Virus record (IMG/VR): IMGVR_UViG_2934853166_000001
Strand: one strand, 5' to 3'
Length of the DNA: 64,000 bases
Source of the DNA: an uncultured virus (IMG/VR IMGVR_UViG_2934853166_000001)
Taxonomy: Duplodnaviria; Heunggongvirae; Uroviricota; Caudoviricetes
This document shows, in pieces, positions 1-64,000 of the stretch. Under the pieces are notes generated by a model, which was not told where the DNA came from, did not search any database, and worked only from the letters and a program-made list of their open reading frames with translations. The position numbers and the translations under genes were made by a program. Numbering within the stretch: the first letter of the stretch is position 1; each line of letters starts with the position of its first letter.

Positions 1-942
1 ATGGCCAGCAAGCGCGGTGACCTACCCACGAACCTCGGCCCCATGCAGCCGTACATCAACTCGTTCCGGCTGGCGCTCCAAGTCGCCGAACTGTCCGACA
101 ACACCATGCGGATCTACACCGACGCCGCCACCTGGTTCGCCGGCTGGGCCATCAAAGGCGGAACCGTCCGCAAGTGGGAAGACGTGAACCGGGATCACCT
201 GCGGGCGTTCTTCATCCACATGCAGGAGATCGGCTACAGGCAGGGTTACCGCAACAACATCGCCCGGGGGCTGCAAGCGTTCTTCAAGTGGCTGGCCGAG
301 GAAGAGGAGCTGCCGAACCCGTTCAAGACGTTCAAGCCGCCGCCGCCGCCGAAGATCGGGGAGAAAACCCCGGAGGTGATCAGCAAGGAGGATCTGCGGG
401 CGCTGGTGAAGGACGCCGAGTCGGGGCGGGACTTCGAGTCCCGGCGGGACGCCGCGCTGCTACGCCTGTTCGCTTCGACGGGCTGCCGGCTGGCCGAGAT
501 CACCAACCTGCGGGTTGGGGACGTGGACGTGCGGAACCGCACCGCCGTAGTCACAGGCAAGGGCAACAAGACTCGCACCGTCAAGTTCGACGCGAAATGC
601 GCTCTCGCCTTGGACCGATACCTGCGTAAGCGAGCTGAGCATCCTGCGTCGAGGGACCACGACGCCCTGTGGTTTGGGGTGCGCCGCCGTATGCCGATGA
701 CGCCGTCCGGGATCCGGCAGGTCATCGAACGGCGTGGGGAGCGTCTGGGGTTGGACATCCACCCGCACCTGTTCCGGCACACGTTCTCCCACAACTGGCT
801 GGACGAGGGCGGCGCGGAGGGTGACCTGATGGAGTTGAACGGGTGGGACTCCCCGCAGATGCTACGCCACTACGGGGCGAGCGCGAAGGCAGCTCGGGCG
901 CGGCGGGCCTACGACCGCATCGACGTGATGCGCGGCGTGTAG
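1..942 (+). CDS. Tyrosine recombinase/integrase (XerC-like)
   Basis: RDAALLRLFASTGCRLAE (catalytic R), GKGNK (K), HPHLFRH (HxxR), LNGW (W in the H/W position), LRHY (Y); N-terminal core-binding helical domain. Confidence 0.96.
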   Translation: MASKRGDLPTNLGPMQPYINSFRLALQVAELSDNTMRIYTDAATWFAGWAIKGGTVRKWEDVNRDHLRAFFIHMQEIGYRQGYRNNIARGLQAFFKWLAEEEELPNPFKTFKPPPPPKIGEKTPEVISKEDLRALVKDAESGRDFESRRDAALLRLFASTGCRLAEITNLRVGDVDVRNRTAVVTGKGNKTRTVKFDAKCALALDRYLRKRAEHPASRDHDALWFGVRRRMPMTPSGIRQVIERRGERLGLDIHPHLFRHTFSHNWLDEGGAEGDLMELNGWDSPQMLRHYGASAKAARARRAYDRIDVMRGV

Positions 943-963
943 CCTGCCGCGCCCGATCAGGGG

Positions 964-1503
964 TTAGCTGCTGCGCTGGTTGGAGCGTGCCCGGGTGAAG
1001 GGCGTGACGGTGCTCTTGCCGTCGCTGTTGAGGATGCCCGCCGTTTCGGCTTTGAACTCTTCGGCGACGGACCTGATGTACCTGCGTCGGTCTTCGTCGG
1101 CGAGGCCCCGGATGGTGGCGTTGATGATCCTGCTGGCCCGCCGGTCGGCGCGCTTCTCCATTTGCTCGAACTCATACTCCATGAGCACGTCCAGGTCGCC
1201 TGCTTGTCGTTGCAGGATGCGGGTGACCATCCACGTGAATGCGGATCCGGCGGCGCAGAATCCGAGCACGATCGCAAACGCGAGGAACGCTAGGTAGTCG
1301 TGTGAGGGTGGCGCAGGTGGGCCGAGCGAGGCGTCGCGAAGGATGAACCCCCACAGGCCGACGGCTGCTCCTGCGAGGATGAGGGCTACGACCCCGTAGG
1401 CGCTGTGTCCGACCTTCTGTCGCTTGGCTTTGAGGCAGAGGATGGTCTTGTGTCGTTCGCTGATGACGGTTAGTTCTTGGCTGTCCTCGTCAACGTGGTG
1501 CAT
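964..1503 (-). CDS. Hypothetical membrane protein (2 TM + coiled coil)
   Basis: Two hydrophobic segments; ATG at 1503 chosen. Confidence 0.6.
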   Translation of the reverse strand: MHHVDEDSQELTVISERHKTILCLKAKRQKVGHSAYGVVALILAGAAVGLWGFILRDASLGPPAPPSHDYLAFLAFAIVLGFCAAGSAFTWMVTRILQRQAGDLDVLMEYEFEQMEKRADRRASRIINATIRGLADEDRRRYIRSVAEEFKAETAGILNSDGKSTVTPFTRARSNQRSS

Positions 1504-1638
1504 GGGGGTTTTGCTCCGTCCCTCGTGAGGCGTGAGAGGTCGGAGACGCTGTCGCGGGGCGTCTCCCCGCCGCGTGGCCGGGTTGGCGGGCGGCGGTGGC
1601 ACCGTCCAGCGGGGCTGGGGTGCGGGGAGGCGTCGCTG

Positions 1639-2508
1639 CTAGCCGGTGGGGGGTTCGGCGGGACAGGTTCGGCCGTGGTGTGGGCGGTCGCGCCCTTGTG
1701 CGGTTTGCGGGTGGGTGGGTTGTGGCCGCCAGGTGCCGACGATTGTGTAGGGCTGGCTGCTGCCGGTGAGGGTGTCGCTGGTGGCTCCGCCGGTGCAGGG
1801 GCCGGCGTGTTGGCCGGGGTGTGTGCTGTCGACGGCGGTGTCCGGGCCGGCGGTGGCCGTCGTGTGGTGGCGGTCGGCGGCTGGCGCGGCCTGTCCGGTG
1901 CGGGTGTTGGTGGCGGCCGGGTACTGCCGGGCGGTGTGGTCTGCGCCCGAGCCGGCGCGGTCATGGGGGTTGTCCGCTGGTGCCGGCTCGGGCGCAGTCT
2001 GGGGGCCGCTGTCGCGGCTCGGGGTGGTGGTGCTGGGTGGGCTGGTGGGTTCGTCGTCCGGGTCGCTGCCGGGCGGGTCTGCGGGCACGGGGGCGGGGCT
2101 GACGATGCCGGTGGTGGTGTCGAGGATCCGGTCGGTGGCATCGGTGGTGCGGTCGACGACGCGTCCGACGACGGGCAGGGGTGCGGTGACCGTGTCCACG
2201 ACGTCGGTGACCCGTTTGACGGTGGTGGTCGTCTGTTCTACGACGCCGCTGACGGCTCCCACGGTGCGCTTGGTGGCCTCGCGGACGGGTCGGGGCCGGG
2301 ACTTCGCCGGCTTGGCGTCGGGTGGCTCAACGGCCTGCCGGGCGGGTGTGAGGAGCCCTGCGACCGTGTCACGGACTGGGGTGGGTGGGGTGCCGGTGTC
2401 AGCATGGGCGTCGTCTGATGCGGCGAGCGCGAGGCCAAAACCGGCGAGGGCGGCGACTCCTATGAGTAGGAGCCGATGGTTGGTGCGCGCCGATGCGCTG
2501 GTGGCCAT
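1639..2508 (-). CDS. Secreted Pro/Thr-rich protein
   Basis: Signal-peptide-like N-terminus (LLLIGVAALAGFGLALAASDDAHA), low-complexity body. Confidence 0.55.
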   Translation of the reverse strand: MATSASARTNHRLLLIGVAALAGFGLALAASDDAHADTGTPPTPVRDTVAGLLTPARQAVEPPDAKPAKSRPRPVREATKRTVGAVSGVVEQTTTTVKRVTDVVDTVTAPLPVVGRVVDRTTDATDRILDTTTGIVSPAPVPADPPGSDPDDEPTSPPSTTTPSRDSGPQTAPEPAPADNPHDRAGSGADHTARQYPAATNTRTGQAAPAADRHHTTATAGPDTAVDSTHPGQHAGPCTGGATSDTLTGSSQPYTIVGTWRPQPTHPQTAQGRDRPHHGRTCPAEPPTG

Positions 2509-2715
2509 GAGTCGTCCCCCCGGACTCGACTGGTGCTCGCAACATGGCGGGTCCCGCTGGTGGGACCCACTTCAAGGTGTCATTTGAGTAATGGGATCCG
2601 CAAGATTGAGTAGCCGACTCTGCTCCGATGGTTCACGCGAAGCAAGTTTCACATGTTCGGACAGGCAGATGGTGAAAACATCCTGTGAGCGTCCGGTCAG
2701 GCAAGTAACGTGCCG

Positions 2716-3192
2716 TTAACCTTCGCCGCTGCTCACGGCAGGCCCGGGAATCATCCACCGATCGCCTGGCAGCAGGGTTGGCTGGGTGTCGCCGGTACGC
2801 CACACCACTAAGACCGGGATGCCGTCGTGTGGGCCGTCCGCCATGGCCTCGCGTTCGGGGGCGGTGGGCATCCGGGTTTCGATCCTGACCACACCGGTCA
2901 TGTCGATCGGCCGTTTCGGGTGGACCTTCCGCACCCGCGTATCTTGACCCTGCCGTGTGACAACCAGCCCCTCGGCGCGGAGGACGGCTACGGCGGCGCG
3001 GACGAGGCTGCGGCCGACGCCGTGGGTTTCGCACAGCCACCGGTCGGACGGAAAGAGGCTGCCGGGCGGGAGTTGGCCGGTGAGGATTTGGTCGCGGAGC
3101 AGCGAGGCCAGCTCGGTGGAGCTGCTCCGCCAGTCCCGGTCGACCACGGGGAAAGTCTCAACGCGACCGTCCGGTGACTCGCGGGCGACCAT
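2716..3192 (-). CDS. GntR-family winged-helix regulator
   Basis: LRDQILTGQLPPGSLFPS...HGVGRSLVRAAVAVLRAEGLV...QG GntR pattern. Confidence 0.85.
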   Translation of the reverse strand: MVARESPDGRVETFPVVDRDWRSSSTELASLLRDQILTGQLPPGSLFPSDRWLCETHGVGRSLVRAAVAVLRAEGLVVTRQGQDTRVRKVHPKRPIDMTGVVRIETRMPTAPEREAMADGPHDGIPVLVVWRTGDTQPTLLPGDRWMIPGPAVSSGEG

Positions 3193-3377
3193 GTTCGAAC
3201 ATGTCGACGCCGGTCGTGGCGCGGCCCGCACCCTCGGGGGGAGGTGCGGGCCGGGCTGGTGCTGGCGTCCCGCCACCTGGGGGGCTGATGCGGGGACGCG
3301 AGGATGATTCTACGCCGGTCGATGCGATGGTGCTGGGGCGTACGGTCCCGCCCCAGGCCGGACGGGTCAGACGGCGG

Positions 3378-3749
3378 TCAGGGCATGCCGAGGTAGGCTC
3401 GGGCCACCGTGACCGCCTGCTGCAAAGTCGACGACAGGATGCGCAGGCTCCAGCCCTCGGGAACCTCATCCCCGGCCTGCGCGGCGGAGTCGTGCAGGTT
3501 CGCCTCGGCGTCCAGCCAGTCGGCGACGGCCAGGGCGACGATCGGGTTCCACGATGCGATGTGCTGGGCGTCAGCGGTTGACGGCCAGCCGCCCTCGTGT
3601 GCGCCGACAGAGGCCACGACGCGCCCCCGGTATCCGGCTGGCGCGTCGATGCACAGGTTGTCGGTAGCCTGCCACGGTCCGGGTGTGGCGGCGGCGGCAC
3701 GCTCGCGGATCATCCGTGCGGCCTCGCGCAGGGGCTCCAAGTCCATCAT
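3378..3749 (-). CDS. Ead/Ea22-like phage protein
   Basis: ATPGPW...ADAQHIASWNP.VALAVADWL pattern. Confidence 0.6.
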   Translation of the reverse strand: MMDLEPLREAARMIRERAAAATPGPWQATDNLCIDAPAGYRGRVVASVGAHEGGWPSTADAQHIASWNPIVALAVADWLDAEANLHDSAAQAGDEVPEGWSLRILSSTLQQAVTVARAYLGMP

Positions 3750-3764
3750 CTCGGCCTCCTTCGG

Positions 3765-4091
3765 TCAGGCGTCGGCGGGGAACCGGTCGGCGACCTTGTC
3801 GACGCACGCCCCGACCACCTGCTGCGGGTTGTAGCCGAGGCTGGCGATAGCCACCAGCGCCGTGAACGCGGCGTCGGCCAGCTCGGCGGCCACATCGTCG
3901 CGGGTGTGGGTGACACCCTTGCGCGGGTTCTGGCCGACGGCCCCGATCCACGCGGATGCGGCCTCGCCGGCTTCTTCGACGAGCTTGAGGATGCGCAGCC
4001 CGATCTCTTCGCGGCTGGTGCCGTTGACGGCGTCGAGTTGGGCGGTGACACGGCGGACAGTGGCGTACAGGTCGGCGTGCTGGGCGGTCAT
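3765..4091 (-). CDS. MazG-like nucleotide pyrophosphohydrolase
   Basis: KLVEEAGE...GQNPRKG...ELAD (EExxE...ExxD motif). Confidence 0.85.
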   Translation of the reverse strand: MTAQHADLYATVRRVTAQLDAVNGTSREEIGLRILKLVEEAGEAASAWIGAVGQNPRKGVTHTRDDVAAELADAAFTALVAIASLGYNPQQVVGACVDKVADRFPADA

Positions 4092-4195
4092 CTGCGCCGC
4101 CTCGGTCGGGTGCCGGCGACGTGGATGAGGCTGAGCGCGGCGAACACGGCGAGGATGATCAGTGCGCCGATGACGGGGTCAGGCAGGTCGGGCAT
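4088..4195 (-). CDS. Small membrane peptide (35 aa)
   Basis: RBS GACAGGAG; MPDLPDPVIGALIILAVFAALSLIHV...; stop overlaps the next start. Confidence 0.5.
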   Translation of the reverse strand: MPDLPDPVIGALIILAVFAALSLIHVAGTRPRRRR

Positions 4196-4287
4196 GTGGG
4201 TCTCCTGTCGTTGGGGTTTGAACGGTTACGGCTGGGTCCGGGAATGCTGGGTCCGGCCCCGCCGTACACCGGTCACACGAGGCGGGC

Positions 4288-4710
4288 TCAGTCCCAAGTG
4301 GCGTTGTAGTCGTCGGCGGCGTTCCGATAGCCGGCCTTCTCCGCGTCGTCGGCGGTGGCGGCGTCCACGACACGGGTCCAGCGGTGGGACAGCATCGATT
4401 CGCGGCGGCCCTGCACCTCGTGCTCGCCGGGCAGGACGGCGTCCACGGTGTGGGTGGCGCACGGCCCGTTGCTGGCGAGACCCACAACCGTCCACCGGTC
4501 GGCGTGGGGTGGCGTGCTGGTGTCGGCGGTGATCAGGTGGGGGCCGATGGTGCGGAACGCGTCACGCGTCCACTCGATGGCCTCGTCGGCGGTGCGGGCG
4601 GTGACGTAGGCGGTGTGCACGTTGTGGCCGTAGGCGGTGTGGCGTCCGGCGACAGCACCGATGTGGTCGGGGCTGGTGCCGGTGATGGTGATGACAGTCC
4701 AGGTGGCCAT
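4288..4710 (-). CDS. Hypothetical phage protein
   Basis: RBS, operon context. Confidence 0.6.
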   Translation of the reverse strand: MATWTVITITGTSPDHIGAVAGRHTAYGHNVHTAYVTARTADEAIEWTRDAFRTIGPHLITADTSTPPHADRWTVVGLASNGPCATHTVDAVLPGEHEVQGRRESMLSHRWTRVVDAATADDAEKAGYRNAADDYNATWD

Positions 4711-4745
4711 GGGTTGGGCTCCGTTCGGTCAGTTGGCGGTGTCGG

Positions 4746-5063
4746 TCAGCTCGGCGGCCAGTTGGGGCGGGTGCTGCGCTCCCGGAAACTCTGGGCCCGA
4801 TCGAGGAAGTACCTGCCGAGCGTTTCCAGGTGCTCAGGGTCGGCCACGTCGACCCCGCCGACGTTGATCACGCCTACGAAGTCGAGGACGGTCAGGCTGC
4901 GCTTGTTGGTTCCGACGACCAGGGCGTGGCCGTAGCGGGGGCCGACGTAGACGCCAGGGTCGAGGCGGTCTTCCTCGTGGGTGTGGGCACCCTCGCCGAT
5001 GACATCGGCGATGTGGTCGGTGAGGGTGCCGTCGGCGGCGATCAGTTCCGGCTGGTGGTCCAC
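4746..5063 (-). CDS. Hypothetical phage protein
   Basis: GTG start after GGAGG, operon context. Confidence 0.6.
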   Translation of the reverse strand: MDHQPELIAADGTLTDHIADVIGEGAHTHEEDRLDPGVYVGPRYGHALVVGTNKRSLTVLDFVGVINVGGVDVADPEHLETLGRYFLDRAQSFRERSTRPNWPPS

Positions 5064-5065
5064 AG

Positions 5066-5329
5066 TCAGTCCTCCGGGTTGCTGTCGGCCCACTCCAGCC
5101 GGACCTCGCACCTGAGGTCGACGGGCAGCCAGTCCTCCCGGTAGGTGACCCAGCCGGGGCCGCTTTGGTATGGGGTGCGGGCGTCTCGGAGCCGTCGGAT
5201 TCGGAACTTCTGCGCTTCGGCTGCGGTCAGATGTTGCGCAGGCTGCACGAATCGTTCGGTGTAGCCGTCGTCGTGGGTGCGGGTTGTGGTGAGCCAGTAC
5301 GTGGGTTGCTCGGCGGGTTCGGTCGTCAC
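5066..5329 (-). CDS. Hypothetical phage protein
   Basis: Tight operon spacing. Confidence 0.55.
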   Translation of the reverse strand: MTTEPAEQPTYWLTTTRTHDDGYTERFVQPAQHLTAAEAQKFRIRRLRDARTPYQSGPGWVTYREDWLPVDLRCEVRLEWADSNPED

Positions 5330-5332
5330 CGG

Positions 5333-5722
5333 TCAGTCCTCCACGGGAAAGCCGTACGCCTGCGCCTCGGCCAGCAGGCCGGACACCTCGACGTACACGG
5401 TGTGGTCATCACGGGCGATGGCGGCGGCGATGCGGTGCCAGCCGTCGTTGACGGTGACTCCGTTGAACACCTCCACCTCGATTGGGTCGCTGCCGTCGTT
5501 GGCCCAGTTGCGGGTGAGCCAGGCGACGCGGGCGGTGTGGGTTCGGGTGGGGTGGCTGCTGTCGGCCCAGTCGCGGCGTCCGGGGTTCGAGGCGCGGCAG
5601 GCGTTGACGGCCTGCCGGTCGAGCGGACGGCAGCCTCGCCACGGCGGATTGCGGTACGGGTCGAAGGGGATCAGGTCGAGGAAGGCGTCCAGGTCGACGG
5701 GGACGACAAGGCGGGCTGCCAT
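5333..5722 (-). CDS. ParB/Srx-like N-terminal domain protein
   Basis: PIEV...VNDGWHRIAAA motif (DGxHR). Confidence 0.6.
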   Translation of the reverse strand: MAARLVVPVDLDAFLDLIPFDPYRNPPWRGCRPLDRQAVNACRASNPGRRDWADSSHPTRTHTARVAWLTRNWANDGSDPIEVEVFNGVTVNDGWHRIAAAIARDDHTVYVEVSGLLAEAQAYGFPVED

Positions 5723-5949
5723 CAGTCCTCCATCGGGTCGCAGGTGAGGCAGTCGACGGCGGCCACGGTCGGGTGGTTGATGCAGGTCAGCAGCACCTCA
5801 GCCCACGCTGGATGCCGGGCGGCGGTGAGACTTCCATCGGGATCGACGCTGGGGTCCACGTGCTGGATGAGGTGGCCGTCGATGAATACGGCGAGCAGGG
5901 CTCCGGCGGCACCGGAGGCGTCCTGGTGGGCGAAAGGCTGGCGGGTCAT
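5722..5949 (-). CDS. Hypothetical protein
   Basis: Overlapping stop/start, CxxC near C-terminus. Confidence 0.5.
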   Translation of the reverse strand: MTRQPFAHQDASGAAGALLAVFIDGHLIQHVDPSVDPDGSLTAARHPAWAEVLLTCINHPTVAAVDCLTCDPMED

Positions 5950-6137
5950 CGGCTCGCGGCCTTCGGCGGGAAGCGGAGGCCGAGGCTGCGCACCTCATGC
6001 CGCAGTGCTAGGTCCCGAAGCGCTTCCTCGATGCGGGGCCATCCCTCCGAATCAGAGTCGGACGGGCGGTCCAAGTACGCCTCGATGAGTAGTGCGGCGA
6101 TCTTGTGCGCCTCTCGCCGGGCCTCACGCTGGTTCAC
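5946..6137 (-). CDS. Hypothetical protein
   Basis: 4-bp overlaps with both neighbours. Confidence 0.5.
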   Translation of the reverse strand: MNQREARREAHKIAALLIEAYLDRPSDSDSEGWPRIEEALRDLALRHEVRSLGLRFPPKAASR

Positions 6138-6400
6138 GATTGGCCCTCCAAGTTCTGCTGGCGGGCAATCGCCTCGTCCCGGGTGGTAATGGTGAGGCTG
6201 CTCTGCCGTCGCCCCATGCTCACGCCGTACAAGCCGGCGCGGACGCGGAAGGTGGGCCGTTCGGCGAGGTGCGCGGCGAACGAGCGGGCACCCCGGCAGG
6301 TGCGGTCGGTGAAGAGGATCCGCCCGGTGCGGGTTTCGAAAACGAACCGGCGGTGGCCGGCGGCGTCAGCGGCGGCGATCTGGTCGTAGACGTGTCGCAT
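6134..6400 (-). CDS. Hypothetical protein, probably leaderless first gene of the leftward operon
   Basis: ATG 6 nt after a GATACT -10 box. Confidence 0.6.
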   Translation of the reverse strand: MRHVYDQIAAADAAGHRRFVFETRTGRILFTDRTCRGARSFAAHLAERPTFRVRAGLYGVSMGRRQSSLTITTRDEAIARQQNLEGQS

Positions 6401-6406
6401 GGGAAC

Positions 6407-6435
6407 AGTATCCGCCTCGACTGTTTGCGGGTCAA
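6407..6435 (-). promoter_or_regulatory. Sigma70/HrdB-type promoter
   Basis: TTGACC-N17-GATACT on minus strand. Confidence 0.6.
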
Positions 6436-6489
6436 GCGGGAACATGTTTACGATCGACACTCTAATGAACATGACGGGAGTTGAGACAG

Positions 6490-6744
6490 ATGGACACACA
6501 AACCCGCTACCCTCGGCGCGTGCCAAGACCCCGCTGGACCCCACCCAACGACGACGTAGCCGCCCGCATCGCCGAGGTGGTCAAGCGGCACAAGCAGTGG
6601 CACCAAGCCGAGCAGGAGTACAAGGCCCTACTCGCCGAGATCGCCGACCCCGCCAAGGACGACGTGCCGATTGCCCACCTAGCCGAGCGGCTCGGCGTGG
6701 AGCGGAAGACCGTGTACCGGCACCTCGGAAGGTCGATGAAGTGA
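6490..6744 (+). CDS. Small HTH protein
   Basis: PIAHLAERLGVERKTVYRHL. Confidence 0.75.
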   Translation: MDTQTRYPRRVPRPRWTPPNDDVAARIAEVVKRHKQWHQAEQEYKALLAEIADPAKDDVPIAHLAERLGVERKTVYRHLGRSMK

Positions 6745-7340
6745 TGAGCAGGGACGTTCAGACGTCGTTGTATCGCCTGCTTCGCGCTGACGGGCAGCTG
6801 CTCTACGTTGGGATCAGCCTGAATCTGGGCGTGAGGTGGAAAACCCACAGCGGCAAGAAGCCTGACTGGAGCCTCGTGGCGCGCGCCGAGGTCGAGCACT
6901 ATCCGAGCAGAGACGCAGCTTTGGACGCCGAGAGAACCGCGATTCAGACGGAGCGCCCGATCTGGAATGTCGTTCACAACCGTGGCATCCGGATGTTTGG
7001 CCCGGGGGTGCGACCCGCTCCTACCTCGACAACCGATCCGAATCCCGGAACGAGCAGCGACGCCGCGATCCTCGCCGAGGTGACTGCCCTTGCAGAGAAA
7101 TACCGACACACCAAAGCGCGCCACGAAAAGGCCGTTCGCGTACTCAGAAGGGCAGAGGCCGAGCGTGTCGCGGCGGCGGCAGTCGTTGAGGCGCTGCGGA
7201 AGCCGCTGCAACAGGAGATTGTTGCGGCGGCGAAGGCGGGGCGCTCGCCGAAGGTGATATGTGAACTGACCGGATACGGTCCGGAGCGGGTGCGTCAGCT
7301 TCTCCGCGCGGCAGGTGTGGAGCCGTTCGAGCGGCCTTGA
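6744..7340 (+). CDS. GIY-YIG nuclease fused to coiled coil/HTH
   Basis: LYR...LLYVGIS...RW..H...AE..AI..ERP.WN; C-terminal GRSPKVICELTGYGPERVRQLL. Confidence 0.8.
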   Translation: MSRDVQTSLYRLLRADGQLLYVGISLNLGVRWKTHSGKKPDWSLVARAEVEHYPSRDAALDAERTAIQTERPIWNVVHNRGIRMFGPGVRPAPTSTTDPNPGTSSDAAILAEVTALAEKYRHTKARHEKAVRVLRRAEAERVAAAAVVEALRKPLQQEIVAAAKAGRSPKVICELTGYGPERVRQLLRAAGVEPFERP

Positions 7341-7348
7341 TCCGGACG

Positions 7349-7392
7349 TGGGGAAGCCCCGGTGCTCGACGTGAGCAGCCGGGGCTTCCCCA
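7349..7392. terminator. Bidirectional hairpin terminator
   Basis: TGGGGAAGCCCCGG...CCGGGGCTTCCCCA between convergent genes. Confidence 0.75.
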
Positions 7393-7394
7393 TG

Positions 7395-7718
7395 TCAGCG
7401 TCGAGCGGTCTCGCCCATCTCGGCGCGGGACGGCGGGTCGGGGATCGCCGCCAGGTCGAACGGTTTCACCCAGCCGCCAAGCATCGGCTGCGCCTCCGTG
7501 GCCCACGTCTTCCACTGCCGCCGATACTCGCCCTGCGATCCCTCCCACCAGCAGCACAGCAGCACCTCATGGCGGGTCATGTCGTACTCGTCGCAGACCG
7601 TCTCTACCGCCTCGCCTGCCCACACCATGCCCGCCACGGCGTCGGTGGGGATGCCGCGCAGGTGCGGGTGGCCGAACCGGACGCGGGGCGAAATTTCGAT
7701 CACTGGGTCATTGCTCAC
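7395..7718 (-). CDS. DUF433-domain protein (antitoxin-like)
   Basis: IEISPRVRFGHPHLRG...V..MVWAGE.VETVCDEYDMTRHEV. Confidence 0.8.
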   Translation of the reverse strand: MSNDPVIEISPRVRFGHPHLRGIPTDAVAGMVWAGEAVETVCDEYDMTRHEVLLCCWWEGSQGEYRRQWKTWATEAQPMLGGWVKPFDLAAIPDPPSRAEMGETARR

Positions 7719-7719
7719 G

Positions 7720-8553
7720 TCAGGCGGCCTTCCTGGTCGTTGCGCCAGTCAACCATTTCCAACTTTTCCCGGAAACAATAGCCTGGATGCATCCTCTGCT
7801 CACCTGGTAACGGCGTGCTAGATCCCCTTGGCTCCTCCCCTCAGCCGCCAGGGTCCTTATCTGTATAACCTGAGAGGGAGTGAGTTTAGCCTTCTTGAGA
7901 ATTCCGTCGTACGCCCGGCCGCGACTCCACATGTCGTCTACGTTCTGCTGGCGGGTCCCGTAGTACAGGTGGGCAGGGTTGCAGCACGGCGGGTTGTCGC
8001 ACCTGTGGCATGTGTCAAATCCTTGGGGCCGCCGTACTCCTGTTGCCAACTCCAACGCGTAGGCGTGGGACGGTACCGATGGCCGCTCGCGCGAAACAAA
8101 GAGAAGCCCGTATCCGCATGGATCCACCGGGCCAGTCCACGGCCAACACGCCTCAGGTGAGGATATGGAAACCCGCGCCCAGAGCTTCTCTTCCGGCCCC
8201 ACCCTCTTTAGGTTAAGGGCTGGGTCTCGATGCTTCCCTTCAGTGGCGTCGTACCACAAGCTGTAGTGACGGCGGCACCTGCCTCGCGCCACCAGCTTCT
8301 TCCCGCAGTTGTCAATTACGCAGCCCGTCAAGCCCCTGGCGCTGATGGCGTCTGGGTAGGCAGTCGACTCCGACCGAACTCGGTTTTTGTGCTCTGCATG
8401 CCATCTCCGCCGCTCCCGGAGCAAAAGTGGGGGCGACGCTTCCCCGCATTCACATCTCACAGAGCGCCTTATTCGGTAATACCGTTGATCTTCGGGGATC
8501 GAAACCCGGCCCTCGTTCGGCAAAGAATGCCCAGCCAGTCGGTTGAACTTCAT
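7720..8553 (-). CDS. HNH homing endonuclease with Zn-finger and C-terminal HTH
   Basis: CWPWTG...GYG...CHRCDNPPCCNPAHL..GT.QQN..D; visibly lower GC; TAGAAT 6 nt before ATG. Confidence 0.88.
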   Translation of the reverse strand: MKFNRLAGHSLPNEGRVSIPEDQRYYRIRRSVRCECGEASPPLLLRERRRWHAEHKNRVRSESTAYPDAISARGLTGCVIDNCGKKLVARGRCRRHYSLWYDATEGKHRDPALNLKRVGPEEKLWARVSISSPEACWPWTGPVDPCGYGLLFVSRERPSVPSHAYALELATGVRRPQGFDTCHRCDNPPCCNPAHLYYGTRQQNVDDMWSRGRAYDGILKKAKLTPSQVIQIRTLAAEGRSQGDLARRYQVSRGCIQAIVSGKSWKWLTGATTRKAA

Positions 8554-8611
8554 GACCCAATTCTATCGGACTCTGCGCTAGTAGGTGTTATTCGGTTTTC
8601 CACCTCACTAT

Positions 8612-9010
8612 TCAGCGGCCGGCGGTCAGGATCGACCCGTAGAGCTGCGAGCCGTCAACGAGTTCGACCCTGACCCCGCCGGGTTTGGTGGAGCCGCCCC
8701 ACTCCGCGTACGTCTGCACGCCGCGAACGCCGGGGTGGTTGCCGGCGCGGATCATGTCGGCCACGGCCTGCGCCCACGACGGCGGATCGGTGGGGCTGGC
8801 CCGCACTGCGGGTGCCGGGTCGGGCTGCACCCACTCGCCGGTCCACACCTGCCCGGACTCGGCCTTCACAAACTGCATGTTGACCTTGCCGCTGATGGTG
8901 ACGCCGACCGGTTTCGGGCCGCCGTCCGTCGACCAGCGGGCCACAGTCCCGGCCCACGGCTGGACGGCCAGGCTCTCGGCAAGCCAGCCCTCGAAGTCGT
9001 GCACCCGCAT
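8612..9010 (-). CDS. Hypothetical protein
   Basis: TGATG coupling to upstream gene. Confidence 0.55.
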   Translation of the reverse strand: MRVHDFEGWLAESLAVQPWAGTVARWSTDGGPKPVGVTISGKVNMQFVKAESGQVWTGEWVQPDPAPAVRASPTDPPSWAQAVADMIRAGNHPGVRGVQTYAEWGGSTKPGGVRVELVDGSQLYGSILTAGR

Positions 9011-9303
9011 CAGGCCGCCTCGGCTCGGTCTGCAATCTGGTTGATCACTTGATGTAGGTCAGACAGGCGCACAGTGACCGTCTTGTCCTGCTCTGCGTTG
9101 CGCTTCGCGTCGGCGACCAGCTCGCGTAGCGCCGCCGACGGGTTGATGTCTCTCCGGGTCGCCTCATCCTCAAGCCAGGTGGCGAGGTCGTCGGACAGGC
9201 GGGTGGAGTACACCATCGTCACCTTGCGGGCGGTGGTGTCGACGGTGGCATCGGTCCAGTCGATGCGCTGGTTGGCGGCATGGGCGGCTTCATTACGATT
9301 CAT
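9010..9303 (-). CDS. Ribbon-helix-helix antitoxin (BrnA/CopG-like)
   Basis: VYSTRLSDDLATWLEDEATRRDINPSAALRELV RHH pattern; directly after toxin-like gene. Confidence 0.7.
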   Translation of the reverse strand: MNRNEAAHAANQRIDWTDATVDTTARKVTMVYSTRLSDDLATWLEDEATRRDINPSAALRELVADAKRNAEQDKTVTVRLSDLHQVINQIADRAEAA

Positions 9304-9579
9304 TTAGTGCCCCCTCAGTAGTGCCTCGGCGTATGTGAGTTCGTCGCCGGTTAGGTGCCGGGCGGCCACCACGAGGTAGTGGTCGTCGGCTTCTTCGATG
9401 AGGGTTACCGCGAGGATCTGCCCGTCGGGTGCTGCGGCGGTGATGCGCAGAACGCTGCCGACGTGTTGGCGGATCTTGGGATGGGCCTGCCGCAGGATGT
9501 AGGTGACGTGTTGCCATGCGACATGGTTGGTGGCGACGGCGGTGTAGCTGTCGTCGTCCCAGCGGTACTCCTCATCCAT
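9304..9579 (-). CDS. BrnT-like (RelE-fold) toxin
   Basis: EYRWDD...H..W..V...GQILAV......LVVAAR.LT..E; TATACT 6 nt before ATG. Confidence 0.65.
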   Translation of the reverse strand: MDEEYRWDDDSYTAVATNHVAWQHVTYILRQAHPKIRQHVGSVLRITAAAPDGQILAVTLIEEADDHYLVVAARHLTGDELTYAEALLRGH

Positions 9580-9609
9580 GAGCCGAGTATACGCTTGTAA
9601 ACAGGCTGG

Positions 9610-10071
9610 TCAGTGGGTGACCTTCATCCCGGACTCGGTCCGCACCGCCTGGTACGCGTCCTTGACGGCACCCCTCAACCGCACCACAAGCGGGTTGTCC
9701 GACGGCACCAACTTGCTCCGGTCGGCGTGCTCGTGCAGATAGAACTGCATGTCGTGCAGGGCATCCAGGTACTCGTCCCAGGCATACCGTGTCGGCGGCG
9801 TGGACAGCAACAGCACCCGACCGCTGACCGCCCCCAAGTCCGGTTGGCTGCCCTGCCGGGACTTGATCGGGTCGTAGTCGCTGCCGCCGACGGTCATGCG
9901 GTCTATCCACCGCTCGGTGCTGGCCAGCTCAATGAACACCTCGCTGTACAGGGCGAGGCGGGCGTCTTGGAGCATCGCGGCCCGCTGCTGCCAGCGTTGG
10001 ATTGTCACACCGAGGATGGTTCCGGCGAGGGTGCCGACGACACCGATCACTGCGGGCACGAGTTCGTTCAC
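9610..10071 (-). CDS. Hypothetical protein with N-terminal TM helix
   Basis: LVPAVIGVVGTLAGTILGV followed by a helical domain. Confidence 0.65.
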   Translation of the reverse strand: MNELVPAVIGVVGTLAGTILGVTIQRWQQRAAMLQDARLALYSEVFIELASTERWIDRMTVGGSDYDPIKSRQGSQPDLGAVSGRVLLLSTPPTRYAWDEYLDALHDMQFYLHEHADRSKLVPSDNPLVVRLRGAVKDAYQAVRTESGMKVTH

Positions 10072-10122
10072 CGGCACATCGTGGCAGCCGGCCGCCATGC
10101 AGGGGCAGGCTGCGAACGTGCG

Positions 10123-10166
10123 GCGGCCCTGGCTGATCCCGAACTACCCCCGGGAGCCAGGGCCGC
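10123..10166. terminator. Hairpin terminator
   Basis: GCGGCCCTGGCT...AGCCAGGGCCGC. Confidence 0.6.
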
Positions 10167-10385
10167 ACCCTACGCAGAGCCGCGCTCACCGTTCAGCCAC
10201 GCACGCACGGACCTCGTGGCCTGCCGATCGGACGCCCCAACCGCACCGAGCTTCGGCCGCTTACCGGACGGCGCAGACCCGGAAGGGTGTTCCCGGCAGT
10301 CCGCCGACCAGAGGCGGAACCACGCCGGGGCCTCTGGGTTGGGAGTCGGCCCCGGTTCGCATGTGTCGCGCTACCCGATCTGCCG
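10167..10385 (-). ncRNA. Candidate structured RNA (multi-stem junction)
   Basis: Three hairpins enclosed by a closing stem that needs G-U pairs on the minus strand; no convincing ORF. Confidence 0.35.
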
Positions 10386-10391
10386 TTGATG

Positions 10392-10811
10392 CTAGTCGGT
10401 GGGTGCGACAGGTTCCGTCGCCGGCAGGTGCAGGTCGGGTCGGTCGCAGCACGCGGCGAAGCCCCCGTGCACCCCGCACTCCACCTCCCCGGTGGTGGGG
10501 CAGAACCAGCGGTCGCAGGGGGTGGCGGCGTGGATGGCCTCACGGATGTCGTCGGCGCGGTCCACGATTCGCCGTGCCACCTCGTCGGGGGTTCCGGTGG
10601 CGAGTGCGCGGGCTTCGGGGGTGCCGAGGGATGACCGGTCGAGGAGGATCCGTATCGGGCCGCCGCCGTCGGTCGGGGTGATGGCGACTTCGGCGGTGCG
10701 ATCGGTGAGGCTGCCGGCGATGTGTGCTTCCCGGCCGAGCTGGTCGAGATGGGTTTGCAGGTCGTCGAGCCACGTCTCGTGTTCGTCGGTGGCGGTGGGT
10801 GGGGTGTTCAT
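10392..10811 (-). CDS. Hypothetical protein, Cys-rich C-terminus
   Basis: WFCPTTGEVECGVHGGFAACC. Confidence 0.6.
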   Translation of the reverse strand: MNTPPTATDEHETWLDDLQTHLDQLGREAHIAGSLTDRTAEVAITPTDGGGPIRILLDRSSLGTPEARALATGTPDEVARRIVDRADDIREAIHAATPCDRWFCPTTGEVECGVHGGFAACCDRPDLHLPATEPVAPTD

Positions 10812-10929
10812 GGGCGCTCCTCGACTGCTCGGCGGGCGGCCCGCTCAGATCGTCTGAGACGGTTCGGGTGGTGCTGGTGGTGCCGATCAGGCTGTTGGGG
10901 GCTGTGCGTCGATCTGAGCGGGCGGGGCG

Positions 10930-11133
10930 CTATTCCTCGTCCGCCTTCCGCTCCGGGTCGTCCGGGTGCCGTTCGGCGCGCAGCATGTACTTGGTGATGG
11001 TCTGCTGGTGTTCGATCAGCACCCGCAGCTTTTCGATGTCGGTGAGGTCGTGTTCCTCTTGCAGGGTGTTGAGGGCGTCGCGGATGGCGCGGGAGGCACG
11101 CTGGACGGGCAGGGTGCGGGCGTTGAGTCTCAC
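10930..11133 (-). CDS. Hypothetical protein
   Basis: GTGA overlap, RBS AGGAGG. Confidence 0.6.
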   Translation of the reverse strand: MRLNARTLPVQRASRAIRDALNTLQEEHDLTDIEKLRVLIEHQQTITKYMLRAERHPDDPERKADEE

Positions 11134-11393
11134 CGGCTGGCCTCCTGCACCTGGTTGAGGGCTGCCGCGACGGCTTGCGCTTCCTCCCACTCGATCGCCG
11201 GTTCCTTCCAACCCTGGGCTTCGTACAGCACCTGCTGGTCCTGAATGTCGTACACGTCGGCCGCGCCGAGCAGCGCCCGTACGACCATGATGCGGGGGTG
11301 CTCAGCCGGGTTGGCGGTGTCGGTGTGGATGCCGCCGGTCTCGTCAACGGTGATGGCGGTCCACACGCCGGACATCAGATCGGGGCCGGTCAT
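11130..11393 (-). CDS. Hypothetical protein
   Basis: Operon coupling. Confidence 0.55.
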   Translation of the reverse strand: MTGPDLMSGVWTAITVDETGGIHTDTANPAEHPRIMVVRALLGAADVYDIQDQQVLYEAQGWKEPAIEWEEAQAVAAALNQVQEASR

Positions 11394-11584
11394 CCGGGCG
11401 TCTCCTCACCAAGTTCGGCCAGTTGCGCCGCCAGGTAGCGGCCGACGGCCCGCTCCCACAACGGCTGCCGCAGATGCTCGGGCAGCAGTTCGGCGGCTTC
11501 CCCGTTGCTGATGCCAGGGTGGGCTGCGCGGATGGGACGCAGGTGCGTTTCGAGGTCTTCTTCGACGTGTCGGGGTAGGAGCAT
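11390..11584 (-). CDS. Hypothetical protein
   Basis: Operon coupling. Confidence 0.5.
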   Translation of the reverse strand: MLLPRHVEEDLETHLRPIRAAHPGISNGEAAELLPEHLRQPLWERAVGRYLAAQLAELGEETPG

Positions 11585-11600
11585 GGTCGTCTCCGAGAGG

Positions 11601-11927
11601 TCAGGCGTTGGAGTTCGCGTTGGACTGGGGGCGGCTGGCCTTCTTCCGCCCCTCTGCACGAGCGACCGCCCGGGGCAGGCTGTCGCTGAGGAACAGGTCC
11701 GCGCCGTCGACCAGGGCGGCTGTGTGGTAGATGCCCATGTCGCCTTCGTCCTGGTAGGCGATCACTGGGAGCCAGTCGTGGCTGCGGTCCTCGCTGGGCA
11801 TGCTGTTGCGGTTGTCGACCCAGCCGATGACCCGGCCGCAGTCGATGTGGTTGCTGCTGGTGAGGACGGCGGCGAACAGTGGGTAGGGCTGGGGGGTCAT
11901 GGCGGGCTGGCTGGTCTGGTCGGTCAT
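11601..11927 (-). CDS. Hypothetical protein
   Basis: RBS GGAGG. Confidence 0.55.
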   Translation of the reverse strand: MTDQTSQPAMTPQPYPLFAAVLTSSNHIDCGRVIGWVDNRNSMPSEDRSHDWLPVIAYQDEGDMGIYHTAALVDGADLFLSDSLPRAVARAEGRKKASRPQSNANSNA

Positions 11928-12028
11928 GGGTTCCTCCGGTCAGCCGATGAGTTGGATGGCGAGTATTCCGGCGAGGGCGGTGACCGCGCCGATGATGAAT
12001 CCGACGGCAAGGTGGTAGCGGCGGTCGG

Positions 12029-12268
12029 TCATCGTCGCCCCTGCGTGCCGTCCGGGCGGGTCAGCGACAACGTCTCCACCCCGTGCTCCACCCCACCACC
12101 ATCCCAGCGCACTGAAACCCGCCAGTACGGGTCGGCGACATGGCCGTACCGGTCGCAGCGGATGACAGTGCCGGTGATGTCGGGCCGACGCCAGGTGGTG
12201 ACGCGTTCGTTCAGTGCGGGCTCCCACTCCCGCAGCGGGGTCAGATTCTCGATGGCGTGGCCGGTCAT
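12029..12268 (-). CDS. Hypothetical protein (small beta-barrel-like)
   Basis: ATGA overlap. Confidence 0.5.
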   Translation of the reverse strand: MTGHAIENLTPLREWEPALNERVTTWRRPDITGTVIRCDRYGHVADPYWRVSVRWDGGGVEHGVETLSLTRPDGTQGRR

Positions 12269-12597
12269 CCGTTCAACTCCTTCCGTGCGGCGAATGACGC
12301 ATTCCACAAGGTTCGGGCGGTGACCGCCACCGCGTTGTCCAGCAGGGGCCGCGCATGGGCGGCACCACCCCGCACCCCGGCTGCCTCGGCTAGCCCGGCG
12401 AGCTGCACCACGATCGAGGATCGGGCAGTGAACGACTGGGTGAGACGCAGCATGTAGTGGATGCCGTGGCGTTCCTGCTGGGCTTGCAGAATGCGTGTGA
12501 TCTTCTCGGCGGTGTCGTGAATGTCGCCGTTGTAGCGGCCGGACAGGGCACGGCAGGCGGCGCTGTAGGCGTCCTGGTTGAAGCCGTCAACGGTCAC
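12265..12597 (-). CDS. Hypothetical protein
   Basis: GTGA overlap. Confidence 0.5.
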   Translation of the reverse strand: MTVDGFNQDAYSAACRALSGRYNGDIHDTAEKITRILQAQQERHGIHYMLRLTQSFTARSSIVVQLAGLAEAAGVRGGAAHARPLLDNAVAVTARTLWNASFAARKELNG

Positions 12598-12914
12598 TCC
12601 TGGTCCTCCGTTCGCTCGTTCTGGTAGTGGCCGTCCACCAGTGCCAAAAGCTGCTCGGCGAGGCGTCGGGCGTTGTCTGCGGTCAGGTGCATGGGTGCTT
12701 CCACCGTCGGTCCGGTCGGGTCGTTCAGGTTCGCGGGCGCGGTGGCGTTCACCCACAGGTGCGGGCCGTCTGCTGCTGACGACTCGTACACGCTGATGTG
12801 TCCGCCGTACTCGGAGGGGATCGGCGGCAGGCGGTCGAACCCCCGGTCAGTGGTGATGTGGGCCAGGTGCCAGTTGTCGGCGGCCTGGGCGGTGGTGTCG
12901 GTCATGGTGGTCAC
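12594..12914 (-). CDS. Hypothetical phage protein
   Basis: RBS GGAGG; GGHISVYESSAADGPHLWV. Confidence 0.6.
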   Translation of the reverse strand: MTTMTDTTAQAADNWHLAHITTDRGFDRLPPIPSEYGGHISVYESSAADGPHLWVNATAPANLNDPTGPTVEAPMHLTADNARRLAEQLLALVDGHYQNERTEDQE

Positions 12915-13018
12915 CTCCGGGTAGTCGGGTTGGGTGTCGTCTGAATGTCGGCTTGCGGACAGCGCATCAATCCGGGCGGAGGGTCGACGCCGCCGGCCGG
13001 GGGTCGGACACTGCCACG

Positions 13019-13417
13019 ATGCGCCTTGCCAGAACTCTCGCTGCCGTCGCCCTGCTCGCTGTCGTCCTGGCCGGATGCGGCAGCGACCAGCCCGCCACCT
13101 ACGACACCCCCCAAGACGTTGTGGCGGCCCTCGACAAGCAGGGTGTTCGCTGCGCCGGGTACACGCCCATCTCGGAGCCGCAGAACGCTGTCGGACGCGG
13201 CTCCTGCGACCTCGACGGCGAGCAGGTCATCGTGAGCGTGTACGCCACTGAGGCGGACGCTGAGGGCGAGCCGGAGCGGAAGCGGCAGCTTCTCGGCGGC
13301 ATGGAAGTACGCATGGTGGTGGGCGGCAACTGGACGTTGACGTGCACGGATGAGCAGATGTGCAAGCGGTTGGCGGATGCGATCGGCGGAGACGCAGTGC
13401 ACCTGCCCAAGCCGTGA
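13019..13417 (+). CDS. Lipoprotein
   Basis: Signal peptide with lipobox LAG-C; oriented opposite to the surrounding operon. Confidence 0.8.
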   Translation: MRLARTLAAVALLAVVLAGCGSDQPATYDTPQDVVAALDKQGVRCAGYTPISEPQNAVGRGSCDLDGEQVIVSVYATEADAEGEPERKRQLLGGMEVRMVVGGNWTLTCTDEQMCKRLADAIGGDAVHLPKP

Positions 13418-13428
13418 GGTGGGGGCGG

Positions 13429-13869
13429 TCATCGGGTCTGCCAGTCGTCGGCCCACGTCAGCAGCGGCTCCATGACAAGACTCAGGTCGCCGCGCTTCCG
13501 GGCGACCGGCCCGAACTCGTCGATCTGCTGCCAGCCGACCATGACGGTGCCGGCGGTGAAACGGTCGAGACGCGGCGAGTAGCTGTTGAGGCGGATGCAG
13601 TGGTCGTTGACTGCGGTGACCTGGCCGATGACGGCCCGCCGGTGGGTGAGACCCAACGCGAGAACGTCGCCGGGGCGTACGGGCATGTCTTCGTCCCGCC
13701 AGCGGGGTTGAGGTTTGCGGGGTGGGGTGCGTTTCGCGGGACGGTCCTCGGCGAACAGGCCGCCGTCGGGGTCGGGGCTGGCGGGTTGCGTGCGGCGCGG
13801 CCTCGGGGCGGGCGCGTTGGCGAACAGGCCGGTGTCGGGCAGGTCGCCGGTGGGCGCGGGGGTGAGCAT
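13429..13869 (-). CDS. Hypothetical protein
   Basis: ORF with globular C-terminal half; start uncertain. Confidence 0.5.
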   Translation of the reverse strand: MLTPAPTGDLPDTGLFANAPAPRPRRTQPASPDPDGGLFAEDRPAKRTPPRKPQPRWRDEDMPVRPGDVLALGLTHRRAVIGQVTAVNDHCIRLNSYSPRLDRFTAGTVMVGWQQIDEFGPVARKRGDLSLVMEPLLTWADDWQTR

Positions 13870-13995
13870 GTCGCGGTCGCCGCTGCGGTCGTTCAAGGCG
13901 TACCTCCTGGTCAGGTGCTCGCAGGCTTTGGTTACGGCCTGCCCGGGTCGGATCAGGGACAGTTTCCGGGGCGGCTCGTACGTACGGTGCCGTGC

Positions 13996-14463
13996 ATGAC
14001 GACTGATCCTCGGCCAACGCCCGACCCTGCGAAGCCGCAATACCGGTACCGGCTGGAAGGCGACGAAGCGCGGAGGGTGGCCGAAGCCCTGATCAAGTGG
14101 GAAACCGAGCACCCCGGGCAGCCGGTCAACCCGACGCAGATCATGCGTGACGTGTTGGGACGGGAGCCGGAGCTGGTTGACCAGGCGGAGCAGGATCGGC
14201 GGCGGACCGCAGTGCCGCCGCCGCAGACGCTCGGCCCGTTCACCTTGTCGTGGCTGCCGGCGGCGAAGCTGTACTCGCTGGGGTTCACCACCATCGACGG
14301 GCGGACGTTGGTGGCGGTGCTGTCGCAGGACGAGATGAAGAAGTTGTCTCCCATGTTCGACCATGTCACCGAGCATCTGATGCGTGACGAGTCGCCGAGG
14401 ATCGACGTGCGGGCTGCCTGTGTGGATCTGATCGGCCGTGACCCGTTTGAGGATGTCGAGTAG
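13996..14463 (+). CDS. Hypothetical protein (leaderless candidate)
   Basis: TACGGT 7 nt before ATG. Confidence 0.6.
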   Translation: MTTDPRPTPDPAKPQYRYRLEGDEARRVAEALIKWETEHPGQPVNPTQIMRDVLGREPELVDQAEQDRRRTAVPPPQTLGPFTLSWLPAAKLYSLGFTTIDGRTLVAVLSQDEMKKLSPMFDHVTEHLMRDESPRIDVRAACVDLIGRDPFEDVE

Positions 14464-14506
14464 TCGCTGCTGGTTGGTATGGCTTCCCGGTTCATAGCTT
14501 CTCGTC

Positions 14507-15757
14507 TCAGCGGTCTTGGTTGGCGTGGCTGTTGATCATTCGGCGCGGGTGTTGGGGGTGCGTGACCGGCACGTCGGGCCTAAGCGGCGTCGTCATCCAG
14601 CCACGCATGTTGCGTTCCTCGGCGGATTCACGATCGCTGCTGCGACGTTGTCGGTCGCGTTCCTCCACCGGAACGTAGCCGCTTGCCCGTCGGCAGTCGG
14701 GGCAGCGCATCCACCCGGTGTGCGGCATCGGCAGGTTGCCGCCTTCCCAGCCGTGGTCGCAGCAGGGCTGGCCGGCGAGTTGGGCGACGAAGGCGCGGCG
14801 CTGGTCGCTGGTCATGGGGGTGCAGGCGGGGCAGTCGGCGGAGTAGGGGTGATCCCACTGGTCGTGGGCGGTGGTCTTGCCGGTGCCGCCGCAGTGGCCG
14901 CACCCGCTGTGCCCGTTGGTGGCGAGCCAGGCGCGAGCGTCGGCGATGATCTTCACGATGTCCCGGTTGCGTTGGACGTGCCGCCAGAACGCGGGGGTGC
15001 GGACCCGGCACTGCTCAACGATGACGGGGATGAGCTGGTGGGCTTCGTCGGTGTCGACGCCTTCCTCGGCGAGCACCTGGTAGTCGGGGGTGTTGGGTTT
15101 CGGGTCTTCTGACGTAGTCGGCTCGTCTCTCTCTCGGTTGTTGGCGTCCTCGCGCGCGGCAGTGACAGACGTACGAGCAGAGAGAGAAGTGGTGTTCTTT
15201 TGATCTTCTTCCTTGATGTTCTTGGTCTTCTTAGTCCTGCGTTTTGCAGTGTGGTCGCCACCTGCTGAAACTCGGTCTTCTTCCTGGTCGCTCCCAGACT
15301 GCGATTTTGCACTGTGGCTCTGAGCTGCGGAAACGTCGTGTTTTCCCTGGTCGCGCCCAGGGTGCACTTTCGCAGTGTGGTCGCTACCTGCGCTGTCGCC
15401 GCGTTTGCCCTGCTCAGAGCCAGACTGCGTTTTCGTCCCCTGGTCTTGACCTGCGAAAACGTCCGGGTAGTCGATGACCTGCCAGTCATAGCCGCCCAAC
15501 GTGCCGTCCTCGTTCCGCCTGCGCCACCTCTTGAGGTAGCCCGACGTCTCCAACTCCTTGATCCCGCTGCGGACGGCCCGTTCGTCGTCCTTCATCTCAG
15601 CCACGATCTGCTCAAACGTCAGCTCGTACGTGGGGGAGTGGGAGGTGATGTTGGTGAGGATGCCTTTGGCCTTCGCCGAGATGCGCGGGTCGCGGGCCCA
15701 GGTGCGGGCGGACTTGCTGTAGTCCCGCGTCGGCTCCTGTGGGCGGAAGATGGCCAT
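14507..15757 (-). CDS. Putative replication initiator (wHTH, lambda O-like architecture) with C-terminal Zn-binding motifs
   Basis: DPRISAKAKGIL...AVRSGIKELETSGYL.R; central repeat-rich linker; CGHCGG, CPAC, CPDC. Confidence 0.7.
   Translation of the reverse strand: MAIFRPQEPTRDYSKSARTWARDPRISAKAKGILTNITSHSPTYELTFEQIVAEMKDDERAVRSGIKELETSGYLKRWRRRNEDGTLGGYDWQVIDYPDVFAGQDQGTKTQSGSEQGKRGDSAGSDHTAKVHPGRDQGKHDVSAAQSHSAKSQSGSDQEEDRVSAGGDHTAKRRTKKTKNIKEEDQKNTTSLSARTSVTAAREDANNRERDEPTTSEDPKPNTPDYQVLAEEGVDTDEAHQLIPVIVEQCRVRTPAFWRHVQRNRDIVKIIADARAWLATNGHSGCGHCGGTGKTTAHDQWDHPYSADCPACTPMTSDQRRAFVAQLAGQPCCDHGWEGGNLPMPHTGWMRCPDCRRASGYVPVEERDRQRRSSDRESAEERNMRGWMTTPLRPDVPVTHPQHPRRMINSHANQDR
15242..15463. 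repeat. 63-bp degenerate tandem repeat (~3.5 copies), iteron candidate
   Basis: Units begin at 15242, 15305, 15368, 15431 (TTT(T/C)GCAGTGTGGTC...CCTGC..AAAC). Confidence 0.8.
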
Positions 15758-15946
15758 CAGTGAGCGCCTGCTGCCGCTGGGCTGTTCACGGGCAGACCGC
15801 AGGCCCGTACGTCTGTACGGGTGGGCATGCCAAGTACATTCGGCATCGGGCTCGGGTACCTCCGAGTCAAGGGCCGGGGTCAACAGGAGCGCCAACTCCT
15901 GCCCGGCCCGCCTTCGTTTGCGGGGCCAGGTGACCGGCGGCCGGGG

Positions 15947-16156
15947 CTAGGACGCGGGAGCGTCGGGGTTTGCCTGCTCGGTGTCGAGCGTCTTCTTGAG
16001 TGCGTCGACAGCGGCGCGGCTGTATCGCCGGTGCTTGCTGCCGGGTAGCCGGCGGGTGGGGGCCAGGACGCCTGCCTTCTCCCACCGTCGGACGGTGGCT
16101 GGCGACACGTTGAACTCTGCCGCTACTTCGCTGGGCGTCAGTTCGTCGGCTCCCAC
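15947..16156 (-). CDS. BldC/MerR-like HTH (excisionase-like)
   Basis: LTPSEVAAEFNVSPATVRRWEKAG.L...R.PG..HRRY. Confidence 0.85.
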   Translation of the reverse strand: MGADELTPSEVAAEFNVSPATVRRWEKAGVLAPTRRLPGSKHRRYSRAAVDALKKTLDTEQANPDAPAS

Positions 16157-16382
16157 GGTTCCCCCTGTCGGCGTTGTCAAGTCGCCCAAGGTTACCGAGG
16201 TGTGCGTGGGGTGGGGTCTGCTCGGCGGTGGCCGGTGCAGTAGGTCCGTCGTCATGTTCTCATTCTGATCTCACTTCCCTATCTTGTCAAACTTGTCAGC
16301 GTGTGGGAGAGTGGTCTCAGCAAGGCAAGCCGCTCCCGAGGTGTTGGCGCACCGAAGGAGCCCGATCGGGAGGTACCCCGAG

Positions 16383-17303
16383 ATGACCAGTGCTGTCATC
16401 AGCACGTCCGGCGAGCAGTCCGCTCGCACCTACGGCCACTACCAGGTGGTCCTGTCCCTGCCCGTCGACGGCGGTTTCGCCATCGCCGTCCACGCCGCCA
16501 CCAGCCCCCACCAGTACACGGAGCTGTCGTTCACCACCAGCGACGTGGACACCGCGAACCTGGTTCACCGGGTCATCAAGGCCGGTGCCGAGCAGGGTGT
16601 CAGCCCGGAGGGCATCCGCGCCGCTGTTGCGGACGCGCTGACCGCCGAGCTGCACCGGGTGCAGGCCCGCCACGACCTGCCGTCCCGCAACCGGGTCGAG
16701 CACATCAACGCCCTGTTGGACCGGATCGAATCGCCGGCCGACACCGCCCGGGTCGCCGAGATCGTTGACCACATGCGCCGCAACCTCGCGGACACGGTTC
16801 CCGCCGGCCGGCAGCCGCAGGTCACCCGCTCCCGCAGCGGCGTCGAGCGGAAGCCGCTCACCAAGCCGCAGCGCCGGATCGTCGCCGGGCACATTAACGG
16901 CGTCGTCTACGCCGGTGACGGTGTGCGCTGGACGTCGCTGCTGTCGATCGCCCGGAAGGGCTACGCGGCCGAGGTGCACTACGTGCCTGGCACCAAGCGG
17001 GTCGCGTCGATCGTGCTGCGCGGCTACGGCCGCACCGCCGCCACCGGCGGGCTGGCCGAGCAGCCGGCAACGGCCGTCGAGCTGGCCTCCGTGACCGGCC
17101 CGACGGAGATCGCCGTGCACCGGGACAGCGGCGCGTACGTCGCCACCACGGGCGCGCTCAACCGCTACCGGGCCGACGTCGACTGGCTGCCTGTGGGGGC
17201 GGTGTGGGAGGACGACGACACCCACATGGTCGGGACGGTCGACGGGGAGCCGGTGTCGGTCCCGAAGACGATGACCCTGGTCGTGCGGAAGGCGGCGGCC
17301 TGA
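16383..17303 (+). CDS. Hypothetical phage protein
   Basis: RBS GGAGG, strong GC3 bias. Confidence 0.7.
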   Translation: MTSAVISTSGEQSARTYGHYQVVLSLPVDGGFAIAVHAATSPHQYTELSFTTSDVDTANLVHRVIKAGAEQGVSPEGIRAAVADALTAELHRVQARHDLPSRNRVEHINALLDRIESPADTARVAEIVDHMRRNLADTVPAGRQPQVTRSRSGVERKPLTKPQRRIVAGHINGVVYAGDGVRWTSLLSIARKGYAAEVHYVPGTKRVASIVLRGYGRTAATGGLAEQPATAVELASVTGPTEIAVHRDSGAYVATTGALNRYRADVDWLPVGAVWEDDDTHMVGTVDGEPVSVPKTMTLVVRKAAA

Positions 17304-17632
17304 TGACCTTCCCGACGGCTTCGACTGCCCTGTTCGTTCCCGACGAGCCCGACTGGTGCAACGGTTCCTGCCGGCACCCCGACCCCGGCGTCATCGACCA
17401 CTACTCCCGGGTGTGGGAGGGCACCGACCTGCACGACGGGGACGACTGGCGCATCCAGGTCACCCAGCGGGTCCAGCAGGGCCCGAACGGCGAGGTGATC
17501 GAAGGCCGCGCCGTCATCGACGTGACCGGCGTCGAGGGCACCTACGGGTCGACGGCAGCCCTCGCGCGATCCCTGATGATCGCCCAGATGTTGGCGGACC
17601 GTATCAACGCTTCCCGGCGTCGGGAGGCGTGA
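17303..17632 (+). CDS. Hypothetical protein
   Basis: TGATG coupling. Confidence 0.6.
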   Translation: MTFPTASTALFVPDEPDWCNGSCRHPDPGVIDHYSRVWEGTDLHDGDDWRIQVTQRVQQGPNGEVIEGRAVIDVTGVEGTYGSTAALARSLMIAQMLADRINASRRREA

Positions 17633-17811
17633 TGGCCAGCCGCGACGACGACAACCTGCTGCCCTACGACTGGGCCAGCAAGAAGCCGACCGAGGACACG
17701 GACGACGCCATCGAGGCGTACCTGCGCCGCAGCAACCCGGACGCCTACAAGTCGAAGCACACGTTCGAGATCCGCGACGGCAAGATCCAGGCGACGGAGG
17801 TGAAGCGGTGA
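17632..17811 (+). CDS. Hypothetical small protein
   Basis: TGATG coupling, RBS GGAGG. Confidence 0.55.
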   Translation: MASRDDDNLLPYDWASKKPTEDTDDAIEAYLRRSNPDAYKSKHTFEIRDGKIQATEVKR

Positions 17812-18109
17812 ACCCGCGCTCGCGCCGCAACATGGCCCGCACCGTCGGGCAGGCCGCCGACGTGAACGCTGTCCCGCCGGTGCTGCTCGACCGGGCCGGC
17901 TACCCGGCCAGCACGCCGGTCAACAGCCCCTACCAGCCGCAGCGGCCTACCACCCGGTCGGGCGTCCGGTGAACGGCAAGGTCGTCCAGCTTGATGAGCA
18001 CCGCCGCCGCACCGAGCGTGGCCGCGACGAGCAGGTGCTGATCGAAGCCGACCGGATCCGCGACGGCCTGACCAGCCAGAACGAGAAGCGCCGCAACTCC
18101 AAGTAGACC

Positions 18110-18140
18110 CGCCGGCCCCGTCGAGGGGGCGGGGCCGGCG
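18110..18140 (+). terminator. Hairpin terminator
   Basis: CGCCGGCCCCG...CGGGGCCGGCG followed by a pyrimidine tract. Confidence 0.55.
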
Positions 18141-18435
18141 CACCCTTCCGCACCCTTTTCATCCCGCTTTAGGAGCATGCCATGACCGCGTCCGTCACCA
18201 TCGGCTACACGTCCCGCGAGACCCGCACCGTCCGCACCGTCAGCACCAGCGACGGGGAGCAGCGCACCATCCGGGTCCGCCCCGGCCGCTCCAACTCCCG
18301 GCGGGACGCCATCCGCGCCTCCCTCGGCTACGGCCGCTGACCTGCCGGCGAGCCTGTCGGGCTGGGCCGCCCACCATCCCAGCCCGGCGGGGTCACCGCA
18401 GGCGACCACCCGGACCGCCAACCCACGGAGGAACT

Positions 18436-18636
18436 ATGCGCACCTTCTTCGTCGCCTACCACTACTTCAAGAACGAGCCGTACGGCACGCGCACCGGAGT
18501 CGGCAACAGCCTCAAGCAGTTCGACTTCCACCCGCTCACCGACCCGGCCCGCGCCGGCAGGGAGATCGCCGCAGCGACGGGCCACGACACCGTGATCGTC
18601 ATCAACGTTCAGGACTACCCGGGGAACGAGTTCTGA
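18436..18636 (+). CDS. Hypothetical protein
   Basis: RBS GGAGG. Confidence 0.6.
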   Translation: MRTFFVAYHYFKNEPYGTRTGVGNSLKQFDFHPLTDPARAGREIAAATGHDTVIVINVQDYPGNEF

Positions 18637-18799
18637 TGCCCACGTGCGGCCGTTGCCACGTCATGCCCGCCGCCCCCGGGTCGGCGTGGTGCGAGGACTG
18701 CGCCGACAACGACAACCCCGGCGACTACGTGGCCGGCGTGCACATCAGCCAGATCGACCCCACCGAACGCCCCTGGCAGCCCACCCCGAAGGAGCAGCA

Positions 18800-19045
18800 G
18801 TGACCGACACCCCGATGACCGGCCCCGACCACGTGCGGGAAGCCCTGCGTCTCGCTGACCTCGCCGACAAGCCCGGCCTCGGCCCGTCCGACGAGCAGCG
18901 GTACCGCATGTTGATGCGCGCCCACCTGCACGCCAACCTGGCCCGCACCGCCGCCATGGTCGACGCCCAGCTCTACATCGACGGCACCAGCAGCCGCAGC
19001 GGTCAGAGCGTGGACGCCTGGCACGAGGTGTTCGCCGTCCAGTAG
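18800..19045 (+). CDS. Hypothetical protein
   Basis: RBS AAGGAG. Confidence 0.55.
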   Translation: MTDTPMTGPDHVREALRLADLADKPGLGPSDEQRYRMLMRAHLHANLARTAAMVDAQLYIDGTSSRSGQSVDAWHEVFAVQ

Positions 19046-19138
19046 CAGGCCGTTGTGTCGCCGTGGTTCTCACCCGCCTGCCGTGGGTGAGGGCTGCGGG
19101 GACACCGCGACCAGCGCGAGTGACCAGAAAGGACCCCC

Positions 19139-19324
19139 GTGGACAACATCCTCGCCCGCATCGTCGACCGGCAGTCCCGCACCGTGCAGGCCGACGACCT
19201 GGAAGCCCGCGCCGACCGGATCGGCCGCAACACCGACGGCATGACCTCCGACGAGCGGAACGCCGCCCACGAGCAGGCCGCCGAGCTGCGCCAGCAGGCC
19301 AAGACGTTGCGAGGCAACCGGTGA
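19139..19324 (+). CDS. Hypothetical protein
   Basis: RBS GAAAGGA. Confidence 0.55.
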   Translation: MDNILARIVDRQSRTVQADDLEARADRIGRNTDGMTSDERNAAHEQAAELRQQAKTLRGNR

Positions 19325-19785
19325 CCAGCCGGGCAGCCCGGTTTGCCGCCGCATTCGCCGCCCTCTACGCCGCCCACCAACTCGGGGACCACCACGTCCA
19401 GCGGGACGACGACGCCCAGGCCAAAGGCAAACCGGGTGTTGCTGGGAGGGCCGCGTGTGCCCGGCACGTCGCCACCTACACCCTCACCTGCGCTGCCGCG
19501 CTCGCCGCCACCAACCGGGTGACCGGTGCCGGGCTGAGGCCAGGACGGGTGCTGGCGGGGCTGGTGTTCTCGGCGGCCACCCACTACGTCATCGACCGGC
19601 GGGAGCCGCTGCGCCGGTTCGCTGAGGCCACCGGACACGGCGGCTTCTACCGGCTGGGCATGCCCCGTCCGGGCCGCGACGACAACCCGACGCTCGGCAC
19701 TGGCGCGTACGCGCTCGACCAGTCTGCTCACGTCGGTTGCCTGTTCGTGGCTGCGCTGATCGCCGCGACCGGCCGCAGGAAGTGA
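19321..19785 (+). CDS. DUF3307-like membrane protein
   Basis: AHQLGDHHVQ...K...HVATY...THYVIDRR...LDQSAH. Confidence 0.75.
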   Translation: MTSRAARFAAAFAALYAAHQLGDHHVQRDDDAQAKGKPGVAGRAACARHVATYTLTCAAALAATNRVTGAGLRPGRVLAGLVFSAATHYVIDRREPLRRFAEATGHGGFYRLGMPRPGRDDNPTLGTGAYALDQSAHVGCLFVAALIAATGRRK

Positions 19786-19908
19786 GTGGTGGGACGCGGG
19801 AGCCCTCTGACAAGCCGCCCGCGCCCCACCTGACCTCAACCACGAGATCACCCCTGACCGGTGAGTAACCAGCTCACCGGCGGGACCAGCCACCCGAAGG
19901 AGACCAGC

Positions 19909-20088
19909 ATGGCCAGTTTCGCACGAGCCCACCGCGAGTGGGAGAACGCCAGGAGGGAAGCCGACACGATCGGCACCCGCGCTGCCCGCGACGAGGCGGA
20001 GAAGCTGCGCCAGCAGCTTGGCGCACACCCGTCCGTGGCCGCCGCCCGTAAGGCCGTCAAGGGGCGGCTCGGGAAGGCCGGCCGGTGA
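19909..20088 (+). CDS. Hypothetical small protein
   Basis: RBS AAGGAG. Confidence 0.5.
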   Translation: MASFARAHREWENARREADTIGTRAARDEAEKLRQQLGAHPSVAAARKAVKGRLGKAGR

Positions 20089-20382
20089 GCGCCCCCACGA
20101 GCCGTGTCACCTGGGACCCGCAGACCCGCGAGTGGGTGCAGTGGCACGGCCGCAGCTACGAGATCGCCCAGGCGGCAGCCAAGCGGCAGGAGCAGCCGCA
20201 GCCAAACGGCGAGGCCAAGTGACCGCCGGTCAGCAGATCGCGGGGGTGGCCGTAGGTGGTCGCCCCCGCACCACCCGCCGGCCCGTCGAGTACACGACTA
20301 GGTCGGGCCGCTGCGTGTGCGGGACCGACCGCGACGCCAGCCCATGCCCGCAGAACTGCCTCACCCGAGAGGACGCGACCAG

Positions 20383-20637
20383 ATGACACCGCCGCTGTTG
20401 AACGCCCCGCCCGCCCGCATCCACCGCCGCAACCTGCCGGCCGCGCCCGGTGACGCGTACACGCGCCGCGCCGAGCAGCACCGGGTGGCGTTGGCCCGAC
20501 ACGAGCCGGTCGTCGTGCGTGTCGACGGGTACGGGCGCGGGTGGTATGTGGAGGCCGTCGCCGACGGCATGTACCACCTGTGGCGGGACGGGGCGACGCT
20601 GGTTGCCGCCTGGACCGACGTTCCCCTCGGCCAGTAG
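20383..20637 (+). CDS. Hypothetical protein
   Basis: RBS GAGGA. Confidence 0.5.
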   Translation: MTPPLLNAPPARIHRRNLPAAPGDAYTRRAEQHRVALARHEPVVVRVDGYGRGWYVEAVADGMYHLWRDGATLVAAWTDVPLGQ

Positions 20638-20649
20638 GAGACTCACGCC

Positions 20650-20988
20650 ATGCCGTTCCTGCCGGTGCCGCAGCCCTGCTGGTTGATCCTGATCGAGGGC
20701 GATTGGGTGGGCTGCGGCACCTGCTACGGGCGGGCGGTGTGGCTGTCGGAGCGGATCTGGGTCGAGGAGTTGGAGTTGGGTGCGGTCGCTTCGGGGCCGC
20801 CGGTGATTGTGCGCGCGGACGGGCTGTGCGTGCTCGTGTCGTGCTCCGGCTGCGGGGCGTGGTGGGCGGGTGAGGGTGGCATGGCGGTGCACTCCGCCGG
20901 GATGGTGGAGGCACTGCGGGACGGGTTGGAGGACGGGTGGGTTGGGGACGTGTGCCCTGCCTGCCGGGCCGCCGAGTTGATGCCCTAA
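20650..20988 (+). CDS. Hypothetical Cys-rich protein
   Basis: CGTC, CSGC, CPAC. Confidence 0.55.
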   Translation: MPFLPVPQPCWLILIEGDWVGCGTCYGRAVWLSERIWVEELELGAVASGPPVIVRADGLCVLVSCSGCGAWWAGEGGMAVHSAGMVEALRDGLEDGWVGDVCPACRAAELMP

Positions 20989-20991
20989 CCC

Positions 20992-21585
20992 CTACCGCCC
21001 CGCTCGCACATTGAGCGGCAGCTTGTGGTCGCGAAGCAGTTGATCCTCAAGCTTGTATGCCGCCTCCCTGTCCGAGCATGGGACGGCGCTCCAACGCACG
21101 AACACCTTGCCTTGCCGGGCGTGGCCGACAAGGCGCTTCTGAAGCTCGCTGCTGCTCCCGGCGTACACCTGCGTGTCGGCTGCGTCGTAGAGGAAGTAGA
21201 CGACGGGCGTCCCTTTTGGCGGCATAGGGCAGTACTGGTCGAACGGATACGTCCCAACCCATGTGCCGCCGGGACCGTTGGGGTTGGCCCTTGCCTTCTT
21301 CGCCTCCCTGACCCTCTTGTGGTGCGCTTTGCCGTAGATGCCGGTGGCCGCCGGCCCGAGAATGGCTTTCAGCTGGTCGTGAAACCCGGGGGAGAGCACG
21401 TCCCGGGCCTTCATGTAGACATCCGTGACTTGGTCCATGTCCATGGCACCCCCGTCCAGCTTGAACTTCATGCGAAGCAGAAGGGCTGCTTGGGCTTGCT
21501 CCTGTAGGCGCTGGACACGAAGCACCTGCTGGTGCAGCTCTGCGATTCGGTCGACTTCTTCTTGGAGGGAGATTGGATCGCTCAA
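20992..21585 (-). CDS. GIY-YIG nuclease domain protein (C-terminal)
   Basis: VVYFLYD....VYAGSS..L.KRL..H...A..LE..L......LN. Confidence 0.75.
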   Translation of the reverse strand: MSDPISLQEEVDRIAELHQQVLRVQRLQEQAQAALLLRMKFKLDGGAMDMDQVTDVYMKARDVLSPGFHDQLKAILGPAATGIYGKAHHKRVREAKKARANPNGPGGTWVGTYPFDQYCPMPPKGTPVVYFLYDAADTQVYAGSSSELQKRLVGHARQGKVFVRWSAVPCSDREAAYKLEDQLLRDHKLPLNVRAGR

Positions 21586-21863
21586 CGGGGTGACCTCCGG
21601 ACGGTCGTGGACGTCTTGCGTGCTGCTCGGCGATCCGCTGCCGCCTTCTTGGCTGCGGCGCGCGCTTCCGGGTTGAGGGCTTGGCGGATGGCCTCGCGGC
21701 TGTAGCCAGTGAAGTGTTCGAGGTCAACGGGTCGCCATCCGGCATCGCGTGCGCGTCGGAGGCCAGCGTCGCGCTCCGCGATGCGGCGCTCCTCCGCTGC
21801 GGCAATCTCTTCGCCTGCCTTGTCGTAGCGAGCGATGACTTCTCGGAGTTCATCTTCGGTCAC
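21582..21863 (-). CDS. Small coiled-coil/HTH protein
   Basis: GWRPVDLEHFTGYSREAIRQAL; resembles the C-terminus of the 6744-7340 protein. Confidence 0.7.
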   Translation of the reverse strand: MTEDELREVIARYDKAGEEIAAAEERRIAERDAGLRRARDAGWRPVDLEHFTGYSREAIRQALNPEARAAAKKAAADRRAARKTSTTVRRSPR

Positions 21864-21899
21864 GCTCCTACTATCCCATCCTGGCTTGGCCTGTTCAAG

Positions 21900-21944
21900 T
21901 TAGGCCAAGTGTCACTTGACGCCAAGTTGCGTTTGGCCTAACAT
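21900..21944 (+). promoter_or_regulatory. Promoter with overlapping operator
   Basis: TTGACG(21916)-N17-TAACAT(21939); inverted repeat TTAGGCCAA...TTGGCCTAA. Confidence 0.7.
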
Positions 21945-21978
21945 GGTTTGTGTAAGGGGAGACGAGGAGGGGGCAGTC

Positions 21979-22359
21979 ATGCAGGAGATCCGCCACAACA
22001 GCAACGGCCAGGTCCGCTACCTGTACGGCACCCCCAGCGGCATCCTGGAGTTCCGGGCACTCCCCACCGCCACCACGACCATCGAAACGCTGATCATCCA
22101 CGTGCCCGCCTGCAACGGCGACCAGTGCGCCGCCCACGGCTGGGACTGCGACGCCGAAAACCCCGGCGACCTGATCGCCAACTGGTGGGCCGGCGACGAC
22201 GCGGGCATTTGGGCTGGCCTTGCCGCCCACGCCATCGCCCTCGACGTCGACACCATCCCCGGCCCGCCCACCGAGCCGTCCCACGAGGCGCGCACGCTCG
22301 CCGGCCGTCTCCGCGCCGAAGGCAACCGCATGGCTAGCGACCCCGACTACTTCAACTGA
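21979..22359 (+). CDS. Hypothetical protein
   Basis: RBS GAGGAGG. Confidence 0.65.
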   Translation: MQEIRHNSNGQVRYLYGTPSGILEFRALPTATTTIETLIIHVPACNGDQCAAHGWDCDAENPGDLIANWWAGDDAGIWAGLAAHAIALDVDTIPGPPTEPSHEARTLAGRLRAEGNRMASDPDYFN

Positions 22360-22373
22360 CAGGAGCACCCGCA

Positions 22374-22610
22374 ATGCCGCGCACCGCTTTCACCCCCACC
22401 GGCGACGGGCAGGCCACCGTCGTCACCCCCGACCGGGTGTTCCACGGCCTCAACACCGACCGGCTCGAAACGGCGTGGCTGGTGTGGCTGGAACACCCCA
22501 ACCCGGTACGCCTCGCCGGAGTGCTCCGCTACGAGCACGGCTACATCGGCGACAGCATCCGCTACGCCCTCGCCGCCGACGCCCTCCACCGCGCCGGCAT
22601 CACCATCTGA
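22374..22610 (+). CDS. Hypothetical small protein (mini-gene array)
   Basis: RBS GACAGGAG. Confidence 0.65.
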   Translation: MPRTAFTPTGDGQATVVTPDRVFHGLNTDRLETAWLVWLEHPNPVRLAGVLRYEHGYIGDSIRYALAADALHRAGITI

Positions 22611-22630
22611 CCCGCAGACAGGAGACCGAG

Positions 22631-22864
22631 ATGACCACCCCCACCGTTGAGCGGCACTTCGCCGCCGTCCGCATCACCACCGGCACCCACACCTACCACC
22701 TCAACCGGGACCGGCTGGCCGACGCCATCCGCATCCTCTCCAACCCGCACACCAGCAGCGCCGCCAGGATGCTCCGGGATATGCACCCGACGCTGACCCC
22801 CGGCGACACGTACGACTACCTGTGCGCCGCGCAGAAGTGCATCGACTACAACATCCAGCCCTGA
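22631..22864 (+). CDS. Hypothetical small protein (mini-gene array)
   Basis: Follows repeated linker/RBS. Confidence 0.65.
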   Translation: MTTPTVERHFAAVRITTGTHTYHLNRDRLADAIRILSNPHTSSAARMLRDMHPTLTPGDTYDYLCAAQKCIDYNIQP

Positions 22865-22897
22865 CAGCACCCAGCATCCGCAGACAGGAGCACCGTC

Positions 22898-23074
22898 ATG
22901 GACTACGCCACCATCGCCCGGTACCTCATCGGCCGCGCCGACCAGCACGCCAGCAACGCCGCCGACGCCTACCAGCGGGGCGACCACACGACCGCCGGCA
23001 AGGAGGCCGCCGTCCGACAGGTGTACGACGACGCCGCCGCGAAGCTGTTCGCCATCGCCGCCCACAACCGCTGA
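22898..23074 (+). CDS. Hypothetical 58-aa protein (MDYATIARYLIG...)
   Basis: Translated by hand; not in the ORF track; RBS lies in the repeat. Confidence 0.65.
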   Translation: MDYATIARYLIGRADQHASNAADAYQRGDHTTAGKEAAVRQVYDDAAAKLFAIAAHNR

Positions 23075-23095
23075 CCCGCAGACAGGAGACCCATC

Positions 23096-23257
23096 ATGGC
23101 TGACAAGAACGAGCAGACCGACGTCACCGTCACCTTCACCGCCGACCAGCTCGGCGCACTGCGCGCCCTGCTCCGACTCGTGCACTACGACAACCTCGCG
23201 CAGGACTGGTTCAACCTGCTGCCCGCCGAGATCTGTCAGGCAGTCCAAGGCCGCTGA
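23096..23257 (+). CDS. Hypothetical 53-aa protein (MADKNEQTDVTVTF...)
   Basis: Translated by hand; RBS lies in the repeat. Confidence 0.65.
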   Translation: MADKNEQTDVTVTFTADQLGALRALLRLVHYDNLAQDWFNLLPAEICQAVQGR

Positions 23258-23362
23258 CCTGCCCGCCCTTGTCTCGCCGGGAGGCGACAACCGTGACGGT
23301 GCCGCATCGGATGCGGTCGAGGGCACCACGCCAGCCCAGCCGACAACCCGAAAGGAGCCCTG

Positions 23363-23593
23363 ATGGTCGCCTTCTTCACCACCACCGACGTCCTCACCGC
23401 CATCACCGCCGGCCACAACACCGTCGACACCCTCGCCGACCACTTCGGCGTCACGCCCGCCTCCTACAACCTGCGAGCCAGCCTGGCGCAGCTCGCCAAC
23501 GAAGGCTCCATCGCCGTCGTCGGTGCTGACGCCAACGGGACCAAAACGTTCACGGCCATCGCCGACGGCGCGCAGATCGTGGAGGAGCCGTGA
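23363..23593 (+). CDS. Hypothetical, winged-helix-like
   Basis: TVDTLADHFGV...LRASLAQLANEGSI. Confidence 0.6.
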   Translation: MVAFFTTTDVLTAITAGHNTVDTLADHFGVTPASYNLRASLAQLANEGSIAVVGADANGTKTFTAIADGAQIVEEP

Positions 23594-23907
23594 CCATGCC
23601 GCCGGCTCCGACGCGACCCGCACCCACCCCGTGGGCTGTTGCCGAGTACGCCGCCCTCATCGCCTACATCCACGACATCCACGCACCCCAAGACAACCTC
23701 ACCGAGAAGCAGTGGCAGGCCGCCCAACAGTGGCTTGCCACCTACACCGGCCCTACCAGCATCGAAGAGAAGGTCACGTTCGATGCGGTCGCCGTCATGG
23801 TGCACGACCTGCCGGTGCTCGGCTGGACGCCGGAGGAAGAGACTGCGGCGCTGCGGCTGATCGCCGCCCACGATCAGGCATGGGCCGGGTCGGCGGTGAA
23901 GTCGTGA
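23590..23907 (+). CDS. Hypothetical protein
   Basis: GTGA coupling. Confidence 0.55.
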   Translation: MTMPPAPTRPAPTPWAVAEYAALIAYIHDIHAPQDNLTEKQWQAAQQWLATYTGPTSIEEKVTFDAVAVMVHDLPVLGWTPEEETAALRLIAAHDQAWAGSAVKS

Positions 23908-24125
23908 CCGCCCTTGCGGACGTCGCTTGGGTCGTCGACCACGACGTCAACCCCGCCGACCCCGACCTGCCCGAACCAATCGCACACCGCATCACCCTCA
24001 CCGGCGGTGTCCTCGCCTGCGCGCCGTGGATCACCGCCGCCGCCGGCCGACGCATCACCGAGACGCAGGCACGCAACAGCGCCAGCATGTGCCCCCACTG
24101 CTGGCCCGACCCGAAGGGGCAGTGA
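23904..24125 (+). CDS. Hypothetical protein (CPHC)
   Basis: GTGA coupling. Confidence 0.5.
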   Translation: MTALADVAWVVDHDVNPADPDLPEPIAHRITLTGGVLACAPWITAAAGRRITETQARNSASMCPHCWPDPKGQ

Positions 24126-24352
24126 CCGCCGTGATCGAGCAGACCACCGTCGACTGGCGACACGGTTTCCCCGCCTGGCTGTACGGCAAGCACGTCACAG
24201 TCACCACCAACACCCGGCAGGCATCCGGTGAAGTTTCCATCGCCACCAGGTCACGGTTCGGGCAGCCGTTCATCGAGTTCGAGGACGGCAGCAGCATCGA
24301 CTGGCATGACGACGAGCACGCCACCATCACCCTGACCGCGAAGGAGCAGTGA
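24122..24352 (+). CDS. Hypothetical protein
   Basis: GTGA coupling. Confidence 0.55.
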   Translation: MTAVIEQTTVDWRHGFPAWLYGKHVTVTTNTRQASGEVSIATRSRFGQPFIEFEDGSSIDWHDDEHATITLTAKEQ

Positions 24353-24675
24353 CCTCCATGACCGAGCAGACCGCCCCCGAGCACGTCGACCTGGCCGACT
24401 ACTCGCGGGCCCTCGACGAAATCCACCGCCTCCGCGCCGCCCTTGCCTACGAGGCCGGTGTCACCGCCGCCCACCTCAGCTACGCCACCTTCCCCAAGTC
24501 CAGGCGGGCGTTCGCCGAGGAGCAGGTGCAGCGGATGCGCGCAGCCGCCCGAGGCGAAGCCAACTCCGCCTACACGATCTCCGGCTGGCGGATGCAGGCC
24601 GCCCTGCGTGACGCTGGCGCATCCGTGACGCTGACCCGCTGGGAGTGGGAGCACGCCCCCACCGGCCGTAGTTGA
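24349..24675 (+). CDS. Hypothetical phage protein
   Basis: GTGA coupling, RBS AAGGAG. Confidence 0.6.
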   Translation: MTSMTEQTAPEHVDLADYSRALDEIHRLRAALAYEAGVTAAHLSYATFPKSRRAFAEEQVQRMRAAARGEANSAYTISGWRMQAALRDAGASVTLTRWEWEHAPTGRS

Positions 24676-24746
24676 CCGCGCGGAAGTTCCTCAACCCCCC
24701 GCAGCGTTGACACCCCACATCAACCAGCCCAGGCAAGGAGCCCTCG

Positions 24747-25391
24747 GTGAAGACGTACACCATCGCCCCACCCCGCAACCGCATCAACCAGTCCATCCGC
24801 GACGCCCTCGGCCTCGACGTGGCCGCCACCCACGGGCACTGGATCATCGCCGCACCGAACATCACGTTCGCCGTGCATCTGCTGCGCGCCCGAGGATTCC
24901 CCGACTGGCCCAGCGACGGTGCCGGCCTCATCAAAGCCGACGGTCATGCCGTGAACGCCTTGACGGCTGCCGGGAGGCTCGACGAGGAGATCATGTTGGT
25001 GCGTGCGGAGATGGCGCGACACGGCGACCCGGTGGCCGTCGTCGACAAGGGCGGGGACGCCCGCCGCATCGGTGTGATCAGCGACGGCAGGTTCACCCCC
25101 GACAACGACCACCTGACGGGCCCCGAACGGGCCGCCATGGACGTGTGGCTGCGGGGAAGTGCCGACACCACCGGCATGCTGTACGCCGTCCGCGCAGCCC
25201 TCGCCGCCGCAGGCGTTGCCGTCGCCCCGGACGCCCGGGAACGGCTCGCCCGGCACCTGTACCTGCAAGCCAACCCCACCGACCCGTGGGCCGCCGCCCA
25301 CTGGGATGCAGGCGGACAGCACGTCGCCCGCGCGGCGTGGCTTCAGCGAGCCGACCTGGCGCTCGCCGTCATCACCGGACAGGAGAACTGA
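24747..25391 (+). CDS. Hypothetical protein
   Basis: RBS AAGGAG. Confidence 0.6.
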   Translation: MKTYTIAPPRNRINQSIRDALGLDVAATHGHWIIAAPNITFAVHLLRARGFPDWPSDGAGLIKADGHAVNALTAAGRLDEEIMLVRAEMARHGDPVAVVDKGGDARRIGVISDGRFTPDNDHLTGPERAAMDVWLRGSADTTGMLYAVRAALAAAGVAVAPDARERLARHLYLQANPTDPWAAAHWDAGGQHVARAAWLQRADLALAVITGQEN

Positions 25392-25392
25392 C

Positions 25393-25866
25393 ATGGCCAA
25401 CCAGGTCACGCCCATCAGCCCCACCGATCTGTCCGTTCTGATCGGACGCCACGCCCCGGTCGAACCCGACCCGTGCCGGATCTGCGGCGCAGACATGACC
25501 ATTTCCAGCATGGGCGGCGGCAACGCCACCATCTACCGGTGCTCCGTCGCCAGCGGCCTCTACTTCACCGCCGCCGACCAGGCCACCACCGAAGCGAACC
25601 ACGAGCACTACCGGAAGTCCGAGCAGCGAATCACCTACCACGGTGACTCGGCGCTTATCGCCGCCCTCCACGAGCTGCGGGCCCTACGCCAGGCGGCAGG
25701 GGAGGACATGACGGTGCCGGTCGGCGCGTACGCATACCCGCACGGCCACGGCGAGGGCCGCTGCTACTACCGGCTGCTGCATCTTGGTGGGGACCGGTGG
25801 GAAGAGGCGTACGACCTTGACTTCACCCACGACCCGACCCACTCCGACAAGGTGGGCCAGCAGTGA
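25393..25866 (+). CDS. Hypothetical protein with Zn-ribbon-like CRICG
   Basis: RBS GACAGGAG. Confidence 0.6.
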   Translation: MANQVTPISPTDLSVLIGRHAPVEPDPCRICGADMTISSMGGGNATIYRCSVASGLYFTAADQATTEANHEHYRKSEQRITYHGDSALIAALHELRALRQAAGEDMTVPVGAYAYPHGHGEGRCYYRLLHLGGDRWEEAYDLDFTHDPTHSDKVGQQ

Positions 25867-26516
25867 ACCCAGGTCCCGACCGGATCCTCACCATGCGGCA
25901 TGTCACGTGCATGGCCGCCGTCGACACCATGCCCCACATTGCCGCCCGCATCCGCAACCTGCTCGCCCACGGTCGGCGCATCACCGTCGCCCGCAGGCTC
26001 ACGCACACGGACGGGCCGCCGGAGGTGACGGCGGGTCTCACCGTGGACGAGGTCACCGACTGGCGTGGCGGCCACGGCATCGGCGTCCACCTCAAGCCCG
26101 GCATCCACGGCTTCTCCGTGTCCGCGCTGCCGGGGGAGAACGACACGGAGGCCGGCGAGTGGAAGAGGTACCACACCGCCGACGGCAGCAACCCGTTCCA
26201 GCGGCGGGAGAACATGACCCGCGTCGACATCACCGGCGGCCTGCCGGGGGACGGGCCGGCACCGAACGACCTGCTGGCGATCCGCCACTGGAACAGCTCG
26301 GGCGCGTGCTACGAAAGGGTGATCGCTTTCGACGCCGGCCCGCGTGACGGCGAATACCGGGCGGGCCGCTGGCTGTACGGCATGGCCCTGGGCCCGGCGC
26401 ACATGGAAGACCGGGTGCGGCAGTGGGACCACGGTCGGGTGTCGGACGCCGACCTGGAGCTGTGGGCGGGGCGGGCGCGCGAGCTGCTGGCCGCGATCGC
26501 CGACGAGGGGAGGTAG
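25863..26516 (+). CDS. Hypothetical protein
   Basis: GTGA coupling. Confidence 0.55.
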   Translation: MNPGPDRILTMRHVTCMAAVDTMPHIAARIRNLLAHGRRITVARRLTHTDGPPEVTAGLTVDEVTDWRGGHGIGVHLKPGIHGFSVSALPGENDTEAGEWKRYHTADGSNPFQRRENMTRVDITGGLPGDGPAPNDLLAIRHWNSSGACYERVIAFDAGPRDGEYRAGRWLYGMALGPAHMEDRVRQWDHGRVSDADLELWAGRARELLAAIADEGR

Positions 26517-26518
26517 CC

Positions 26519-26920
26519 GTGGCTGACGACCGCATCGAGCTTGCCGCCCTGGCCGCCGCCGGCCGGGTCGACTTCCGGCTCACCTACGCGCGCACCGAGC
26601 GTCGGCGTGTCCGTCCAGGTGCGCTCGACGGGCCCACCATCCCCTGCGCGTACGGGGGTGCGGACGGGCAGGACGGCGGCTGGTACGACGGCCGGGATGA
26701 GGAGCCTGCCGGCCGCAGCGAGGCTGAGTGGGTGGACCGGTATGCCGGGTACGCCGTCAACGAGGCTGTGCATGAGGCCCTGGAGTGGTTTCGGGTGGAC
26801 GGGCGTCCGTGGCTGGATCCGCATGGTAGTCCGGCGCATGAGGATGAGGTGTGTGCGGCGGTCGATGAGTTGGTGGCGCGGTTGGTGGCGATTCGGGGGC
26901 GGGTGTTGGGGGAGGGGTGA
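26519..26920 (+). CDS. Hypothetical protein
   Basis: RBS GGGAGG; AVNEAVHEALEWF. Confidence 0.55.
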   Translation: MADDRIELAALAAAGRVDFRLTYARTERRRVRPGALDGPTIPCAYGGADGQDGGWYDGRDEEPAGRSEAEWVDRYAGYAVNEAVHEALEWFRVDGRPWLDPHGSPAHEDEVCAAVDELVARLVAIRGRVLGEG

Positions 26921-26987
26921 GGTGGGTTGTGGTGGGGCCGGTCGCCTTGGGGTGGCCGGCTCTGCTGTTTGTGCAGGTCAAACCATG

Positions 26988-27025
26988 TTGATATGGAGTC
27001 CATATCTTGCTATGCTTGCCATATC
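26988..27025 (+). promoter_or_regulatory. Promoter with operator palindrome
   Basis: TTGATA-N17-TATGCT; GATATGG-AGT-CCATATC plus a second CCATATC at 27019. Confidence 0.7.
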
Positions 27026-27044
27026 ACACAGAGAGGTGCCAGCC

Positions 27045-27329
27045 ATGAAACTCACCCCCACCCGCCTCGCCGTCCTCAACGCCATCGCCGCTGGCAACGT
27101 CAAGCACCACCGCAGCTGGACCGGCAACAAGAAGGACCACGACAAGTGGCAGGTCGACGAATACACCACCAAAGACGTCACCCGCATCTGCACCGACCTC
27201 GCCAATGCCACCCCCCGACTGGCCCGCCTCGGCCGTCGCACCAGCCCGTCGATCCTCGCCCCCCAGGTGTGGGAGTTGACCGCCGACGGGGAGATGCTGC
27301 TCGCCGCCCACAACGCCAAGGAGGCGTAA
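27045..27329 (+). CDS. Hypothetical wHTH-like protein (paralog of 27932-28210)
   Basis: LTPTRLAVLNAIAAGNV...WELTADGEMLLA. Confidence 0.65.
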   Translation: MKLTPTRLAVLNAIAAGNVKHHRSWTGNKKDHDKWQVDEYTTKDVTRICTDLANATPRLARLGRRTSPSILAPQVWELTADGEMLLAAHNAKEA

Positions 27330-27332
27330 CCC

Positions 27333-27926
27333 ATGACCCGGCAGACCAGCGCCCCCCTCGCCAGCCACAACCTGGCCGCCATGGACCGCGAGGCATACGG
27401 CTACGTCATCGCCCACCGCGAAGGCGAACTCATCCTCAACCCGCCCTACCAACGCAGCCCAGTCTGGGACGACAGCCAGCGCATCGGCCTCGTTCGCTCC
27501 TGGATGACCGGCATCCCCATCCCCGCCGTCATCATCAACGTCCGCCGCTCCGTCTGGTGGACCGACACCACCATCTTCGACCCCCGCTCCGACGACCCCG
27601 CCAGCGATGCGGTGGTCGACGGGCAGCAGCGGATCCGCACCACCCTCGCCTGGTTCGCCGGTGACTTCGCTGTACCCGCATCCTGGTTCGAGCCGGACAT
27701 GGTCGCGGCCACCGAGAACACCGACGACGGCCCGTACGTCCGCTACAGCGGTCTCACCCGCATCGGACAGACGTGGTTCAAGCGGCAGGCGAAACTGCCG
27801 TACATCGAAGCGAAGCTGGCGACGCTGCGGGAGGAAGCCGACCTGTATCTGATCGTCAACGGCCAAGGCGTCCCGCAGACCGACGCGGACATGGCCAACG
27901 CCGCCCGCGTAGCGAAGGGAAAGTGA
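27333..27926 (+). CDS. Stand-alone DUF262 (GmrS-like, ParB/Srx fold) protein
   Basis: NPPYQRSPVW...LVRSW..GIPIPAVII...VVDGQQR. Confidence 0.9.
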   Translation: MTRQTSAPLASHNLAAMDREAYGYVIAHREGELILNPPYQRSPVWDDSQRIGLVRSWMTGIPIPAVIINVRRSVWWTDTTIFDPRSDDPASDAVVDGQQRIRTTLAWFAGDFAVPASWFEPDMVAATENTDDGPYVRYSGLTRIGQTWFKRQAKLPYIEAKLATLREEADLYLIVNGQGVPQTDADMANAARVAKGK

Positions 27927-27931
27927 CCGCC

Positions 27932-28210
27932 ATGCCCGACCTGACCATCACCAGCACCCGAGCCGAACTGCTGCGCGCCATCGACGCCGGCAAGGTCACC
28001 GAAGACTGGTACAACGACCAGCCCGGCGAGATCCTCCACCGCGAGTACGCCGGACGAACCACCCGCGTCACCGGCAAGGTTCGCGTGATGAAGACCGCCG
28101 GCCTCTGCGAGACCGACCCGGACGACAACGACATGCACGTCCGGCGCATCCGGCTCACCGACGACGGCCGGAAGGCGCTCGCTGACTACGACGCGAGCGA
28201 AGGGAAGTGA
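27932..28210 (+). CDS. Hypothetical wHTH-like protein (paralog of 27045-27329)
   Basis: ITSTRAELLRAIDAGKV...IRLTDDGRKALA. Confidence 0.65.
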   Translation: MPDLTITSTRAELLRAIDAGKVTEDWYNDQPGEILHREYAGRTTRVTGKVRVMKTAGLCETDPDDNDMHVRRIRLTDDGRKALADYDASEGK

Positions 28211-28590
28211 CCGCCGTGGCCTTCCACGACGACCTGATCGCTCTCGCCCAACACGCACGCGTTGACCCCGACCCCGACATTCGGGCCGCCGCACACCGGC
28301 TCCTCACCGGCGACCACGCCCTCATCCCCGAACTCGCCCGCACCGACTGGGCCGAAGCGGTCACCTACGGCGACGGCGAGGTTCGCTTCCGGGGCATGGA
28401 CGACGAGCAGGAGGCGCGCAAGTTCGCCGCCCACACCAACACCCACCAGTCGCTCGGCAGCAAGGCCACCGGCACCGACGTGGCCCACTCCGCCGCCGTC
28501 TACCGGGAGGTGCGGATGCTGGTCGACGGCACCCAGATCATCGGGCCGTGGATGGCACCCGCCAACCAGTTCACGAGAGGCCAGCAGTGA
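28207..28590 (+). CDS. Hypothetical protein
   Basis: GTGA coupling. Confidence 0.55.
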   Translation: MTAVAFHDDLIALAQHARVDPDPDIRAAAHRLLTGDHALIPELARTDWAEAVTYGDGEVRFRGMDDEQEARKFAAHTNTHQSLGSKATGTDVAHSAAVYREVRMLVDGTQIIGPWMAPANQFTRGQQ

Positions 28591-28820
28591 CCGACCGGGA
28601 AGCCCTGCTCGCCCTGCTCGCCACCATCCGCCCCCGACGGCAGGCCCTCGACGACGAAGAAACCCAGCTCGTCGCCGACCTGCGCGCCGCCGGCTGTCAG
28701 TGGAAGTTCATCGCCCAAGCCCTCGGCAGGGAAACCCCCAACGTAATTGCCACGTTCAAGCCGAAGCTGGAAGAAACCCGCGCCGTCCGCGTCAAGACCA
28801 GCCCGAAGGAGAAGCCATGA
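28587..28820 (+). CDS. Small HTH protein
   Basis: LVADLRAAGCQWKFIAQALG. Confidence 0.65.
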   Translation: MTDREALLALLATIRPRRQALDDEETQLVADLRAAGCQWKFIAQALGRETPNVIATFKPKLEETRAVRVKTSPKEKP

Positions 28821-29023
28821 CCACCATCACCTGCCCCGACCCCACCGCCCACCAGCCCGCCTGCAACGACACCCGCTACGACGACCGAGGCGACTGCGAC
28901 GGCAACACCCACCAGTACACGGCCACCGACTACGTTCTCGGCGCACGCCCCGGCGAGCAGGTGCAGATGTGCGCCGCCCACGGCCGGCAGGCAGTCCGGG
29001 AGAAGGAGGTACGCCGCGTCTGA
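28817..29023 (+). CDS. Hypothetical Cys/His-rich small protein
   Basis: ATGA coupling, RBS AAGGAG. Confidence 0.5.
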   Translation: MTTITCPDPTAHQPACNDTRYDDRGDCDGNTHQYTATDYVLGARPGEQVQMCAAHGRQAVREKEVRRV

Positions 29024-29038
29024 CCACAACCACGAATG

Positions 29039-29071
29039 AGGCCGCCCACCAGCACGGTGGGCGGCCTTTTT
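29039..29071 (+). terminator. Rho-independent terminator
   Basis: AGGCCGCCCACC-N5-GGTGGGCGGCCT followed by TTTT. Confidence 0.85.
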
Positions 29072-29341
29072 GCTGTCGAGAGGAGGTGGTCCGGTGACTG
29101 CCACCGCGCAGGGTCATCGCAGACCACCGCTGACAACAAGCACGAAGCAGGCGGCCCCGGCTGAGTCCGGGGCCGTTCCACGTCGAGAGGAGAACACCTT
29201 GTCTCGTAAGCCACCCCGCCGCCGCCCCACCCGCAAAGCCCGCGCCTCCCACTGGGAGACGTGGGGATGTCACGCCGTCAAGGTCGGTGTTGACCTGGCC
29301 GTGGTGCTGATCCGGGTCTTCATCGGCTGGTAGCCCGCTGA

Positions 29342-29372
29342 GGGCCGCCCACCTGTGACAGGTGGGCGGCCC
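29342..29372. terminator. Hairpin (same stem as 29039)
   Basis: GGGCCGCCCACCTG-TGA-CAGGTGGGCGGCCC. Confidence 0.7.
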
Positions 29373-29413
29373 CTTCCGGTTGCTGGCAAGCAAACCGCGT
29401 GAGCAACGAAGCA

Positions 29414-29470
29414 ACTTGCTACCGGTTTGCCATGGCACTTGCTATCCGTTTGCCATGGCACCTGCCATCC
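29414..29470. repeat. 23-bp tandem repeat x2.5
   Basis: ACTTGCTACCGGTTTGCCATGGC / ACTTGCTATCCGTTTGCCATGGC / ACCTGCCATCC. Confidence 0.8.
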
Positions 29471-29476
29471 GGGCCG

Positions 29477-29806
29477 TCACGCGGTCGGCAGCGGCCCCAG
29501 ACGGGCCGGATGTACCAGCCGGTACCGCCCCACCCCATCCGCCGTCTCAGGCACCAGATAGCCGGCCTCAACGAGATCGCCGACCGTCACACCCAACGGC
29601 TTGTCGCCGACATGCGCCCAGCGGTCAGCCAACGCCTCGCCGGTCACCACCTCGCCGCGCCGGTGAGACAGCAAGAACATGGCAACGCCGAACGCGTCGA
29701 AGTTGGGTGGGAAGTCGTCGAACCACGTCTGCGGGATGTAGACGTTCTTCCCGTCGTACGGCACGTCCACGTCGCAGATGATGTCGGGGATGATTCCAAG
29801 GTTCAT
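29477..29806 (-). CDS. Short wHTH protein resembling the Rep N-terminal domain
   Basis: AFGVAMFLLSH...LADR...VGDLVEAGYL. Confidence 0.6.
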   Translation of the reverse strand: MNLGIIPDIICDVDVPYDGKNVYIPQTWFDDFPPNFDAFGVAMFLLSHRRGEVVTGEALADRWAHVGDKPLGVTVGDLVEAGYLVPETADGVGRYRLVHPARLGPLPTA

Positions 29807-29822
29807 CGGGGAGCCCTTCCGG

Positions 29823-30626
29823 CTAGGCAATGTCTACGTCTTCGCCGGCAAGCCAGTCTTCGACGCCGGTCAGAGGGTTGTCTTCGCTGATCTTTTCGAG
29901 GAGCCTGCCCGGCCACCTGATCGGTTTGTCGGTGCGCCGCCAGAACGCCCGGTAGATCGCGTCGACAGGGAAGGTGCCGTTCGGGGTCCAGTTCTTGCCG
30001 GTGACCGTGAGCTTGTTGCTGCCGACAAGGTGCCTGAACAGTTCGCGGTCTGCGGTGCGCCAGTCTCGGCTAGGTGCTGGAGTGCTGGTGATGTCCTGCT
30101 CGTCCTCCTGCTCATCGGCTTCGTGAGCATGCTCGTTGTTCACGCCGCCACCGGAGTGAACGGAGTGAACGGAGGTGGTGCAGTGCAGTGCAGAAACATC
30201 TTCTTCTCTGGTGCTCCTTCTCGGTTCTTCTTTAGAAAGCCGGTTACCATCCGGCGGGAAACCACCCGGCGGTTTCGGACTTGTGGTCTGACCTGCGGAA
30301 ACGTCAGGCGCGGGTTCGCTGGTGTCCGTTACGGGCACGTCGTAGACGGTTTGCACCCAACTGAACCGGCCATCCTCGCCGCGTACGCGCTGCCGCTTGA
30401 GGTAGCCGACCTTCTCCAACTCCTTCAACGCGGTGCGGATCGCCTTCACGCCCTCACCGTCAGGCCGGGCTGCCGCTAGGTGCTCGGCGGTGGCCGTCCA
30501 GTTGTCGGGCCGGGAGAGAATGTCGTGGAGGATGCCGCTCGCCCGGTAGCTCATGCGCGGCTCGCGGGCGGTTTCGTTGGCGAGGATCAGGAAGCCGCGA
30601 TCTGGCCGGGGCGCTCGCTTGATCAC
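29823..30626 (-). CDS. Second putative replication initiator (wHTH), paralog of 14507-15757
   Basis: EPRMSYRASGIL..ILSRPDNW...AIRTALKELEKVGYLKR.R.R.EDG. Confidence 0.72.
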   Translation of the reverse strand: MIKRAPRPDRGFLILANETAREPRMSYRASGILHDILSRPDNWTATAEHLAAARPDGEGVKAIRTALKELEKVGYLKRQRVRGEDGRFSWVQTVYDVPVTDTSEPAPDVSAGQTTSPKPPGGFPPDGNRLSKEEPRRSTREEDVSALHCTTSVHSVHSGGGVNNEHAHEADEQEDEQDITSTPAPSRDWRTADRELFRHLVGSNKLTVTGKNWTPNGTFPVDAIYRAFWRRTDKPIRWPGRLLEKISEDNPLTGVEDWLAGEDVDIA

Positions 30627-30869
30627 GAGAGCACCCCCGGCGTGCGGTTGGTGTGGGTGGCGGCGATGCGCACACCAGTTCGGACGGGGTAGGCTCGTAC
30701 CATCATCGTTGGTCGCCCCCTAATGGCGATCATGGGGCCGGGTATCAGGTGTTGGCGCACCTGCCGGCCCCGTCTTCTTTTGTCCCCCCACCCTACCTGC
30801 TGTCCGGATCATGCCGGTCGCCGCCGACGCCCAGGACAACGGCGCTGCCGCCGGCTGACAATCAAAGGC

Positions 30870-31040
30870 GTGAACGCTCGCATGCCCGGCAGATACGCCC
30901 GACCCCACTGCCCCCACTGCCACGGCCCGGCCGGACCTGACTGTCCTGTCCGGTCGAAGTCGCCGCGTCAGGTGCGGCAGCAGTTGCGGCGCGAACTACG
31001 GCGTGAGGTGGTGGAGGCGGTGCCTCGACGGCGGGCATGA
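30870..31040 (+). CDS. Small basic Cys-rich peptide
   Basis: CPHC...DC; GACAAT 7 nt before GTG; hairpin at 31042-31073 follows. Confidence 0.4.
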   Translation: MNARMPGRYARPHCPHCHGPAGPDCPVRSKSPRQVRQQLRRELRREVVEAVPRRRA

Positions 31041-31126
31041 GGAAGCCCCGACCGGGTCGCCAGGCGGGGCTTCGCTTTGCTCCCAACTTCCTGCCAGTTG
31101 CTCCTAAATTGGGAGCAACGCTGCCG

Positions 31127-32527
31127 CTACCCGCCGAGCAGCACGTCCCGCCACCGCCACGCCAACTCCAGGCACCCGGCCCCGGCGGGCGCGACACGAC
31201 CGGAGCCGAGCAGCCCTCGCACTCCCTCAGCAGTGAACGGGTACCGCTCGGCGACCACCTGGCCCTCGTCGTTGCGGTCGACGAAGTCCGCCGCCAACCG
31301 GTCGAACACCGGGGCGTCGATGACGAGCGCCGTCAACACTTCGCCAACCAACGTGAGTGCATCCAACGCCACCCCGAGGCAGTGCACCGAAAGCCGGCCG
31401 TCGGCCCGCGCCTCATCGAGCAGCCCGTACGGCCCTGCCGTGTAGTCCACCGGGCGGCCGTGCCCGTCCGCCTCCGGCATGCCCAGCAGCTCCTCTGCCA
31501 GCTCGCGCTGCACGTTGCGCCAGATCGAGAAGTCCGCCTCCCGGGCCGCCGGCAACAGGCTCGACGGCTGGAACACGCCGCTGGGGATCACCTGGAGCAT
31601 GCCGCCAGCAGCGGCCACGGCGCGAGGATCCCGGCGGTGCAACAGGAGCTCGGCCCGCGCCCCGTCACGCCGGATGGTGAGGGTGGAGATGGCCGGCATC
31701 ACCGGACGCCGGTCGAGCGCGAACGGGTCACCCACCAGCCGGCGGTACGGCAGGTCCCGCAGCGTCGGATCCGACGCCGGATGGCCGTCGGCATCCAAGG
31801 CGACGTACGCCAGCTCGTGCGCGAGGCTCTCGAACACGTCAGCGCACCCGAAGTAGGTGGTGTCGCCGAACGCCATGCGCCTCGCCGACCAGTCCACCCC
31901 GAGCAGCCTCCACGCGAACCGGTCCTCAAACAGCCTCGGGGGCGCGAGGTCCCGGATCGCACGGGTGTACCGGGGGTAGGAGCGCATCAGCGACTCGTCC
32001 GGCAGCATCCGGGCCGCCTCGCGTTCCGTGCCGTCCAGTGCGGGCGGGGGAGCGTCCGGCACCTCGGCCAGGCGCACGTCCGCCAAGTCGACCGGTCCGT
32101 TCGGGATCCAACCCGGGCCGGCGATCAGGCCAGTGCCAGCCAGCGCGTGACCCGGGTACAGACCGGCGGCCGTCTGAGCCAGCTCATGCCGCCTGGCGTT
32201 GAGAAGCCGGCGCGTCGCCACCCACTCGTCCTGCGACTTGGCAACCCGGGGATCCCGCACATCATCCATGAACCAGTCCTCTGCGCTCGGCCTACGAGAA
32301 CGCGACACCGACGGACGCTCAGGGATCCCCAACTCCTGCACAGACACCCCGAACACCCTCGCCAACGCGCGCTGATACGGAAGCGACGGGCGCTGCACGC
32401 CCAACTCCCACCGAGACACCTGACCGGCCGTCACCGCCGAACCCACCCGAGCCGCAACCTCCTGCTGGGTGAGCGCCGCAGCAGCCCGCAGCACGGCAAG
32501 CCGGTTCGGTGCCTCAACATCAGCCAT
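31127..32527 (-). CDS. XRE-family HTH fused to a Nudix-like C-terminal domain
   Basis: LRAAAALTQQEVA...VSRWELG..RP; C-terminal LLHRR...VIPSGVFQP...RELAEELLG. Confidence 0.75.
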   Translation of the reverse strand: MADVEAPNRLAVLRAAAALTQQEVAARVGSAVTAGQVSRWELGVQRPSLPYQRALARVFGVSVQELGIPERPSVSRSRRPSAEDWFMDDVRDPRVAKSQDEWVATRRLLNARRHELAQTAAGLYPGHALAGTGLIAGPGWIPNGPVDLADVRLAEVPDAPPPALDGTEREAARMLPDESLMRSYPRYTRAIRDLAPPRLFEDRFAWRLLGVDWSARRMAFGDTTYFGCADVFESLAHELAYVALDADGHPASDPTLRDLPYRRLVGDPFALDRRPVMPAISTLTIRRDGARAELLLHRRDPRAVAAAGGMLQVIPSGVFQPSSLLPAAREADFSIWRNVQRELAEELLGMPEADGHGRPVDYTAGPYGLLDEARADGRLSVHCLGVALDALTLVGEVLTALVIDAPVFDRLAADFVDRNDEGQVVAERYPFTAEGVRGLLGSGRVAPAGAGCLELAWRWRDVLLGG

Positions 32528-32677
32528 GGTGGTCACCCCCAGGTGGGCGTTGCGTCGGCGTCAACAGGTCAGCGTATGGGCGACCGGTAGGCGACGCCCA
32601 CGAGACGCCCATTGGTCGCCGAGCAGACGCCATTCCGGTGCCGTGTAGGCCAGATCACGCTGGCAGGCATGAAGCGA

Positions 32678-32935
32678 CTACGACGAAGCGGGCGCGGTGT
32701 CTTCGCCGAGGTTTCGGCGGCGCAGTGCCTCAACCGCAGCCTCACGCTCCCCGTCGGGCAAAGCCAGGACGCGCGACAACTCCTCCACCGAACCGGGGTC
32801 GATACGGCGGTGCTGGCCCGCTGTTCGGGCGGTACGCAGCAGCCCGTTCTTGCACCAGGCGATCACGGTCGACGCCGACACGTTCAGCCGCTCCGCAGCT
32901 TCGCTTGTCCGCAGCGGTTTGTCGCCGTCACCCAT
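32678..32935 (-). CDS. BldC/MerR-like HTH (excisionase-like)
   Basis: LRTSEAAERLNVSASTVIAWCKNGLL..ARTAGQHRRI. Confidence 0.85.
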   Translation of the reverse strand: MGDGDKPLRTSEAAERLNVSASTVIAWCKNGLLRTARTAGQHRRIDPGSVEELSRVLALPDGEREAAVEALRRRNLGEDTAPASS

Positions 32936-33044
32936 CGCCGCCCCCATCATCCGCACCTTCTGATCCTGCAAATTCTGCACAGTCTCGCACCGGTCGGTCG
33001 GCGAATGCGAGACGCGGTCGGTCGGGGTGTTGCCAACAACACCA

Positions 33045-33086
33045 AACCTACGAAAGCTGCGAATCCTGTAGAACCTGTGGCACACT
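33045..33086 (+). promoter_or_regulatory. Four 9-bp direct repeats over the tra promoter
   Basis: AACCTACGA AAGCTGCGA ATCCTGTAG AACCTGTGG, then -10-like CACACT. Confidence 0.55.
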
Positions 33087-33093
33087 GTCTGGC

Positions 33094-34605
33094 ATGACCG
33101 ACCGACCGACCACGACAGCCGACCGACCGGCACTCCGACCGGCCGCACTCGCACCCGAGTCGGTCGACGCCCCAACCCAACCGACCGACACCGACCACCC
33201 CCGCAACCGACTGAGCCGACTACTCCGACCGACCCGCACCGACAAGCCGACCGACCGGAAGGAGGCAACCGTGACCGACCACCGACCGACCGTCATCACC
33301 GCCCCGCCGGTCGACGCCCCCGCAAAGCCGGTCGGCCGAGTCGGTCGATGGCGTCAGCAGCGCACCGACAAGGCCGCCGACCGCGCCAACCGACTCGCCG
33401 AAGCGACCGACCGCGCCAACGCTGCCGCCGACCGCGCTGCCCGACTCCGCGCCACCCAGCAGCCCACCACCCAGCCGACCGACCGCACCGACGCCGACAT
33501 CGCCCCCATCCCCAACCGACTCACCTGGGCCGGCATCTGGGCCGACCGCACCTTCGGCGCAATGCCCCTCATCGCCCCGCTGCTGGTCTCCGGCTACTAC
33601 ACGATGAAGGTGTTCACCGGCGACCCCATCAGCGCCCACGTCCTCATCGCCTTCCTGGCTGCGTGCGCTCTCGAAGGCGGCGTGTGGAAGCTCGCCCGCC
33701 TCTACGAGGTCACGCTGGTCGCCGGGGACTCCACCATGGGGCTGCGCTTCGGCATCGGCATCTACCTCGCACTGATCTCCGGCCTCATCTACTGGCACGC
33801 CCTCCACGAGGCGAAAGCGCAAGGCCGCACTGAGCTGGGCGAAGACGCCCTACCCGCCATCGGCGTGGCCGTCATGTCCGCCCTCGGCGTGTACATCTGG
33901 GCCCGCCGCGCCCGCTGGGTGCGCCGCCGCGAACTCCACGCCGCCGGCCGCGTCGACACGCAGGCACCCAAGTTCGCCGCCCTCGCCTGGCTCCTCTGCC
34001 CCATCGAAACGCCGCTGGCGCTGCGGCACGCCGTCAAGTACCGCATCCAGTCGCCGACCGTCGCCGTCGAGGACCGCCGACTGTTCGTGGCCGCCGGCCG
34101 ACCGGCCATCTGGCCGCCGACCGACCGCAATGCCACCGCGCCCACCGACCGGCCCACTGTCGCCGACCACAAGCCGACCGACCGGACCGCACCCGCCGTC
34201 ACCGACCGGCCGGCGGCGTCGACCGCACCGACCTCCGCCCCGACTGCCGACCGACCGGCCACCAAGCCGACCCCCGCGCCGCCGACCGACCGGCGGATGG
34301 TCACCACCATCCCCGCACCACGACCGACCCTCACCCAACCGACCGCCCCGACCACCCAGCCCCGACCGGCCCCCGCCAAGCAGAACACCGACACCGACAC
34401 CGACCGACCGACCTTCACCACCGCCGCCATCGAGAACGCCGCCACCATCCGCGCCATGTTCGGCACCACCGACCGACTCAAGCTCGCCGACGTCCGCAAC
34501 GCCTTCGAACCCCGCTGGTCCTACGACAAGGCCAACCCCGCGTTCAAGGCGTACCTCGCCGGGGCCGACCAGCCGACCGACCAGCCCGCCGCAGCCAACG
34601 CGTAA
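33094..34605 (+). CDS. Spd/Tra-like membrane protein (4 TM) with TDRP-rich termini; alternative start GTG 33271
   Basis: Central four hydrophobic helices (LEGG); first gene of the traB operon; AAGGAGG before 33271. Confidence 0.7.
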   Translation: MTDRPTTTADRPALRPAALAPESVDAPTQPTDTDHPRNRLSRLLRPTRTDKPTDRKEATVTDHRPTVITAPPVDAPAKPVGRVGRWRQQRTDKAADRANRLAEATDRANAAADRAARLRATQQPTTQPTDRTDADIAPIPNRLTWAGIWADRTFGAMPLIAPLLVSGYYTMKVFTGDPISAHVLIAFLAACALEGGVWKLARLYEVTLVAGDSTMGLRFGIGIYLALISGLIYWHALHEAKAQGRTELGEDALPAIGVAVMSALGVYIWARRARWVRRRELHAAGRVDTQAPKFAALAWLLCPIETPLALRHAVKYRIQSPTVAVEDRRLFVAAGRPAIWPPTDRNATAPTDRPTVADHKPTDRTAPAVTDRPAASTAPTSAPTADRPATKPTPAPPTDRRMVTTIPAPRPTLTQPTAPTTQPRPAPAKQNTDTDTDRPTFTTAAIENAATIRAMFGTTDRLKLADVRNAFEPRWSYDKANPAFKAYLAGADQPTDQPAAANA

Positions 34606-34622
34606 CCGACCAACCGACCGGA
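33095..34622 (+). repeat. Dispersed strand-biased (A)CCGACCG(A) repeats, clt/TRS candidate
   Basis: Dense at 33095-33500 and 34100-34622; nearly absent from the TM-coding core. Confidence 0.75.
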
Positions 34623-34631
34623 GGACCACCA

Positions 34632-34910
34632 ATGACCGTCGACAACCTGCCCGCCCGGCGCACCGCCCCACGCGCGGTCGCCGTCATCACCACCGCCAAG
34701 CCCGCCCAGACCACGCCGCCGGCCAGCACCGGCAACTACCTGCCCGCGTTCCGGCTGGCCACCGCACTCGCCATCGTGTCGTTCGCGGTCGCCGTCCTTT
34801 CCGCCGCCTCCTACCTGGCCGACCGCAGCGAGCAGGCCGCACTGTGCGCCGGAGTCGCCGGGGCGCTCCTGGTCGTCGCCCTCGTCGAGTGGTGCCGGAG
34901 GCGAACGTGA
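34632..34910 (+). CDS. Small 2-TM protein (Spd-like)
   Basis: RBS GGAGG; two hydrophobic helices. Confidence 0.65.
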   Translation: MTVDNLPARRTAPRAVAVITTAKPAQTTPPASTGNYLPAFRLATALAIVSFAVAVLSAASYLADRSEQAALCAGVAGALLVVALVEWCRRRT

Positions 34911-35087
34911 TGACTGTGCGTGTTGTAGCCGCCAATATCGGTTGAAGCCGTTATCGCCGATGTAGCCCCAGGTCAGACCCCCCTCCCCGGCGCGAAAGAC
35001 CCTCACGGAGGGGGGTGCATGAAGCCGATGAAGCCTTCAACGCCACCACCCAACAACACGGAAAGTCACGAGAGGGGAGGCCGGGAA

Positions 35088-36560
35088 ATGACCGACACCA
35101 CCGCGACACAGCCGCCCGCAGCGGCCCCCACCAGCCCGCGACAGCAGCGGACCACCACACGCCCCACCGTGTCGGTGCGCCCGGTCGCCGTCGGAGCCGT
35201 CAACGCCGCCACCATCGCCGGAGCCACCGCCGTAGCCGCCGGAGGGGGCATCGCCCTGGCTGCGCTCGCCGGTGGTGCCGCGCTCGCCGCGACCGCCGCC
35301 GGGGCGCGCAAGACCGGCCACGCGAAAGCCAACAAGGCCGCCACCGGCAGCCCTTTTCGCAACCCCGCCCGGTCAGGCGGCAGCCCCGGCGGTGGAGGTG
35401 GTGGCCGGTCGGGTGGCGGGATGCCTCGCGCCGGCCGGTCCGGTGCCGCATCGCCCGGGGGCCGTGCGCCCGGGTCGAAGCCGTCACCCACCCCCCGCGC
35501 CGGAGGCCGCCCCAGCTCGACGGGCAGCACCAACGGCAAGGGCGGCGGGCTCCTGTCGAAGGTTCCCGGGTTGGGCAAGAGCACCCCCACCGGTAGCCGT
35601 ACCCCCGGCGGATCCCGCAACAGCAACCCTGGCAGCGGCCGGCGCACCACGCCCACCGGGCACCGTCCCGCCGGATCCCAGCCGGGCAGCAGCAGCCGCT
35701 CCCCGCTCACCGCAGACAAGGTCGCCGCCGCACGCCGCCGGCTCGCCAACCGCCGCCAGCCTGGTCCCCGCCTGTCAGACGCCATCCACAAGGCAACCCA
35801 GCCCGGCACCGACGGCAAGAAGCCCACCGCCCGGCAGGCGTGGCGGGCCGCCCGGCAGCAGGTCACCGGCATGACCCCCAAGAACCGGGGGGCGCTCCGG
35901 CGGGCCCTCGCTGGCCTCACGGCAGCCGCCCTCGCAGCCGCCAAGGCGGGCCGGGACAACCGGAACGCACGCAAGCGCCGCGAAGCCGCCCGCCAGGCAC
36001 TCGACGCCCGCCGCGCCGCACGCCTCGCCGCCGCCCAGCACGCCAACCGGACTGCCGTGGCACGCACCATCCGCCAACGCCCCGGAACCCCCACCAACCC
36101 CAACACCCACACGCACAGCAACAGCCCGGCGGTGAAGCCGGCACCCATCACCCCGATCGTCGCCGCCAAACCGGCCACCGTCACCGCAACAGGAGGAACC
36201 GTCATGTCCCGTCAACTGCTCGCCATCTCCGAGGACTTCCTGTCCGCCGCCGCCCGCAACCAGCCCGACGGCATGCTCCAGGTCACCGCCGAGGCGCACC
36301 TGATGCCGCAGATCCTCGACAACCTGTCCCGCGCGTTGAAGCTGCGCTACGACCAGGCCCTCAAGCAGCCCATGCACCCGGCCATCAAGGACATGTACGG
36401 GGAGATCCACAAGAACCAGGTGGCGGTGGCGTCCGCGTCGGAGGAGATCGGCCCGACCATCGAGCGGGTCCACAAGGACGAGCTGGAGCGGCTCCGCAAC
36501 CCGCTGATGCGCGGCGACGAGTCGATGTGGGACACCGTCAAGAACCGGGACGTCGCCTGA
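35088..36560 (+). CDS. TraA-like protein (Gly/Pro/Arg-rich linker, helical C-terminal domain)
   Basis: Coupled (TGATG) to traB; internal AGGAGG-ATG at 36204. Confidence 0.6.
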   Translation: MTDTTATQPPAAAPTSPRQQRTTTRPTVSVRPVAVGAVNAATIAGATAVAAGGGIALAALAGGAALAATAAGARKTGHAKANKAATGSPFRNPARSGGSPGGGGGGRSGGGMPRAGRSGAASPGGRAPGSKPSPTPRAGGRPSSTGSTNGKGGGLLSKVPGLGKSTPTGSRTPGGSRNSNPGSGRRTTPTGHRPAGSQPGSSSRSPLTADKVAAARRRLANRRQPGPRLSDAIHKATQPGTDGKKPTARQAWRAARQQVTGMTPKNRGALRRALAGLTAAALAAAKAGRDNRNARKRREAARQALDARRAARLAAAQHANRTAVARTIRQRPGTPTNPNTHTHSNSPAVKPAPITPIVAAKPATVTATGGTVMSRQLLAISEDFLSAAARNQPDGMLQVTAEAHLMPQILDNLSRALKLRYDQALKQPMHPAIKDMYGEIHKNQVAVASASEEIGPTIERVHKDELERLRNPLMRGDESMWDTVKNRDVA

Positions 36561-38791
36561 TGGCCGCACGTCGTGTCGACTGGAGTTTCGGGCCCGGCCA
36601 CGGGCCCGTCTCCGGGGCCATCAACGCCGCCGGCTCGACGCTCGCCGCGTCGATGGTCGCCGACCTCGCCCACGTGCAGCCGGTGTGGGGGGCGACCGCC
36701 GGTGCGGTCGCCGCCGCCGGTGCCGTCATCTCCTCCGCCGCCCACAACGCCCCCGGCCGCGCCCTCGCCTACCGGTCGCTGTGCTGGCTGGGCGCGGGCT
36801 GCTGGTCAACGTGGTCGCTGGCCACCGCCACCCTGGAGCGGTGGTCGGGGCCGTGGTCCACCAGCAACATCGCCGCCCTTGTTGTCGGCACAATCGGGGC
36901 TGCATACGCGGGCAGGGCCTTCCAGCGGGCACAGCAGCGGGAAGAGGACCAGCGGCAGGTCGCCATCGACATCGCCCGGGAAGCCGCCGCAATCGCCGCC
37001 GCCCACGCCGAGCAGCGGGCCGCCGACGGTGACCTCGACGCGCTCGCCGCCGTGTGGCGTAAGCGCATCGAACGGGTCTGCCACATCACCCTCGCCGAGG
37101 TGGACGGCATCGTCGGCATCGCCCACTGGGACGGACAGCCGTGCCCCGGCTACACCATCGACGGGAACTTCCCGCCCGGCGGGGCGTCGTGGAAACACCT
37201 CAAGAACTACGAGGAAGCGTTGGCGTCCGACGCGCGTCTCCCCGAGGGCTGCTCGGTGAAGGTGCTGCCCGGCGTCGACCGGGGGGCCTTCCAGATCGAG
37301 GTGATGCTCCGCAACGCGCTCGCCGAGAACAAGCCATACCCCCGGGAGTACCCGCACGAGTCCATCAACGACCCGCGCCTGCTGGTTTATCGGTCCAACG
37401 ACGAGCCGGTTCGGGTCAGCCTCCGCCAGGAGACGATGATCGTGGTCGGCCCGACCGGCTCAGGAAAGACCAACACCATGAACGAGGTGGTTGCCGAACT
37501 GGTGAAATGCGTAGATGTCATCAACTGCGCGATCGACTTCAACGGAGGCTCCATCGCCATACCGTGGCTGATGCCGTGGCGAACCGACCCCGAGTCGTGC
37601 CCCCGCCCGGCGTTCGACTGGATCGCCGACACTCCAGCGAAGGCGCTTGTGATGACCGAGGCGATCCTTGACGTGTTGAAGGACCGCAAGCAGGCGTACG
37701 CACACCTCAAGGTGGCCGCCAACGCCACGCTACTGCCGATCTCAGCCGACCTTCCGCTGTTCGAGGTCGTCGTCGACGAGGCCGCCGAAGTTCTCGGAAC
37801 CAGCGCAACACGAGATCCGATCGTGCGGCAGGTCGCCGAGAATCTGATGGAGATTCAGCGCATCGGGCGGGACGCCGGTGGGCGGCTGATCGTGTCTTCA
37901 CTGGGCGCGACGACCGAAACCCTCGGATCGCGTGGAATCAAGATTCACTCTCGGGTGAAGATGGCCATGGCAGGGACCCCCGCCGACGAGCTGGGCTACC
38001 TGTTCGACGACTACAAGATGGCACCCGAGGACGTCGTCCACGAGGGCAGCGCCCGCATTCGCATCGGCCAGAACGCCGTGTTCATCGGCAAAGTGCCGTA
38101 CCTACTGCCAGAGCAGATCGCCGAGATCGCCATCGCCACCTCGGACCGACGCCCAGCCCCCGACGACCGAGCATTGCAGATCATGGGTGACCGGTGGGCA
38201 GAGCGTTGGGAGCAGTCCACCGAACTGTTGGATCTTCTCGACTCGGGTGTGGCGGCCCTACGCGCCGGGGTGTCCGTCAGCGCCGCCGTCGCCGCTGTCG
38301 TGCCGCAGCAGCGTGCGGCAGGCGATATCACCGAACCTGCCAGCCGCACGGTCCGCAGCGAGCTAGCACCGTCGATCGGCGACGCCCAGGCCGACCTGGA
38401 GGCCGCCCGCCGCCGCCTCGCCGACATCGAACCGGTCCCCGACCCTGGGCCCCGCGAGTCGGAGCTGCCGCCGCTGCCGGAGGAGGCCGACTTCTCCGTG
38501 GTCGAATCGTGGCTGAACCCGGGCACCCCCGCCACCGACGACGCTGGCAAGCCGAAGCCGCACCCGCGCCGCCGCATGCGTCAGATCGTGTGGGACGCCG
38601 CCGACGCCGGTATCGGCCCCACCGCCGTCCACAAGCAGTTGGAGGCCGAGGGCTACGCCACCACCTACCCGACGGTCAACGGGTGGATGAAGGACGACGC
38701 CGCCAACGGCATCCTCAACCAGGACCGGGACCGTGCCCCGTACACGCGCGGGGAGAAGATGGCCAACCCGTATGAGCAGGACCAGGGCTGA
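36560..38791 (+). CDS. traB: TraB-type FtsK/SpoIIIE conjugative DNA translocase
   Basis: N-terminal TM helices; Walker A GPTGSGKT; Walker B VVVDE; R..GR arginine-finger region; C-terminal wHTH (PRRRMRQIV...IGPTAVHKQL...TV.GW). Confidence 0.88.
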   Translation: MAARRVDWSFGPGHGPVSGAINAAGSTLAASMVADLAHVQPVWGATAGAVAAAGAVISSAAHNAPGRALAYRSLCWLGAGCWSTWSLATATLERWSGPWSTSNIAALVVGTIGAAYAGRAFQRAQQREEDQRQVAIDIAREAAAIAAAHAEQRAADGDLDALAAVWRKRIERVCHITLAEVDGIVGIAHWDGQPCPGYTIDGNFPPGGASWKHLKNYEEALASDARLPEGCSVKVLPGVDRGAFQIEVMLRNALAENKPYPREYPHESINDPRLLVYRSNDEPVRVSLRQETMIVVGPTGSGKTNTMNEVVAELVKCVDVINCAIDFNGGSIAIPWLMPWRTDPESCPRPAFDWIADTPAKALVMTEAILDVLKDRKQAYAHLKVAANATLLPISADLPLFEVVVDEAAEVLGTSATRDPIVRQVAENLMEIQRIGRDAGGRLIVSSLGATTETLGSRGIKIHSRVKMAMAGTPADELGYLFDDYKMAPEDVVHEGSARIRIGQNAVFIGKVPYLLPEQIAEIAIATSDRRPAPDDRALQIMGDRWAERWEQSTELLDLLDSGVAALRAGVSVSAAVAAVVPQQRAAGDITEPASRTVRSELAPSIGDAQADLEAARRRLADIEPVPDPGPRESELPPLPEEADFSVVESWLNPGTPATDDAGKPKPHPRRRMRQIVWDAADAGIGPTAVHKQLEAEGYATTYPTVNGWMKDDAANGILNQDRDRAPYTRGEKMANPYEQDQG

Positions 38792-38794
38792 CAG

Positions 38795-39412
38795 GTGACC
38801 ACCTCCCAGATCCGCCGGCCGGGACAGCGCGTTACGTCCCGGCCGGCGTCGTGGGCACCACCCGACCAGTGGCGGCTCTATCGGGCGTGGGGTGACCTGC
38901 CCCGCGAATCCGGGCTGTGGTCGCGCGCCGTCTGCTGGCTGCTCGGCGGCTGGCAGCAACTCCTGTACATCGGCGTCACCCGCCGCACCGCTGTCGCCCG
39001 CTGGGCCGAACACCTCGACGGGAAGACGTGGGCCGGCGATGTGGCGTGCTGGGAACGCGACCCGCGAGTGTGGGCCACCGAAGCCGACGTGCTCGCCGTC
39101 GAACGGGCCGCGATCATCGCCGAGCGGCCCGTCCACAACGTGGCCCACAACGGCAACAACCCGGGTGCGGTGCGGGTGCGCCGGCACCTGCCCCGGCATG
39201 TGGTGCGCGCCCGTCTCCGCTGGACGGCACGCGCCTGCCTGTGGTTGGCCCTGTTCGCCGGCTGCTGGCTTGCCGCCGCCGACGTGTGGCACGGCTGGGA
39301 TGCGCCCCGCAACTCGGCTGTCGCAGCGACTGTTCTCGGCGGCCTCATGTGGTGGGGGAAAGCGCAGTCCCGCCGGCCGAAGAAGCGCCGCCGCGTGAGG
39401 CGTCGCCGGTGA
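38795..39412 (+). CDS. GIY-YIG nuclease with C-terminal TM helices
   Basis: LYR...LLYIGVT....RW.EH...E..AI..ERP.HN; two hydrophobic helices and a poly-Arg tail. Confidence 0.78.
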   Translation: MTTSQIRRPGQRVTSRPASWAPPDQWRLYRAWGDLPRESGLWSRAVCWLLGGWQQLLYIGVTRRTAVARWAEHLDGKTWAGDVACWERDPRVWATEADVLAVERAAIIAERPVHNVAHNGNNPGAVRVRRHLPRHVVRARLRWTARACLWLALFAGCWLAAADVWHGWDAPRNSAVAATVLGGLMWWGKAQSRRPKKRRRVRRRR

Positions 39413-39687
39413 CCGCCCCCTGGCAGTGGGTCATCTGCCGCACCGGGCCCCGCGAGCTTGTGGTCGACGCCGGCACCCAACACACCCGCCTGTACTCGGC
39501 ACCAGACGAGATCGCCGCCGAACGCCTCACCGTCTACGCCTACAACCAAGTCCTCGCCGGCCGCCCAGTCCACCCCGACCAGCTCGTGTGCCGGGTGCGG
39601 CGGGCCGGCGAACACACATGGTCCGGCACCGCGACCGGCGACCGGATCCTGCTCCCCACCACCACACCAACCAGGAGGCCCGCATGA
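39409..39687 (+). CDS. Hypothetical protein
   Basis: GTGA/ATGA coupling within the tra operon. Confidence 0.5.
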   Translation: MTAPWQWVICRTGPRELVVDAGTQHTRLYSAPDEIAAERLTVYAYNQVLAGRPVHPDQLVCRVRRAGEHTWSGTATGDRILLPTTTPTRRPA

Positions 39688-40358
39688 CCGACCTGACCGA
39701 CTACCGGCCCATCGACGTCACCCCGTCCGAGCTGCAAGCCGCCGGCCTCGCCGCGCCCGCCCGGTGGGTGCACGACACCACCACCAACCCGGAGGACATC
39801 ACCGACTGGGCGGCCCGGCAGGCAGCCGCGATCGTCCCGTACCGCCTGTTCCTCGGTCGCCCCGTCAACCCGTGCGAGCGCACCGGCAAGGTTGGGCGTG
39901 ACCTGGGCCGGTGGGGGGAGAACCCGGCAGCCGACCCCATCGTCGTCTGCGGCGACGGCCCCGCCCGGCGGATCCTCCTCATCCTGCGCGACGACTGCCG
40001 TCACTGGGCGATCCCCGGCGGCATGGTCGACCCAGGGGAGACCGCGCCCGCCGCGCTGGTACGCGAGCTGCGAGAGGAGACCGGCGTCGACCTCACAAAT
40101 GTCACCCCGCAGGTGGTGGTCCGCACCTACGTCAAGGATCCCCGCAACACCGATGAGGCGTGGGCCTGTACGACTGCCGCCCTGTTCCGGCTGCCCGCCG
40201 AGGTGGTGGCGGTCGGAGCCGACGACGCCCTGGACGCCAGGTGGTGGCCTTTCGCCACCCTCGCCCAGCTCGACGAGGCGGTGCGCGCCGCCGGGGGAGT
40301 CCTGTACGAGGCGCACCGGCTGCTGCTGACCGCCGCACTGCACGTGCTGGACGGCTGA
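39684..40358 (+). CDS. Nudix hydrolase, NUDT9-like ADP-ribose pyrophosphatase
   Basis: Nudix box GGMVDPGETAPAALVRELREETG; LGRWGENPAADPIV and YVKDPRNTDEAW signatures. Confidence 0.9.
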   Translation: MTDLTDYRPIDVTPSELQAAGLAAPARWVHDTTTNPEDITDWAARQAAAIVPYRLFLGRPVNPCERTGKVGRDLGRWGENPAADPIVVCGDGPARRILLILRDDCRHWAIPGGMVDPGETAPAALVRELREETGVDLTNVTPQVVVRTYVKDPRNTDEAWACTTAALFRLPAEVVAVGADDALDARWWPFATLAQLDEAVRAAGGVLYEAHRLLLTAALHVLDG

Positions 40359-40375
40359 TTCGGCCGGAGACGCAA

Positions 40376-40417
40376 GAAGCGGCCCCGCTCCTCCATCGTG
40401 GAGGGCGGGGCCGCTTC
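40376..40417. terminator. Bidirectional terminator
   Basis: GAAGCGGCCCCGC...GCGGGGCCGCTTC between convergent genes. Confidence 0.75.
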
Positions 40418-40428
40418 GTGTCTGTCGT

Positions 40429-41628
40429 TCAGCCTGCCCGTGTCGCCAACTCGCGCACCAACCCGCGCCCCCGCTCCACAGCAGGGACCGCATCCACCAC
40501 CCGCCCCACAGTGAACCGCACCAGCTCGTTGTGATGCGCCACCGGCAGTGCGTCGAGGACGTCACCCGCGTACCGGATGCCCCCCGACACGTCCCCGCCC
40601 CGCACCATCCCGGCAGCCCGATGCAACTGCACCTGCGCCCGCAGCCGAATCTGCTGGGCCGGATACAGGGCCATCGCCCGATCCTGCGCCTCGGCGGCCT
40701 CCCGCGTCCTGCCCGCGTGGGTGAACACCCACGACCGGGTGTGCGCGGTGCGCGTCTCCGACCACCCCCACAGTGATCCGCCGTCCGGGGCGTCCGCCGG
40801 AAGCTGGTCCGCCATGTCCGTCAGGCGGTTGACCATCGCCACCGCCTCCGCGTGCCGGCCCGCCAGAGACAGCGCCTGCGCTTGCCCGGCCAGCAGTTGA
40901 CATCCGGCCACCGAAGGCGCACCCACCGGCGGAAGGCTCTCCGCCGACGCCGGCAGCCCGGCCACGGTCCGCCCGTCATAGCAGCCGTTGACGGTGTCCC
41001 AGGCCAGGACCCACCGCTGCACACCAGCATCCGCCGACAGCTCAGCCATCCGCCGAGCCGACGCCCACCACCTGCGTGCCGCGACCTGCTCGCCAGCCGA
41101 CACCTGCTCCAAAGCCACCAGCGTCGACAACAGCCCCGCCACACCCAGCAGACGCTGCCGATGCTGCCCGTCCGTGGCCGCGATCTGATGGCCGAGCACG
41201 TCCAGGTCCGCCCGCAGGCTCGCCATCAGCCGTTCTGCTGGAAGCTGGTAGTAGTCCACCCCGTATCCGGCCACGATGCTCGTCCACTCGTCGTGGTCGA
41301 CGGCCACACCGAGGCCGTGGCGTAGCGCCTCCCACCCCGTCAGTCGGTCCACCGCCGGGGCAGCCGCTAGGGCCCCCATCGCCTGCAAAACTCTCCGTCT
41401 GCGCATGTCCGTGTCGCCTGCCCGTCTACTCGCGTACGCGTCGGTTAGCGCCCCGCCCGCCTCAAGCGCATTGTCGTATGCGGCAACCACATCCGTCGAT
41501 GCTGGGCGTGTGCCGCGCTCAACCTGCCCGAGGTACCCGAAGTCGTAGCCGATCCGAGCCCCGAACTTCCGCAGCGACCAGCCGGACGCCTTACGCCGCT
41601 GCCTCAGTATGTGTCCGAAATCGTCCAT
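40429..41628 (-). CDS. XRE-family regulator with TPR-like C-terminus
   Basis: FGHILRQRRKASGWSLRKFG.RIGYDFGYLGQVERG.R; helical repeats. Confidence 0.85.
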   Translation of the reverse strand: MDDFGHILRQRRKASGWSLRKFGARIGYDFGYLGQVERGTRPASTDVVAAYDNALEAGGALTDAYASRRAGDTDMRRRRVLQAMGALAAAPAVDRLTGWEALRHGLGVAVDHDEWTSIVAGYGVDYYQLPAERLMASLRADLDVLGHQIAATDGQHRQRLLGVAGLLSTLVALEQVSAGEQVAARRWWASARRMAELSADAGVQRWVLAWDTVNGCYDGRTVAGLPASAESLPPVGAPSVAGCQLLAGQAQALSLAGRHAEAVAMVNRLTDMADQLPADAPDGGSLWGWSETRTAHTRSWVFTHAGRTREAAEAQDRAMALYPAQQIRLRAQVQLHRAAGMVRGGDVSGGIRYAGDVLDALPVAHHNELVRFTVGRVVDAVPAVERGRGLVRELATRAG

Positions 41629-42024
41629 GCTGTCCCCCCAGCGTGTGGGCAGTTGTGTGGGCCCACTGCTCACCCCTGCCACCCGCCCATCCTATCGACC
41701 ACTCTGGACGTGTCGGGACAAGCACCCGACGCCGAAAAGCGCGGTAGACCGCAGGCCAGAGGCCGTTGCCTACCGCTGCCGGCGCGGTGTGGTGGCCAAC
41801 CGGGACCCCCAGCCCCCAAGGCCACCACACCCCGCAGAATGTCGGAGGTGCGCGGTGGGATACCGGTGGACCAGCAACACGCCCCGCGACCGTTTCGAGG
41901 ACCCACCGATGCCCGACAGCGAGCCTGACGCCGACAGCGGCGAGCACCTGGACGCCGACCATCAGTTCGCCGCCGGAGCATCCGGCCGCCGACCCCGCAA
42001 CCGCAGCAACCGGTGGGGGCAGCG

Positions 42025-42246
42025 GTGACCTTCAACATCCCTGAGGACGTCAGCAAGCCAAGCGAAGCCGTGATCGCTGGCTGGTGGGAGACGTACCGGG
42101 CGCACACCCTCCGCGAGGGCCGTTGCCCCGTCTGCGATGTGCCGCACCGGTGCATGGTGTGGGCGAACGCCCGCGCCGACCTCGTCATCCACGGGCTACT
42201 CGGTCCCGACGGCGGGCCGATCAAGGCGGACGACCCCAACGTCTGA
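42025..42246 (+). CDS. Small Zn-binding hypothetical protein
   Basis: H.....CPVC...C. Confidence 0.5.
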   Translation: MTFNIPEDVSKPSEAVIAGWWETYRAHTLREGRCPVCDVPHRCMVWANARADLVIHGLLGPDGGPIKADDPNV

Positions 42247-42259
42247 CCCTGGACGCACG

Positions 42260-42296
42260 AAAGCGCCCCGCCGGCCGAGGCCAAGCGGGGCGCTTT
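42260..42296. terminator. Bidirectional terminator
   Basis: AAAGCGCCCCGC...GCGGGGCGCTTT. Confidence 0.7.
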
Positions 42297-42326
42297 GCTG
42301 TGCGGGCGGCCGAGGAATGCGCGTTC

Positions 42327-42605
42327 CTACTCGGCGGCTGCTGGGCGTCCGGGGCCGCGCGGTGGGCCGACGCGCTTGCGGTGGGCGGTGACCCGTCGGC
42401 GCACCTCGGACACGCTCACCCCCACCTGTTCGGCTACCTGCTCCTCTGCGGTGGTAGTGCGTGCGTCGGCGATGGCAGCGTCTTGCTCGGCGGCGATGGC
42501 GGCTTTGATCTCGGGGGCGAGGTCGCGTAGTGCCTGGTAGCGGGCGAGCGGGTCAGCCAGGTGGGTGGTAGCTGTGAGGCGGGCGGCGAGGTCGGGGAGG
42601 TCCAT
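42327..42605 (-). CDS. Small HTH protein with AT-hook-like tail
   Basis: EEQVAEQVGVSVSEVRRRV; RGPGRP; TAGAAT 7 nt before ATG. Confidence 0.7.
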   Translation of the reverse strand: MDLPDLAARLTATTHLADPLARYQALRDLAPEIKAAIAAEQDAAIADARTTTAEEQVAEQVGVSVSEVRRRVTAHRKRVGPPRGPGRPAAAE

Positions 42606-42611
42606 GCGGGA

Positions 42612-42658
42612 AATTCTAGCCCACCCTGTTGCATGGAATTCTAGAGCACGCTAGAATT
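42612..42658. promoter_or_regulatory. Divergent promoters with AATTCTAG operator repeats
   Basis: TTGCAT-N17-TAGAAT (+); AATTCTAG at 42612 and 42637, inverted copy at 42651. Confidence 0.75.
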
Positions 42659-42692
42659 TAGGCACAGGGAAGAACGGCAAGGGGGAACCAAG

Positions 42693-42965
42693 ATGAGCAT
42701 CGACCGCATCGCCAACGAGATTCGCCGGGCCTACGGCACCCACGTCACGGTGACCTACCGGGGTGCCTGGATGTCCTTCCGGACCCTGGCGGAGCGCACC
42801 GACCTCACCGCCGCCCAGATCGCCGACGGGGTCCGCTACCTCGCCCAGACGGACCTCCGCTGCACCATCGCCCCCGAGAGCAACCAGGTTGCCCTCACCA
42901 GCCTCGACCGCGAGCTGGCGGTGCGGTACGGCGGCCAGGACAACCACCTCATCGCCTGGAGCTGA
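42693..42965 (+). CDS. Hypothetical protein
   Basis: RBS; follows promoter. Confidence 0.65.
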   Translation: MSIDRIANEIRRAYGTHVTVTYRGAWMSFRTLAERTDLTAAQIADGVRYLAQTDLRCTIAPESNQVALTSLDRELAVRYGGQDNHLIAWS

Positions 42966-43026
42966 CCACCCCGGGGTCGGCCACCCGGCCGGCCCCACCC
43001 CACCCCCCCCAGCAGAGGAGCCCGCC

Positions 43027-43386
43027 GTGCCCACCATCGCCGCTACCCGGCTCGCCCCCGCCGAGATCACCGCCGCCGCCATCGCCCGCTACGGCCACGA
43101 GGACGGCGCGATCGCCGACATCCTCGCCGGCACCCCCGTCATCCTCATCAGCGTCACCCCCGCCGGCCGGGGCATGGGCCGCGCCATCCAGATCCTCGTC
43201 GGCCCCGCGATCCGTTTCAGCGACGACGGCACCCACGTGTACGCGGTCGACCCCGACGTCATCTACGGCTACTACCTGTCCGGCCGGCGGGCCGAGGGTG
43301 ACACCTGGCAGGCCGCCACCCGCCGCGCCACCCGGCGCATCCTGGCCGACAACACCCTGCCCGTCGACATCGAGCGCCGCCGCTGA
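43027..43386 (+). CDS. Hypothetical protein
   Basis: RBS GAGGAG. Confidence 0.6.
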   Translation: MPTIAATRLAPAEITAAAIARYGHEDGAIADILAGTPVILISVTPAGRGMGRAIQILVGPAIRFSDDGTHVYAVDPDVIYGYYLSGRRAEGDTWQAATRRATRRILADNTLPVDIERRR

Positions 43387-43399
43387 GCCCGACGCAAAA

Positions 43400-43431
43400 C
43401 GGCCCCGCCCCCACGAGGGGAGCGGGGCCGC
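43400..43431 (+). terminator. Hairpin terminator
   Basis: CGGCCCCGC...GCGGGGCCG. Confidence 0.65.
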
Positions 43432-43536
43432 TCTGCGTCTACCCCCGCATGCGCGGGGAGCGGTCGCTGATCGGTAGCGACAGTGGATCACCCCCGGCGA
43501 GCCGGGGACGTGGTAATGCTACCGCCAGGCAGCCAC

Positions 43537-43585
43537 GTAAAGCAGGTTTACATCTCTCAGCTCCATGATGTAAGATAGCCTTACA
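43537..43585 (+). promoter_or_regulatory. Promoter with two operator palindromes
   Basis: GTAAA-N5-TTTAC and TGTAAG-N5-CTTACA; TTTACA-N18-TAAGAT. Confidence 0.7.
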
Positions 43586-43603
43586 CCGACTGGAGGGGTT
43601 CCC

Positions 43604-44131
43604 ATGGCAGCCATCGGCACCGACCGCGCCACCCAGATCATCAACGACGCCCACGCCGCCGGCATCACCGACGAGCAGCTCGCCACTCTCGCCCGCTACC
43701 CGGTCGCCGACATCCAGTACATGTCCGGCCGCGAGGCAAGCCAGCTCACCATGGCCATCATCGAGCGCGCCCACGAACTCAAGCAGCGCGAAGCCGCCCT
43801 CACCGAACTGCGCCGCATCGCTGCCATCGCCGGCCACAACCCCGACGTGATCGCCGCCAAGGTCGCCACCAAGACCACCGACGAGATCACCAAGCTGATC
43901 GCCGACACCACCGCGTACCTGCGCGGCAAGGGCATCGACACCCGCCCCGAGCAGCCCGCCCACCCGGCCACCACCCGGCAGATCAACTACATCATGGACC
44001 TCCTCGCCCGCCGCAAGCGTGCCGGCGACGGCGGCGGCTTCATAACCGGCCCCACCACCCGCGAGGGTGTCGCCAAGATGACCGCCGAGGACGCCAGCCT
44101 CTACATCACCTCCCTGACCGAGAACTACTGA
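43604..44131 (+). CDS. Hypothetical protein
   Basis: RBS GGAGG; AT.RQI.YI..L...T...AS.YI..L C-terminal motif. Confidence 0.7.
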   Translation: MAAIGTDRATQIINDAHAAGITDEQLATLARYPVADIQYMSGREASQLTMAIIERAHELKQREAALTELRRIAAIAGHNPDVIAAKVATKTTDEITKLIADTTAYLRGKGIDTRPEQPAHPATTRQINYIMDLLARRKRAGDGGGFITGPTTREGVAKMTAEDASLYITSLTENY

Positions 44132-44141
44132 GGAGCATTCC

Positions 44142-44597
44142 GTGCCCACCACCGACGACCTCGCCGCCCGCGCTGCCAAGGCCATCGCCGACCACTACGC
44201 TGCTGACCTCGCCATCCGCGACACCATGCCCGCCGACCCGACCAGCAGCACCGAGGCCAGCTACGTCGACCAGCGGGCCCGCTCCTACCGGGCCGCCGCC
44301 GACGTGGTGACTGCCGCCGTCCGCGCCGGGGTGCCGCACTGGCGCATCGCCGACCTGGCCGGCTGCGGTGGCCTCACCGTCATCGACATGATCGACGACC
44401 GGGCGTTGCGCACAGCCGCCTACGTGTCCGAGAAGCACCGCGCCCGCCGGCACCTGGACGCGGTGGAGCAGGCCATCCGCGACCACGCCCGCCGAGTCAT
44501 TGGCGCGCAGAACGGGCGCGGCAAGACGCAGCTCACCCGTGAGCTGGGGATCTCCCGGCCGACCCTGGACGCCTGGCTAGAGGCCGACGAAGGCTGA
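44142..44597 (+). CDS. Protein with C-terminal HTH
   Basis: GKTQLTRELGISRPTLDAWL. Confidence 0.75.
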   Translation: MPTTDDLAARAAKAIADHYAADLAIRDTMPADPTSSTEASYVDQRARSYRAAADVVTAAVRAGVPHWRIADLAGCGGLTVIDMIDDRALRTAAYVSEKHRARRHLDAVEQAIRDHARRVIGAQNGRGKTQLTRELGISRPTLDAWLEADEG

Positions 44598-44612
44598 CCC
44601 CGGACACGACGA

Positions 44613-44649
44613 AACGGCCCCGCTCTCCCTGGTGGGAGGCGGGGCCGTC
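44613..44649 (+). terminator. Hairpin terminator
   Basis: ACGGCCCCGC...GCGGGGCCGT. Confidence 0.65.
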
Positions 44650-44761
44650 GCTGTCTCAGGGACGCCAGGAACACGCTTTCCTTGCCGCGCCGTAAACGCC
44701 GAGCTGGCCGCTGTCGCCTCCCAGACAGCCCCACACCCCACCCGCCGCTACCGTGCCGGCG

Positions 44762-45085
44762 GTGCAGACCCTCACCCTCAAAGCCGGCAGCCTCGGCCGC
44801 ACCTGGCACGCCGCCCACATCCTCATCTCCGCCATCACCTGCGGATGGTGGCTACCCATCTACGGCATCCACACCCTCATCTCCATGGCCACCCGCCCCA
44901 CCATCCAGATCGACGTGCCCGACGGCCACCGGGTGGAGTACCGCGACGGCTGGCCCAACGTCCTCGCCCCCGACGAATACCTGCAACCCCGCACCACCCG
45001 GGAGAAGGCGCTCATCGTTGCCGGCTACGCTTCGCCCGCGCTGATCCTCGCCGCGATCCTCGCCGGCATGACCATCCGAGGTTGA
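44762..45085 (+). CDS. Small membrane protein
   Basis: HILISAITCGWWLPIY helix and C-terminal TM; TACCGT 7 nt before GTG. Confidence 0.65.
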   Translation: MQTLTLKAGSLGRTWHAAHILISAITCGWWLPIYGIHTLISMATRPTIQIDVPDGHRVEYRDGWPNVLAPDEYLQPRTTREKALIVAGYASPALILAAILAGMTIRG

Positions 45086-45662
45086 CCGGGCGTGGCCTGC
45101 GGGTATCCCAGCAGGTGTGGATCGTGAGCATTGGCGGGTACTGGCGGCACGGCACAGCCGATGCGACGTCGAGCCCCGCCGCTGCCGCGACTGCCACGCC
45201 CTGTATCCGTGCTGGTATCGGCTGAGGGCGGACCGGGAACTCAACCCGCCCGGCGGGTAGCCGCCTCATCCCGCACCGGAACACGCCCGTCGCCATGCCG
45301 TTCCCACACCTCCGCCAGCATCAGCAGGGCACGACGCCGCTCATCGCGGTGCGCCTCCACCTCGGCGGGGGTGCGCCGACGGCACGCCTCCACCACCGCC
45401 CGCATCCAATCCCGCACGCCAATCCCCCCGATCTGTTGTTGCACATCAAGCATCCACCGTCGATGCCAGCCACGCCGCACACCACCTAGCCCAAACCGCG
45501 CCGCCGATCGACGCCCGCCATCAGCCGATCAACGCAAGAAAGGGGGCCGCCCCACCTTGTCCGCTGCCCGCGTGGCGGCGTGGCATAGCAGACAGGTGGG
45601 GCGGCCCTGGGCGGCACCGGCGCTGGGGAGCCAAACCGGGTGCCCGCTCGTGGGGTGCGAAG

Positions 45663-46031
45663 TCAGGCGAGCCTCTCGGCGGCACCAGCCGGCTTGTCCT
45701 TCACACCGCTCTCCTGCGCCGCATCCGAGACACCCGTCGGCTTGAACAAGCCGAAGTGCACCGCCACGGCGATGCCGAAGTTGATGGCCGTGCTGTACAC
45801 GACCGGGATCCACTCGAACACCGCCGCCGTGTTCTCCGCCTGCAACCACGCCGACAGCACCGAGTTGATCGCGGACAGGGCGAGCAGAAGCACCGCCTTC
45901 ACACCAGGGCTGGTGGAGCGGCGGGTGACGAGACCGACGAGGATCGGCAGAACGATGGTGATGGCCAGAGACAGCAGCCCACCCAGGTTGGGGGCGAAAC
46001 CGTACACGGGCAGTGCGGGAATGTCGCTCAT
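45663..46031 (-). CDS. Putative holin
   Basis: Three TM helices, charged C-terminus, end of lysis cassette. Confidence 0.75.
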   Translation of the reverse strand: MSDIPALPVYGFAPNLGGLLSLAITIVLPILVGLVTRRSTSPGVKAVLLLALSAINSVLSAWLQAENTAAVFEWIPVVYSTAINFGIAVAVHFGLFKPTGVSDAAQESGVKDKPAGAAERLA

Positions 46032-46112
46032 GTGACCCCTCCCAGGGGTGATCTTTGAAGGGCCCGCCCACGAGATGAGGGCAGGCAGAAGGAACCGCCT
46101 ACGATCGGCGGC

Positions 46113-46373
46113 GTGGCAGGTCAACCGCAGGTGCGCGAGTCGGCTTGGCTGTACGCGCCCGGCGACCCGTACGTGCCCATCGCCCACGTCCGGCTGGAAG
46201 AACGCATGGACGGCAGCGGCGCATGGGACCTGTACGTGTCCGACCCGGCGTCAGCGCCAAGTCAGCATGCTCGCTGGCCCGACGAAGACGGGGCCCGCGC
46301 CGAGCTGGACCGCATCTACGAGGCCGGGAGAGCCGACGGCGAATGGCAGATCATCAGCCACCACAGCTACTAG
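46113..46373 (+). CDS. Hypothetical protein antisense within the lysis cassette
   Basis: TACGAT 7 nt before GTG. Confidence 0.6.
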   Translation: MAGQPQVRESAWLYAPGDPYVPIAHVRLEERMDGSGAWDLYVSDPASAPSQHARWPDEDGARAELDRIYEAGRADGEWQIISHHSY

Positions 46374-46693
46374 CGGCGAACCCGCGCCGCCCGATCCTGC
46401 TCCACAAACCGCTTGTACGACAGCACCCGCAGGATCAGCAGGGCGTCTATCACGGCCAGCGACCCCAGGCCGAACACGGCATCCACCGTGTCCACATGGC
46501 TGGTCGTCGGCCACCGCAACACCAGCAGCACGATCTGCCGTACGTACAGCAGCGCCGCCAACAGCACCCACCCGGAGGCATCCCACGCGGCCAGCCGCCG
46601 CCACCGGCGGGGCCGATGCCACGACAGGAACGCCAACGCCGACACCAACCCGACGATCAGTAGCACCAGCAGCGCCACCCGATACGTGATCAA
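46370..46693 (-). CDS. 3-TM membrane protein (lysis accessory/holin-like)
   Basis: Hydrophobic helices, position in cassette. Confidence 0.7.
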   Translation of the reverse strand: MITYRVALLVLLIVGLVSALAFLSWHRPRRWRRLAAWDASGWVLLAALLYVRQIVLLVLRWPTTSHVDTVDAVFGLGSLAVIDALLILRVLSYKRFVEQDRAARVRR

Positions 46694-46929
46694 CTTCCCC
46701 CCACCACCTGCCTCAACCAGTCGTCGTACTTGTTGGCCACGTTGTGGGCGCGCAACCGCTCAGCCAACCGATCAGCCTCCACCCGACGCCGAGCAGCCAC
46801 CAAACGATCCTGCTCCGCCCGCGACACAGACTCATCCGCCCGCAACGACGCCTGCCGCGCCTCAGGTGATGGCTGGCGTCCCCTGCCCAACGGCCACAAG
46901 CCGCGCACCACTCGCCGCCACCACCTCAT
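46690..46929 (-). CDS. Lysis-cassette hypothetical protein
   Basis: Overlap-coupled to both neighbours. Confidence 0.6.
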   Translation of the reverse strand: MRWWRRVVRGLWPLGRGRQPSPEARQASLRADESVSRAEQDRLVAARRRVEADRLAERLRAHNVANKYDDWLRQVVGGS

Positions 46930-47252
46930 GACACGTAGCCCCCCGGATGCGTCGGATGCCCGAGCTTGTCCAGCAGGCCAGTCGCCGTCCGAGCAGTCTC
47001 CACCGCAGCGTTCGCCGCCCGAGACGCGTCAATGAACGCATCCCGCGTCGCCTGATGCGCGTCCCGCTCCGTCTCGTACGCCGAACGCCACGTATCCCGA
47101 TCAGCCTTCATCTGCTCATGCGCACCCTTGGGTATCAGCCAGCCCAGCAGGATCAGCACCAGGACTATGCCCGGCACACCCCATTGCAGGATCGCGCCGA
47201 ACACGTTCGAGGGGTCAGCGGACCCAGCGTCGGCGGCCCAGCGGATCAGCAT
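46926..47252 (-). CDS. Membrane protein (1 TM + coiled coil), lysis cassette
   Basis: WGVPGIVLVLILLGWLIP followed by coiled coil. Confidence 0.7.
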   Translation of the reverse strand: MLIRWAADAGSADPSNVFGAILQWGVPGIVLVLILLGWLIPKGAHEQMKADRDTWRSAYETERDAHQATRDAFIDASRAANAAVETARTATGLLDKLGHPTHPGGYVS

Positions 47253-47286
47253 CGGCCGTCCCCCGTGTCAGTGATGGTGTGGCCGG

Positions 47287-48192
47287 TCAGGACTCGCTGA
47301 CACGGCCGGTGAACGTGAACGTCGCCGGCAGGACGAGCTGACCGGCCGGACCCTGCGGACCCGCGTCACCCTTCGGACCCTGCGGACCAGCCGGGCCAGC
47401 GGGACCTGGCTTACCCGCCGCGCCGTACTTGAGGACGATGCACTTGTGGAGCTGCATGTTGCCCCACGCATCGAACACATCACCCGACGTCGCCGACGAC
47501 CCGGCAGCCTTCCGCATCGCCAGCACCGCGCCCGACGTTTGCTTGCCGTAGGTACCGTCCGACGACCCGGACGGCAGGAACCCTAGGTGCTCCAGGGCGA
47601 CCTGGAGGGCTTTGACGTGCTCGCCCTGGTCCCCGAGCTTGCATGCAGCGAACATGGTGTATGCCTCCCCGGCGAGCAGTCCGATGGTCATCAGGTAGCG
47701 GCGGAACAGCGGGGTCTGGTCCCGGCCCGCCTTGGTCGAGTCGCGGAAGAAGCTGAAGTGGGTGTGCCAGAGGTGGGAGTTGTCGCCGGTGCTGCGCTTG
47801 CCGAGCCGGTCCCACCGCTTGACCGTCTTGCCGTCGGGGGAGTAGATGATCTCCCTGATGTCGGCGGTGTCCGCCGCCCCCCGCTGGCACTCACCCACAC
47901 ACCACACCGAGAACGACCGCAGGTCATGGGTGCGGCCACCCGACTGCACCGAGAACGTGCCCACATCCAGACCGGAAGCGAACTCACTCAGCCCCGCCTT
48001 GTCCCGAGGTGACTCGGTGGCCGCATACCCGGTCGCTGCCTGCTCCGGCAGACCCAGGTGGTACGAGTTGCCCTGCTGGACGTGCGCGGTGTCGCCCACC
48101 ACGCCAACCTCCGCCGACTCAAGCCCGTGCGGGCCGAGATGCGTGATCAGCAGGGAGCGGACCTGCATCAGGTTGGATGGTGCGCGGGTCAC
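47287..48192 (-). CDS. Endolysin: Zn-peptidase-like domain + PG-binding domain + collagen-like tail
   Basis: SYH...LD...SHLWHTHFSF; GDQGEHVKALQ..L...G.....DG.YG..T; (Gly-X-Y)9. Confidence 0.75.
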   Translation of the reverse strand: MTRAPSNLMQVRSLLITHLGPHGLESAEVGVVGDTAHVQQGNSYHLGLPEQAATGYAATESPRDKAGLSEFASGLDVGTFSVQSGGRTHDLRSFSVWCVGECQRGAADTADIREIIYSPDGKTVKRWDRLGKRSTGDNSHLWHTHFSFFRDSTKAGRDQTPLFRRYLMTIGLLAGEAYTMFAACKLGDQGEHVKALQVALEHLGFLPSGSSDGTYGKQTSGAVLAMRKAAGSSATSGDVFDAWGNMQLHKCIVLKYGAAGKPGPAGPAGPQGPKGDAGPQGPAGQLVLPATFTFTGRVSES

Positions 48193-48217
48193 AGGATCAC
48201 CTCCAAGGGGTTGCTGG

Positions 48218-49690
48218 TCATGCGGTCATGTCCCAGGTGATCGAGTCCACCCACACGCTCTGCCCCGACGTGAGGCTGTTGCCGATGGTGATCTCACCGT
48301 TCGTGGCGATCTGTAGCTGCGTGCCGCCGCCCGTGTACCGGGCGATCGTCGTCACCGTGGCCAGCGGCCGGTGAGCCGTGGTGGGAATGACCGCGAGGAC
48401 CGCACCCGACGACACCGCCCCGGTGGCCGTGAGCGTGCCCCGCAGCCGGCCGTTGTCGCCGCCCCGGTCCAGCCGCGACGCCGCAGCCTTCGTGCCCAGC
48501 GACATGTTGGTGCCCGGGGTGAGGTTGACGAACGAAGTGGGAGAAGCCGTGCCACCCGCACTGCCGGTCGTCCACGTGCCCGGGGTGCCGCCCGCCGTAC
48601 ACAGGTAGACGGCACCAGCAGAGTCGAGCACCACGTCACCAGTCGTCCACGTCCCCGACGTGGGGGCACCGGTCGTGGACCGCTGGCCCCGCCAGTTGAT
48701 GGCCGTCAGGCTGTTGTAGGAGCCGCCCGCGCGCACGCCGAGCAGGCCGGCAAGGACACGGGTGGCGACAATCCACCCAGGTTGGGTGGAGTGGCCGGTG
48801 CCGTACGCGCCCAGCAAGGGCTCGCGGTTCGCCGCTACCGACGGGTTGGTGGACAACTCAAAGAACCGGCCGGTCGACGGCCCGCCCAGCGACTCGTAGA
48901 ACTCGAAGAACCGACCGCCGATCCGGTTGTTGGTCGACGGGGCTCCGCGCGCCTCACCGTTACCGTTCAGCCAGAACGCCTTGCCGGCTTGACCACCCGA
49001 CGTGGTGAAGAACATCTGGAGGGTGTCCGGATTGTTGTCGCCCGCCGAATACGCCATCTGCATGCGCAGCCACGGGTTGCCGGACTGGCCCTGCGTCGGA
49101 TCCGGGGCCGTAGCCGTCTGCCCCACGTACGCGCCGCCCACTTTGGGCGGGTTGAGCAGCAGCGCCCCGGCTACCTGCGACGGCGACAGCAGCGTGAACT
49201 GCCCGCCCGACCAGCCGATGACGGTGCCGTCCACGCGGGCACCCAGAGCGCCAGCAGACACGTCAGACAGGTTGGCGAGGCCAGTCGAGTGAGGGTTGAG
49301 CGCCGCCGCGTGCGCCGACAGGGCAGCCGTGTTGTCCGCCGCCTGCTGGCCGATCTGCTGCAACCGGGACCCCAACACGCCGACCATCCGCACCCGAGGC
49401 CCGCCGCCAGCGGACGCCCACAGGTCCGTCACCTCATCGGGTGCCTGGAACGGGGGGATCTGGCCGAACCCGCGCGCGCCGCTGCCGTCGGCCGAGGTGA
49501 CCGTCGTGACAGCGGTGCCCGTCTCGTCGAGCAGGTCCGTGTACTGAACACCGCCGGTCTCCGCAGACCACACCGTGACCTGTTGGCCGCCCACCACCAC
49601 CGACTGCTTGCCGGTGACCGTGCCGACCGTCACCTCATCGCCGACGGTGATCGTGTAGTCGGCGGCCCCACCGCCAAACCAGTACCGCAC
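48218..49690 (-). CDS. Tail fibre / receptor-binding minor tail protein
   Basis: Gly/Thr-rich; GAPTSGTWTTGD...GTPGTW; C-terminal IP...RP...L.I..NG.I domain. Confidence 0.75.
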   Translation of the reverse strand: MRYWFGGGAADYTITVGDEVTVGTVTGKQSVVVGGQQVTVWSAETGGVQYTDLLDETGTAVTTVTSADGSGARGFGQIPPFQAPDEVTDLWASAGGGPRVRMVGVLGSRLQQIGQQAADNTAALSAHAAALNPHSTGLANLSDVSAGALGARVDGTVIGWSGGQFTLLSPSQVAGALLLNPPKVGGAYVGQTATAPDPTQGQSGNPWLRMQMAYSAGDNNPDTLQMFFTTSGGQAGKAFWLNGNGEARGAPSTNNRIGGRFFEFYESLGGPSTGRFFELSTNPSVAANREPLLGAYGTGHSTQPGWIVATRVLAGLLGVRAGGSYNSLTAINWRGQRSTTGAPTSGTWTTGDVVLDSAGAVYLCTAGGTPGTWTTGSAGGTASPTSFVNLTPGTNMSLGTKAAASRLDRGGDNGRLRGTLTATGAVSSGAVLAVIPTTAHRPLATVTTIARYTGGGTQLQIATNGEITIGNSLTSGQSVWVDSITWDMTA

Positions 49691-49715
49691 TATGTCTCCT
49701 CGAAGGTGGGGGTGG

Positions 49716-50648
49716 CTACAGGGGCCACGAGGCGCTGCCTCGGGCGATGACGCCGGCGGCCATCGGCTCGTCGGAGCGAAGCTGCATGGTCCCGGCGGGC
49801 GCGAAATGAGCGACGGCGGTTGCGCCGCCAAGCAGGTCACTGGACACGGAGATGCCGACCGCCGGCCGATACTCGGCGGGAATCAGGAACGCTGTGCTGA
49901 GGGCACCGGCGGCGACCGTGCTGCCGACCCGGTGCGTGTCGAACCGCACCCACACAAACCCGTTCTTGGAACGGAGCTTGATGCTCGTGGACGCGCCCGT
50001 CCAACCGGCCTCGGCGGTCAGGTCAATCCAGCCGGTGTCCCCGAGGATGAGCACCCACGTGGTGCCGTTCGACTCGTAGGACCGCCCCGTGTCGATCTCA
50101 CGGATCCGCCGGCCCGGCTCGTGCGGCGGTCGCGTCGTGGACGTGCACAGGATCTGCCCGTCCGACCCCACATACCAAGCCAGCGGCACGCACTGGCCGG
50201 CGTCCGTGACAACGTCGTTGTAGGGGATCGTCACCTCAGCGAGGGGCAGCTCCCACACACCGGTGGAGGTGTCTTCCCCGTAGGTGGGGGAGGGGGTGGT
50301 GGGGGTGGCCAGCGCGGACCCTTTGACGACGGCCAAGCCGATGTTCCACGGGTTGCGGGACAGCCGCAGCACGATCAGGTCTTTGCGGGTGGTGCCCGCT
50401 GTGCTGTTGGCATCCACGGTCAGGCTGACCTCGGTGTCGCCGGAGTCCCACCTGAGGCCGCGTAGAAGCGCCGCCCGGCTGGCCCGCACCTTCACCCCGA
50501 GCAGGGTGCTGTCGGCGTACACCAACGGCGTCAGGGCAGGCGACCCGATCAGCCCATCCGGGGCCATCGGGTGCATCAGATCCTCGTACTCGCGGGGCGT
50601 CACAGCACGCGAGTTGTGGGCGGTGGTGGGGTACGCGTAGCCAGCCAT
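49716..50648 (-). CDS. Minor tail protein
   Basis: R.DLIVLR...WELPLAEV...DTGW...P..YRP. Confidence 0.75.
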   Translation of the reverse strand: MAGYAYPTTAHNSRAVTPREYEDLMHPMAPDGLIGSPALTPLVYADSTLLGVKVRASRAALLRGLRWDSGDTEVSLTVDANSTAGTTRKDLIVLRLSRNPWNIGLAVVKGSALATPTTPSPTYGEDTSTGVWELPLAEVTIPYNDVVTDAGQCVPLAWYVGSDGQILCTSTTRPPHEPGRRIREIDTGRSYESNGTTWVLILGDTGWIDLTAEAGWTGASTSIKLRSKNGFVWVRFDTHRVGSTVAAGALSTAFLIPAEYRPAVGISVSSDLLGGATAVAHFAPAGTMQLRSDEPMAAGVIARGSASWPL

Positions 50649-50691
50649 CCCCGCCTCCCCTCAGGTGAGCAGGGCCAGACAGGGGCAGAGA

Positions 50692-51888
50692 TCAGAGCGG
50701 CACTTCGACGGTCGCGCCGCGTCGGGCCAACTGGCGGAGGATGTCGCGCTGCAAGGCGGCAGCGGGGTTGAGCATTTGGGCGGAGCCGACGCCGATGACC
50801 GGGCGGATCGTCTCCCCGTCCTCGGGACTGGCTTCGATCTCCACAGCCGAGATCACGTCGGGCACATCGGGTAGGCCGGGGTACGCCTCCACCGCGACAA
50901 GGTCGCCGAGCTGGTAGTTGACGCCGTACCGCTGCCCGTCAATGTCAGCGGCGACCACGGCCAGGCGCTGCACCTCGGCGGATCCGGCCAGCTCGTCGTC
51001 AACGGCCGCCTCAAGCTCGGTCAGGTTGTCGGAGCCGGCGGCGTCCACGAACGTTTCAAGCCGCCACCAGTCGCCCGGGTCGCCGCGCTCGACGATGATC
51101 CGGTTGACCCCGGCGTCTTTGCCGCCGCCGATGCCGACCGTCGCCGACGGCGCTTCCGGCTCGTGTTTGATCGACAACAGGTTGCCCATCGACCGGCTGA
51201 ACCAGATCGCGCCGGTCTTGTCCTCGGGCCCGTATACCTGGAACTCGATCGTGTCGTCGACCTGCTGGGTTCGAAACCCGATCCGGCCCCCGGCGAGGTT
51301 GACGATGCCCCGCAGGTCGTCGGTGACTGGAGCGAACCGCGTCGACCACGACACCGGATCACCGCCGATGCTTGCCGGATCACCGAGAACCAGTTGCGGT
51401 ATCCGCCGCGCCAGCAGCGCACCCGGGCCGGCATTGCCGTTGACCAGCGCACGCATCAAGTTCTCTGGCGTGTCGGTGCCAGTCCACTTCGCCACGTTCT
51501 GCGCGGTCGCAGCCAGCGCCGGATTCGGGTACGACAACCGGCCGGCGATGAGCGCCAAGTCGTCGGCGAACCGCACGGTCAGGTCACCTTGGCCCTGCTC
51601 GCCGTGGGTGTCCGCCGACCAGTTGAGCGCGCCCGCGTACTCGATCGGCCCGGCCAGCAGGATGACGCCGTTGCGCTCGACGACAGCCCGCGCTTTGGGT
51701 GTGCGGACTGCGGTGACCACGTCCGGGGATGCGGTCACGGTGAACTCACCCGAGCTGACCTCGTTGAAGCGGAGCGTGACCGACAGGGACGTCCAGTCGT
51801 CGATCTGCTGGGAGATCACCTCAAGGTTGTGGTCGGTGATCCAGATGACGTACTCGGCGGGGGTGGGTGCTGGGCCGTGCACGCCCAC
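50692..51888 (-). CDS. Siphovirus minor tail/baseplate hub (ReqiPepy6 Gp37-like)
   Basis: LRFN..S.G...F..S.GNL...E.FVD...YG..Y.LGD.V; follows Dit. Confidence 0.8.
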   Translation of the reverse strand: MGVHGPAPTPAEYVIWITDHNLEVISQQIDDWTSLSVTLRFNEVSSGEFTVTASPDVVTAVRTPKARAVVERNGVILLAGPIEYAGALNWSADTHGEQGQGDLTVRFADDLALIAGRLSYPNPALAATAQNVAKWTGTDTPENLMRALVNGNAGPGALLARRIPQLVLGDPASIGGDPVSWSTRFAPVTDDLRGIVNLAGGRIGFRTQQVDDTIEFQVYGPEDKTGAIWFSRSMGNLLSIKHEPEAPSATVGIGGGKDAGVNRIIVERGDPGDWWRLETFVDAAGSDNLTELEAAVDDELAGSAEVQRLAVVAADIDGQRYGVNYQLGDLVAVEAYPGLPDVPDVISAVEIEASPEDGETIRPVIGVGSAQMLNPAAALQRDILRQLARRGATVEVPL

Positions 51889-51898
51889 AAGCCACCCC

Positions 51899-52846
51899 CT
51901 ACGCCGTGTTGTAGTGGGGGTAAAACGTGACGGTGATCGTGGTGCCAGGACCCGACCCGGTGACGGTGAACTCCAGGTCGTTGACGCCGGGCACCATCCG
52001 CCACAACGTCGAACCCGGCCGCTGCAACGCGCCGCCGAGCATCTGCCCGGCAGGGCCGAGAACCCGGCCTGGGTCGGTGGTGATGGTGATCGTCTGCCCG
52101 GAACTGAGCGCGTAGTTCACGGTGAACTGCTGGCCAAGCGTGTGGTTGGTGGCGACCAGTTGCGTCGCCGGCCCCGTCAACGTCCACGACGGCCACGCCT
52201 CAACCTTGCCCGGGTTCGTCATCTCCGTCGCCCCGATCGTGTCGCCGGAGCTGATGTTCGGAAACGGTGCGAGGTAGTCGACGTCCTCGCCGTAGGTGCG
52301 GGACAGGGTGATGGGCTGCGAGTCCCGCCACACCCCGTCAGGGCAGAGCAGCGACAGGGTGGGGGAGTCCTCCGTCTGACCCTGCCCGGGTTCGCCCTCC
52401 CACCCCGACTGGTAGTAGGCGAGCACCTCGCGGGCGGTGCCGTCCGGTCTAGTGAGCCGGAACAGCCCGGGGCCCTTCCACATGGTGAGGGCGAACGACT
52501 CACCCAAATCCCGCCACCGCTGTAGGAATTCGAGGTGCGTCTTACCTCGGATCCTCACCGGCCATGTGAGGTTTCGGGCCTGCCGGCGCACCCCCGTCAC
52601 CTGCACCCCACCACGGGCTGCGGGCCGCGACTGGATGGAGATGGGCGTGAGCCCGTAGCCGGTGACCGCGTTCAGCGTGAACAGGTCCCGACCGGGCGGG
52701 TTGAGAGGCCACTCCACGCCGTCCGGGTCAATCCACAGCGGCACATACTCGCCCGGATCGAACCGGGGCAGCGGCACCGGCAGCGGCCGAGGCGGTGGCG
52801 GCTCAACCGGTGGTGTGGTGGGGGCAGCCCCAATAATCAGCGGCAC
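51899..52846 (-). CDS. Distal tail protein (Dit)
   Basis: Follows TMP; C-terminal N.G...AWP.W...GP...PG.N. Confidence 0.8.
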   Translation of the reverse strand: MPLIIGAAPTTPPVEPPPPRPLPVPLPRFDPGEYVPLWIDPDGVEWPLNPPGRDLFTLNAVTGYGLTPISIQSRPAARGGVQVTGVRRQARNLTWPVRIRGKTHLEFLQRWRDLGESFALTMWKGPGLFRLTRPDGTAREVLAYYQSGWEGEPGQGQTEDSPTLSLLCPDGVWRDSQPITLSRTYGEDVDYLAPFPNISSGDTIGATEMTNPGKVEAWPSWTLTGPATQLVATNHTLGQQFTVNYALSSGQTITITTDPGRVLGPAGQMLGGALQRPGSTLWRMVPGVNDLEFTVTGSGPGTTITVTFYPHYNTA

Positions 52847-52867
52847 ACGCCACCCCCACCCATCCGA

Positions 52868-55800
52868 TCAGCCCTTACGTCCGACGCGAGCGCGAGCGTC
52901 CATCTGCCGCAGCAGCGACGACATCTCCGACAGCGACGGCGGACCAGACTGCGAGTTGACCGTCAGGTTGTTGGTGACCTGCGTCGACACGCCCTGCCCT
53001 TGACCGCCGCGCACATACCGGCCGCCGTACCAGCCGGCACCGATCGACAGCAGATCCTCGCCCCTGCGCCGGGACCCGAGACGCGGTAGGAAAAGCTCGC
53101 CGCCCGTGCCCCTCTCCGCGAAGCCGTACAGGGTCTTCGCCGAGTCGAACAGGCCGCCCTCCGACAGGCTGAGCAGCCCCGACGGCGACCCCATGTACAC
53201 GCCGCCGATTGCGTTCGGGGTCAACACGATCTTCCCGTACTGCTTGAGCAGCGAGTCGATCTGCGACTTCGCCATACCCGACCCGCTGAGGATCTTTCGG
53301 AGTTGTTCCACGTACGAGTCGTAGACCCCGGTGGCCTTCTTCTTGTCGCCGGTCTGCTCCAACACGGCCTGCGCCGCGTCCTGCGCATCCTTGAGGAACC
53401 GGAACAGAGCGGTCAGGTTCTCCCTACCCGTTTCGTCCTTCACATCGAAGATCGGCTTGTTCAGGCTGAACAGGTCCGTGATCGAGGCAAGCGACCCCTC
53501 GGCGGAGATGGCGGCCTGCGCGGCGGCGATGTTCTTCTCCGACCCCACCGGACCCGGCGTGTCATAGGTGGGCCGCTGCGCCAACTTCTTCATCAGCGAA
53601 TCGATCGTCGCCGCCGACACCTTCTGCTGCTTGAGGGTCGACTTCAACTTGGCGATGTGGGCGTCGTACTCCTTGTTCGCGGCCTTCACGCTGCCCGTCT
53701 CGCGGAACTTGGCTTGCGCCGCCTCTTCGGCGGCCTTCACCGACGAGATGACCGCGCTGTAGTTCTCCCGGCCCTTCTTCGTCGACAGGGAGAAGCTGCG
53801 GCCGTTCTCTTTCAGCGACTCGTTGAGCCGTTGGATGGCGTCCCGGGCCTGGATGTACGCCTCCACCGACTCCAGGGCGCTACCCCGATCCGTGGACGTG
53901 GCAGACGCCGACGCGCCGTAAGCGACCAGCCCCGACGCGGCGGCGATCATGCTGCCCCCGGCGATGATGCCCCCGGAGGCCATCGGCACCACCCGCGCGT
54001 TCGACCACGACGCGGCCTCCGACAGGATCGACAAGTTCCGGTTCCGGTCGCCCTTGCGGGGGATGTACGCTTCGCCCCCCGTCTCGGGTTCGGCAAACTT
54101 GACCAGCGGCGGGTTACTGGCCGGGTAGATGCCGGCCTGCATCATGCCGCCAGAAGCCATCGCCACCGGACGGTCAATGCCACCCCACCGGCGGAGCTGA
54201 GTGCCGCCGGGCACCTTCAGGTTGCCGCTGCTCGTCCACCGCACCTGCCCGGTGATGGTGAAACTGCGGTCCCGGAACGACTGCAAGACGGCCTTCGCGG
54301 CACGCATGTCCGCCATAGCCTGCGCAGTCTTCGCCCCGATCACCACCACCTTGCCGTTCGGCAACTGGCGGATCTGATACAGCACGCCCCCAACCTGGCT
54401 GGCGGCTGTCGTCGCACCCGGCGCAGTGACCGGCGTGGTGACCGCAGGCGGCATCATCCCGTACCGCTCGATCAGCGCATCGATCTGCTCATCGGTGAGC
54501 TTCGCACCATGCAGGGTTTTCCGCAGCGCCTCAATGTACTTGTCGTAAACCCCGGCGGCCTGCTCCACAGAACCGGTTTCCTCGAACCGTTTCTGCGCCG
54601 CTTCGGCCGCCGCCTGGATCATGTCCAGGGTGAGCTGCTTGTTCTCCCGCCCCTTTTCGTTGGCGATATCGAAATCGGTGCCCTGCTTGTTGAGGGCGCG
54701 CCCGTTTTCTTTCAGAGCAGCAGATAGCCGATCGACGCTTTCTTCCGCCTTGATCTCAGCCTCAGCGGATGAAATTGCAGCACCGTTCAGCTCGTTAAAT
54801 ACATCGATCAGGTCCCGACCTGAGGTGACTGCCCCCTGCAAGCCGCCGGTGAGGGTCCGCGCTCGGGTCTCCAAAGCAGCCAGCGAACCGGCACCACCAT
54901 GGGCGGCCCCATTGAGGCGTTCCATCTGGTCGACGGTCTGCGGCATGATCTTCGCAAGCTCACCCGCATCCAACCCTGACGCCGATAGCACCCGGTTCCA
55001 GGCGGCGTTGACACCCGCCGTGTTGTTGGTGGTCTTCGCGTACTGGGCGATAGCCGCGTCCAGAGACTGAATGCGCTCGCGAGAGCCGGTGAACGACTCC
55101 CCGTAGAACAGCTCGTTCAGCGACTTGGTGGGCGGGATCAGCGACTCAATCGACCGGCCAAGGTTAGGGAACCATTTGTCCCCGGCGGTGGCAGCCGACA
55201 GGCCGAGCCCTTCCAGGTTGTCGCCGAACACCCGGGCCAGTTCGCCCGTCGTCTTGCCGGTCTCGGCGAGGTTCTCGACGGACTTGGTGAGCCGGTCCAC
55301 GTCGGCGATCGGGTCTACGAACTGGTCGAACACCACCCCAGCCAGTTGCAGCGCGACCAGCGCGGTGACGGCCTTGCCGGTGGCGGAGGCCAGCCCGGTC
55401 ATGCCCGTGGCGGCTTTCTGCCCGGCCGGGCCCATCGCCGCCATCTTCGCCGCCGCACCCTGCGCCGCGACACCCATCGCGGCGATACCAGTCGTAGTCT
55501 TCTGCGCCACCACACCCAGTGCGATGGCGGCGACCACCACCGACTGGATCGGGTCCGGCAGGCCCTGGAATAGGTCGAACACCACGCGCAGCGCGGCCGA
55601 GCCGGTGGCGAGGATGTCGAACATGGTGGCCAAGCCGTCGCGGGTTCCGGGGTCGGCGAGGGCGTCCCGGGCGATCGACCCGAGCGGCCCCAACACCTGT
55701 GCCATGCCCTCATACGCGGCGGTCAGGGTGTCGACGATGCCGGCGATGTCTTCCGCGCCCCGACCGGACGCCATGTACGCGTCGAGGGCCCGCGCGGTGC

Positions 55801-57097
55801 CGACGATCGCGCTGTTCTGGTTGTTGACGGCGCTGATGACGTTGCCGATGATCGACGCCAGATCCCCGGTGATCGACAGCAGTGCGCTCGCCGACTCGGC
55901 ACCCGACGCGAAAAACTCGGCCAGATCGCCGGTGGAGCGGGCGCGGGCGATACCGGCGGTCATCGAGTCGATGGCACCCGCCAGCCGGTCACCGATCACC
56001 CGCACCAGCGGATCGGCGGCGACAGCAACCGACGACAGGGCCCGCGCCACCGGCTGGATCCGCACGATCAGTTGGTCGAAGATGCGGTCGGCGGTGGCGG
56101 TGACCTGCTGGAATCCGCCGAGGATCATCGGGTCGGTGGCGGCGTCGGTGATCGCCGTCATCGCGAGCGACCAGTCGTGGGCGAGGATCGCCGCCTGCCT
56201 ACCCACCGTAGGCAGAGTGTCGGTAGCAAGCCGCTCCAAGTTGCCTGCCGCGCTGGCGTACGCGGCGTCTTGGAGGGACTGCTGCAACCCGAGCAGTTGC
56301 GGCTTGAGCCGCCCCACCTCCTGCACCAGCGCCTTCGCCGACGGGCTGAGCTGCTTGAACGGGTCGTCGACCTCGAACAGGTCGCCGAGCGCATCGCTGA
56401 GGCCGATGGAGGCGACCTTGACGGTGCCCATTGCCGCAGCAGCACCACCGAGAATCCCCGGCAGGGTGCCAGCGGCAGCACCAGCGGCCACAGCGGCGGG
56501 GGCAATGTACTGGATTGCGCCACCCGCAGCGGCAGCCGCCGACGCAGTGACCGCCAGCACCATGCCTGTGCGCCGACCCAGCTCGCTCAGGGCATTGCCC
56601 GCCTCATCGGCGTCCCGGGCCACCTTCTCGACGCCACCGCCGACCGACACGGTGCCAAGCCGGCCGGCAGCCGCCTCGTGGGTGCGGGCCGCAGCAGCGA
56701 ACTTGTCCGACGACGCGGCCCACCGCTCGGCAGCCGCCTCGTACCGCTTCGACGCCCGGTCATGGCGGCCCGCCGACTGCTGCACCGTCTTCGACGCGGC
56801 ACCCAGCTTGTCGGCTGCCTCGCCGGCCTGAGCTGCCTGCTGCTCCCATACGGCCGACGACGATGCGAACCGGTTTGCTGACCCCTCGTAAATTCTGGCT
56901 GCGGCGTCGAACTTCTTCGCCGAGGCGGTGACCCGCCGGGCCGCAGCGTCGAGGCCCTTACCCACCCCGGATGCTTCCCGCTCCAGCCGGGCAAGCTGGT
57001 CGGCGAGACGATTCGTCGCCAGGGCCGCCTGTGCGGCACCGGACGTGTAGTCGTGGACCTGCATGCGCAGACGCACGGACACGGTGCGGTCAGCCAT
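52868..57097 (-). CDS. Tape measure protein
   Basis: 1409 aa Ala-rich helical protein; MADRTVSVRL start; FAE..TGGE motifs; canonical position. Confidence 0.92.
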   Translation of the reverse strand: MADRTVSVRLRMQVHDYTSGAAQAALATNRLADQLARLEREASGVGKGLDAAARRVTASAKKFDAAARIYEGSANRFASSSAVWEQQAAQAGEAADKLGAASKTVQQSAGRHDRASKRYEAAAERWAASSDKFAAAARTHEAAAGRLGTVSVGGGVEKVARDADEAGNALSELGRRTGMVLAVTASAAAAAGGAIQYIAPAAVAAGAAAGTLPGILGGAAAAMGTVKVASIGLSDALGDLFEVDDPFKQLSPSAKALVQEVGRLKPQLLGLQQSLQDAAYASAAGNLERLATDTLPTVGRQAAILAHDWSLAMTAITDAATDPMILGGFQQVTATADRIFDQLIVRIQPVARALSSVAVAADPLVRVIGDRLAGAIDSMTAGIARARSTGDLAEFFASGAESASALLSITGDLASIIGNVISAVNNQNSAIVGTARALDAYMASGRGAEDIAGIVDTLTAAYEGMAQVLGPLGSIARDALADPGTRDGLATMFDILATGSAALRVVFDLFQGLPDPIQSVVVAAIALGVVAQKTTTGIAAMGVAAQGAAAKMAAMGPAGQKAATGMTGLASATGKAVTALVALQLAGVVFDQFVDPIADVDRLTKSVENLAETGKTTGELARVFGDNLEGLGLSAATAGDKWFPNLGRSIESLIPPTKSLNELFYGESFTGSRERIQSLDAAIAQYAKTTNNTAGVNAAWNRVLSASGLDAGELAKIMPQTVDQMERLNGAAHGGAGSLAALETRARTLTGGLQGAVTSGRDLIDVFNELNGAAISSAEAEIKAEESVDRLSAALKENGRALNKQGTDFDIANEKGRENKQLTLDMIQAAAEAAQKRFEETGSVEQAAGVYDKYIEALRKTLHGAKLTDEQIDALIERYGMMPPAVTTPVTAPGATTAASQVGGVLYQIRQLPNGKVVVIGAKTAQAMADMRAAKAVLQSFRDRSFTITGQVRWTSSGNLKVPGGTQLRRWGGIDRPVAMASGGMMQAGIYPASNPPLVKFAEPETGGEAYIPRKGDRNRNLSILSEAASWSNARVVPMASGGIIAGGSMIAAASGLVAYGASASATSTDRGSALESVEAYIQARDAIQRLNESLKENGRSFSLSTKKGRENYSAVISSVKAAEEAAQAKFRETGSVKAANKEYDAHIAKLKSTLKQQKVSAATIDSLMKKLAQRPTYDTPGPVGSEKNIAAAQAAISAEGSLASITDLFSLNKPIFDVKDETGRENLTALFRFLKDAQDAAQAVLEQTGDKKKATGVYDSYVEQLRKILSGSGMAKSQIDSLLKQYGKIVLTPNAIGGVYMGSPSGLLSLSEGGLFDSAKTLYGFAERGTGGELFLPRLGSRRRGEDLLSIGAGWYGGRYVRGGQGQGVSTQVTNNLTVNSQSGPPSLSEMSSLLRQMDARARVGRKG

Positions 57098-57566
57098 TCC
57101 GTCCCCTCCGTCTGCGTCGGGTTGGTTTGGCGACCTTCACCACTGTGTGGATCATGTAGGGGGCCGAGTCAGGCTCGCTCTTCGACCACTTCTCCTCAGA
57201 CCGCACCAGCGCCTTGCAGCTAAAACATTCGGTGGGGTCCTCGGCCACGTACTGGTGGCCGGCGTCCGGGTTGTCCGGGTCGTTGTCCGGGTCCGTGCAC
57301 TCGGCGAGGGGCTGCCCGCACTTGCGGCACAGGGTGCCCTCGTACAGGTCCAAGGCGAGCATCCACGCCCGCTCCCTGCCGTCCCACTCCACCTCGCGGG
57401 ACGTCACCCACCGGGTCGGGCGGCCCTGCTCATCCCACGCCGTCACCTCGGTGACCTCGCGTGGCTCCCACCCGTCCAGCCGTTTCAGGCTGACGCCGAG
57501 GCTGCGGGCGACAGTCAGCTTCCTGCGGAGTTCCGGCGACTCGGCGAGCTGGTCAGCGAGAAAGGG
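57090..57566 (-). CDS. Tail assembly chaperone, -1 frame portion (gpT-like)
   Basis: Open -1 frame from the slippery site: LADQLAESPELRRKL...VTAWDEQ... Confidence 0.75.
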   Translation of the reverse strand, partial: PFLADQLAESPELRRKLTVARSLGVSLKRLDGWEPREVTEVTAWDEQGRPTRWVTSREVEWDGRERAWMLALDLYEGTLCRKCGQPLAECTDPDNDPDNPDAGHQYVAEDPTECFSCKALVRSEEKWSKSEPDSAPYMIHTVVKVAKPTRRRRRGRNG

Positions 57567-58078
57567 ACGTCATCATCTACCCGGTTGAGGTTCCAGGCGG
57601 CCGTGGCCAGCTTGTCGAACTGGGCATCCGAGAGGCTGTCGTACAGGCGCGTCCAGCGGTTGCCGGTCAGCTCCGGGGACACGATCGACGCCTTCACGAG
57701 GGCGGGGAAGAACGTCTCGACGTTGACGCCGAGCCCGTCCCTCGGGTCTCGCTTCCCCGTCTGCCGGTCGGTGCGCGGCGTGTTGTCGGCGAACAGTTTC
57801 GTCCACTCTGGGCGGGGCAGCGCCCGCAGCGTGAACTCCACGGTGTGGCGGCGCATCTCCTCCACGAGGCGGTCCAGCTCCGGCTGGTCGGGGTCCGGTG
57901 CCGGCCCCCGCGACGCCAGCCGGTCATCCCCGGGCAGGGACGACGATTCGGCCTGCGCGGCGCGCTCGTCAACGGCGTTCTTGACGCGCTCGTACTCGGC
58001 CCGCAGACGGCCGTTGAGGCACAGAGCGACGGTAGTTTCGGCGAGGGTCGCCTGATCGAGGATGCTGTCAAAGTCCAC
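57515..58078 (-). CDS. Tail assembly chaperone (gpG-like)
   Basis: Between major tail and TMP genes; ends ...DVPFS. Confidence 0.85.
   Translation of the reverse strand: MDFDSILDQATLAETTVALCLNGRLRAEYERVKNAVDERAAQAESSSLPGDDRLASRGPAPDPDQPELDRLVEEMRRHTVEFTLRALPRPEWTKLFADNTPRTDRQTGKRDPRDGLGVNVETFFPALVKASIVSPELTGNRWTRLYDSLSDAQFDKLATAAWNLNRVDDDVPFSLTSSPSRRNSAGS
57560..57566 (-). other. Programmed -1 frameshift heptamer C CCT TTC
   Basis: X XXY YYZ in the correct frame; links the two chaperone ORFs. Confidence 0.8.
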
Positions 58079-58167
58079 GGGTGATCGCTCCCCAGCGATA
58101 GGTGTGCATGGGAGCGGGCCGCACCCGGTGGTGGATGCGGCCCGCGACAGAGAATGAAGGGGCGGGG

Positions 58168-58674
58168 TTACGGGCCGGCGACGACCGCGACGTCCCGCTG
58201 CACGGAGCCGATGACGAAAGGCTTCTGCGTGATCTTGTGCACCGAGTTGCGGGCCGGCGTGTTCTTCCGCTGGATGCCCATCTCCACCGGGTACACGTCC
58301 ACCAGGTCACCGACGGCGATCGCGTCCTCGAAGTCCACCGCCCAGCGGAGCACGATGTTGCCCTGCGTGCCCGGCGCGAGGGCGATGCGCGCCTCGTCGT
58401 CGTCGGGGCTGGCCGGGTTGAACACGTAGGTGAGTTCCATCGTGTCGGTGAAGTCGCCGCGCGCCTCGAAGATCTGCTTGCTGCACAGACGCGGGTCGTC
58501 GATCGTGTTCTCCGACGTCTCCGTGGTGAGGCCGTCGCCCGTCAGGTAGCAGGACAGGTCGAGGACCGTGCCCGCGTTCAGCTCCGTCACCTTCGGCGCG
58601 GCAGTGTTGGCGATGGCCGGCACCCACAGCGCCGTCATCGTCCCATTGGTGTTGACTGCGATGGGCTGACTCAC
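58168..58674 (-). CDS. Major tail (tube) protein
   Basis: WVP.IA..AAP...EL.AG...DLSCYLT.DG...D.RLC. Confidence 0.88.
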   Translation of the reverse strand: MSQPIAVNTNGTMTALWVPAIANTAAPKVTELNAGTVLDLSCYLTGDGLTTETSENTIDDPRLCSKQIFEARGDFTDTMELTYVFNPASPDDDEARIALAPGTQGNIVLRWAVDFEDAIAVGDLVDVYPVEMGIQRKNTPARNSVHKITQKPFVIGSVQRDVAVVAGP

Positions 58675-59015
58675 GAGCGCCTACCGCCCTTCGTGCTGGT
58701 GGTGGAGGTGATGGGGGCGGTGCTGGTGTCCTCGGCGGTGTCCGGGCCGGCGGGGGTGTCGCCCCGGCCTCCACCGGCGGTGCCGTCACCCTTCGGGGCG
58801 GCGTCGCTGCCTACGAGGTCGGTGCGGAACTTCGGCGGGCGGGCGCGGCGACCCCAGTTCAGCGGGTAGTCCGGCACCGGGGTCATGCCCGGACGGATGG
58901 CGGTCTGCGGCACGTCGTAGCGGTGACCGGTGTCGGCGTCCTCCACCCAGACGAACGGCACCTTGCCGGTCGTGTCGCGTGGCGCGCGCCGGCCGCCGAG
59001 GCGGTCGTCAGCCAT
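58671..59015 (-). CDS. Hypothetical virion-region protein
   Basis: V.D.DTGH.Y; coupled to the major tail gene. Confidence 0.6.
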   Translation of the reverse strand: MADDRLGGRRAPRDTTGKVPFVWVEDADTGHRYDVPQTAIRPGMTPVPDYPLNWGRRARPPKFRTDLVGSDAAPKGDGTAGGGRGDTPAGPDTAEDTSTAPITSTTSTKGGRRS

Positions 59016-59026
59016 TACTGGTCCTC

Positions 59027-59476
59027 TCAGGTCGTACGAATCGGTGAGCTGTGCAGGGTGAAGAACAGGGCCGTGAAGTAGATGCGGCGGCCGTCCGGGC
59101 TCTTGACGTTCGGATCCACGGCGGGCGGGCCGGGCGCACCGGCCTCTTGCTCGATGTCGCCGCAGCGCCGCCCGGTGATGCTGGGCCGTTTGCGGTGCAG
59201 CACCCGCCGCGCACGGTCGGCAGCGCCGAGTACATCCAGGGGGGTCAGGCCGACGCAGGTGATCTGGGTGCGGGTCCACACCTCGCCGCCGTCCCCGGCC
59301 AGCCGCTCCACCGCTGGGTTGCCGGGGGCACCCCACACCACGTAGTGCGGCCAGGTGAGGTCGGCGTCGGGCACGTTGACGTCACCCTCATGCACCTGAA
59401 AGGCGGTGCCGGCGCGCAGCATCGCGGCGACGGCTTGGGCGTGGTCGACGGACGGCTCAACAGATGGGGCAGCCAT
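59027..59476 (-). CDS. Tail terminator-like protein
   Basis: P.YVVW...QITCVG; position. Confidence 0.7.
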   Translation of the reverse strand: MAAPSVEPSVDHAQAVAAMLRAGTAFQVHEGDVNVPDADLTWPHYVVWGAPGNPAVERLAGDGGEVWTRTQITCVGLTPLDVLGAADRARRVLHRKRPSITGRRCGDIEQEAGAPGPPAVDPNVKSPDGRRIYFTALFFTLHSSPIRTT

Positions 59477-59488
59477 TGCCACCCCCGA

Positions 59489-59851
59489 TCAGTCGAGCGG
59501 GTCGGAGATCGCCTCACATGCAGCGATGAAGCCCGGCGTGACGGCGTCGAGGGATGGACCGACGAACGGCTGCGGAGCCATGCGGGACGTCCCGCGCTCG
59601 ACGAACTTCGCGTACGACGCCTCCGGGCCCCACTCGCCTTCCAAGCCGTCGTCGCTGAACTCGTGGCTGACGGACGACCGCATGAACCCGGTGTCCACCG
59701 CCGCAAGCTGCTTGGCGACCGACTCGCCGGCGAGCGTGGATCGGCGCACCACCCGGGAACCCTTCTCCGTGATGCGCTTGCCAGCGGTGTGGAACTGCGC
59801 TTCGATGGCGGCGAGTTCCGCCCCACCGCCATCCACGGAGACAGACGCCAC
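59489..59851 (-). CDS. HK97 gp10-family tail-completion protein
   Basis: VDTGFMRSS...YA.FVE.GTSRMAPQPF..P. Confidence 0.88.
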   Translation of the reverse strand: MASVSVDGGGAELAAIEAQFHTAGKRITEKGSRVVRRSTLAGESVAKQLAAVDTGFMRSSVSHEFSDDGLEGEWGPEASYAKFVERGTSRMAPQPFVGPSLDAVTPGFIAACEAISDPLD

Positions 59852-59852
59852 G

Positions 59853-60284
59853 TCACCCCCGTCGGTTGATGGGTTCCTCAATGTCGCAGCCAACGTTCCG
59901 TTGCCACGACAGTCCGCTTCGGGGCACGTCCACCACCCGCAGCCGCGCCCCGAGCAGCGACGGGTCGCCGTCGCATTCGTCGACCAGCCACACATCGCGG
60001 ACGTGCGGCACAGGGCTGTCGGCGGGCAGGATCAGCAGATACCCGCCGACCGCGACGATCCGTTCGGCCTGCACCTGCTGTGACCCGCTGTTGGCGCGGA
60101 TCCGCGCCCGCCCCTCGTAGATGAGCGGCGGGTCCGGCCACGTGGTGACACCGGTCTCCGGGTCGCGCACACCCGTCTCCGACGGGCGCAGCAGCCGGCC
60201 CTGCACCGTCATCGCCGCCTCAGACACCGGCCGGTGATGCGCCTCGAAACGCGGGTGGATCAGCCGGTGGTTAGGTAGCGGCAT
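59853..60284 (-). CDS. Head-to-tail stopper (DUF6093-like)
   Basis: DPETG......IYEG.AR...Y...LP. Confidence 0.7.
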   Translation of the reverse strand: MPLPNHRLIHPRFEAHHRPVSEAAMTVQGRLLRPSETGVRDPETGVTTWPDPPLIYEGRARIRANSGSQQVQAERIVAVGGYLLILPADSPVPHVRDVWLVDECDGDPSLLGARLRVVDVPRSGLSWQRNVGCDIEEPINRRG

Positions 60285-60287
60285 CGG

Positions 60288-60929
60288 TCACCACCGCCCG
60301 TAGCGGTAGGCGGCGTTCGGGTCGAAGTCGATGACGTCGAGGCCGAATGCGTCGTCCGCATCCCGATCGGCCTGCTCCCGCAACGTCCGTGCCGATGCCC
60401 GCAGTTCGGCGGCCACTGCCGCGCCGTTGGTGGTGAGATCCTGCGTGGAAAGCACCTTGGAAATCAGCACCTCGGACCGGGCGATGATCTCCAACGCTGC
60501 CGCCGCAGCCCGCTTCACCCCACCCTCTCGGGTCAGTAGCGCATCAAGCTGCGCGTCCTCAAACAGGGGCTCCGCCTCGTTCACGTCGGTGATGAGGAGC
60601 CGGATCATGCCGATGTCGTCGGTCGGGTCCAGGGTGATCGGCGGTAGCCCCATCAGCGTGCGGGCCACCACGAACCGGCCCTGCACCGCGTCCTGCGCCG
60701 TGCCGTCCGCTGACAGCGCGAACGTGTGTGTGCCGGGCGCGTCGGCGACGTGTGCGGCCCGGTAGATGCCGGATCCGGCGTTCGCGACCGTCATGGAGGC
60801 GGTGCTGCCATCAGGGCGGGTCACCTCACCGGTGACGGTCGCGTCGTCCACCGGGTCGCCGGCCACATCCCGCAGCAGCCACTCGGCGACGAACTGCTGG
60901 CCCTGCCAGTAGATGCGCGGGCTGGTCAC
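60288..60929 (-). CDS. Head-to-tail adaptor with extra N-terminal Ig-like domain
   Basis: C-terminal IG.IRLLI.D.....F.D.Q...L...AAA.ALE.IA.SE; N-terminal beta-sandwich-like ~90 aa. Confidence 0.72.
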   Translation of the reverse strand: MTSPRIYWQGQQFVAEWLLRDVAGDPVDDATVTGEVTRPDGSTASMTVANAGSGIYRAAHVADAPGTHTFALSADGTAQDAVQGRFVVARTLMGLPPITLDPTDDIGMIRLLITDVNEAEPLFEDAQLDALLTREGGVKRAAAAALEIIARSEVLISKVLSTQDLTTNGAAVAAELRASARTLREQADRDADDAFGLDVIDFDPNAAYRYGRW

Positions 60930-62260
60930 AGCAGTGTCACCTCCGACCGTGGGGGAGTGCGGATGGTGCTGCCCGCCGGGATTCGCAGTTCACCGCGAGC
61001 GGCCGGTGCCAGCACTGATCCGGCGACTGCCCACCCGGTTTCCACCTCGCCGGCCGCAACGGATGCCGTTGACCAGCCGGTGGTGAGCGTCGCGTTCACG
61101 GTGCCTGCGACGGCCCAACTGGTGGCGACGGTGCCTGCCGTGGCAGCGTCGACAGCCCAGCCCGTGGAGACGCTGCCGAAGGATGTCTGATAGACCACCC
61201 AGCCGGTGGACGTGCTGCCGCCGACTGTGGCCGCTACCGCCCAAGTGGTGCCGACCGTGCCGGCGGCGGTGAGCGCCGTCGACCACACCGTGGAGACAGT
61301 CTCCGACGTGACCGCTGCCGTCGCCCACCCGGTAGCCGCACTGCCGGACGCCTGCCCGGCGACACCCCACCCGGAGGTGATCGACCCAGCAGCAACCGCA
61401 GCCACCGACCAACCGGTGCTGCCGCTTCCGGCCACGGGAGACGCCACAGACCAGCCAGTCGCGGCAGACCCGGTGACCGCCGCAGCGACCGCCCAACCCG
61501 TCGCAGCGGATCCGGCGACCGGTGAGGCGACAGACCACGACGTGCCCACACTCCCGGACACCGGTGCCGCCACCGACCATGCCGTGGAGGTCGACCCTGA
61601 CACCTGAGTGGTCGACGCCGACGCGGCCATCTCCACCAGCAGGCCAATCATTGACCCGCTGACATCGGAGGTGACCGTTTCGCCGCCGTAGCTGCCGGAC
61701 GATCCGACCAGCAGATAGCCGGCGGCGGCGCGCACGTTGGCGTTGGTGGTGGCGCGGCTCGTTGAATGGTCGACGGTCTCCGTGTACGAGCCGTCAAGGT
61801 TGATGTTGGTGGGGATCGTGCCTGACGCGACGCGGCTGTGCGCATCGACCAGCAGCGCCGACCCGGACGCCACGCCGGTGAGGGCGGGGAGCGTGACCGA
61901 CGTGCCGGACGCTGCTGCCGTGGCGGCCTGCGCGACGCTGTCAGCGCCCCGCACCACCAGCAGCTCCCAGCCGCCTGTCACGGACCCCGAGTTGGTGATG
62001 GTTGGTGCGGTGTCCCCGCCCTGGAGGATCCGATACCAGGCGTAGATGCGGGACGCGGACCCGTCGGCGTAGGGCCACGTCACCCCGGGTAGCAGCGTCC
62101 ATCCGGCGGGCGTGGACATGGTGAGGGACCCGCCGGACACGTGCCCCACGAGCAGGCCAATGTCGCCGGCAGCCCATCCCGCCGGGAAGGATGTGGCGAA
62201 GCTGGTCGCAGTCGCGGAGCCGGGGTTGCCGGAGGCGACACCGACGTAGGAGACCGCCAC
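60926..62260 (-). CDS. Virion fibre-like protein with 14 x 14-aa Trp repeats
   Basis: N-terminal P.G..AGD.....P.GWT domain; repeat xxVxGSxxTGWxVA. Confidence 0.75.
   Translation of the reverse strand: MAVSYVGVASGNPGSATATSFATSFPAGWAAGDIGLLVGHVSGGSLTMSTPAGWTLLPGVTWPYADGSASRIYAWYRILQGGDTAPTITNSGSVTGGWELLVVRGADSVAQAATAAASGTSVTLPALTGVASGSALLVDAHSRVASGTIPTNINLDGSYTETVDHSTSRATTNANVRAAAGYLLVGSSGSYGGETVTSDVSGSMIGLLVEMAASASTTQVSGSTSTAWSVAAPVSGSVGTSWSVASPVAGSAATGWAVAAAVTGSAATGWSVASPVAGSGSTGWSVAAVAAGSITSGWGVAGQASGSAATGWATAAVTSETVSTVWSTALTAAGTVGTTWAVAATVGGSTSTGWVVYQTSFGSVSTGWAVDAATAGTVATSWAVAGTVNATLTTGWSTASVAAGEVETGWAVAGSVLAPAARGELRIPAGSTIRTPPRSEVTLL
61022..61609 (-). repeat. 42-bp (14-aa) coding tandem repeat x14
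   Basis: Trp every 14 residues, counted by hand. Confidence 0.9.
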
Positions 62261-62276
62261 GGCGACCTCCCCGCAG

Positions 62277-63203
62277 TCAACGCATCAGGTCGACGAACGC
62301 GGCCCGCTCGCGGTCCCTCACGTACGTCTGCCCTGACGGGTAGGCCAGGGTGGCGTGCAGATCGCAGTTGCCCCGGTAGAACCAGGCGACGTATGGCACG
62401 TCCGGCAGCGCCCGCAGGAAGGCCATGTTGTCCCGCATCGCCTGCGCGCAGATCGCGCCGTCGAGGTCGTAGGTGGTCCCCGACTTGAGGGCCGGCTTGC
62501 GTTGAATGCCCCACTCGGGAATCACCAACGGCCGACCAACCCGCCGGGCCGTGGCGAGCGCGAAGCCATTCCGCTCGGCCGGGGTGCGATAACGCTCATA
62601 TCCGGTGTCGTAGATGTCGAACCCGACCGCGTCCACCCCGGGATAGGTGGCGACCTGCCCGAAGTCGGTCCACCACGAGGCGCTGCGGGTCGCCGCGTAC
62701 TCGGTGAACACGGGCACCAACCACACCTCACGCCGACGCGGGTGGTCGGCCAGGGCCTCCAGCAGTTCCTTCCACTCCTGCCGATGCTCGGCGGGGGTAG
62801 GGTCCCCGGAGTCTTGCTGCTCTGGTTCGTGGTCGAGGGTCACTAGGTCGATCACGCCGCGTCGGGCCGCCGGACGCGCCGACAGCCAGTCGCGGATCAG
62901 CGCGGGCGAGGTGGTGCGAGACCAGTCCTTGAACGAGTAGTGCAGCACCGTTTGGGCTGGCACTTCGGCGAGCATTCCCGATGACCACGGGGCGATGCCT
63001 TTGCCCGGCGCGCTGTAGAGCCGCATCAGTCGGGGCTGCGGGTAGCGGGCCGCCATCCGCTGGATATCCGTCACCGTGCTGTCCGGTGGGCACCAGCCGA
63101 GCAGCGTTGACCGTGCCTCTACGGTGATCGTCGTCGCCGTGACGGTGGTGTTGCCGGCTGCGTCGCGGACCCGCCCGGTCAGGACGACCGTGCGGGTGGC
63201 CAT
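62277..63203 (-). CDS. Clan GH-A glycoside hydrolase (GH26-like) with N-terminal beta-hairpin
   Basis: HEPE (acid/base), VGFDIYD, PLVIPEWG (nucleophile). Confidence 0.75.
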   Translation of the reverse strand: MATRTVVLTGRVRDAAGNTTVTATTITVEARSTLLGWCPPDSTVTDIQRMAARYPQPRLMRLYSAPGKGIAPWSSGMLAEVPAQTVLHYSFKDWSRTTSPALIRDWLSARPAARRGVIDLVTLDHEPEQQDSGDPTPAEHRQEWKELLEALADHPRRREVWLVPVFTEYAATRSASWWTDFGQVATYPGVDAVGFDIYDTGYERYRTPAERNGFALATARRVGRPLVIPEWGIQRKPALKSGTTYDLDGAICAQAMRDNMAFLRALPDVPYVAWFYRGNCDLHATLAYPSGQTYVRDRERAAFVDLMR

Positions 63204-63475
63204 CAGGCGACCGTGACCGTAAACCGGCCGGGCGCGGACGGGTCCTCGACGATCGTCACGCCCGGGTCGTTGGCGGTCAGCTCGTAGGTGAGCGGATCAC
63301 CGACGGTGAGGATCGTGTTGGCGGTCGCGGTCGCACCGTTCGCGTCGGTGACCGTGCCGGACAGGGTGATGGTGCGGGCGTCCGGGTCGAACGCGTCGAT
63401 CCACACCTGCACTGCCTGGCCAGGCTGCACAGTGTCCGGGGAGGCAGAGATGGAACGGATGATCGGGGCGGCCAT
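63203..63475 (-). CDS. Small Ig-like protein (permuted)
   Basis: AP.I.SISASP..V.PG......A.DPD...GDPLTY; RBS AGGA. Confidence 0.7.
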   Translation of the reverse strand: MAAPIIRSISASPDTVQPGQAVQVWIDAFDPDARTITLSGTVTDANGATATANTILTVGDPLTYELTANDPGVTIVEDPSAPGRFTVTVA

Positions 63476-63498
63476 GGAGGTTCCTATCTGAATCATGG

Positions 63499-64000
63499 TC
63501 AGAGGGTGTCGCCGAGCCACGCGAACGTGACACCATCGGCGGCGAGCGGGGCGGTGTTGGCTGCGGTCCGGCGAGCCCAGAACGCGCGCACCTGGCCGGG
63601 GCCAATGTCACCGAGCGACAGGGCGGCACCGGAGGTGGTCGGCGTGGAGAACGTCACCCCGGCCGGCGCGGTCGTGTCGTTGGCGATCTGCACCGCCTGC
63701 GCCGACGACGAACCGACAGCCGACGCCGCAGTGGGGTCCACACCGATAGCCACCGACGCCCCACCAGAAACCTCAGCGGACATGTACACCTTCGCCGACT
63801 GGAGCGTCAGGCTGCCGTGGGTGTTGTGGACGAACACGCACGCATAGTCGACCTGACTCGCGGCGTTCTCGCTGCCGGTGATGTTCGGGAACAACCCGTT
63901 GGTGCTGCCGTCGGCGATCACCGTCGTCGACACGTACTTGCCGAGAGACGACCCCACCACCCCGGCCGTGGTGTTACCAGCCGACCCGGACGTGGTGGAC
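63499..64000 (-). CDS. Virion structural protein, N-terminus outside the window
   Basis: SLG.Y.S...LF..I.G.EN....DY.C.FV.N...LGDI.PG...AFW.RR. Confidence 0.65.
   Translation of the reverse strand, partial: STTSGSAGNTTAGVVGSSLGKYVSTTVIADGSTNGLFPNITGSENAASQVDYACVFVHNTHGSLTLQSAKVYMSAEVSGGASVAIGVDPTAASAVGSSSAQAVQIANDTTAPAGVTFSTPTTSGAALSLGDIGPGQVRAFWARRTAANTAPLAADGVTFAWLGDTL

Follow-up and report, generated by a model that had tools for sequence, protein, structure and literature searches.

A TraB/FtsK-type operon, putatively for DNA transfer, in the arm of a large temperate siphovirus with a Micromonospora-like host

Combinations of a tailed-phage genome with a TraB-type transfer gene are represented by the 90.4-kb Streptomyces plasmid-phage pZL12 (phage ZL12), which is described as a free plasmid maintained with ParAB (PMC4487206). 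Related ATPases are encoded by the actinophages Hiyaa, Galactica, Spocter and Keanu and by Thermobifida phage P1312 (phrog_31069), which were isolated as lytic plaques and whose authors, in the accounts consulted, read the gene as having a segregation or development function. In these phages a membrane protein is encoded near the ATPase and, in P1312, a serine recombinase is located two genes away. FtsK/SpoIIIE-like genes are also reported from virulent Streptomyces phages (PMC13587820). A second group of comparable systems comprises the AICEs pSAM2, pMR2, SLP1 and pMEA300, which combine Tra, Spd-like membrane proteins and a Nudix protein, the conjugal immunity factor Pif, with a GntR/XRE regulator, an excisionase-type HTH protein, Rep and site-specific integration; they are described as elements of 9-24 kb in which int is directly followed by attP, and virion genes do not figure in that description (PMC2440964). 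Finally, TraB genes are present on the 16-52-kb plasmids pFQ12 of Frankia, NZ_CP108596 of Streptomyces sp. NBC_01177 and pAGRA3207_2 of Actinomadura, where phage structural genes were not seen in the examined stretches.

The window, the whole 64,000-nucleotide stretch analysed here (IMGVR_UViG_2934853166_000001), belongs to an element that sits in a 353-kb contig. Genes were called by third-position GC and scanned against Pfam, PHROGs and NCBIfam. The homologue search returned Micromonospora as the source of the closest homologues, indicating a Micromonospora-like host rather than Streptomyces, and the label "Streptomyces-type" given by the first-pass annotation does not fit, as both the nearest TraB relatives and the host are Micromonospora-like. 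The locus differs in this respect from pZL12, as well as in the lack of a ParA match in the Pfam scan of the window and in having relatives that are proviruses with integrases.

A tightly coupled seven-gene operon extends along the plus strand from 33271 to 40358, between early-type genes and the lysis and tail genes; gene calls and family scans thus bear out the tra-type operon proposed from the sequence at this location. From g71 through g75, successive genes overlap at their stop and start codons or are separated by 3 nt. The first gene, g69 (33271..34605), has a GTG start preceded by a strong AAGGAGG and encodes a membrane protein of 444 residues that shows four hydrophobic segments in its hydropathy profile and ends in a PTDR-rich tail. 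Its Atlas neighbours (DUF2637/SpdB_N, score 0.89) provide a lead towards a SpdB/DUF2637-like protein, and the large membrane protein at the equivalent position of NZ_CP108596 is DUF2637. It is followed by g70 (34632..34910), of 92 residues with two transmembrane segments (hydropathy 2.15 each), and by g71 (35019 or 35571..36560), the upstream partner of the ATPase gene. The long form of g71, whose ATG at 35019 is preceded by GGAGG, comprises 513 residues with one transmembrane segment and a Gly/Ser/Pro/Arg-rich linker. Its conserved portion, the C-terminal ~110 residues, is 28-33% identical to the product of the gene directly 5' of TraB in plasmids L056 and L057, and the same level of identity is found in phages Hiyaa and P1312 (Hiyaa gp101; the C-terminus of P1312 ORF64, both directly 5' of the ATPase) and in the UViGs L005-L007.

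The product of g72 (36560..38791) is a predicted TraB/FtsK-like dsDNA translocase of 743 residues, in which both anticipated Walker motifs are present, A as GPTGSGKT at residue 297 and B as VVVDE at residue 403. It matches phrog_31069, "FtsK/SpoIIIE-like", with an E-value of 7.7e-81, and the best PDB match of its family profile is FtsK (2iuu, E 1.4e-4), while Pfam FtsK_SpoIIIE remained below threshold and the NCBIfam plasmid_TraB equivalog NF041214 failed (22 bits against a cut-off of 800). The transmembrane helices attributed to this protein are not borne out, its N-terminal segments being only moderately hydrophobic (KD 1.2-1.4), and the C-terminal wHTH attributed to it gave no match in the Pfam scan. 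The protein is closer to plasmid proteins (35% identity) than to those of the Hiyaa-like phages and P1312 (30-31%). In pFQ12 and NZ_CP108596, the TraB of which aligns over residues 4-558 of g72 at 35% identity, the gene order of membrane protein, small protein, g71-like gene and TraB is that of the window; in pAGRA3207_2, TraB is 35-39% identical over 60% of the query and a GntR regulator is also present, but no g71-like match was found.

Downstream of the ATPase, g73 (38795..39412) encodes a GIY-YIG-like protein with a C-terminal transmembrane segment and a basic tail, which matches PHROG endonuclease families (phrog_3312, E 2.5e-9; phrog_16880, E 1.9e-6), has no match in the Pfam scan and is 41% identical to the product of the gene 3' of TraB in the near-complete viral genome G444. 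The 92-residue g74 (39409..39687), translationally coupled on both sides, has no known family in Pfam or PHROGs. The last gene, g75, starts at 39684, where an ATG is preceded by AGGAGG (39618 according to the gene caller), and ends at 40358; it encodes a Nudix hydrolase (PF00293, E 9.9e-17; phrog_1198, E 6.7e-19) with homologues of 42-53% identity in six related records, in the position that Pif occupies in AICEs. No Nudix gene is annotated in the examined stretches of the Hiyaa-like phages and P1312, in contrast to the window. A hairpin terminator (40373..40420; 16-nt arms, 94% complementary) separates g75 from the convergent g76.

Two HTH proteins are encoded on the minus strand upstream of the operon. 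The divergent g68 (32678..33085, true start probably near 32950) is an excisionase-family/MerR-like protein (PF12728 HTH_17, E 9.2e-10; TIGR01764 "excise", 36.7 bits against a cut-off of 28.8), and g67 (31127..32446), of 439 residues with an N-terminal XRE-type HTH (Pfam HTH_3, E 3.3e-4), is a conserved marker adjoining the tra slot. The g68-g69 divergent region contains 13 exact copies of CGACCGAC on both strands (32993..33483), three 13-nt GCCGACCGACCGG units being included among them, and nine further copies lie inside g69 (34118-34581). Across the window there are 28 copies where 9.7 would be expected; none of 100 shuffles reached 28, and 22 of the 28 fall within 32993-34581. Part of the array encodes the PTDR peptide repeats. 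This array beside the operon may act in cis, as a clt site or an operator. In pFQ12, six TGACGCAA repeats are located directly 3' of TraB. The repeat motif may instead be tied to the first membrane gene, and not to the ATPase: the two closest relatives of the window, proviruses G440 and G441, have CCGTCACC repeats in common yet unrelated ATPases, and CCGTCACC repeats also follow this membrane gene in G445, G446, G447 and G449.

On the other side of the operon, the minus-strand g76 (40429..41682, the ORF being open to 41682) encodes an NsdA-family TPR-like regulator (NF053720, 46 bits against a cut-off of 75) that is 86-88% identical in G440 and G441, the G440 homologue having 411 residues and an HTH_31 domain. 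The small plus-strand genes g77-g83 (42013..45489), of no known family in Pfam or PHROGs, converge on the lysis genes; g82 is 86% identical in G440. The lysis cassette (45663..48192, minus) comprises a holin (45663-46031; phrog_8269, E 9.5e-19), two small membrane proteins and a PG_binding_1/collagen-repeat lysin (47287-48192; PF01471, E 5e-7). Siphovirus tail and head-tail joining genes follow on the same strand (48218..63960; fibres, Gp37-like and Dit proteins; PF14594, E 5.5e-37; PF25595, E 1.2e-48), including the tape measure (52868-57097; tape-measure PHROGs) and the major tail gene (58168-58674). Their products are 90-99% identical to those of G440 and G441, the tail proteins 90-94%, and the window is collinear with both proviruses from 3.8 to 64 kb (blastn identity 78-87%). 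The rest of the arm (964..29023) contains many small ORFs and, among the genes named by Pfam and PHROGs, GntR (2716-3192), MazG-like (3765-4091), a Rep-like HTH_36 initiator (14507-15757) and a ParB/GmrSD_N-like protein (27333-27926).

The prophage size assumed at first was far too small: in G440 the phage extends beyond the counterpart of the window, past the head genes and TerL and then through 38 kb of replication genes, DnaB and pol III beta among them, to a tyrosine integrase at 109-110 kb. By this comparison the phage integrase of the window element is located outside the window, and the operon falls in an arm of ~45 kb that reaches from lysis to the att/int end. We regard it as an evenly balanced proposal that the window represents two thirds, on the left-hand side, of a single large prophage of ~110 kb, a temperate siphovirus in a Micromonospora-like host; equally balanced are the circular map (int, replication genes, terminase, head, tail, lysis, ~45-kb arm, att/int) and the placement of the tra-type module at the centre of the arm. 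Repeat searches did not find att sites, which leaves the termini of the element provisional.

The genomic comparisons argue that the tra-type module is, very probably, integral to the phage genome. Homologues of g67 (57-84% identity; 84% in G441) were found in eight IMG/VR records. The layout is the same in all ten g67-carrying records, namely the window, eight IMG/VR proviruses and a 97-kb genome that has terminal repeats: a tra-type operon is kept between the tail/lysis genes and g67, and arm genes follow beyond g67. The seven newly found records all show this order (7/7). Between 29 and 46 kb no second integrase or Rep was matched in Pfam, PHROGs or NCBIfam, and neither a flanking direct repeat of at least 18 nt nor a tRNA was found, in agreement with the first-pass annotation as to integrase, Rep and repeats. 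Given the shared layout, the operon is very probably not a separately inserted or nested AICE. The window shares its gene set with AICEs, but the genes are distributed along an arm of 45 kb within a phage of ~110 kb, with no integrase adjoining.

It is very unlikely that the locus consists of two adjacent elements, a prophage of ~65 kb reaching from int to holin and a separate, integrated element of ~45 kb (a conjugative plasmid or AICE-like) that would occupy 1-45.6 kb of the window and have its own recombinase in the XerC-like tyrosine recombinase at 1-942. Such an arrangement would agree with that recombinase, with the AICE gene set of the arm (Rep-like initiator, GntR, Tra, Nudix), with a break of the contigs of metagenome run X2 at 45653/45663 and with the distant proviruses G438 and G439, which stop 1.3-4.3 kb past lysis or tail genes, no arm being seen, although these records may merely be trimmed. 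Against it, adjacency is maintained in 10/10 records despite a differing far-end integrase (tyrosine in G440, serine in G441), homology between the window and G440 is unbroken over the junction (44668-45679, 84% identity), source-run depth is similar on either side (154 vs 159-160), and the repeat search near 45.6 kb gave no att repeat. In addition, G451 (97,469 bp), which has an exact terminal repeat of 70 bp, unites arm and phage on a single molecule, the g67/Nudix arm being placed between an endolysin at 50.5 kb and an integrase at 91.7 kb; g67, membrane protein and Nudix are kept, and a TraB-like ATPase was not found with the queries used.

While the slot is fixed, its content is swapped. 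The segment 32.7-40.4 kb is replaced in G440 and G441 by an equal-sized operon on the same strand encoding a P-loop ATPase of 751 or 670 residues (PF01580 weak; 33 bits to NF041214 for G440). Alignment of the three slot ATPases is confined to the surroundings of the Walker motifs, and each matches actinomycete plasmids (34, 92 and 84 records); the ATPase cassette has been exchanged among at least three plasmid-type families. Replacement between near-identical phages could also reflect an arms race acting on an exclusion or defence cassette, in which membrane ATPase, Nudix protein and nuclease block incoming plasmids or phages. The GIY-YIG-like nuclease coupled to the ATPase and the immunity role reported for the pSAM2 Nudix protein Pif (PMC2440964) would suit such a function, which we nevertheless consider very unlikely: in PADLOC, g72 matched at P-loop level only (E 1e-5, over no full stretch) and the match to the Nudix protein was weak, and the nearest relatives are transfer-type genes of small plasmids. 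Still more improbable is a functionless remnant of an old plasmid-phage fusion, since none of the seven coupled ORFs is disrupted, the Walker motifs are preserved and intact operons fill the slot in nine of the ten related records.

Three further near-complete viral genomes, G442, G443 and G444, hold TraB modules (30-33% identity) with a g71-like partner and integrases, and have tail or head genes in common with the window lineage (G444 tail, 40-67%; G443 MCP, portal and TerL, 59-63% to G440); G442 and G444 carry terminal repeats of 91 and 123 bp, respectively. The comparisons show that the module keeps a constant, syntenic place in this phage lineage, as it does in related genomes that have terminal repeats at their ends. 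Integrase and TraB-like gene are combined in P1312, G442, G443, G444, G440 and G441, and the arrangement is thus not the rarity among integrase-bearing phages that had been supposed.

As to function, we tentatively favour DNA transfer or spread, at somewhat less than even confidence. After excision or on entry, the FtsK-like, hexameric-type g72 ATPase would assemble at the membrane, bind repeats on the phage replicon and pump it as dsDNA into adjacent hyphae or through cross-walls. The transfer module would consist of the ATPase with its partner g71, the membrane proteins g69 and g70 and the Nudix protein in the Pif position, completed by the divergent HTH regulators g68 and g67 and the adjacent dense CGACCGAC array, and g75 would limit transfer between cells already holding the element. 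Among the considerations that weigh against transfer, an integrated prophage would need to leave the chromosome and replicate while sparing the donor from lysis, and conjugation makes little sense for the virulent Streptomyces phages that carry such genes. It is possible, although doubtful, that the ATPase module serves the phage in a non-conjugative role, moving or holding DNA of phage or host across hyphal cross-walls during infection, interfering with FtsK-dependent chromosome segregation and sporulation, or partitioning the prophage into spores. The module occurs in clearly packaged genomes, the PHROGs class of the g72 family is "moron, auxiliary metabolic gene and host takeover", the genes of the virulent phages are discussed in terms of host development (PMC13587820), and the P1312 authors propose DNA segregation (PMC4569894). 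However, small actinomycete plasmids, which need no long-range function other than transfer, bear the same four-gene set, and this set is joined here by Kor-like regulators and by a Nudix gene located where Pif would be; transfer of pZL12 via its tra gene is reported (PMC3583192). The two roles also overlap, as the TraB/Spd mechanism itself includes spread within a mycelium.

If the module does act in transfer, its function would be conjugative and the phage would gain a particle-free route, as reported for pZL12, in addition to virions. The prophage may then spread between hyphae without virus particles, and similar phages are already on record in pZL12, P1312 and the Hiyaa-like phages.

The DNA of the window has a G+C content of 63-76%, and ORF lists at such G+C are full of shadow ORFs (311 ORFs in 44 kb); genes were therefore called by codon-position G+C, and all 105 genes obtained were scanned against Pfam and PHROGs. 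No tRNA gene was identified in the 64-kb window. The gene calls and scans confirmed the coupled plus-strand tra-type operon that the first-pass annotation had placed between the phage early genes and the lysis cassette. The operon opens with g69 (33271-34605, +), which encodes 444 residues with four hydrophobic segments and a PTDR-rich tail, and g70 (34632-34910, +), which displays two TM segments, and it continues with g71 (from 35019 or 35571 to 36560, +), the ATPase gene g72 (36560-38791, +; 743 residues), g73 (38795-39412, +), g74 (39409-39687, +) and the Nudix gene g75 (39684-40358, +; PF00293, E 1e-16). Within g71-g75 each stop codon either overlaps the next start (TGATG, GTGA, ATGA) or is separated from it by 3 nt, and a hairpin at 40373-40420 closes the g69-g75 unit. 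The atlas neighbours of g69 are DUF2637, SpdB_N and HTH_SpdB_C (score of 0.89), which serve as a lead only. To the right, on the minus strand, follow a holin, a PG_binding_1 lysin and a full siphovirus tail set (Pfam, PHROGs), while to the left lie the divergent HTH genes g68 (excisionase family) and g67 (XRE type; 31127-32446, -) and then ~30 kb of small genes. The latter belong to the arm, the ~45-kb region that holds the operon, whose Rep-like initiator at 14507-15757 is of the HTH_36/phage-initiator type rather than RepSA or RepAM.

Several further features of the arm were recorded. The segment 1470-2510, left empty by the gene caller, has an odd composition (GC skew of +0.21, AT skew of -0.38), and a 289-residue minus-strand ORF at 1639-2508 displays a signal-peptide-like start and a Thr/Pro-rich body. 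A 197-residue protein encoded at 27333-27926 (+) carries a GmrSD_N/ParB-like nuclease domain (PF03235, E 3.7e-14; PADLOC NsnA, E 3.7e-11), is 90% identical in the close relative G441 and 51% in G450, and could represent either a partition-like gene or one of anti-defence/defence type. Two perfect hairpins on GGCCGCCCACC (29039-29067 and 29342-29372) and, beside them, a 23-nt tandem repeat with GCCATGGC (29414-29459; two copies, 91% alike) all fall within the 450 nt that separate the plus-strand early genes from g65, a gap that possibly contains terminators plus an operator or origin.

The protein encoded by g72 has the motifs of a P-loop motor, namely GPTGSGKT at residue 297 (Walker A) and VVVDE at residue 403 (Walker B). 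It matches phrog_31069, “FtsK/SpoIIIE-like protein”, across most of its length (E 7.7e-81; residues 3-580 on profile positions 21-591 of 742), as expected of a member of this family, and a profile of the g72 family searched against the PDB finds FtsK as its best match (PDB code 2iuu; E 1.4e-4), collinear over two stretches. The Pfam scan gave no PF01580 match in g72, and only 21.3 bits in P0002, its 80% identical relative; against the NCBIfam equivalog model NF041214 (plasmid_TraB) g72 reaches 22.2 bits, far below the cut-off of 800. Two N-terminal Ala/Gly-rich segments, the candidate TM helices, are only moderately hydrophobic: on the Kyte-Doolittle scale residues 42-60 average 1.43 and residues 103-121 average 1.24, short of the value of 1.6 applied here as threshold for TM segments. 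TraA of pWTY27 is given TM segments at 68-90 and 102-124 in PMC3583192. The C-terminal domain of ~70 residues, a candidate wHTH, is conserved in the family and has no Pfam match at E up to 10; hhalign pairs it with the penultimate domain of the Streptomyces relatives and not with their FtsK_gamma domain.

The nearest relative of g72 in the databases is a protein of M. wenchangensis (80% identity), followed by ~25 proteins of Micromonospora, Salinispora and Polymorphospora (38-69%), Streptomyces proteins appearing from ~35%. The label “Streptomyces-type”, attached to this TraB at first, is thus untenable as a statement of family membership, since the closest relatives are from Micromonospora and the plasmid_TraB model scores 22 bits against 800; it can describe the mechanism at most. 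TraB matches occurred in 8 of 401 genomes of a class-level sample, all at 33-37% identity, and in 1 of 56 genomes each for the family and the order of genome G330. A TraB profile search of genome contigs retrieved only four distant Streptomyces/MAG loci, the same search of metagenomes none, and a single-protein search for TraB relatives in genome and viral contigs none. An endolysin search returned 16 related loci. On the phage side, megablast of 45.6-64 kb against phages gave a single match, of 247 nt, to Micromonospora phage pMLP1, and the isolated phage nearest by tail protein is Streptomyces phage Kromp (39%). The pMLP1 match (47691-47937; 88% identity) lies inside the lysin gene, and contigs of the probable source run break exactly at this segment, a 151-nt piece of which has a depth of 240 vs 160, suggesting a second copy elsewhere in the genome.

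The closest relatives of the window, the IMG/VR proviruses G440 (111.7 kb) and G441 (108.6 kb), were found via a tail protein; they are collinear with the window over 3.8-64 kb and their tail proteins are 90-94% identical. With g72 as query none of the four genomes G438-G441 gave a match, which in G440 and G441 is explained by gene-by-gene comparison: an operon of equal length is built there from other sequences. At the same position and on the same strand as in the window, this operon comprises a first gene of 548-553 residues, small genes, a 462-466-residue gene, a P-loop ATPase of 670 or 751 residues with weak FtsK_SpoIIIE and plasmid_TraB matches, and a 227-241-residue gene. In G440 a GntR/UTRA regulator is divergently placed beside it; the GntR-family repressor KorSA is listed as an AICE regulator in the available part of PMC2440964. 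The three slot ATPases align mutually only around the Walker motifs, and each is nearest to actinomycete plasmids (34, 92 and 84 records at 23-39%). As judged from these alignments, the slot is conserved while the ATPase cassette is exchanged. A contig from the soil-metagenome run X2 (record 10) keeps g69-g70 and g73 with few changes and has 34910-38796 replaced by 3,961 other letters, so that the ATPase and its partner g71 diverge or are exchanged as a pair. G440 (L040) also carries a transposase gene among its early genes (93103-94260; phrog_506, E 5.5e-122), with a 68% identical copy in G438.

Two readings of the overall architecture were weighed: one prophage of ~110 kb, whose end far from the integrase gene is formed by a 45-kb arm containing the tra operon, or a 65-kb prophage lying next to a 45-kb integrated plasmid. 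Beyond the right end of the window, the minus-strand late genes of G440 continue with connector, capsid, protease, portal and TerL, after which come 38 kb with DnaB, a replication initiator, a helicase, pol III beta, WhiB, RusA, an exonuclease and Ant. The far end is a tyrosine integrase gene in G440 (109.1-110.5 kb) and a large serine recombinase gene in G441 (107.2-108.6 kb), two integrase types at the same end of genomes that share ~83% nucleotide identity. Homologues of g67 were found in eight IMG/VR records, G441 and seven new ones, and landmark tblastn on the seven whole records located, in all seven, replication genes, (TerL), tail genes, an opposite-strand tra-type operon, g67 and the arm genes beyond it (Nudix, g29, GntR, Rep-like). 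The question of whether the operon always accompanies the tail genes is thereby answered in the affirmative for this set, the layout being kept in 10 of 10 records including the window and G440; a TraB-like ATPase is recognisable in nine, the exception being G451. In the latter genome (97,469 bp; exact terminal repeat of 70 bp; IMG/VR “direct terminal repeats”, 100% complete) the g67/Nudix arm falls between the endolysin gene at 50.5 kb and the integrase gene at 91.7 kb, and its circular map, when cut next to the integrase gene, gives the prophage order of G440. Three further viral genomes, G442 and G444 (terminal repeats of 91 and 123 bp) and G443, found by TraB profile, each encode an integrase and a TraB (30-33% identity) accompanied by a g71-like protein and a membrane protein; the genes they have in common with this lineage are those of the tail (40-67% in G444, 25-55% in G442) or of the head (59-63% to G440 in G443).

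The junction itself also bears on the two readings. Homology between the window and G440 is unbroken across the holin/arm junction, read depths to its left and right are similar in the probable source run, and the adjacency of arm and phage persists despite the change of integrase type. The first-pass annotation had seen no second integrase, Rep or direct-repeat boundary that would mark a separate insertion, and indeed none is found within 29-46 kb, nor are there flanking repeats. Exact matches reach 12-15 nt at most, with no att repeats in the window, between the ends and interiors of G440 and G441, or in G439. The distant proviruses G438 and G439 end 1.3-4.3 kb past the lysis genes and are uninformative on this question. 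No excision-like joint was seen in the sequencing-run contigs examined, and among the runs listed the full operon is present only in the probable source run, with no RNA run among those that carry it. The window opens, from its first base, with a complete 313-residue XerC/XerD-like tyrosine recombinase (1-942, +; TIGR02224, 143.6 bits against a cut-off of 335; PF00589, E 3e-27), for which neither G440 nor G441 nor any other viral record compared offers a counterpart; it may be part of the prophage, of an adjacent element or of the host. Taken on synteny, arm and phage very probably form a single element.

The arm recalls an AICE in its gene set, which includes Tra (g72), Nudix (g75), the regulators g67 (XRE) and g3 (GntR), the Rep-like initiator and an excisionase-type HTH (gene set as in the available text of PMC2440964). 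It differs in lacking the compact form and an integrase of its own: the same text defines an AICE as a compact unit of 9-24 kb with its own int followed by attP, att repeats and often a site in a tRNA gene, whereas no integrase lies within 29-46 kb and no tRNA gene is present. Nor is the module independent of virion genes: tail genes accompany it in all 10 related records, and it also lies inside genomes bounded by terminal repeats. The extrachromosomal replicon and partition genes of a phage-plasmid are likewise not apparent, as g72 resides on a 353,556-bp contig and its relatives are classed as proviruses; Pfam detects no ParA in the window, where the ParB/GmrSD_N-like domain at 27333-27926 stands alone. 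A free form after excision is nevertheless compatible with this result. Parallels in gene order are Frankia pFQ12 and Streptomyces NZ_CP108596, where a large membrane protein, a small protein, a g71-like protein and TraB (35% identity in both) follow in the same order, the membrane protein at the g69-like position of NZ_CP108596 being annotated DUF2637. A TraB relative is also present on a 16-kb Actinomadura plasmid, and in phages Hiyaa (for which the literature search found no paper) and P1312, as well as in G442-G444, the C-terminal ~110 residues of g71 are conserved just before the FtsK-like gene.

The divergent region between g68 and g69 contains a conspicuous array of short repeats. The 8-mer CGACCGAC occurs 28 times in the window against 9.7 expected, a count reached in none of 100 shuffles, and 22 of the 28 copies fall within 32993-34581. 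Eleven, on both strands, occupy the ~320 bp that separate g68 from the strong ribosome-binding site of g69 and include three 13-nt GCCGACCGACCGG units; nine further copies encode the PTDR repeats of the g69 tail. The CGACCGAC array is real, and by its form it is a candidate clt-like cis site: clt loci are arrays of short repeats, for which PMC3583192 describes 8-bp TRS from pSVH1, a set of nine 9-bp repeats from pJV1 and a set of four 7-bp repeats from pWTY27. An upstream in-frame ATG at 33095, which has no ribosome-binding site, would make part of the array coding. Plasmid pFQ12 has six TGACGCAA just past its TraB, and in G443 the same CCGACCGA motif precedes the membrane gene. Against a simple pairing of TraB and repeat, CCGTCACC repeats are common to G440 and G441 despite their unrelated ATPases, and also in G445, G446, G447 and G449 this repeat goes with the first membrane gene and not with the ATPase type. 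Dense clusters of CCGGTCCG/CCGGACCG-type 8-mers (10-12 copies) were observed near TraB-like genes in phage P1312 (L014; 14135-14781) and in G444 (L007; 7069-8199). Repeat arrays adjoining such modules may be general.

By these comparisons, a temperate phage genome contains a conserved, intact and coupled operon of plasmid-transfer type, with cassette exchange at a fixed slot and a repeat array alongside. In the mechanism proposed, the ATPase would bind the phage replicon as a membrane-bound ring and drive it, in double-stranded form, into neighbouring hyphae or compartments; spreading would be aided by the membrane proteins, the Nudix protein would restrict transfer among carriers, as Pif does, and the HTH genes would hold the operon off in the lysogen. 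The phage genome of pZL12 can use such genes for conjugal transfer, as reported in the available text of PMC3583192. Against this role, g72 fails the TraB equivalog model and its C-terminal wHTH is a candidate, no TraB-like ATPase was detected in G451, and the mechanism requires excision without lysis; moreover, FtsK-like genes occur in virulent Streptomyces phages (PMC13587820, in the text available) and the authors of P1312 read the gene as a segregation function (PMC4569894, likewise). We place DNA transfer or spread as the function of the module at slightly under an even chance; other phage-centred uses, such as segregation, seem rather unlikely. What probability remains is shared among two adjacent elements, defence and decay, PADLOC having revealed no convincing defence family in the operon. 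In its fullest form, the whole Micromonospora-like temperate phage lineage would consist of dual-route elements, each genome being at once a virus and a conjugative element of AICE-like kind, whose own TraB-type motor pumps the excised replicon as dsDNA into neighbouring hyphae via CGACCGAC-type arrays, with cassette swaps setting transfer specificity or exclusion groups. This reading, which for the swaps draws on three unrelated ATPase families in phages with tails >90% identical, is possible but tentative.

Phage genomes with TraB/FtsK-like genes and a conjugative plasmid-phage are already known; PhiNon1 is an integrating plasmid-phage (PMC5431353), and pSLE1 is described in the available text of PMC4487206 as a plasmid-phage with two integrases. 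Among the papers listed by the literature searches, none describes a TraB module in integrated Micromonospora prophages. As far as the searches reach, three things are new: a Micromonospora-type integrating phage lineage with a transfer operon fixed in its genome plan, the swapping of three unrelated ATPase families between close relatives (~83% nucleotide identity, tails 90-94%), and the repeat array. Surveys of phage-plasmids look for conjugation by relaxase and mating-pair models (CONJscan was used in PMC7969092), which do not detect transfer by a single TraB-type protein. For experiments, the swapped cassettes and the repeat array offer direct handles. Should the module have another role, actinomycete phages would still carry a widespread gene set that awaits explanation. 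Were it to function as in pZL12, mycelial actinomycetes would harbour phages that are mobile without particles and without a receptor, which, if true, would matter for the host range of phages, for gene flow in antibiotic producers and for the exchange of modules between AICEs and phages.

What the first reader, a model, noticed from the sequence alone, without database searches (positions are those of the whole stretch)
32991..34622. Strand-polarised CCGACCGA repeats written into the first tra gene: candidate clt (TraB loading locus) inside a coding region
Seen: more than 20 (A)CCGACCG(A) copies on the + strand (e.g. 33097, 33119, 33281, 33474, 34117, 34173, 34398, 34572), read as TDRP/PTDR in the protein termini and sparing the TM core. 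Two opposite-orientation copies (CGGTCGGTCGG) lie at 32991 and 33015, so polarity flips at the divergent promoter. Known: TraB wHTH domains bind 8-bp direct repeats (TRS) at clt, analogous to FtsK-KOPS. Inference: the low-complexity protein tails are a by-product of a DNA signal.
Basis: partly seen in the sequence, partly recalled or inferred. Interest (0 to 1): 0.7.

Follow-up and report, generated by a model that had tools for sequence, protein, structure and literature searches.

The report
DNA word array inside transfer gene
A short DNA word is written about 36 times, in all three reading frames, into the floppy ends of a membrane-protein gene that opens a DNA-transfer operon; relatives carry other words in the same place, so it is probably a docking site for the transfer machinery hidden in a coding sequence.

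Summary
CCGACCG occurs 36 times on the + strand and once on the - strand in 33094-34625, about 55 times the density elsewhere in the window. Two opposite-strand CGGTCGGTCGG copies lie in the divergent promoter.

The words sit in the N and C tails of a four-helix membrane-protein gene. This gene opens an operon that ends in a TraB/FtsK-like translocase. Several results point to a DNA-level signal rather than a peptide repeat:
- The word falls in all three frames.
- Spacings are not multiples of three.
- The rare CGA codon is used heavily.
- Copy numbers exceed every synonymous resample.
- Homologous genes in 13 other loci carry their own 7-mer in the same tails, for example ACGGAAC, CGGACCG, CGAGACC and CGTCTCC.

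I read it as a clt-like docking array written into coding sequence. The reader protein is not settled. TraB has a confident C-terminal winged helix that stays conserved where its motor is swapped. However, one relative (L022) has a similar TraB tail and no array. The membrane protein's own C-terminal three-helix domain tracks the word at least as well. The verdict is a new variant of a known kind, of fairly high interest.

The parts
32678..32935 (-). Small MerR/HTH_17 (excisionase-like) regulator gene (P0002), transcribed away from the tra operon.
   Evidence: Pfam HTH_17 3.6e-10 and MerR 1.9e-08. PHROG excisionase 7.4e-06.
32991..33025 (-). Two copies of CGGTCGGTCGG, the word array in opposite orientation, 24 bp apart in the divergent promoter region. 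The first copy is flanked by the inverted repeat TCTCGCA/TGCGAGA.
33094..34605 (+). Gene 1 of the tra operon. It gives 503 aa from ATG 33094 (P0001); the database call is 444 aa from GTG 33271, which has the SD GGAAGGAGG (P0125). The model shows a coiled coil, four membrane helices, a disordered linker and a C-terminal three-helix domain.
   Evidence: Third-position GC 0.88-0.95 in this frame. 33 homologues found. AF2 model. No Pfam family.
33097..33485 (+). N-tail word array: 16 copies of CCGACCG.
33499..34114 (+). Conserved membrane core, with only 3 word copies, at its edges.
34117..34620 (+). C-tail word array: 16 copies in the disordered linker and C-terminal region, plus 1 in the spacer after the stop codon.
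   Evidence: The linker has pLDDT below 50.
34420..34557 (+). C-terminal three-helix domain of gene 1 (P0125 residues 384-429, pLDDT above 90). It is a candidate DNA-binding domain and the rival reader of the words.
   Evidence: The same domain type occurs in L008, L009 and L023, which carry the same word.
34632..34910 (+). Small 92-aa hydrophobic protein gene.
   Evidence: Small genes sit in the same position in plasmids L001 and L002.
35019..36560 (+). Gene for a 513-aa Gly/Arg/Ser-rich protein (P0004) with a conserved C-terminal domain. Its stop codon overlaps the traB start.
   Evidence: The C-terminal domain is found upstream of traB in L022-L024 and in plasmids.
36560..38791 (+). TraB/FtsK-SpoIIIE-like DNA translocase, 743 aa.
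   Evidence: phrog_31069 2.9e-81. Plasmid and phage relatives at 30-35% identity. 453 homologues found.
38564..38749 (+). C-terminal winged helix-turn-helix of TraB.
   Evidence: AF2 gives H-H-H-beta-beta with pLDDT above 90. All 50 listed structural matches are winged-helix DNA binders, Z 7.6-8.6.
38795..40358 (+). Endonuclease-like gene (38795-39412) and Nudix hydrolase gene (39426-40358) at the end of the operon.
   Evidence: phrog_3312 2.5e-09 and Pfam NUDIX 1.4e-16.

Best explanation
The CCGACCG copies are a selected array of short protein-binding words written on the DNA. It is a clt/TRS-like docking site for the element's double-strand DNA transfer complex. It is embedded in the parts of gene 1 whose protein product is disordered and can tolerate it.

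A sequence-specific domain of the membrane transfer complex would bind the many copies. That would hold the element's DNA at the membrane pore so that the TraB motor can load on it. The two opposite-strand copies in the promoter would let the same protein sense or repress the operon.

Shown here:
- The array exists.
- The signal is at DNA level.
- The word differs between lineages.
- TraB has a winged helix.

Inferred:
- That a protein binds the array.
- Which protein that is.
- That binding serves transfer.
For: 1. Density and polarity. The region has 36 + copies and 1 - copy, 55 times the density of the rest of the window.

2. The signal is on the DNA, not in the peptide.
- Frames 0/1/2 hold 10/15/11 copies.
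- Spacings under 120 nt, taken mod 3, give 7/16/11.
- CGA makes up 19 of 52 Arg codons, against 8% of 1555 in other genes.
- R-P is encoded as the word in 9 of 12 cases against 1 of 93. P-T-G.. is so encoded in 10 of 13 against 9 of 37. x-D-R is so encoded in 16 of 16 against 16 of 34.
- Copies also lie in the promoter and in the spacer after the stop codon.

3. Synonymous resampling. The observed top 7-mer exceeded all 500 resamples in W (19 against a mean of 8.7), L009, L011 (26 against 6.7; 2.0 for the same word), L013, L015, L016 and L018. It exceeded all 300 resamples in L023 and L024.

4. Family-wide pattern. In an unbiased 7-mer scan the top cluster fell on the gene 1 homologue in 8 of 9 long loci. 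That comprises 6 of 6 metagenome loci (L014 only weakly, with 6 copies) plus L023 and L024; L022 failed. The words differ by lineage: CCGACCG, ACGGAAC, GGGAACG, CGGACCG, CGAGACC, CGTCTCC and CGTACCG. In L011 the word falls 11/8/8 over the frames and gives three different peptides.

5. Persistence. W, L008, L009 and L023 keep the same word although their cores are only 62-79% identical, or not detectable by tblastn in the case of L023, and their tails are poorly alignable.

6. Context. The gene opens a TraB operon. No other 8-mer reaches 5 copies in any 400-bp stretch of 26-47 kb.

7. Candidate readers.
- The TraB winged helix is modelled with confidence. It stays 69-87% identical in 15 relatives whose motor is only 27-30% identical. 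Two of these appear to share a contig with TDRP-type gene 1 proteins; this is inferred from equal contig lengths only.
- Gene 1 has a confident three-helix C-terminal domain. Many relatives end in a canonical helix-turn-helix-like motif.

8. Established background. TraB proteins bind 8-bp repeats in clt through the winged helix (passages of PMC4447253, PMC3583192, PMC4170104 and PMC12857230).
Against: - No binding or transfer data exist for this element.
- L022 has a TraB C-terminus 65% identical to that of L023 and 53% identical to the window's. Yet it has no dense array, only 11 + and 2 - copies spread over 4.2 kb.
- Polarity is weak in L018 (13:11), L013 (8:5) and L024 (25:8).
- L012 and L014 have only 6 copies.
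- Described clt loci are 50-175 bp with 3-9 repeats and lie next to tra or kor genes, not spread over 1.5 kb of coding sequence (PMC3583192).
- The resampling test is not fully specific. The control traB gene also passed with the alanine-run word GCCGCCG (12 against 5.4), and P0004 gave p = 0.04.
- Word, TraB tail and gene 1 C-domain are all inherited together in the few pairs available, so co-variation is confounded by descent.
- In Streptomyces loci with a related TraB (L004-L006), the top word of gene 1 has only 7-8 copies (single frame in L004 and L006, two frames in L005) and does not follow the TraB tail.
Confidence: 0.55

Rival explanations
1. Neutral repeat dynamics. The tails are disordered linkers under little constraint. 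Once a short word is present in several copies, slippage and unequal exchange between copies keep making new ones. On this view the array persists and drifts by molecular drive, and no protein reads it.
For: - Tandem runs exist: (CCGA)3.5 at 33097 and 34399, four contiguous ACGGAAC heptads in L011, and 12-nt tandem units in L015.
- The tails vary widely in length and are poorly alignable.
- The C tail is modelled as disordered.
- Recent DNA duplication would also pass the codon and resampling tests.
- L012, L014 and L022 have few or no copies.
Against: - Most copies are dispersed at 17-104 nt, with flanks that are not conserved beyond the word.
- The same word survives where cores are 62% identical or less.
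- Copies lie outside the tails in opposite orientation, at the divergent promoter or in the divergent gene, in W, L009 and L023. Slippage within the tails cannot produce these.
- Both tails of one gene carry the same word although 500-800 nt of word-free core separates them.
Confidence: 0.15
2. An operator or silencing array for a transcriptional regulator. A repressor of the kil-kor type binds the two promoter copies and spreads over the copies in the gene body. This keeps the potentially toxic tra operon off until transfer is induced.
For: - Two exact 11-mers lie 24 bp apart in the divergent promoter.
- Regulator genes flank the operon: MerR/HTH_17 at 32678-32935, and HTH_31 at 31127-32536 and 40429-41682.
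- traB-traR pairs are described as kil-kor systems (passage of PMC4447253).
Against: - The divergently transcribed regulator is MerR-like in W and L023 but GntR/UTRA in L009, yet all three carry the same word.
- An operator needs only a few sites, not 36 over 1.5 kb.
- The arrays are tied to the tails of one gene in all lineages, rather than to promoters.
Confidence: 0.12
3. Function at the protein level. On this view the repeated short peptides (TDRP, PTDR and so on) are what is selected, for example as interaction or modification motifs in the tails. The DNA word would simply follow from codon preference.
For: - CCG, ACC and GAC are the preferred codons, so about 8 copies are expected from the peptide sequence alone.
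- Homologues of the Micromonospora group repeat TDRP- and PTD-type peptides.
- A (CCGA)n tract encodes the same cyclic peptide in every frame, which follows directly from the sequence.
Against: - The observed 19-25 copies exceed all 500 resamples.
- Rare CGA is used for 19 of 52 Arg codons.
- In L011 one DNA word gives three unrelated peptides, T-E-R, x-G-T and x-R-N, in frames holding 11/8/8 copies.
- Copies occur in non-coding DNA.
- The peptide changes completely between lineages while the array layout stays the same.
Confidence: 0.05

Closest known systems
[quoted passage not shown]
   Same: - Lies on an element with a membrane-anchored FtsK-like translocase that carries a C-terminal winged helix.
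- Made of many direct copies of a 7-8-nt word.
- The word is specific to the element lineage.
- It is the only such cluster near the tra genes (literature passages).
   Different: - Described clts are 50-175 bp with 3-9 repeats, lie beside or just inside the 3' end of tra or near korB, and are essentially non-coding (PMC3583192).
- Here 36 copies spread over 1.5 kb. They lie inside the first gene of the operon, about 2-3.5 kb upstream of traB, in all three frames, and they shape the protein's tails.
- Binding by TraB is untested.
FtsK-KOPS polar loading words
   Same: A short word with strong strand polarity (36:1) that could orient a hexameric FtsK-type motor through a winged-helix domain. 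The orientation flips at one point, the divergent promoter.
   Different: KOPS are spread over a whole chromosome (recalled, no call). Here the words are packed into one gene. Polarity is not kept in all relatives (L018 13:11, L013 8:5). Pfam FtsK_gamma was not detected in this TraB.
SpdB2 / DUF2637-type membrane proteins of actinomycete plasmid spread modules
   Same: Same place in the operon as the DUF2637 gene of a Streptomyces plasmid and its counterparts in Frankia pFQ12 and an Actinomadura plasmid. Similar build: N-terminal coiled coil, membrane helices and a C-terminal domain (passage on SpdB2 domains in PMC4447253).
   Different: No Pfam DUF2637 match. The profile comparison with the plasmid DUF2637 protein gave probability 2%. 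No tblastn match was found in the plasmid or phage collections.
Binding sites of a DNA-binding protein inside its own gene (for example a parS site within spo0J/parB; recalled, no call)
   Same: If the gene 1 C-terminal domain reads the words, the protein's sites lie within its own coding sequence.
   Different: That case involves a single 16-bp palindrome. This one has dozens of 7-mers that dictate the protein's composition.

Membership tests
clt / TraB recognition-sequence array | Carried by an element that encodes a TraB/FtsK-like double-strand DNA translocase | tested here: met
   phrog_31069 2.9e-81. Relatives are annotated DNA translocase FtsK in actinomycete plasmids.
clt / TraB recognition-sequence array | Several direct repeats of a short (5-9 bp) word | tested here: met
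   36 copies of CCGACCG, 25 of them non-overlapping, against a median of 5 for the best 7-mer per 1.6 kb.
clt / TraB recognition-sequence array | The translocase ends in a winged helix-turn-helix that can read the word | tested here: met
   AF2 model with pLDDT above 90 over residues 50-110 of the C-terminal fragment. All 50 listed matches are winged-helix DNA binders, Z 7.6-8.6, rmsd 1.6-7.5 over 60-87 residues.
clt / TraB recognition-sequence array | The word co-varies with the TraB winged helix among relatives | tested here: inconclusive
   For: the tail is 69-87% conserved across motor-swapped relatives, and loci with other words have other tails (L016, L024, L014). Against: L022 has a tail like L023's but no array. 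There are few pairs, and they are confounded by descent.
clt / TraB recognition-sequence array | Compact, essentially non-coding site next to tra or kor | tested here: not met
   The array spans 1.5 kb inside a coding gene 2-3.5 kb upstream of traB. Described clts are 50-175 bp (PMC3583192).
clt / TraB recognition-sequence array | Bound by TraB and needed in cis for transfer | not testable with these tools
   Needs EMSA or ChIP and mating assays.
KOPS-like polar guide words | Consistent strand polarity relative to a switch point | tested here: inconclusive
   The window has 36:1 with a flip at the promoter, and L009 and L023 flip likewise. L018 (13:11), L013 (8:5) and L024 (25:8) do not keep the polarity.
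FtsK gamma domain (PF09397) | Match to the Pfam model | tested here: inconclusive
   No hit at E up to 5 for the window's C-terminus. Streptomyces relatives P0040 (2.1e-17) and P0037 (7.2e-06) carry it at the same position.
DUF2637 / SpdB2-like spread protein | Sequence match to DUF2637 | tested here: not met
   No Pfam family for P0001. hhalign probability 2% against the plasmid DUF2637 protein.
DUF2637 / SpdB2-like spread protein | Same operon position and membrane build | tested here: met
   Gene order is gene 1, small gene, Gly-rich gene, traB in L001, L002 and L003. Four membrane helices are modelled.
AICE (actinomycete integrative and conjugative element) | Integrase, replication and Tra modules bounded by att repeats | tested here: inconclusive
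   A rep-like gene (29823-30626), TraB and Nudix are present. The only integrase seen is at 1-942, 32 kb away. No att-like direct repeat and no tRNA gene were found. Phage lysis and tail genes follow from 45.6 kb.

The most novel reading that the evidence does not exclude
A whole family of Micromonosporaceae-type transfer modules writes its DNA docking site as an overlapping code. A lineage-specific 7-8-nt word is laid dozens of times, in any frame, into the disordered tails of the first membrane protein. The DNA signal therefore dictates the protein's low-complexity sequence, and the word-reader pair defines transfer specificity groups. The orientation of the words diverges from the promoter. 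This would load two oppositely directed TraB motors that pump the element as a loop of double-stranded DNA. That would be a concrete answer to how an uncut circle passes the pore.
Probability: 0.25. Interest if true: 0.85.

Novelty: new variant of a known kind. Interest (0 to 1): 0.68.

Why it matters
How TraB-type systems pick and load an uncut double-stranded circle is still open, and clt sites are known for only a handful of Streptomyces plasmids. This finding offers three things.

- **A predictable place to look.** In a large, unannotated family of actinomycete elements, the recognition word can be read straight off the gene 1 tails.
- **A clear case of a DNA signal shaping a protein.** The binding-site array sets the composition of the protein's disordered regions. 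This bears on how low-complexity protein sequence is interpreted in general.
- **A testable two-reader question.** Either the TraB tail or the membrane protein's own C-terminal domain reads the words. The natural series of word variants is ready-made material for specificity swaps.

I found no paper describing a clt inside a coding region of this kind. The searches were made, and for the papers opened I read only the passages found. The key papers (Vogelmann 2011, Sepulveda 2011, Thoma and Muth reviews) were not held. They may list predicted repeat sites that I could not see.

Tried and rejected
**Searches that gave little or nothing**
- No whole genome is held for the window. Genome-wide skew of the word could not be tested.
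- The first genome-contig scan with TraB found nothing. The second, with an alignment, gave only four distant Streptomyces or MAG loci.
- A sample of 401 genomes of the class of G001 gave 0 matches to the gene 1 profile. A stricter first look was in force, so this says nothing about absence.
- P0125 has no tblastn match in the plasmid or phage collections.
- The third protein search, with the L016 TraB, gave 17 relatives. None shares a contig length with a gene 1 homologue, so no new pairs came of it.

**Structure and family searches**
- Foldseek and VIA searches with the whole gene 1 model gave only generic helical bundles covering residues 88-227. The C-terminal domain was not tested on its own.
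- The ESM Atlas look-up of that domain gave no usable hit.
- Pfam at E up to 5 found nothing in the gene 1 C-domain or the TraB C-terminus.
- FtsK gamma chains did not appear among the listed structural matches of the TraB tail.

**Controls and negative results**
- Streptomyces loci L004-L006 served as a control. Their top word has only 7-8 copies (one frame in L004 and L006, an ER-rich coiled coil; two frames in L005) and does not follow the TraB tail. They do not show the phenomenon.
- Spacings show no helical or other regular period.
- No att-like direct repeats and no tRNA gene were found in the window.

**Idea rejected**
Full report
**What is there**

The window has 69% G+C, and the closest named TraB relative is from Micromonospora at 80% identity.

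Between 32.6 and 40.4 kb lies a transfer module. A small MerR/HTH_17 gene sits on the - strand at 32678-32935, followed by a 158-nt divergent intergenic region. A + strand operon follows, with these genes:
- gene 1, 33094 or 33271 to 34605;
- a 92-aa hydrophobic protein, 34632-34910;
- a 513-aa Gly/Arg-rich protein, 35019-36560;
- a 743-aa FtsK/SpoIIIE-like translocase, 36560-38791, whose start overlaps the preceding stop;
- an endonuclease-like gene and a Nudix hydrolase gene.

These assignments rest. The translocase matches phrog_31069 at 2.9e-81. It has 30-35% identical relatives in actinomycete plasmids, and in Streptomyces phages of the Hiyaa group and ZL12. The same gene order (membrane protein, small gene, Gly-rich gene, traB) is found in a Streptomyces plasmid, where the first gene is annotated DUF2637. 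It is also found in Frankia pFQ12 and in an Actinomadura plasmid.

**The observation**

Word counts:
- ACCGACCG has 20 of its 25 window copies in 33094-34625, and CCGACCGA has 16 of 19.
- The common core CCGACCG occurs there 36 times on the + strand and once on the - strand.
- That is 23.5 per kb against 0.43 per kb elsewhere.
- The whole-window count is 92, against 43.1 +/- 5.7 in shuffles.

Among 313 windows of 1.6 kb, the best non-overlapping 7-mer count has a median of 5 and a 95th percentile of 9. This region scores 25.

Sixteen copies lie in the N tail, 16 in the C tail, 3 at the edges of the conserved membrane core, and 1 in the 26-nt spacer after the stop codon. Two copies of CGGTCGGTCGG, the array in opposite orientation, lie 24 bp apart in the divergent promoter.

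**DNA signal or peptide repeat**

The word is a dimer of CCGA, so a long tract encodes T-D-R-P in every frame. Isolated copies tell the two apart, and five lines of evidence agree.
- Copies fall 10/15/11 over the three frames.
- Spacings under 120 nt are 0/1/2 mod 3 in 7/16/11 cases. They are therefore not in codon phase.
- CGA supplies 19 of 52 arginine codons, against 8% of 1555 in the window's other genes.
- R-P is encoded C|CGA|CCG in 9 of 12 cases against 1 of 93. P-T followed by a G-starting codon is encoded CCG ACC in 10 of 13 cases against 9 of 37. x-D-R carries the word in 16 of 16 cases against 16 of 34.
- I kept the protein fixed and redrew each codon from the window's usage. The same word then appeared 8.4 times on average and the top word of any kind 8.7 times (maximum 15 in 500 draws), against 19 observed. 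For the long form the figures are 10.5 and 25.

One caveat applies to the resampling test. As a control, traB also passed with the alanine-run word GCCGCCG (12 against 5.4), and P0004 gave p = 0.04. An HTH_31 gene gave p = 0.97. The test is therefore not fully specific for words with a three-base period. The gene 1 words are not of that kind, and their effect sizes are far larger.

**Relatives**

A search with the membrane core found 33 proteins at E <= 1e-5. All have the same core and highly variable tails. Their tails repeat different short peptides:
- TDRP and PTD in a Micromonospora group;
- TETE in Polymorphospora-like members;
- RDT/HGT, QDT and PQNTEQ in others.

DNA was obtained for 11 metagenome loci and, through TraB, for 3 viral-collection loci of the same module type. 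In each, one 7-mer is concentrated in both tails and is rare or absent in the core and in the other 8-15 kb of the locus.

| Locus | Word | + : - copies |
|---|---|---|
| L008 | CCGACCG | 9:1 |
| L009 | CCGACCG | 16:2 |
| L023 | CCGACCG | 14:3 |
| L011 | ACGGAAC | 27:7 |
| L016 | ACGGAAC | 17:1 |
| L015 | GGGAACG | 14:6 |
| L017 | CGGAGCG, ACGGAAC | 10:4, 9:1 |
| L024 | CGGACCG | 25:8 |
| L010 | CGAGACC | 7:1 |
| L018 | CGTCTCC | 13:11 |
| L013 | CGTACCG | 8:5 |
| L012, L014 | GCGTCCC-like, weak | 6 copies each |

An unbiased scan put the top 7-mer cluster of the locus on this gene in 8 of 9 long loci. L014 qualified only weakly, and L022 did not.

In L011 the word falls 11/8/8 over the frames and yields three unrelated peptides: T-E-R, x-G-T and x-R-N. 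It includes four contiguous heptads. The observed top word exceeded every resample in L009, L011, L013, L015, L016, L018, L023 and L024. It gave p = 0.004-0.032 in L008, L010, L012, L014 and L017.

The word does not simply follow the core tree. W and L009 share CCGACCG at 62% core identity. L010 is 72% identical to W in the core but carries CGAGACC together with a different C-terminal domain.

Streptomyces loci with a 33% identical TraB do not show the effect. Their top word has 7-8 copies (one reading frame in L004 and L006; two in L005) and does not track the TraB tail.

**What reads the words: the case for TraB**

Published work on Streptomyces plasmids shows that TraB assembles at clt by reading 8-bp repeats with helix 3 of its C-terminal winged helix. 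I saw this in passages of PMC4447253, PMC3583192, PMC4170104 and PMC12857230.

The window's TraB ends in a confidently modelled H-H-H-beta-beta domain with pLDDT above 90. All 50 of its listed structural matches are winged-helix DNA binders, Z 7.6-8.6. Pfam FtsK_gamma is not detected in it, but it is detected at the same position in Streptomyces relatives.

This domain is 69-87% identical in 15 relatives whose motor domain is only 27-30% identical. The TraB N-terminal membrane part is also kept, at 59-75%. Three TraB relatives share a contig length with TDRP-type gene 1 proteins; two of them, P0017-P0130 and P0023-P0133, are motor-swapped and P0006-P0126 is not. This pairing is an inference from length only. 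Loci with other words have other TraB tails (L016, L014, L024).

No other 8-mer reaches 5 copies in any 400-bp stretch of 26-47 kb, so there is no competing clt candidate.

**What reads the words: the case against TraB alone**

L022 has a TraB tail 65% identical to that of L023 and 53% identical to the window's. Yet it has no dense array, only 11 + and 2 - copies over 4.2 kb.

L022 lacks the gene 1 C-terminal domain type that W, L008, L009 and L023 share; those four are 35-64% identical to one another in that domain. In the model that domain is a three-helix bundle with pLDDT above 90. It hangs on a roughly 90-residue disordered linker, and that linker is the C-tail array. In many relatives the corresponding C-terminus reads like a canonical helix-turn-helix.

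The membrane protein may therefore read words written in its own gene. SpdB2 of pSVH1, a spread protein of similar build, is reported to bind double-stranded DNA; I saw only the title in the reference list of PMC4447253. I rate the two readers about equal.

The divergent regulator is an unlikely reader. It is MerR-like in W and L023 and GntR/UTRA in L009, although all three carry the same word.

**Polarity**

In W the words point rightwards in the operon and leftwards in the promoter. L009 has six GGTCGG inside the divergent GntR gene. L023 has two at the start of the divergent HTH gene. The flip therefore recurs in all three CCGACCG-type loci that have upstream sequence.

This fits the loop picture drawn for TraB transfer in PMC11571958. 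That is speculation, and polarity is weak in L018, L013 and L024.

**Verdict**

The array is real and strongly non-random. It is selected, or at least generated, at the DNA level, and it is a family-wide feature with lineage-specific words. The best reading is a clt-like docking array embedded in coding sequence (0.55). The rivals are neutral repeat turnover (0.15), an operator array (0.12) and peptide-level function (0.05).

It differs from every clt described in the passages I could read in four ways:
- size (1.5 kb, 36 copies);
- position (the first gene of the operon, not beside traB);
- being translated in all three frames;
- the possible second reader.

The scan has noted TraB-with-repeat modules on other DNA before. 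Those had the repeats beside traB, not inside a gene's tails.

**Start codon**

Homologues begin with M-T-D-R-P-T...L-R-P-A-A-P, which matches the frame from ATG 33094. A related (L/V)LR.A.P motif occurs even in members with other words. The long form is therefore probably translated. The SD-plus-start KEAT(M/V) at 33271 is also conserved in P0128 and P0129, so an internal start is possible.

Noticed in passing
window 36560-38791, with relatives P0013-P0031: TraB is a mosaic. Fifteen relatives keep the N-terminal membrane part (59-75% identity) and the C-terminal winged helix (69-87%). Their motor domain is only 27-30% identical, as if the motor had been swapped between two lineages.
   Followed up: partly
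window 45663-64000: Phage late genes lie on the - strand: holin, a PG-binding endolysin-like gene, minor tail genes, a 1409-aa tape measure and a tail tube. They directly follow the transfer module, so the module may belong to a temperate phage or phage-plasmid rather than a plain AICE. Relatives sit on viral-collection contigs of 94-130 kb and on JGI contigs of about 165 kb.
   Followed up: partly
window 33242-33273: A strong SD (GGAAGGAGG) followed by GTG lies inside the long open frame of gene 1. It is conserved as KEAT(M/V) in two homologues. Two protein isoforms may therefore be made from one gene.
   Followed up: no
window 14507-17303: A second unit consists of a rep-like gene (14507-15895, -), a MerR/HTH_17 gene (15947-16255, -) and a divergent 339-aa gene. 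There is also a tyrosine integrase at 1-942 and a GntR gene at 2716-3276. Two elements may lie in tandem here.
   Followed up: no
window, outside 32991-34620: The remaining CCGACCG copies total 27 on + and 24 on -, but they are not evenly placed. They are mostly on - in 1-13 kb and mostly on + from 17 kb onwards. That includes 11:4 in the tail-gene region, where the genes run on the - strand.
   Followed up: no
L001 (Streptomyces plasmid NZ_CP108596.1) 5618-5984 and 6882-7303: CCGCCCC occurs 12 times on + in the C tail of the DUF2637 gene. Its complement GGGGCGG occurs 14 times about 1 kb downstream, mostly in an unannotated stretch ahead of the Gly-rich gene, so the two blocks converge. The word resembles the CCCGCCC repeat of the pWTY27 clt. 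It may equally be just Pro-rich and Gly-rich coding sequence.
   Followed up: partly
L002 (Frankia pFQ12, AY027524.1) 12764-14169: Sixteen + strand copies of CGGCGTC cluster far from traB, most of them inside a - strand gene. They could be that plasmid's clt or iterons.
   Followed up: no
L004 and L006, about 5460-5750: The ER-rich coiled coil of the Streptomyces gene 1 is written with the rare codons CGT GAA seven to eight times, in two different genomes whose TraB tails are unrelated.
   Followed up: no

Follow-up and report, generated by a model that had tools for sequence, protein, structure and literature searches.

Why should a small Ig-like protein and the enzyme encoded next to it each hold a part of what looks like one and the same domain? 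The question is raised by two adjacent genes in the window, i.e., the whole 64,000-nucleotide stretch of uncultured Caudoviricetes DNA that was analysed (IMG/VR record IMGVR_UViG_2934853166_000001). The original prediction read the 90-aa product of one gene as a permuted Ig subunit and the other product as a glycosidase that starts with the missing hairpin, and proposed that subunits donate hairpins to one another in a pilus-like chain capped by the enzyme. We refer to the 90-aa protein (P0001) as the socket and to the N-terminal hairpin of the glycosidase (P0002) as the tag. The coordinates and frames of both genes, and the start of the enzyme with a homologous hairpin, are confirmed by the open reading frames and by the hairpin alignment given below; the features of the pair are as follows.

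63203..63475, minus strand: socket gene, PKD-like, 90 aa, with ATG at 63475 and TGA at 63203-63205
63380..63475, minus strand: strands A and B of the socket (residues 1-32), with DPD at their end
63302..63379, minus strand: socket residues 33-58, internal beta-hairpin between DPD and GDPLTY, a copy of the PKD F-G hairpin according to HMM, profile and model
63206..63301, minus strand: socket residues 59-90, GDPLTY followed by strands C, C' and E
63201..63205, minus strand: ATGA overlap of the socket stop and the glycosidase start, read from the sequence, with base 63203 common to both
62277..63203, minus strand: glycosidase gene, 308 aa, with ATG at 63201-63203
63117..63203, minus strand: glycosidase residues 1-29, the N-terminal beta-hairpin tag (AF2 strands 4-13 and 19-28; block pLDDT 73, 90 and 79)
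62280..63116, minus strand: glycosidase residues 30-308, (beta/alpha)8 barrel of clan GH-A, closest to GH26 in the AF2 model and structure matches
62826..62828, minus strand: codon of Glu126 (HEPEQ), putative acid/base, after barrel strand 4
62514..62516, minus strand: codon of Glu230 (PEWGI), putative nucleophile, in barrel strand 7

The anatomy of the split was analysed using an HMM of the canonical unit, built from seven 99-aa repeat units of two database proteins. This model matches the socket in two pieces, profile positions 6-52 being aligned to residues 3-48 and positions 37-66 to residues 59-88 (22.6 bits for the latter); thus, residues 33-58 are extra, and the DPD/GDPLTY motif is indeed split by an insert, as originally proposed. 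Residues 1-32 match the N-terminal half of canonical PKD/Big_9-type repeats. The insert, in turn, duplicates the final two strands of the domain. When a family profile of 60 sequences is compared with solved structures, only its positions 33-60 match PKD domains, and always at the last two strands of these (KIAA0319L, 6nz0; collagenase ColH, 9lqj, 4jrw, 2y72, 4aqo and 4jgu; and 2kpn), with E-values that are weak singly, from 9e-4 to 1.6. The insert also aligns with residues 2-29 of the enzyme (hhalign probability 91.8%, E 7.3e-7; BLASTP E 0.009), and, at the DNA level, the best direct repeat of the region (42 nt, 71% identity, 63160-63201 versus 63342-63383) spans the first strands of both hairpins. 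It should be noted that HMMER also aligns DPD-ARTITLSGTV collinearly with the canonical DPDGD-LSYSW, so that the first strand of the insert resembles the canonical C strand as well, which is a caveat on this reading of the insert.

At its C-terminus, the socket stops where the canonical domain would go on into strand F. In the natural fusion P0063, residues 60-116, comprising strands C, C' and E and the enzyme-side hairpin, are collinear with canonical profile positions 38-95, in agreement with the earlier claim that the last two strands are absent from the socket. Taken together, the HMM and fusion alignments indicate that one canonical domain corresponds to socket residues 1-32, socket residues 59-90 and enzyme residues 1-29, the gene boundary falling inside the domain. 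The collinear order A-B-C-C'-E-F-G is not found within the socket polypeptide; its order is A-B-[F'-G']-C-C'-E, and the canonical F-G hairpin is located on the next protein. Its sequence marks the socket as a PKD-like Ig domain with a permuted strand order, and the split-domain anatomy is real and unusual.

Relatives of the socket number 19, at 49-97% identity, and the start methionine is common to 19 of 20 aligned relatives. The whole socket family comprises 154 proteins at E<=1e-3 in a library of representatives at 50% identity; 86 of all the family members retrieved stand alone, with lengths of 80-125 aa. A Pfam search with the socket gave nothing above cut-off (best, Big_9 with 13.7 bits against a cut-off of 23.6, and Ig_VWA7 with 14.1 bits against a cut-off of 27), no useful PHROG or NCBIfam match was obtained, and Foldseek found no PDB match to its model at E<=0.001. 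The nearest ESM Atlas clusters are PKD/K319L-like/Big_9, and their scores of 0.83-0.86 are leads only. The AF2 monomer is an Ig-like beta-sandwich that includes the protein's own hairpin (strands 34-43 and 49-58; pLDDT 80.2, pTM 0.54, the five models spanning 54-80). Because the canonical C strand (59-72) is left as coil, we regard this model as only moderately reliable and do not trust its details.

The AF2 model of the enzyme has a pLDDT of 94.0 and a pTM of 0.88. All structure matches begin at model residues 28-34, hence residues 1-28 form an appendage outside the barrel. In the structure comparison (Foldseek), the closest neighbours of the model belong to GH26, with about 17 for GH5 and GH39. 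Residues H125, E126, P127, E128, Q129 and E230 are invariant in 24 sequences; E126 follows model strand 119-123 and E230 lies within model strand 226-233, and their likely catalytic roles are taken from the general pattern of clan GH-A. The barrel and the position of this glutamate pair uphold the GH-A assignment of the original prediction, and the model identifies the enzyme as a clan GH-A barrel, GH26-like, and a putative retaining glycanase. The sequence itself does not place the enzyme in GH26: it is 11-13% identical to the GH26 lichenase CtLic26A and other GH26 structures (2cip, 2v3g, 2ddx and 7xjr), from which it also differs by its extra N-terminal hairpin. One database source calls a homologue a "glycoside hydrolase family 26 protein". 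The Pfam search gave no match above cut-off (Glyco_hydro_cc, 18.1 bits against a cut-off of 21), and the GH family profile matched no PDB chain at E<=0.1, only chance-level rows being returned.

The region that hosts the pair is a siphovirus prophage of the Micromonospora type with a high GC content (about 69%), in which the genes of relevance here are all encoded on the minus strand. The following neighbours of the pair and genes of the tail side bear on its setting.

63499..63999, minus strand: upstream neighbour (P0004), phrog_13135 (PHROG E 2.3e-24), running past the window edge
60926..62260, minus strand: downstream neighbour (P0003), 444 aa, probable fibre, an N-terminal domain plus 14 repeats of 14 residues with one Trp each
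59489-59995, minus strand: tail completion protein (PHROG scan)
58168-58674, minus strand: major tail protein (PHROG scan)
52868-57097, minus strand: tape measure, 1409 aa (PHROG scan)

The PHROG scan also identified Dit and minor tail proteins on the tail side, and the counterpart of the upstream neighbour is 178 aa long in a relative. In locus L001 of Micromonospora carbonacea, a relative that is 88% identical, the genes follow one another on one strand as terminase, Mu-like portal, protease, scaffold, major capsid, head-tail connector, phrog_13135, socket, glycosidase, the 444-aa protein, and neck and tail genes. This order, together with the PHROG-identified tail genes, places the pair in the late structural operon, between head-completion and neck genes. 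The 444-aa protein has its tryptophans at 228, 242 ... 410, with a spacing of exactly 14, and no tandem repeats were found in its gene at the DNA level; its L001 orthologue matches phrog_6079, "tail protein" (E 9.8e-11), and we consider it a probable fibre. Its homologue directly follows the glycosidase in loci L001, L006, L007, L012 and L016, while in L019 one 129-aa gene lies between them.

The combination of socket and tag recurs in other genomes. Among the fetched loci, the tag hairpin follows the socket in all 31 full-length sockets, from at least 29 genomes. In 25 of the 31 it is part of a gene overlapping the socket stop; this gene encodes the GH26-like enzyme in 5 cases and, in 20, an enzyme of 346 aa whose global similarity to the former is not significant. 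In the other 6, the tag is fused to the socket in one chain. This count omits a weak partial match (L024), a deletion variant (L026), large multi-domain proteins with canonical repeats (L027-L029), a fusion with a partial profile match (L031) and a locus in which the match ends at profile position 50 (L057). The pairing is also present, beyond the 31, in the window and in L004, L012 and L016. The one-base ATGA overlap was seen in 10 fetched loci, of which 8 are distinct. In the fusion P0063 and in six loci (L032-L037), socket, tag and a glycosidase homologous to that of the window form one chain (hhalign 99.7%). In L031, the one locus on which the pairing outside Micromonosporales rests, socket and tag are fused to a further, unclassified domain, and in P0058 a socket is found at the C-terminus of a different 265-aa domain.

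Within the same order, 29 of 401 sampled genomes were found to contain a socket; for the class, the figure was 3 of 401. Their surroundings are not always viral. Cassettes with 74-75% identity to the glycosidase of the window lie in non-phage neighbourhoods (L002-L005), and sub-family 2, the fusions and L002 are flanked by ordinary genes of the chromosome (aldo/keto reductase, luciferase-like oxidoreductase, GH88, MEDS/STAS); the module is thus not specific to virions. The pair recurs in prophage and chromosomal loci, and none of the cultured phages in INPHARED carries the module: P0002, P0083 and P0105 had no match there, and the socket had two weak matches to canonical domains only. Single-protein scans of viral contigs found no relatives. 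Scans of the window and of seven related loci revealed no further tag or socket, and the four prophage loci with an intact pair among those scanned have one socket and two hairpins each. Glycosidase homologues with other N-termini also exist, preceded by an unrelated 88-aa upstream gene (L017-L019), carrying a 230-aa N-terminal domain (P0015 and P0020), or having no tag (L009 and L010); the N-terminal domain of P0015 showed no BLASTP similarity to the fibre protein of the window.

Comparison of the two kinds of hairpin is informative for their roles, although it samples three lineages only. The residue before the turn Asp is Arg in 23 of 27 unique tags and Thr or Ser in 20 of 21 unique internal hairpins. 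Tag-tag identity across groups is 0.32-0.51, versus a tag-internal identity within groups of 0.20-0.45. These conserved residues suggest that tags and internal hairpins are two separate orthologous classes, unlike two plugs for one slot. The tag signature VRDxxGxT is kept across three enzyme contexts, including the fusions. Within a genome, the internal hairpin and the tag showed no sign of evolving in concert (9 unique pairs; mean identity 13.2/25 within versus 12.9/25 between genomes; permutation p 0.27).

We also performed a mean-field covariation analysis of 179 family members (Neff 148), with the two strands of the internal hairpin denoted h1 and h2. The A-B, B-E, C-C', C'-E and h1-h2 ladders were recovered, the antiparallel A-B ladder being the strongest. 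Couplings of the internal hairpin with strands B and C are comparable in strength to the known ladders, which indicates that this hairpin belongs to the core of the sandwich and is not a loose appendage. Strands h2 and C are linked by an antiparallel ladder whose register is that of a hairpin in cis (sum 120, z 1.65); according to this ladder, strand C would have the hairpin of the socket itself, and not the tag, as its neighbour. An antiparallel h1-C ladder in the canonical F-C register is borderline (sum 106, z 1.92, rank 20 of 6084); it is what insertion in trans predicts, and it could equally reflect cross-sheet packing. As the two ladders have similar, borderline strength, covariation does not settle the positions of the hairpins.

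The explanation that we prefer is a heterocomplex of socket and tag that anchors a virion glycanase in the neck-fibre module; we see its chances as about even. The two genes would form one functional unit derived from a split PKD-like Ig domain, the glycosidase carrying the canonical F-G hairpin as an N-terminal tag directly before its GH26-like barrel. After coupled translation, the tag would pack on the socket by completion or augmentation of the beta-sheet, and the product would be a small defined heterocomplex, most simply 1:1, in which the internal hairpin would be integral to the socket's own sandwich. The complex would be displayed on the neck or fibre apparatus of the virion, which is the most likely place given the location of the pair between head-tail connector genes and the Trp-repeat fibre gene, and the enzyme would cut host surface polysaccharide at adsorption. 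Since the enzyme hairpin is the piece that the socket lacks, and the two are always found together or fused, complementation by the hairpin is a reasonable inference; we consider binding of the enzyme to the socket through its hairpin, for which sequence comparisons speak, to be evenly poised between true and false. This part of the original prediction is retained, whereas the evidence does not support its chain of self-polymerising subunits with the enzyme as a cap. That the two proteins bind physically, in what ratio, where on the virion they sit and what the enzyme cuts are inferred, the virion location from gene position alone.

One objection to docking is that the AF2 monomer is already a sandwich with its own hairpin; the chromosomal copies and the absence of the module from INPHARED phages also weigh against the preferred explanation. 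The socket may be a closed, permuted and self-sufficient Ig domain (for example, for glycan binding or decoration). In that case the enzyme hairpin would only be a remnant of an ancestral Ig-GH fusion, or a linker derived from it, and the two proteins would belong to one operon but not bind to each other through it. The h2-C ladder in cis and the glycosidase homologues with other N-terminal arrangements agree with such an interpretation, which we nevertheless find doubtful: the gene boundary lies exactly inside the canonical domain, socket and tag co-occur in 31 of 31 cases, and the tag signature is maintained in three enzyme contexts, even in fusions, in which a mere linker could decay. Both hairpins are, moreover, amphipathic as read from the sequence, which leaves the tag with a hydrophobic side to be buried. 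At the opposite extreme is a polymer, in which the internal hairpin of each socket would enter the open F-G slot of the next, head to tail, with the enzyme tag in the first slot and the enzyme at the tip of a fibre. The geometry is feasible, as reasoned from the strand order: the internal hairpin leaves the B-C loop, and its insertion in trans in the F-G orientation stacks subunits end to end. There is one more hairpin than slots per system, and the h1-C ladder has the register of the F position, with no in-sheet cis pair possible given the short linkers. Conversely, that signal is the borderline one discussed above, tags and internal hairpins differ in their class-specific residues across subfamilies, and neither an acceptor nor an extra tag was found on other proteins of the window or the seven related loci. 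Both the chromosomal copies and the fusions, in which a single chain has one slot and two hairpins in cis, speak for a compact unit. The monomer check of the original prediction also came out against the polymer, the AF2 model, moderately reliable as it is, being a sandwich that uses its own hairpin. We therefore regard the polymer as very unlikely, although a short chain may form. The same low standing applies to a broader, reusable assembly system, in which the tag would plug the socket and the spare hairpin would plug the next socket or a virion acceptor in the antiparallel register of the canonical domain, giving short enzyme-tipped neck chains made with neither chaperone nor usher; we think this improbable.

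Whether the complex, in whatever arrangement, is a virion part is a separate question. It could be a soluble or cell-wall-directed enzyme, expressed late or in the lysogen (as a lysis aid or for remodelling of envelope glycans), or a moron cassette within the structural operon. This would be consistent with the near-identical cassettes in non-phage neighbourhoods, with sub-family 2 and the fusions among housekeeping genes, and with L001, in which the pair lies between phrog_13135 and the Trp-repeat fibre gene. However, the glycosidase adjoins the fibre gene in six prophage loci, inside the capsid-to-tail block and on the same strand, the genes being separated by short gaps or overlapping slightly. 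Neither the socket nor the enzyme has an evident N-terminal signal peptide, as read from their sequences, and an extracytoplasmic role is hard to picture without a virion carrier. We thus consider a location outside the virion rather unlikely.

Several known systems share parts of this arrangement. Chaperone-usher pili (Fim, Pap, Caf1) are built from Ig-like subunits whose fold, incomplete within one chain, is completed by a strand from another polypeptide. In its sequence anatomy, the socket is similar, in that it lacks terminal strands that another chain would supply. Unlike in those pili, a two-strand hairpin takes the place of the single G strand, the donor is an enzyme and not the next pilin, and the acceptor bears a hairpin copy of its own; furthermore, the products are cytoplasmic phage proteins, and the proposed complex would form without a chaperone or an usher, neither of which is found among the annotated neighbours of the pair. 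With PKD domains (ColH and KIAA0319L; 9lqj, 4jrw and 6nz0) and PKD/Big_9-type tandem repeats, the socket and tag share strands A-B with DPD, a GDPLTY-type C strand and a TxTVxDxxG F-G hairpin, but the strand order of the socket is permuted, its F-G hairpin is on the next protein, and no Pfam model reaches threshold. The enzyme resembles phage GH-A glycanases, such as the GH5-domain proteins of Pseudomonas phage POR1 and Erwinia phage phiEaP8 in BFVD (TM 0.40-0.54), in being a phage TIM-barrel glycosidase presumably directed at host surface glycans. Those GH5 domains belong to large tail-spike or fibre proteins, whereas the enzyme studied here is small and separate, is encoded in the neck region and not the baseplate, and would be joined through a split Ig domain. 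Modular docking is also a feature of cohesin-dockerin and of engineered split Ig-like tag/catcher pairs. The likeness lies in a short tag on varied enzymes and a small beta-sandwich receptor, the socket family being paired with at least three enzyme types; there is no sequence relation, no covalent bond is expected, and binding in the present case is putative.

In the parts of the literature that were available, we found no paper that connects strand complementation and Ig-like proteins of phages, none on glycosidases of Micromonospora prophages, and no description of a socket-and-tag system of this kind. To our knowledge, enzymatic appendages in the neck-fibre region of actinophages are hardly described, and the present reading, if true, would place a glycanase there. 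If the tag completes or extends the sheet of the socket, the pair would represent a natural two-gene split of an Ig domain that attaches interchangeable enzymes, of at least three types, to a small adaptor, and would be of use in protein engineering as a compact docking pair of the non-covalent kind. Chains formed by hairpin exchange, if they exist, would amount to a strand-exchange fibre in a virus and in the Gram-positive cytoplasm. The heterocomplex would also supply a rule for finding cargo, namely an N-terminal VRDxxGxT hairpin after a socket gene of roughly 90 aa, and would give a name to a large unannotated family of 154 representatives at 50% identity that has no Pfam or PHROG name.

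Downstream of the glycosidase lies a gene whose 444-aa product, P0003, is probably a fibre, and the window carries three further genes considered here:
60926-62260, minus strand: Trp-repeat protein P0003, 444 aa, an N-terminal domain followed by 14-residue repeats
60288-60929, minus strand: 213-aa protein after the fibre gene, with an Ig-like stretch and a phrog_18316 domain
63499-63999, continuing past the window edge, minus strand: phrog_13135 protein (178 aa in the Micromonospora carbonacea relative L001)
47287-48192, minus strand: 301-aa protein with weak PHROG matches of two kinds

In P0003, a domain of some 215 aa at the N-terminus is followed by 14 consecutive repeats of 14 residues (motif roughly GSxxTGWxVAxxV), each of which contains one Trp, from W228 to W410 at a spacing of exactly 14; at the DNA level, TRF found no tandem repeat in the gene. 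A homologue is located 3' of the glycosidase, directly or one gene later, in six prophage loci. The start of the 213-aa gene overlaps the stop of the fibre gene, and its product combines the phrog_18316 domain with an N-terminal Ig-like stretch (residues 18-80; weak Pfam matches to YtkA/Invasin_D3). The phrog_13135 gene has a head-tail connector gene on one side and the socket gene (the 90-aa PKD-like Ig protein) on the other, and its product has no Pfam, NCBIfam or functional annotation. In the 301-aa protein, residues 176-234 weakly match endolysins, and residues 257-285 weakly match a short motif that recurs in many proteins of the tail-fibre and collagen-like minor tail kinds.

Several loci outside the window were also noted:
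L006/L013 9848-10819, plus strand: P0012, a deletion variant with socket strands A-B joined to the glycosidase barrel
L058 7718-8758 and flanks, minus strand: chromosomal socket-tag-enzyme copy with housekeeping neighbours
L059 8015-9118 and flanks, plus strand: chromosomal socket-tag-enzyme copy with housekeeping neighbours
L001 4625-7111, plus strand: head-maturation protease/Mu-I-like protein, 828 aa, with an internal 2H-phosphoesterase domain
L017/L019 9729-9995, plus strand: 88-aa protein, unrelated to the socket, before the glycosidase
L018 7522-7788, plus strand: 88-aa protein, unrelated to the socket, before the glycosidase

In P0012, socket residues 1-32 (strands A-B and DPD) run via a single short strand straight into the barrel. 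The protein lacks strands C-E and most of the two hairpins, as if the hairpin repeats had recombined with each other. Its gene lies on a 46.8-kb viral contig, where the fibre gene still follows it. The chromosomal copies are flanked by genes for an aldo/keto reductase, a luciferase-like oxidoreductase, a PETase-like hydrolase, GH88 and MEDS/STAS regulators, and a signal peptide is not evident in either copy.

The internal domain of the 828-aa protein matches Pfam 2_5_RNA_ligase2 (E 9.2e-8), the anti-CBASS protein Acb1 (E 1.6e-4) and a PHROG annotated as "RNA ligase"; the protein may be a virion-packaged cyclic-nucleotide phosphodiesterase. In the more distant phage relatives (L017-L019), the glycosidase N-terminus is still hairpin-like, the socket profile does not match the 88-aa upstream protein, and in L018 the two genes again share an ATGA-type overlap. 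This 88-aa protein may represent a second kind of adaptor.
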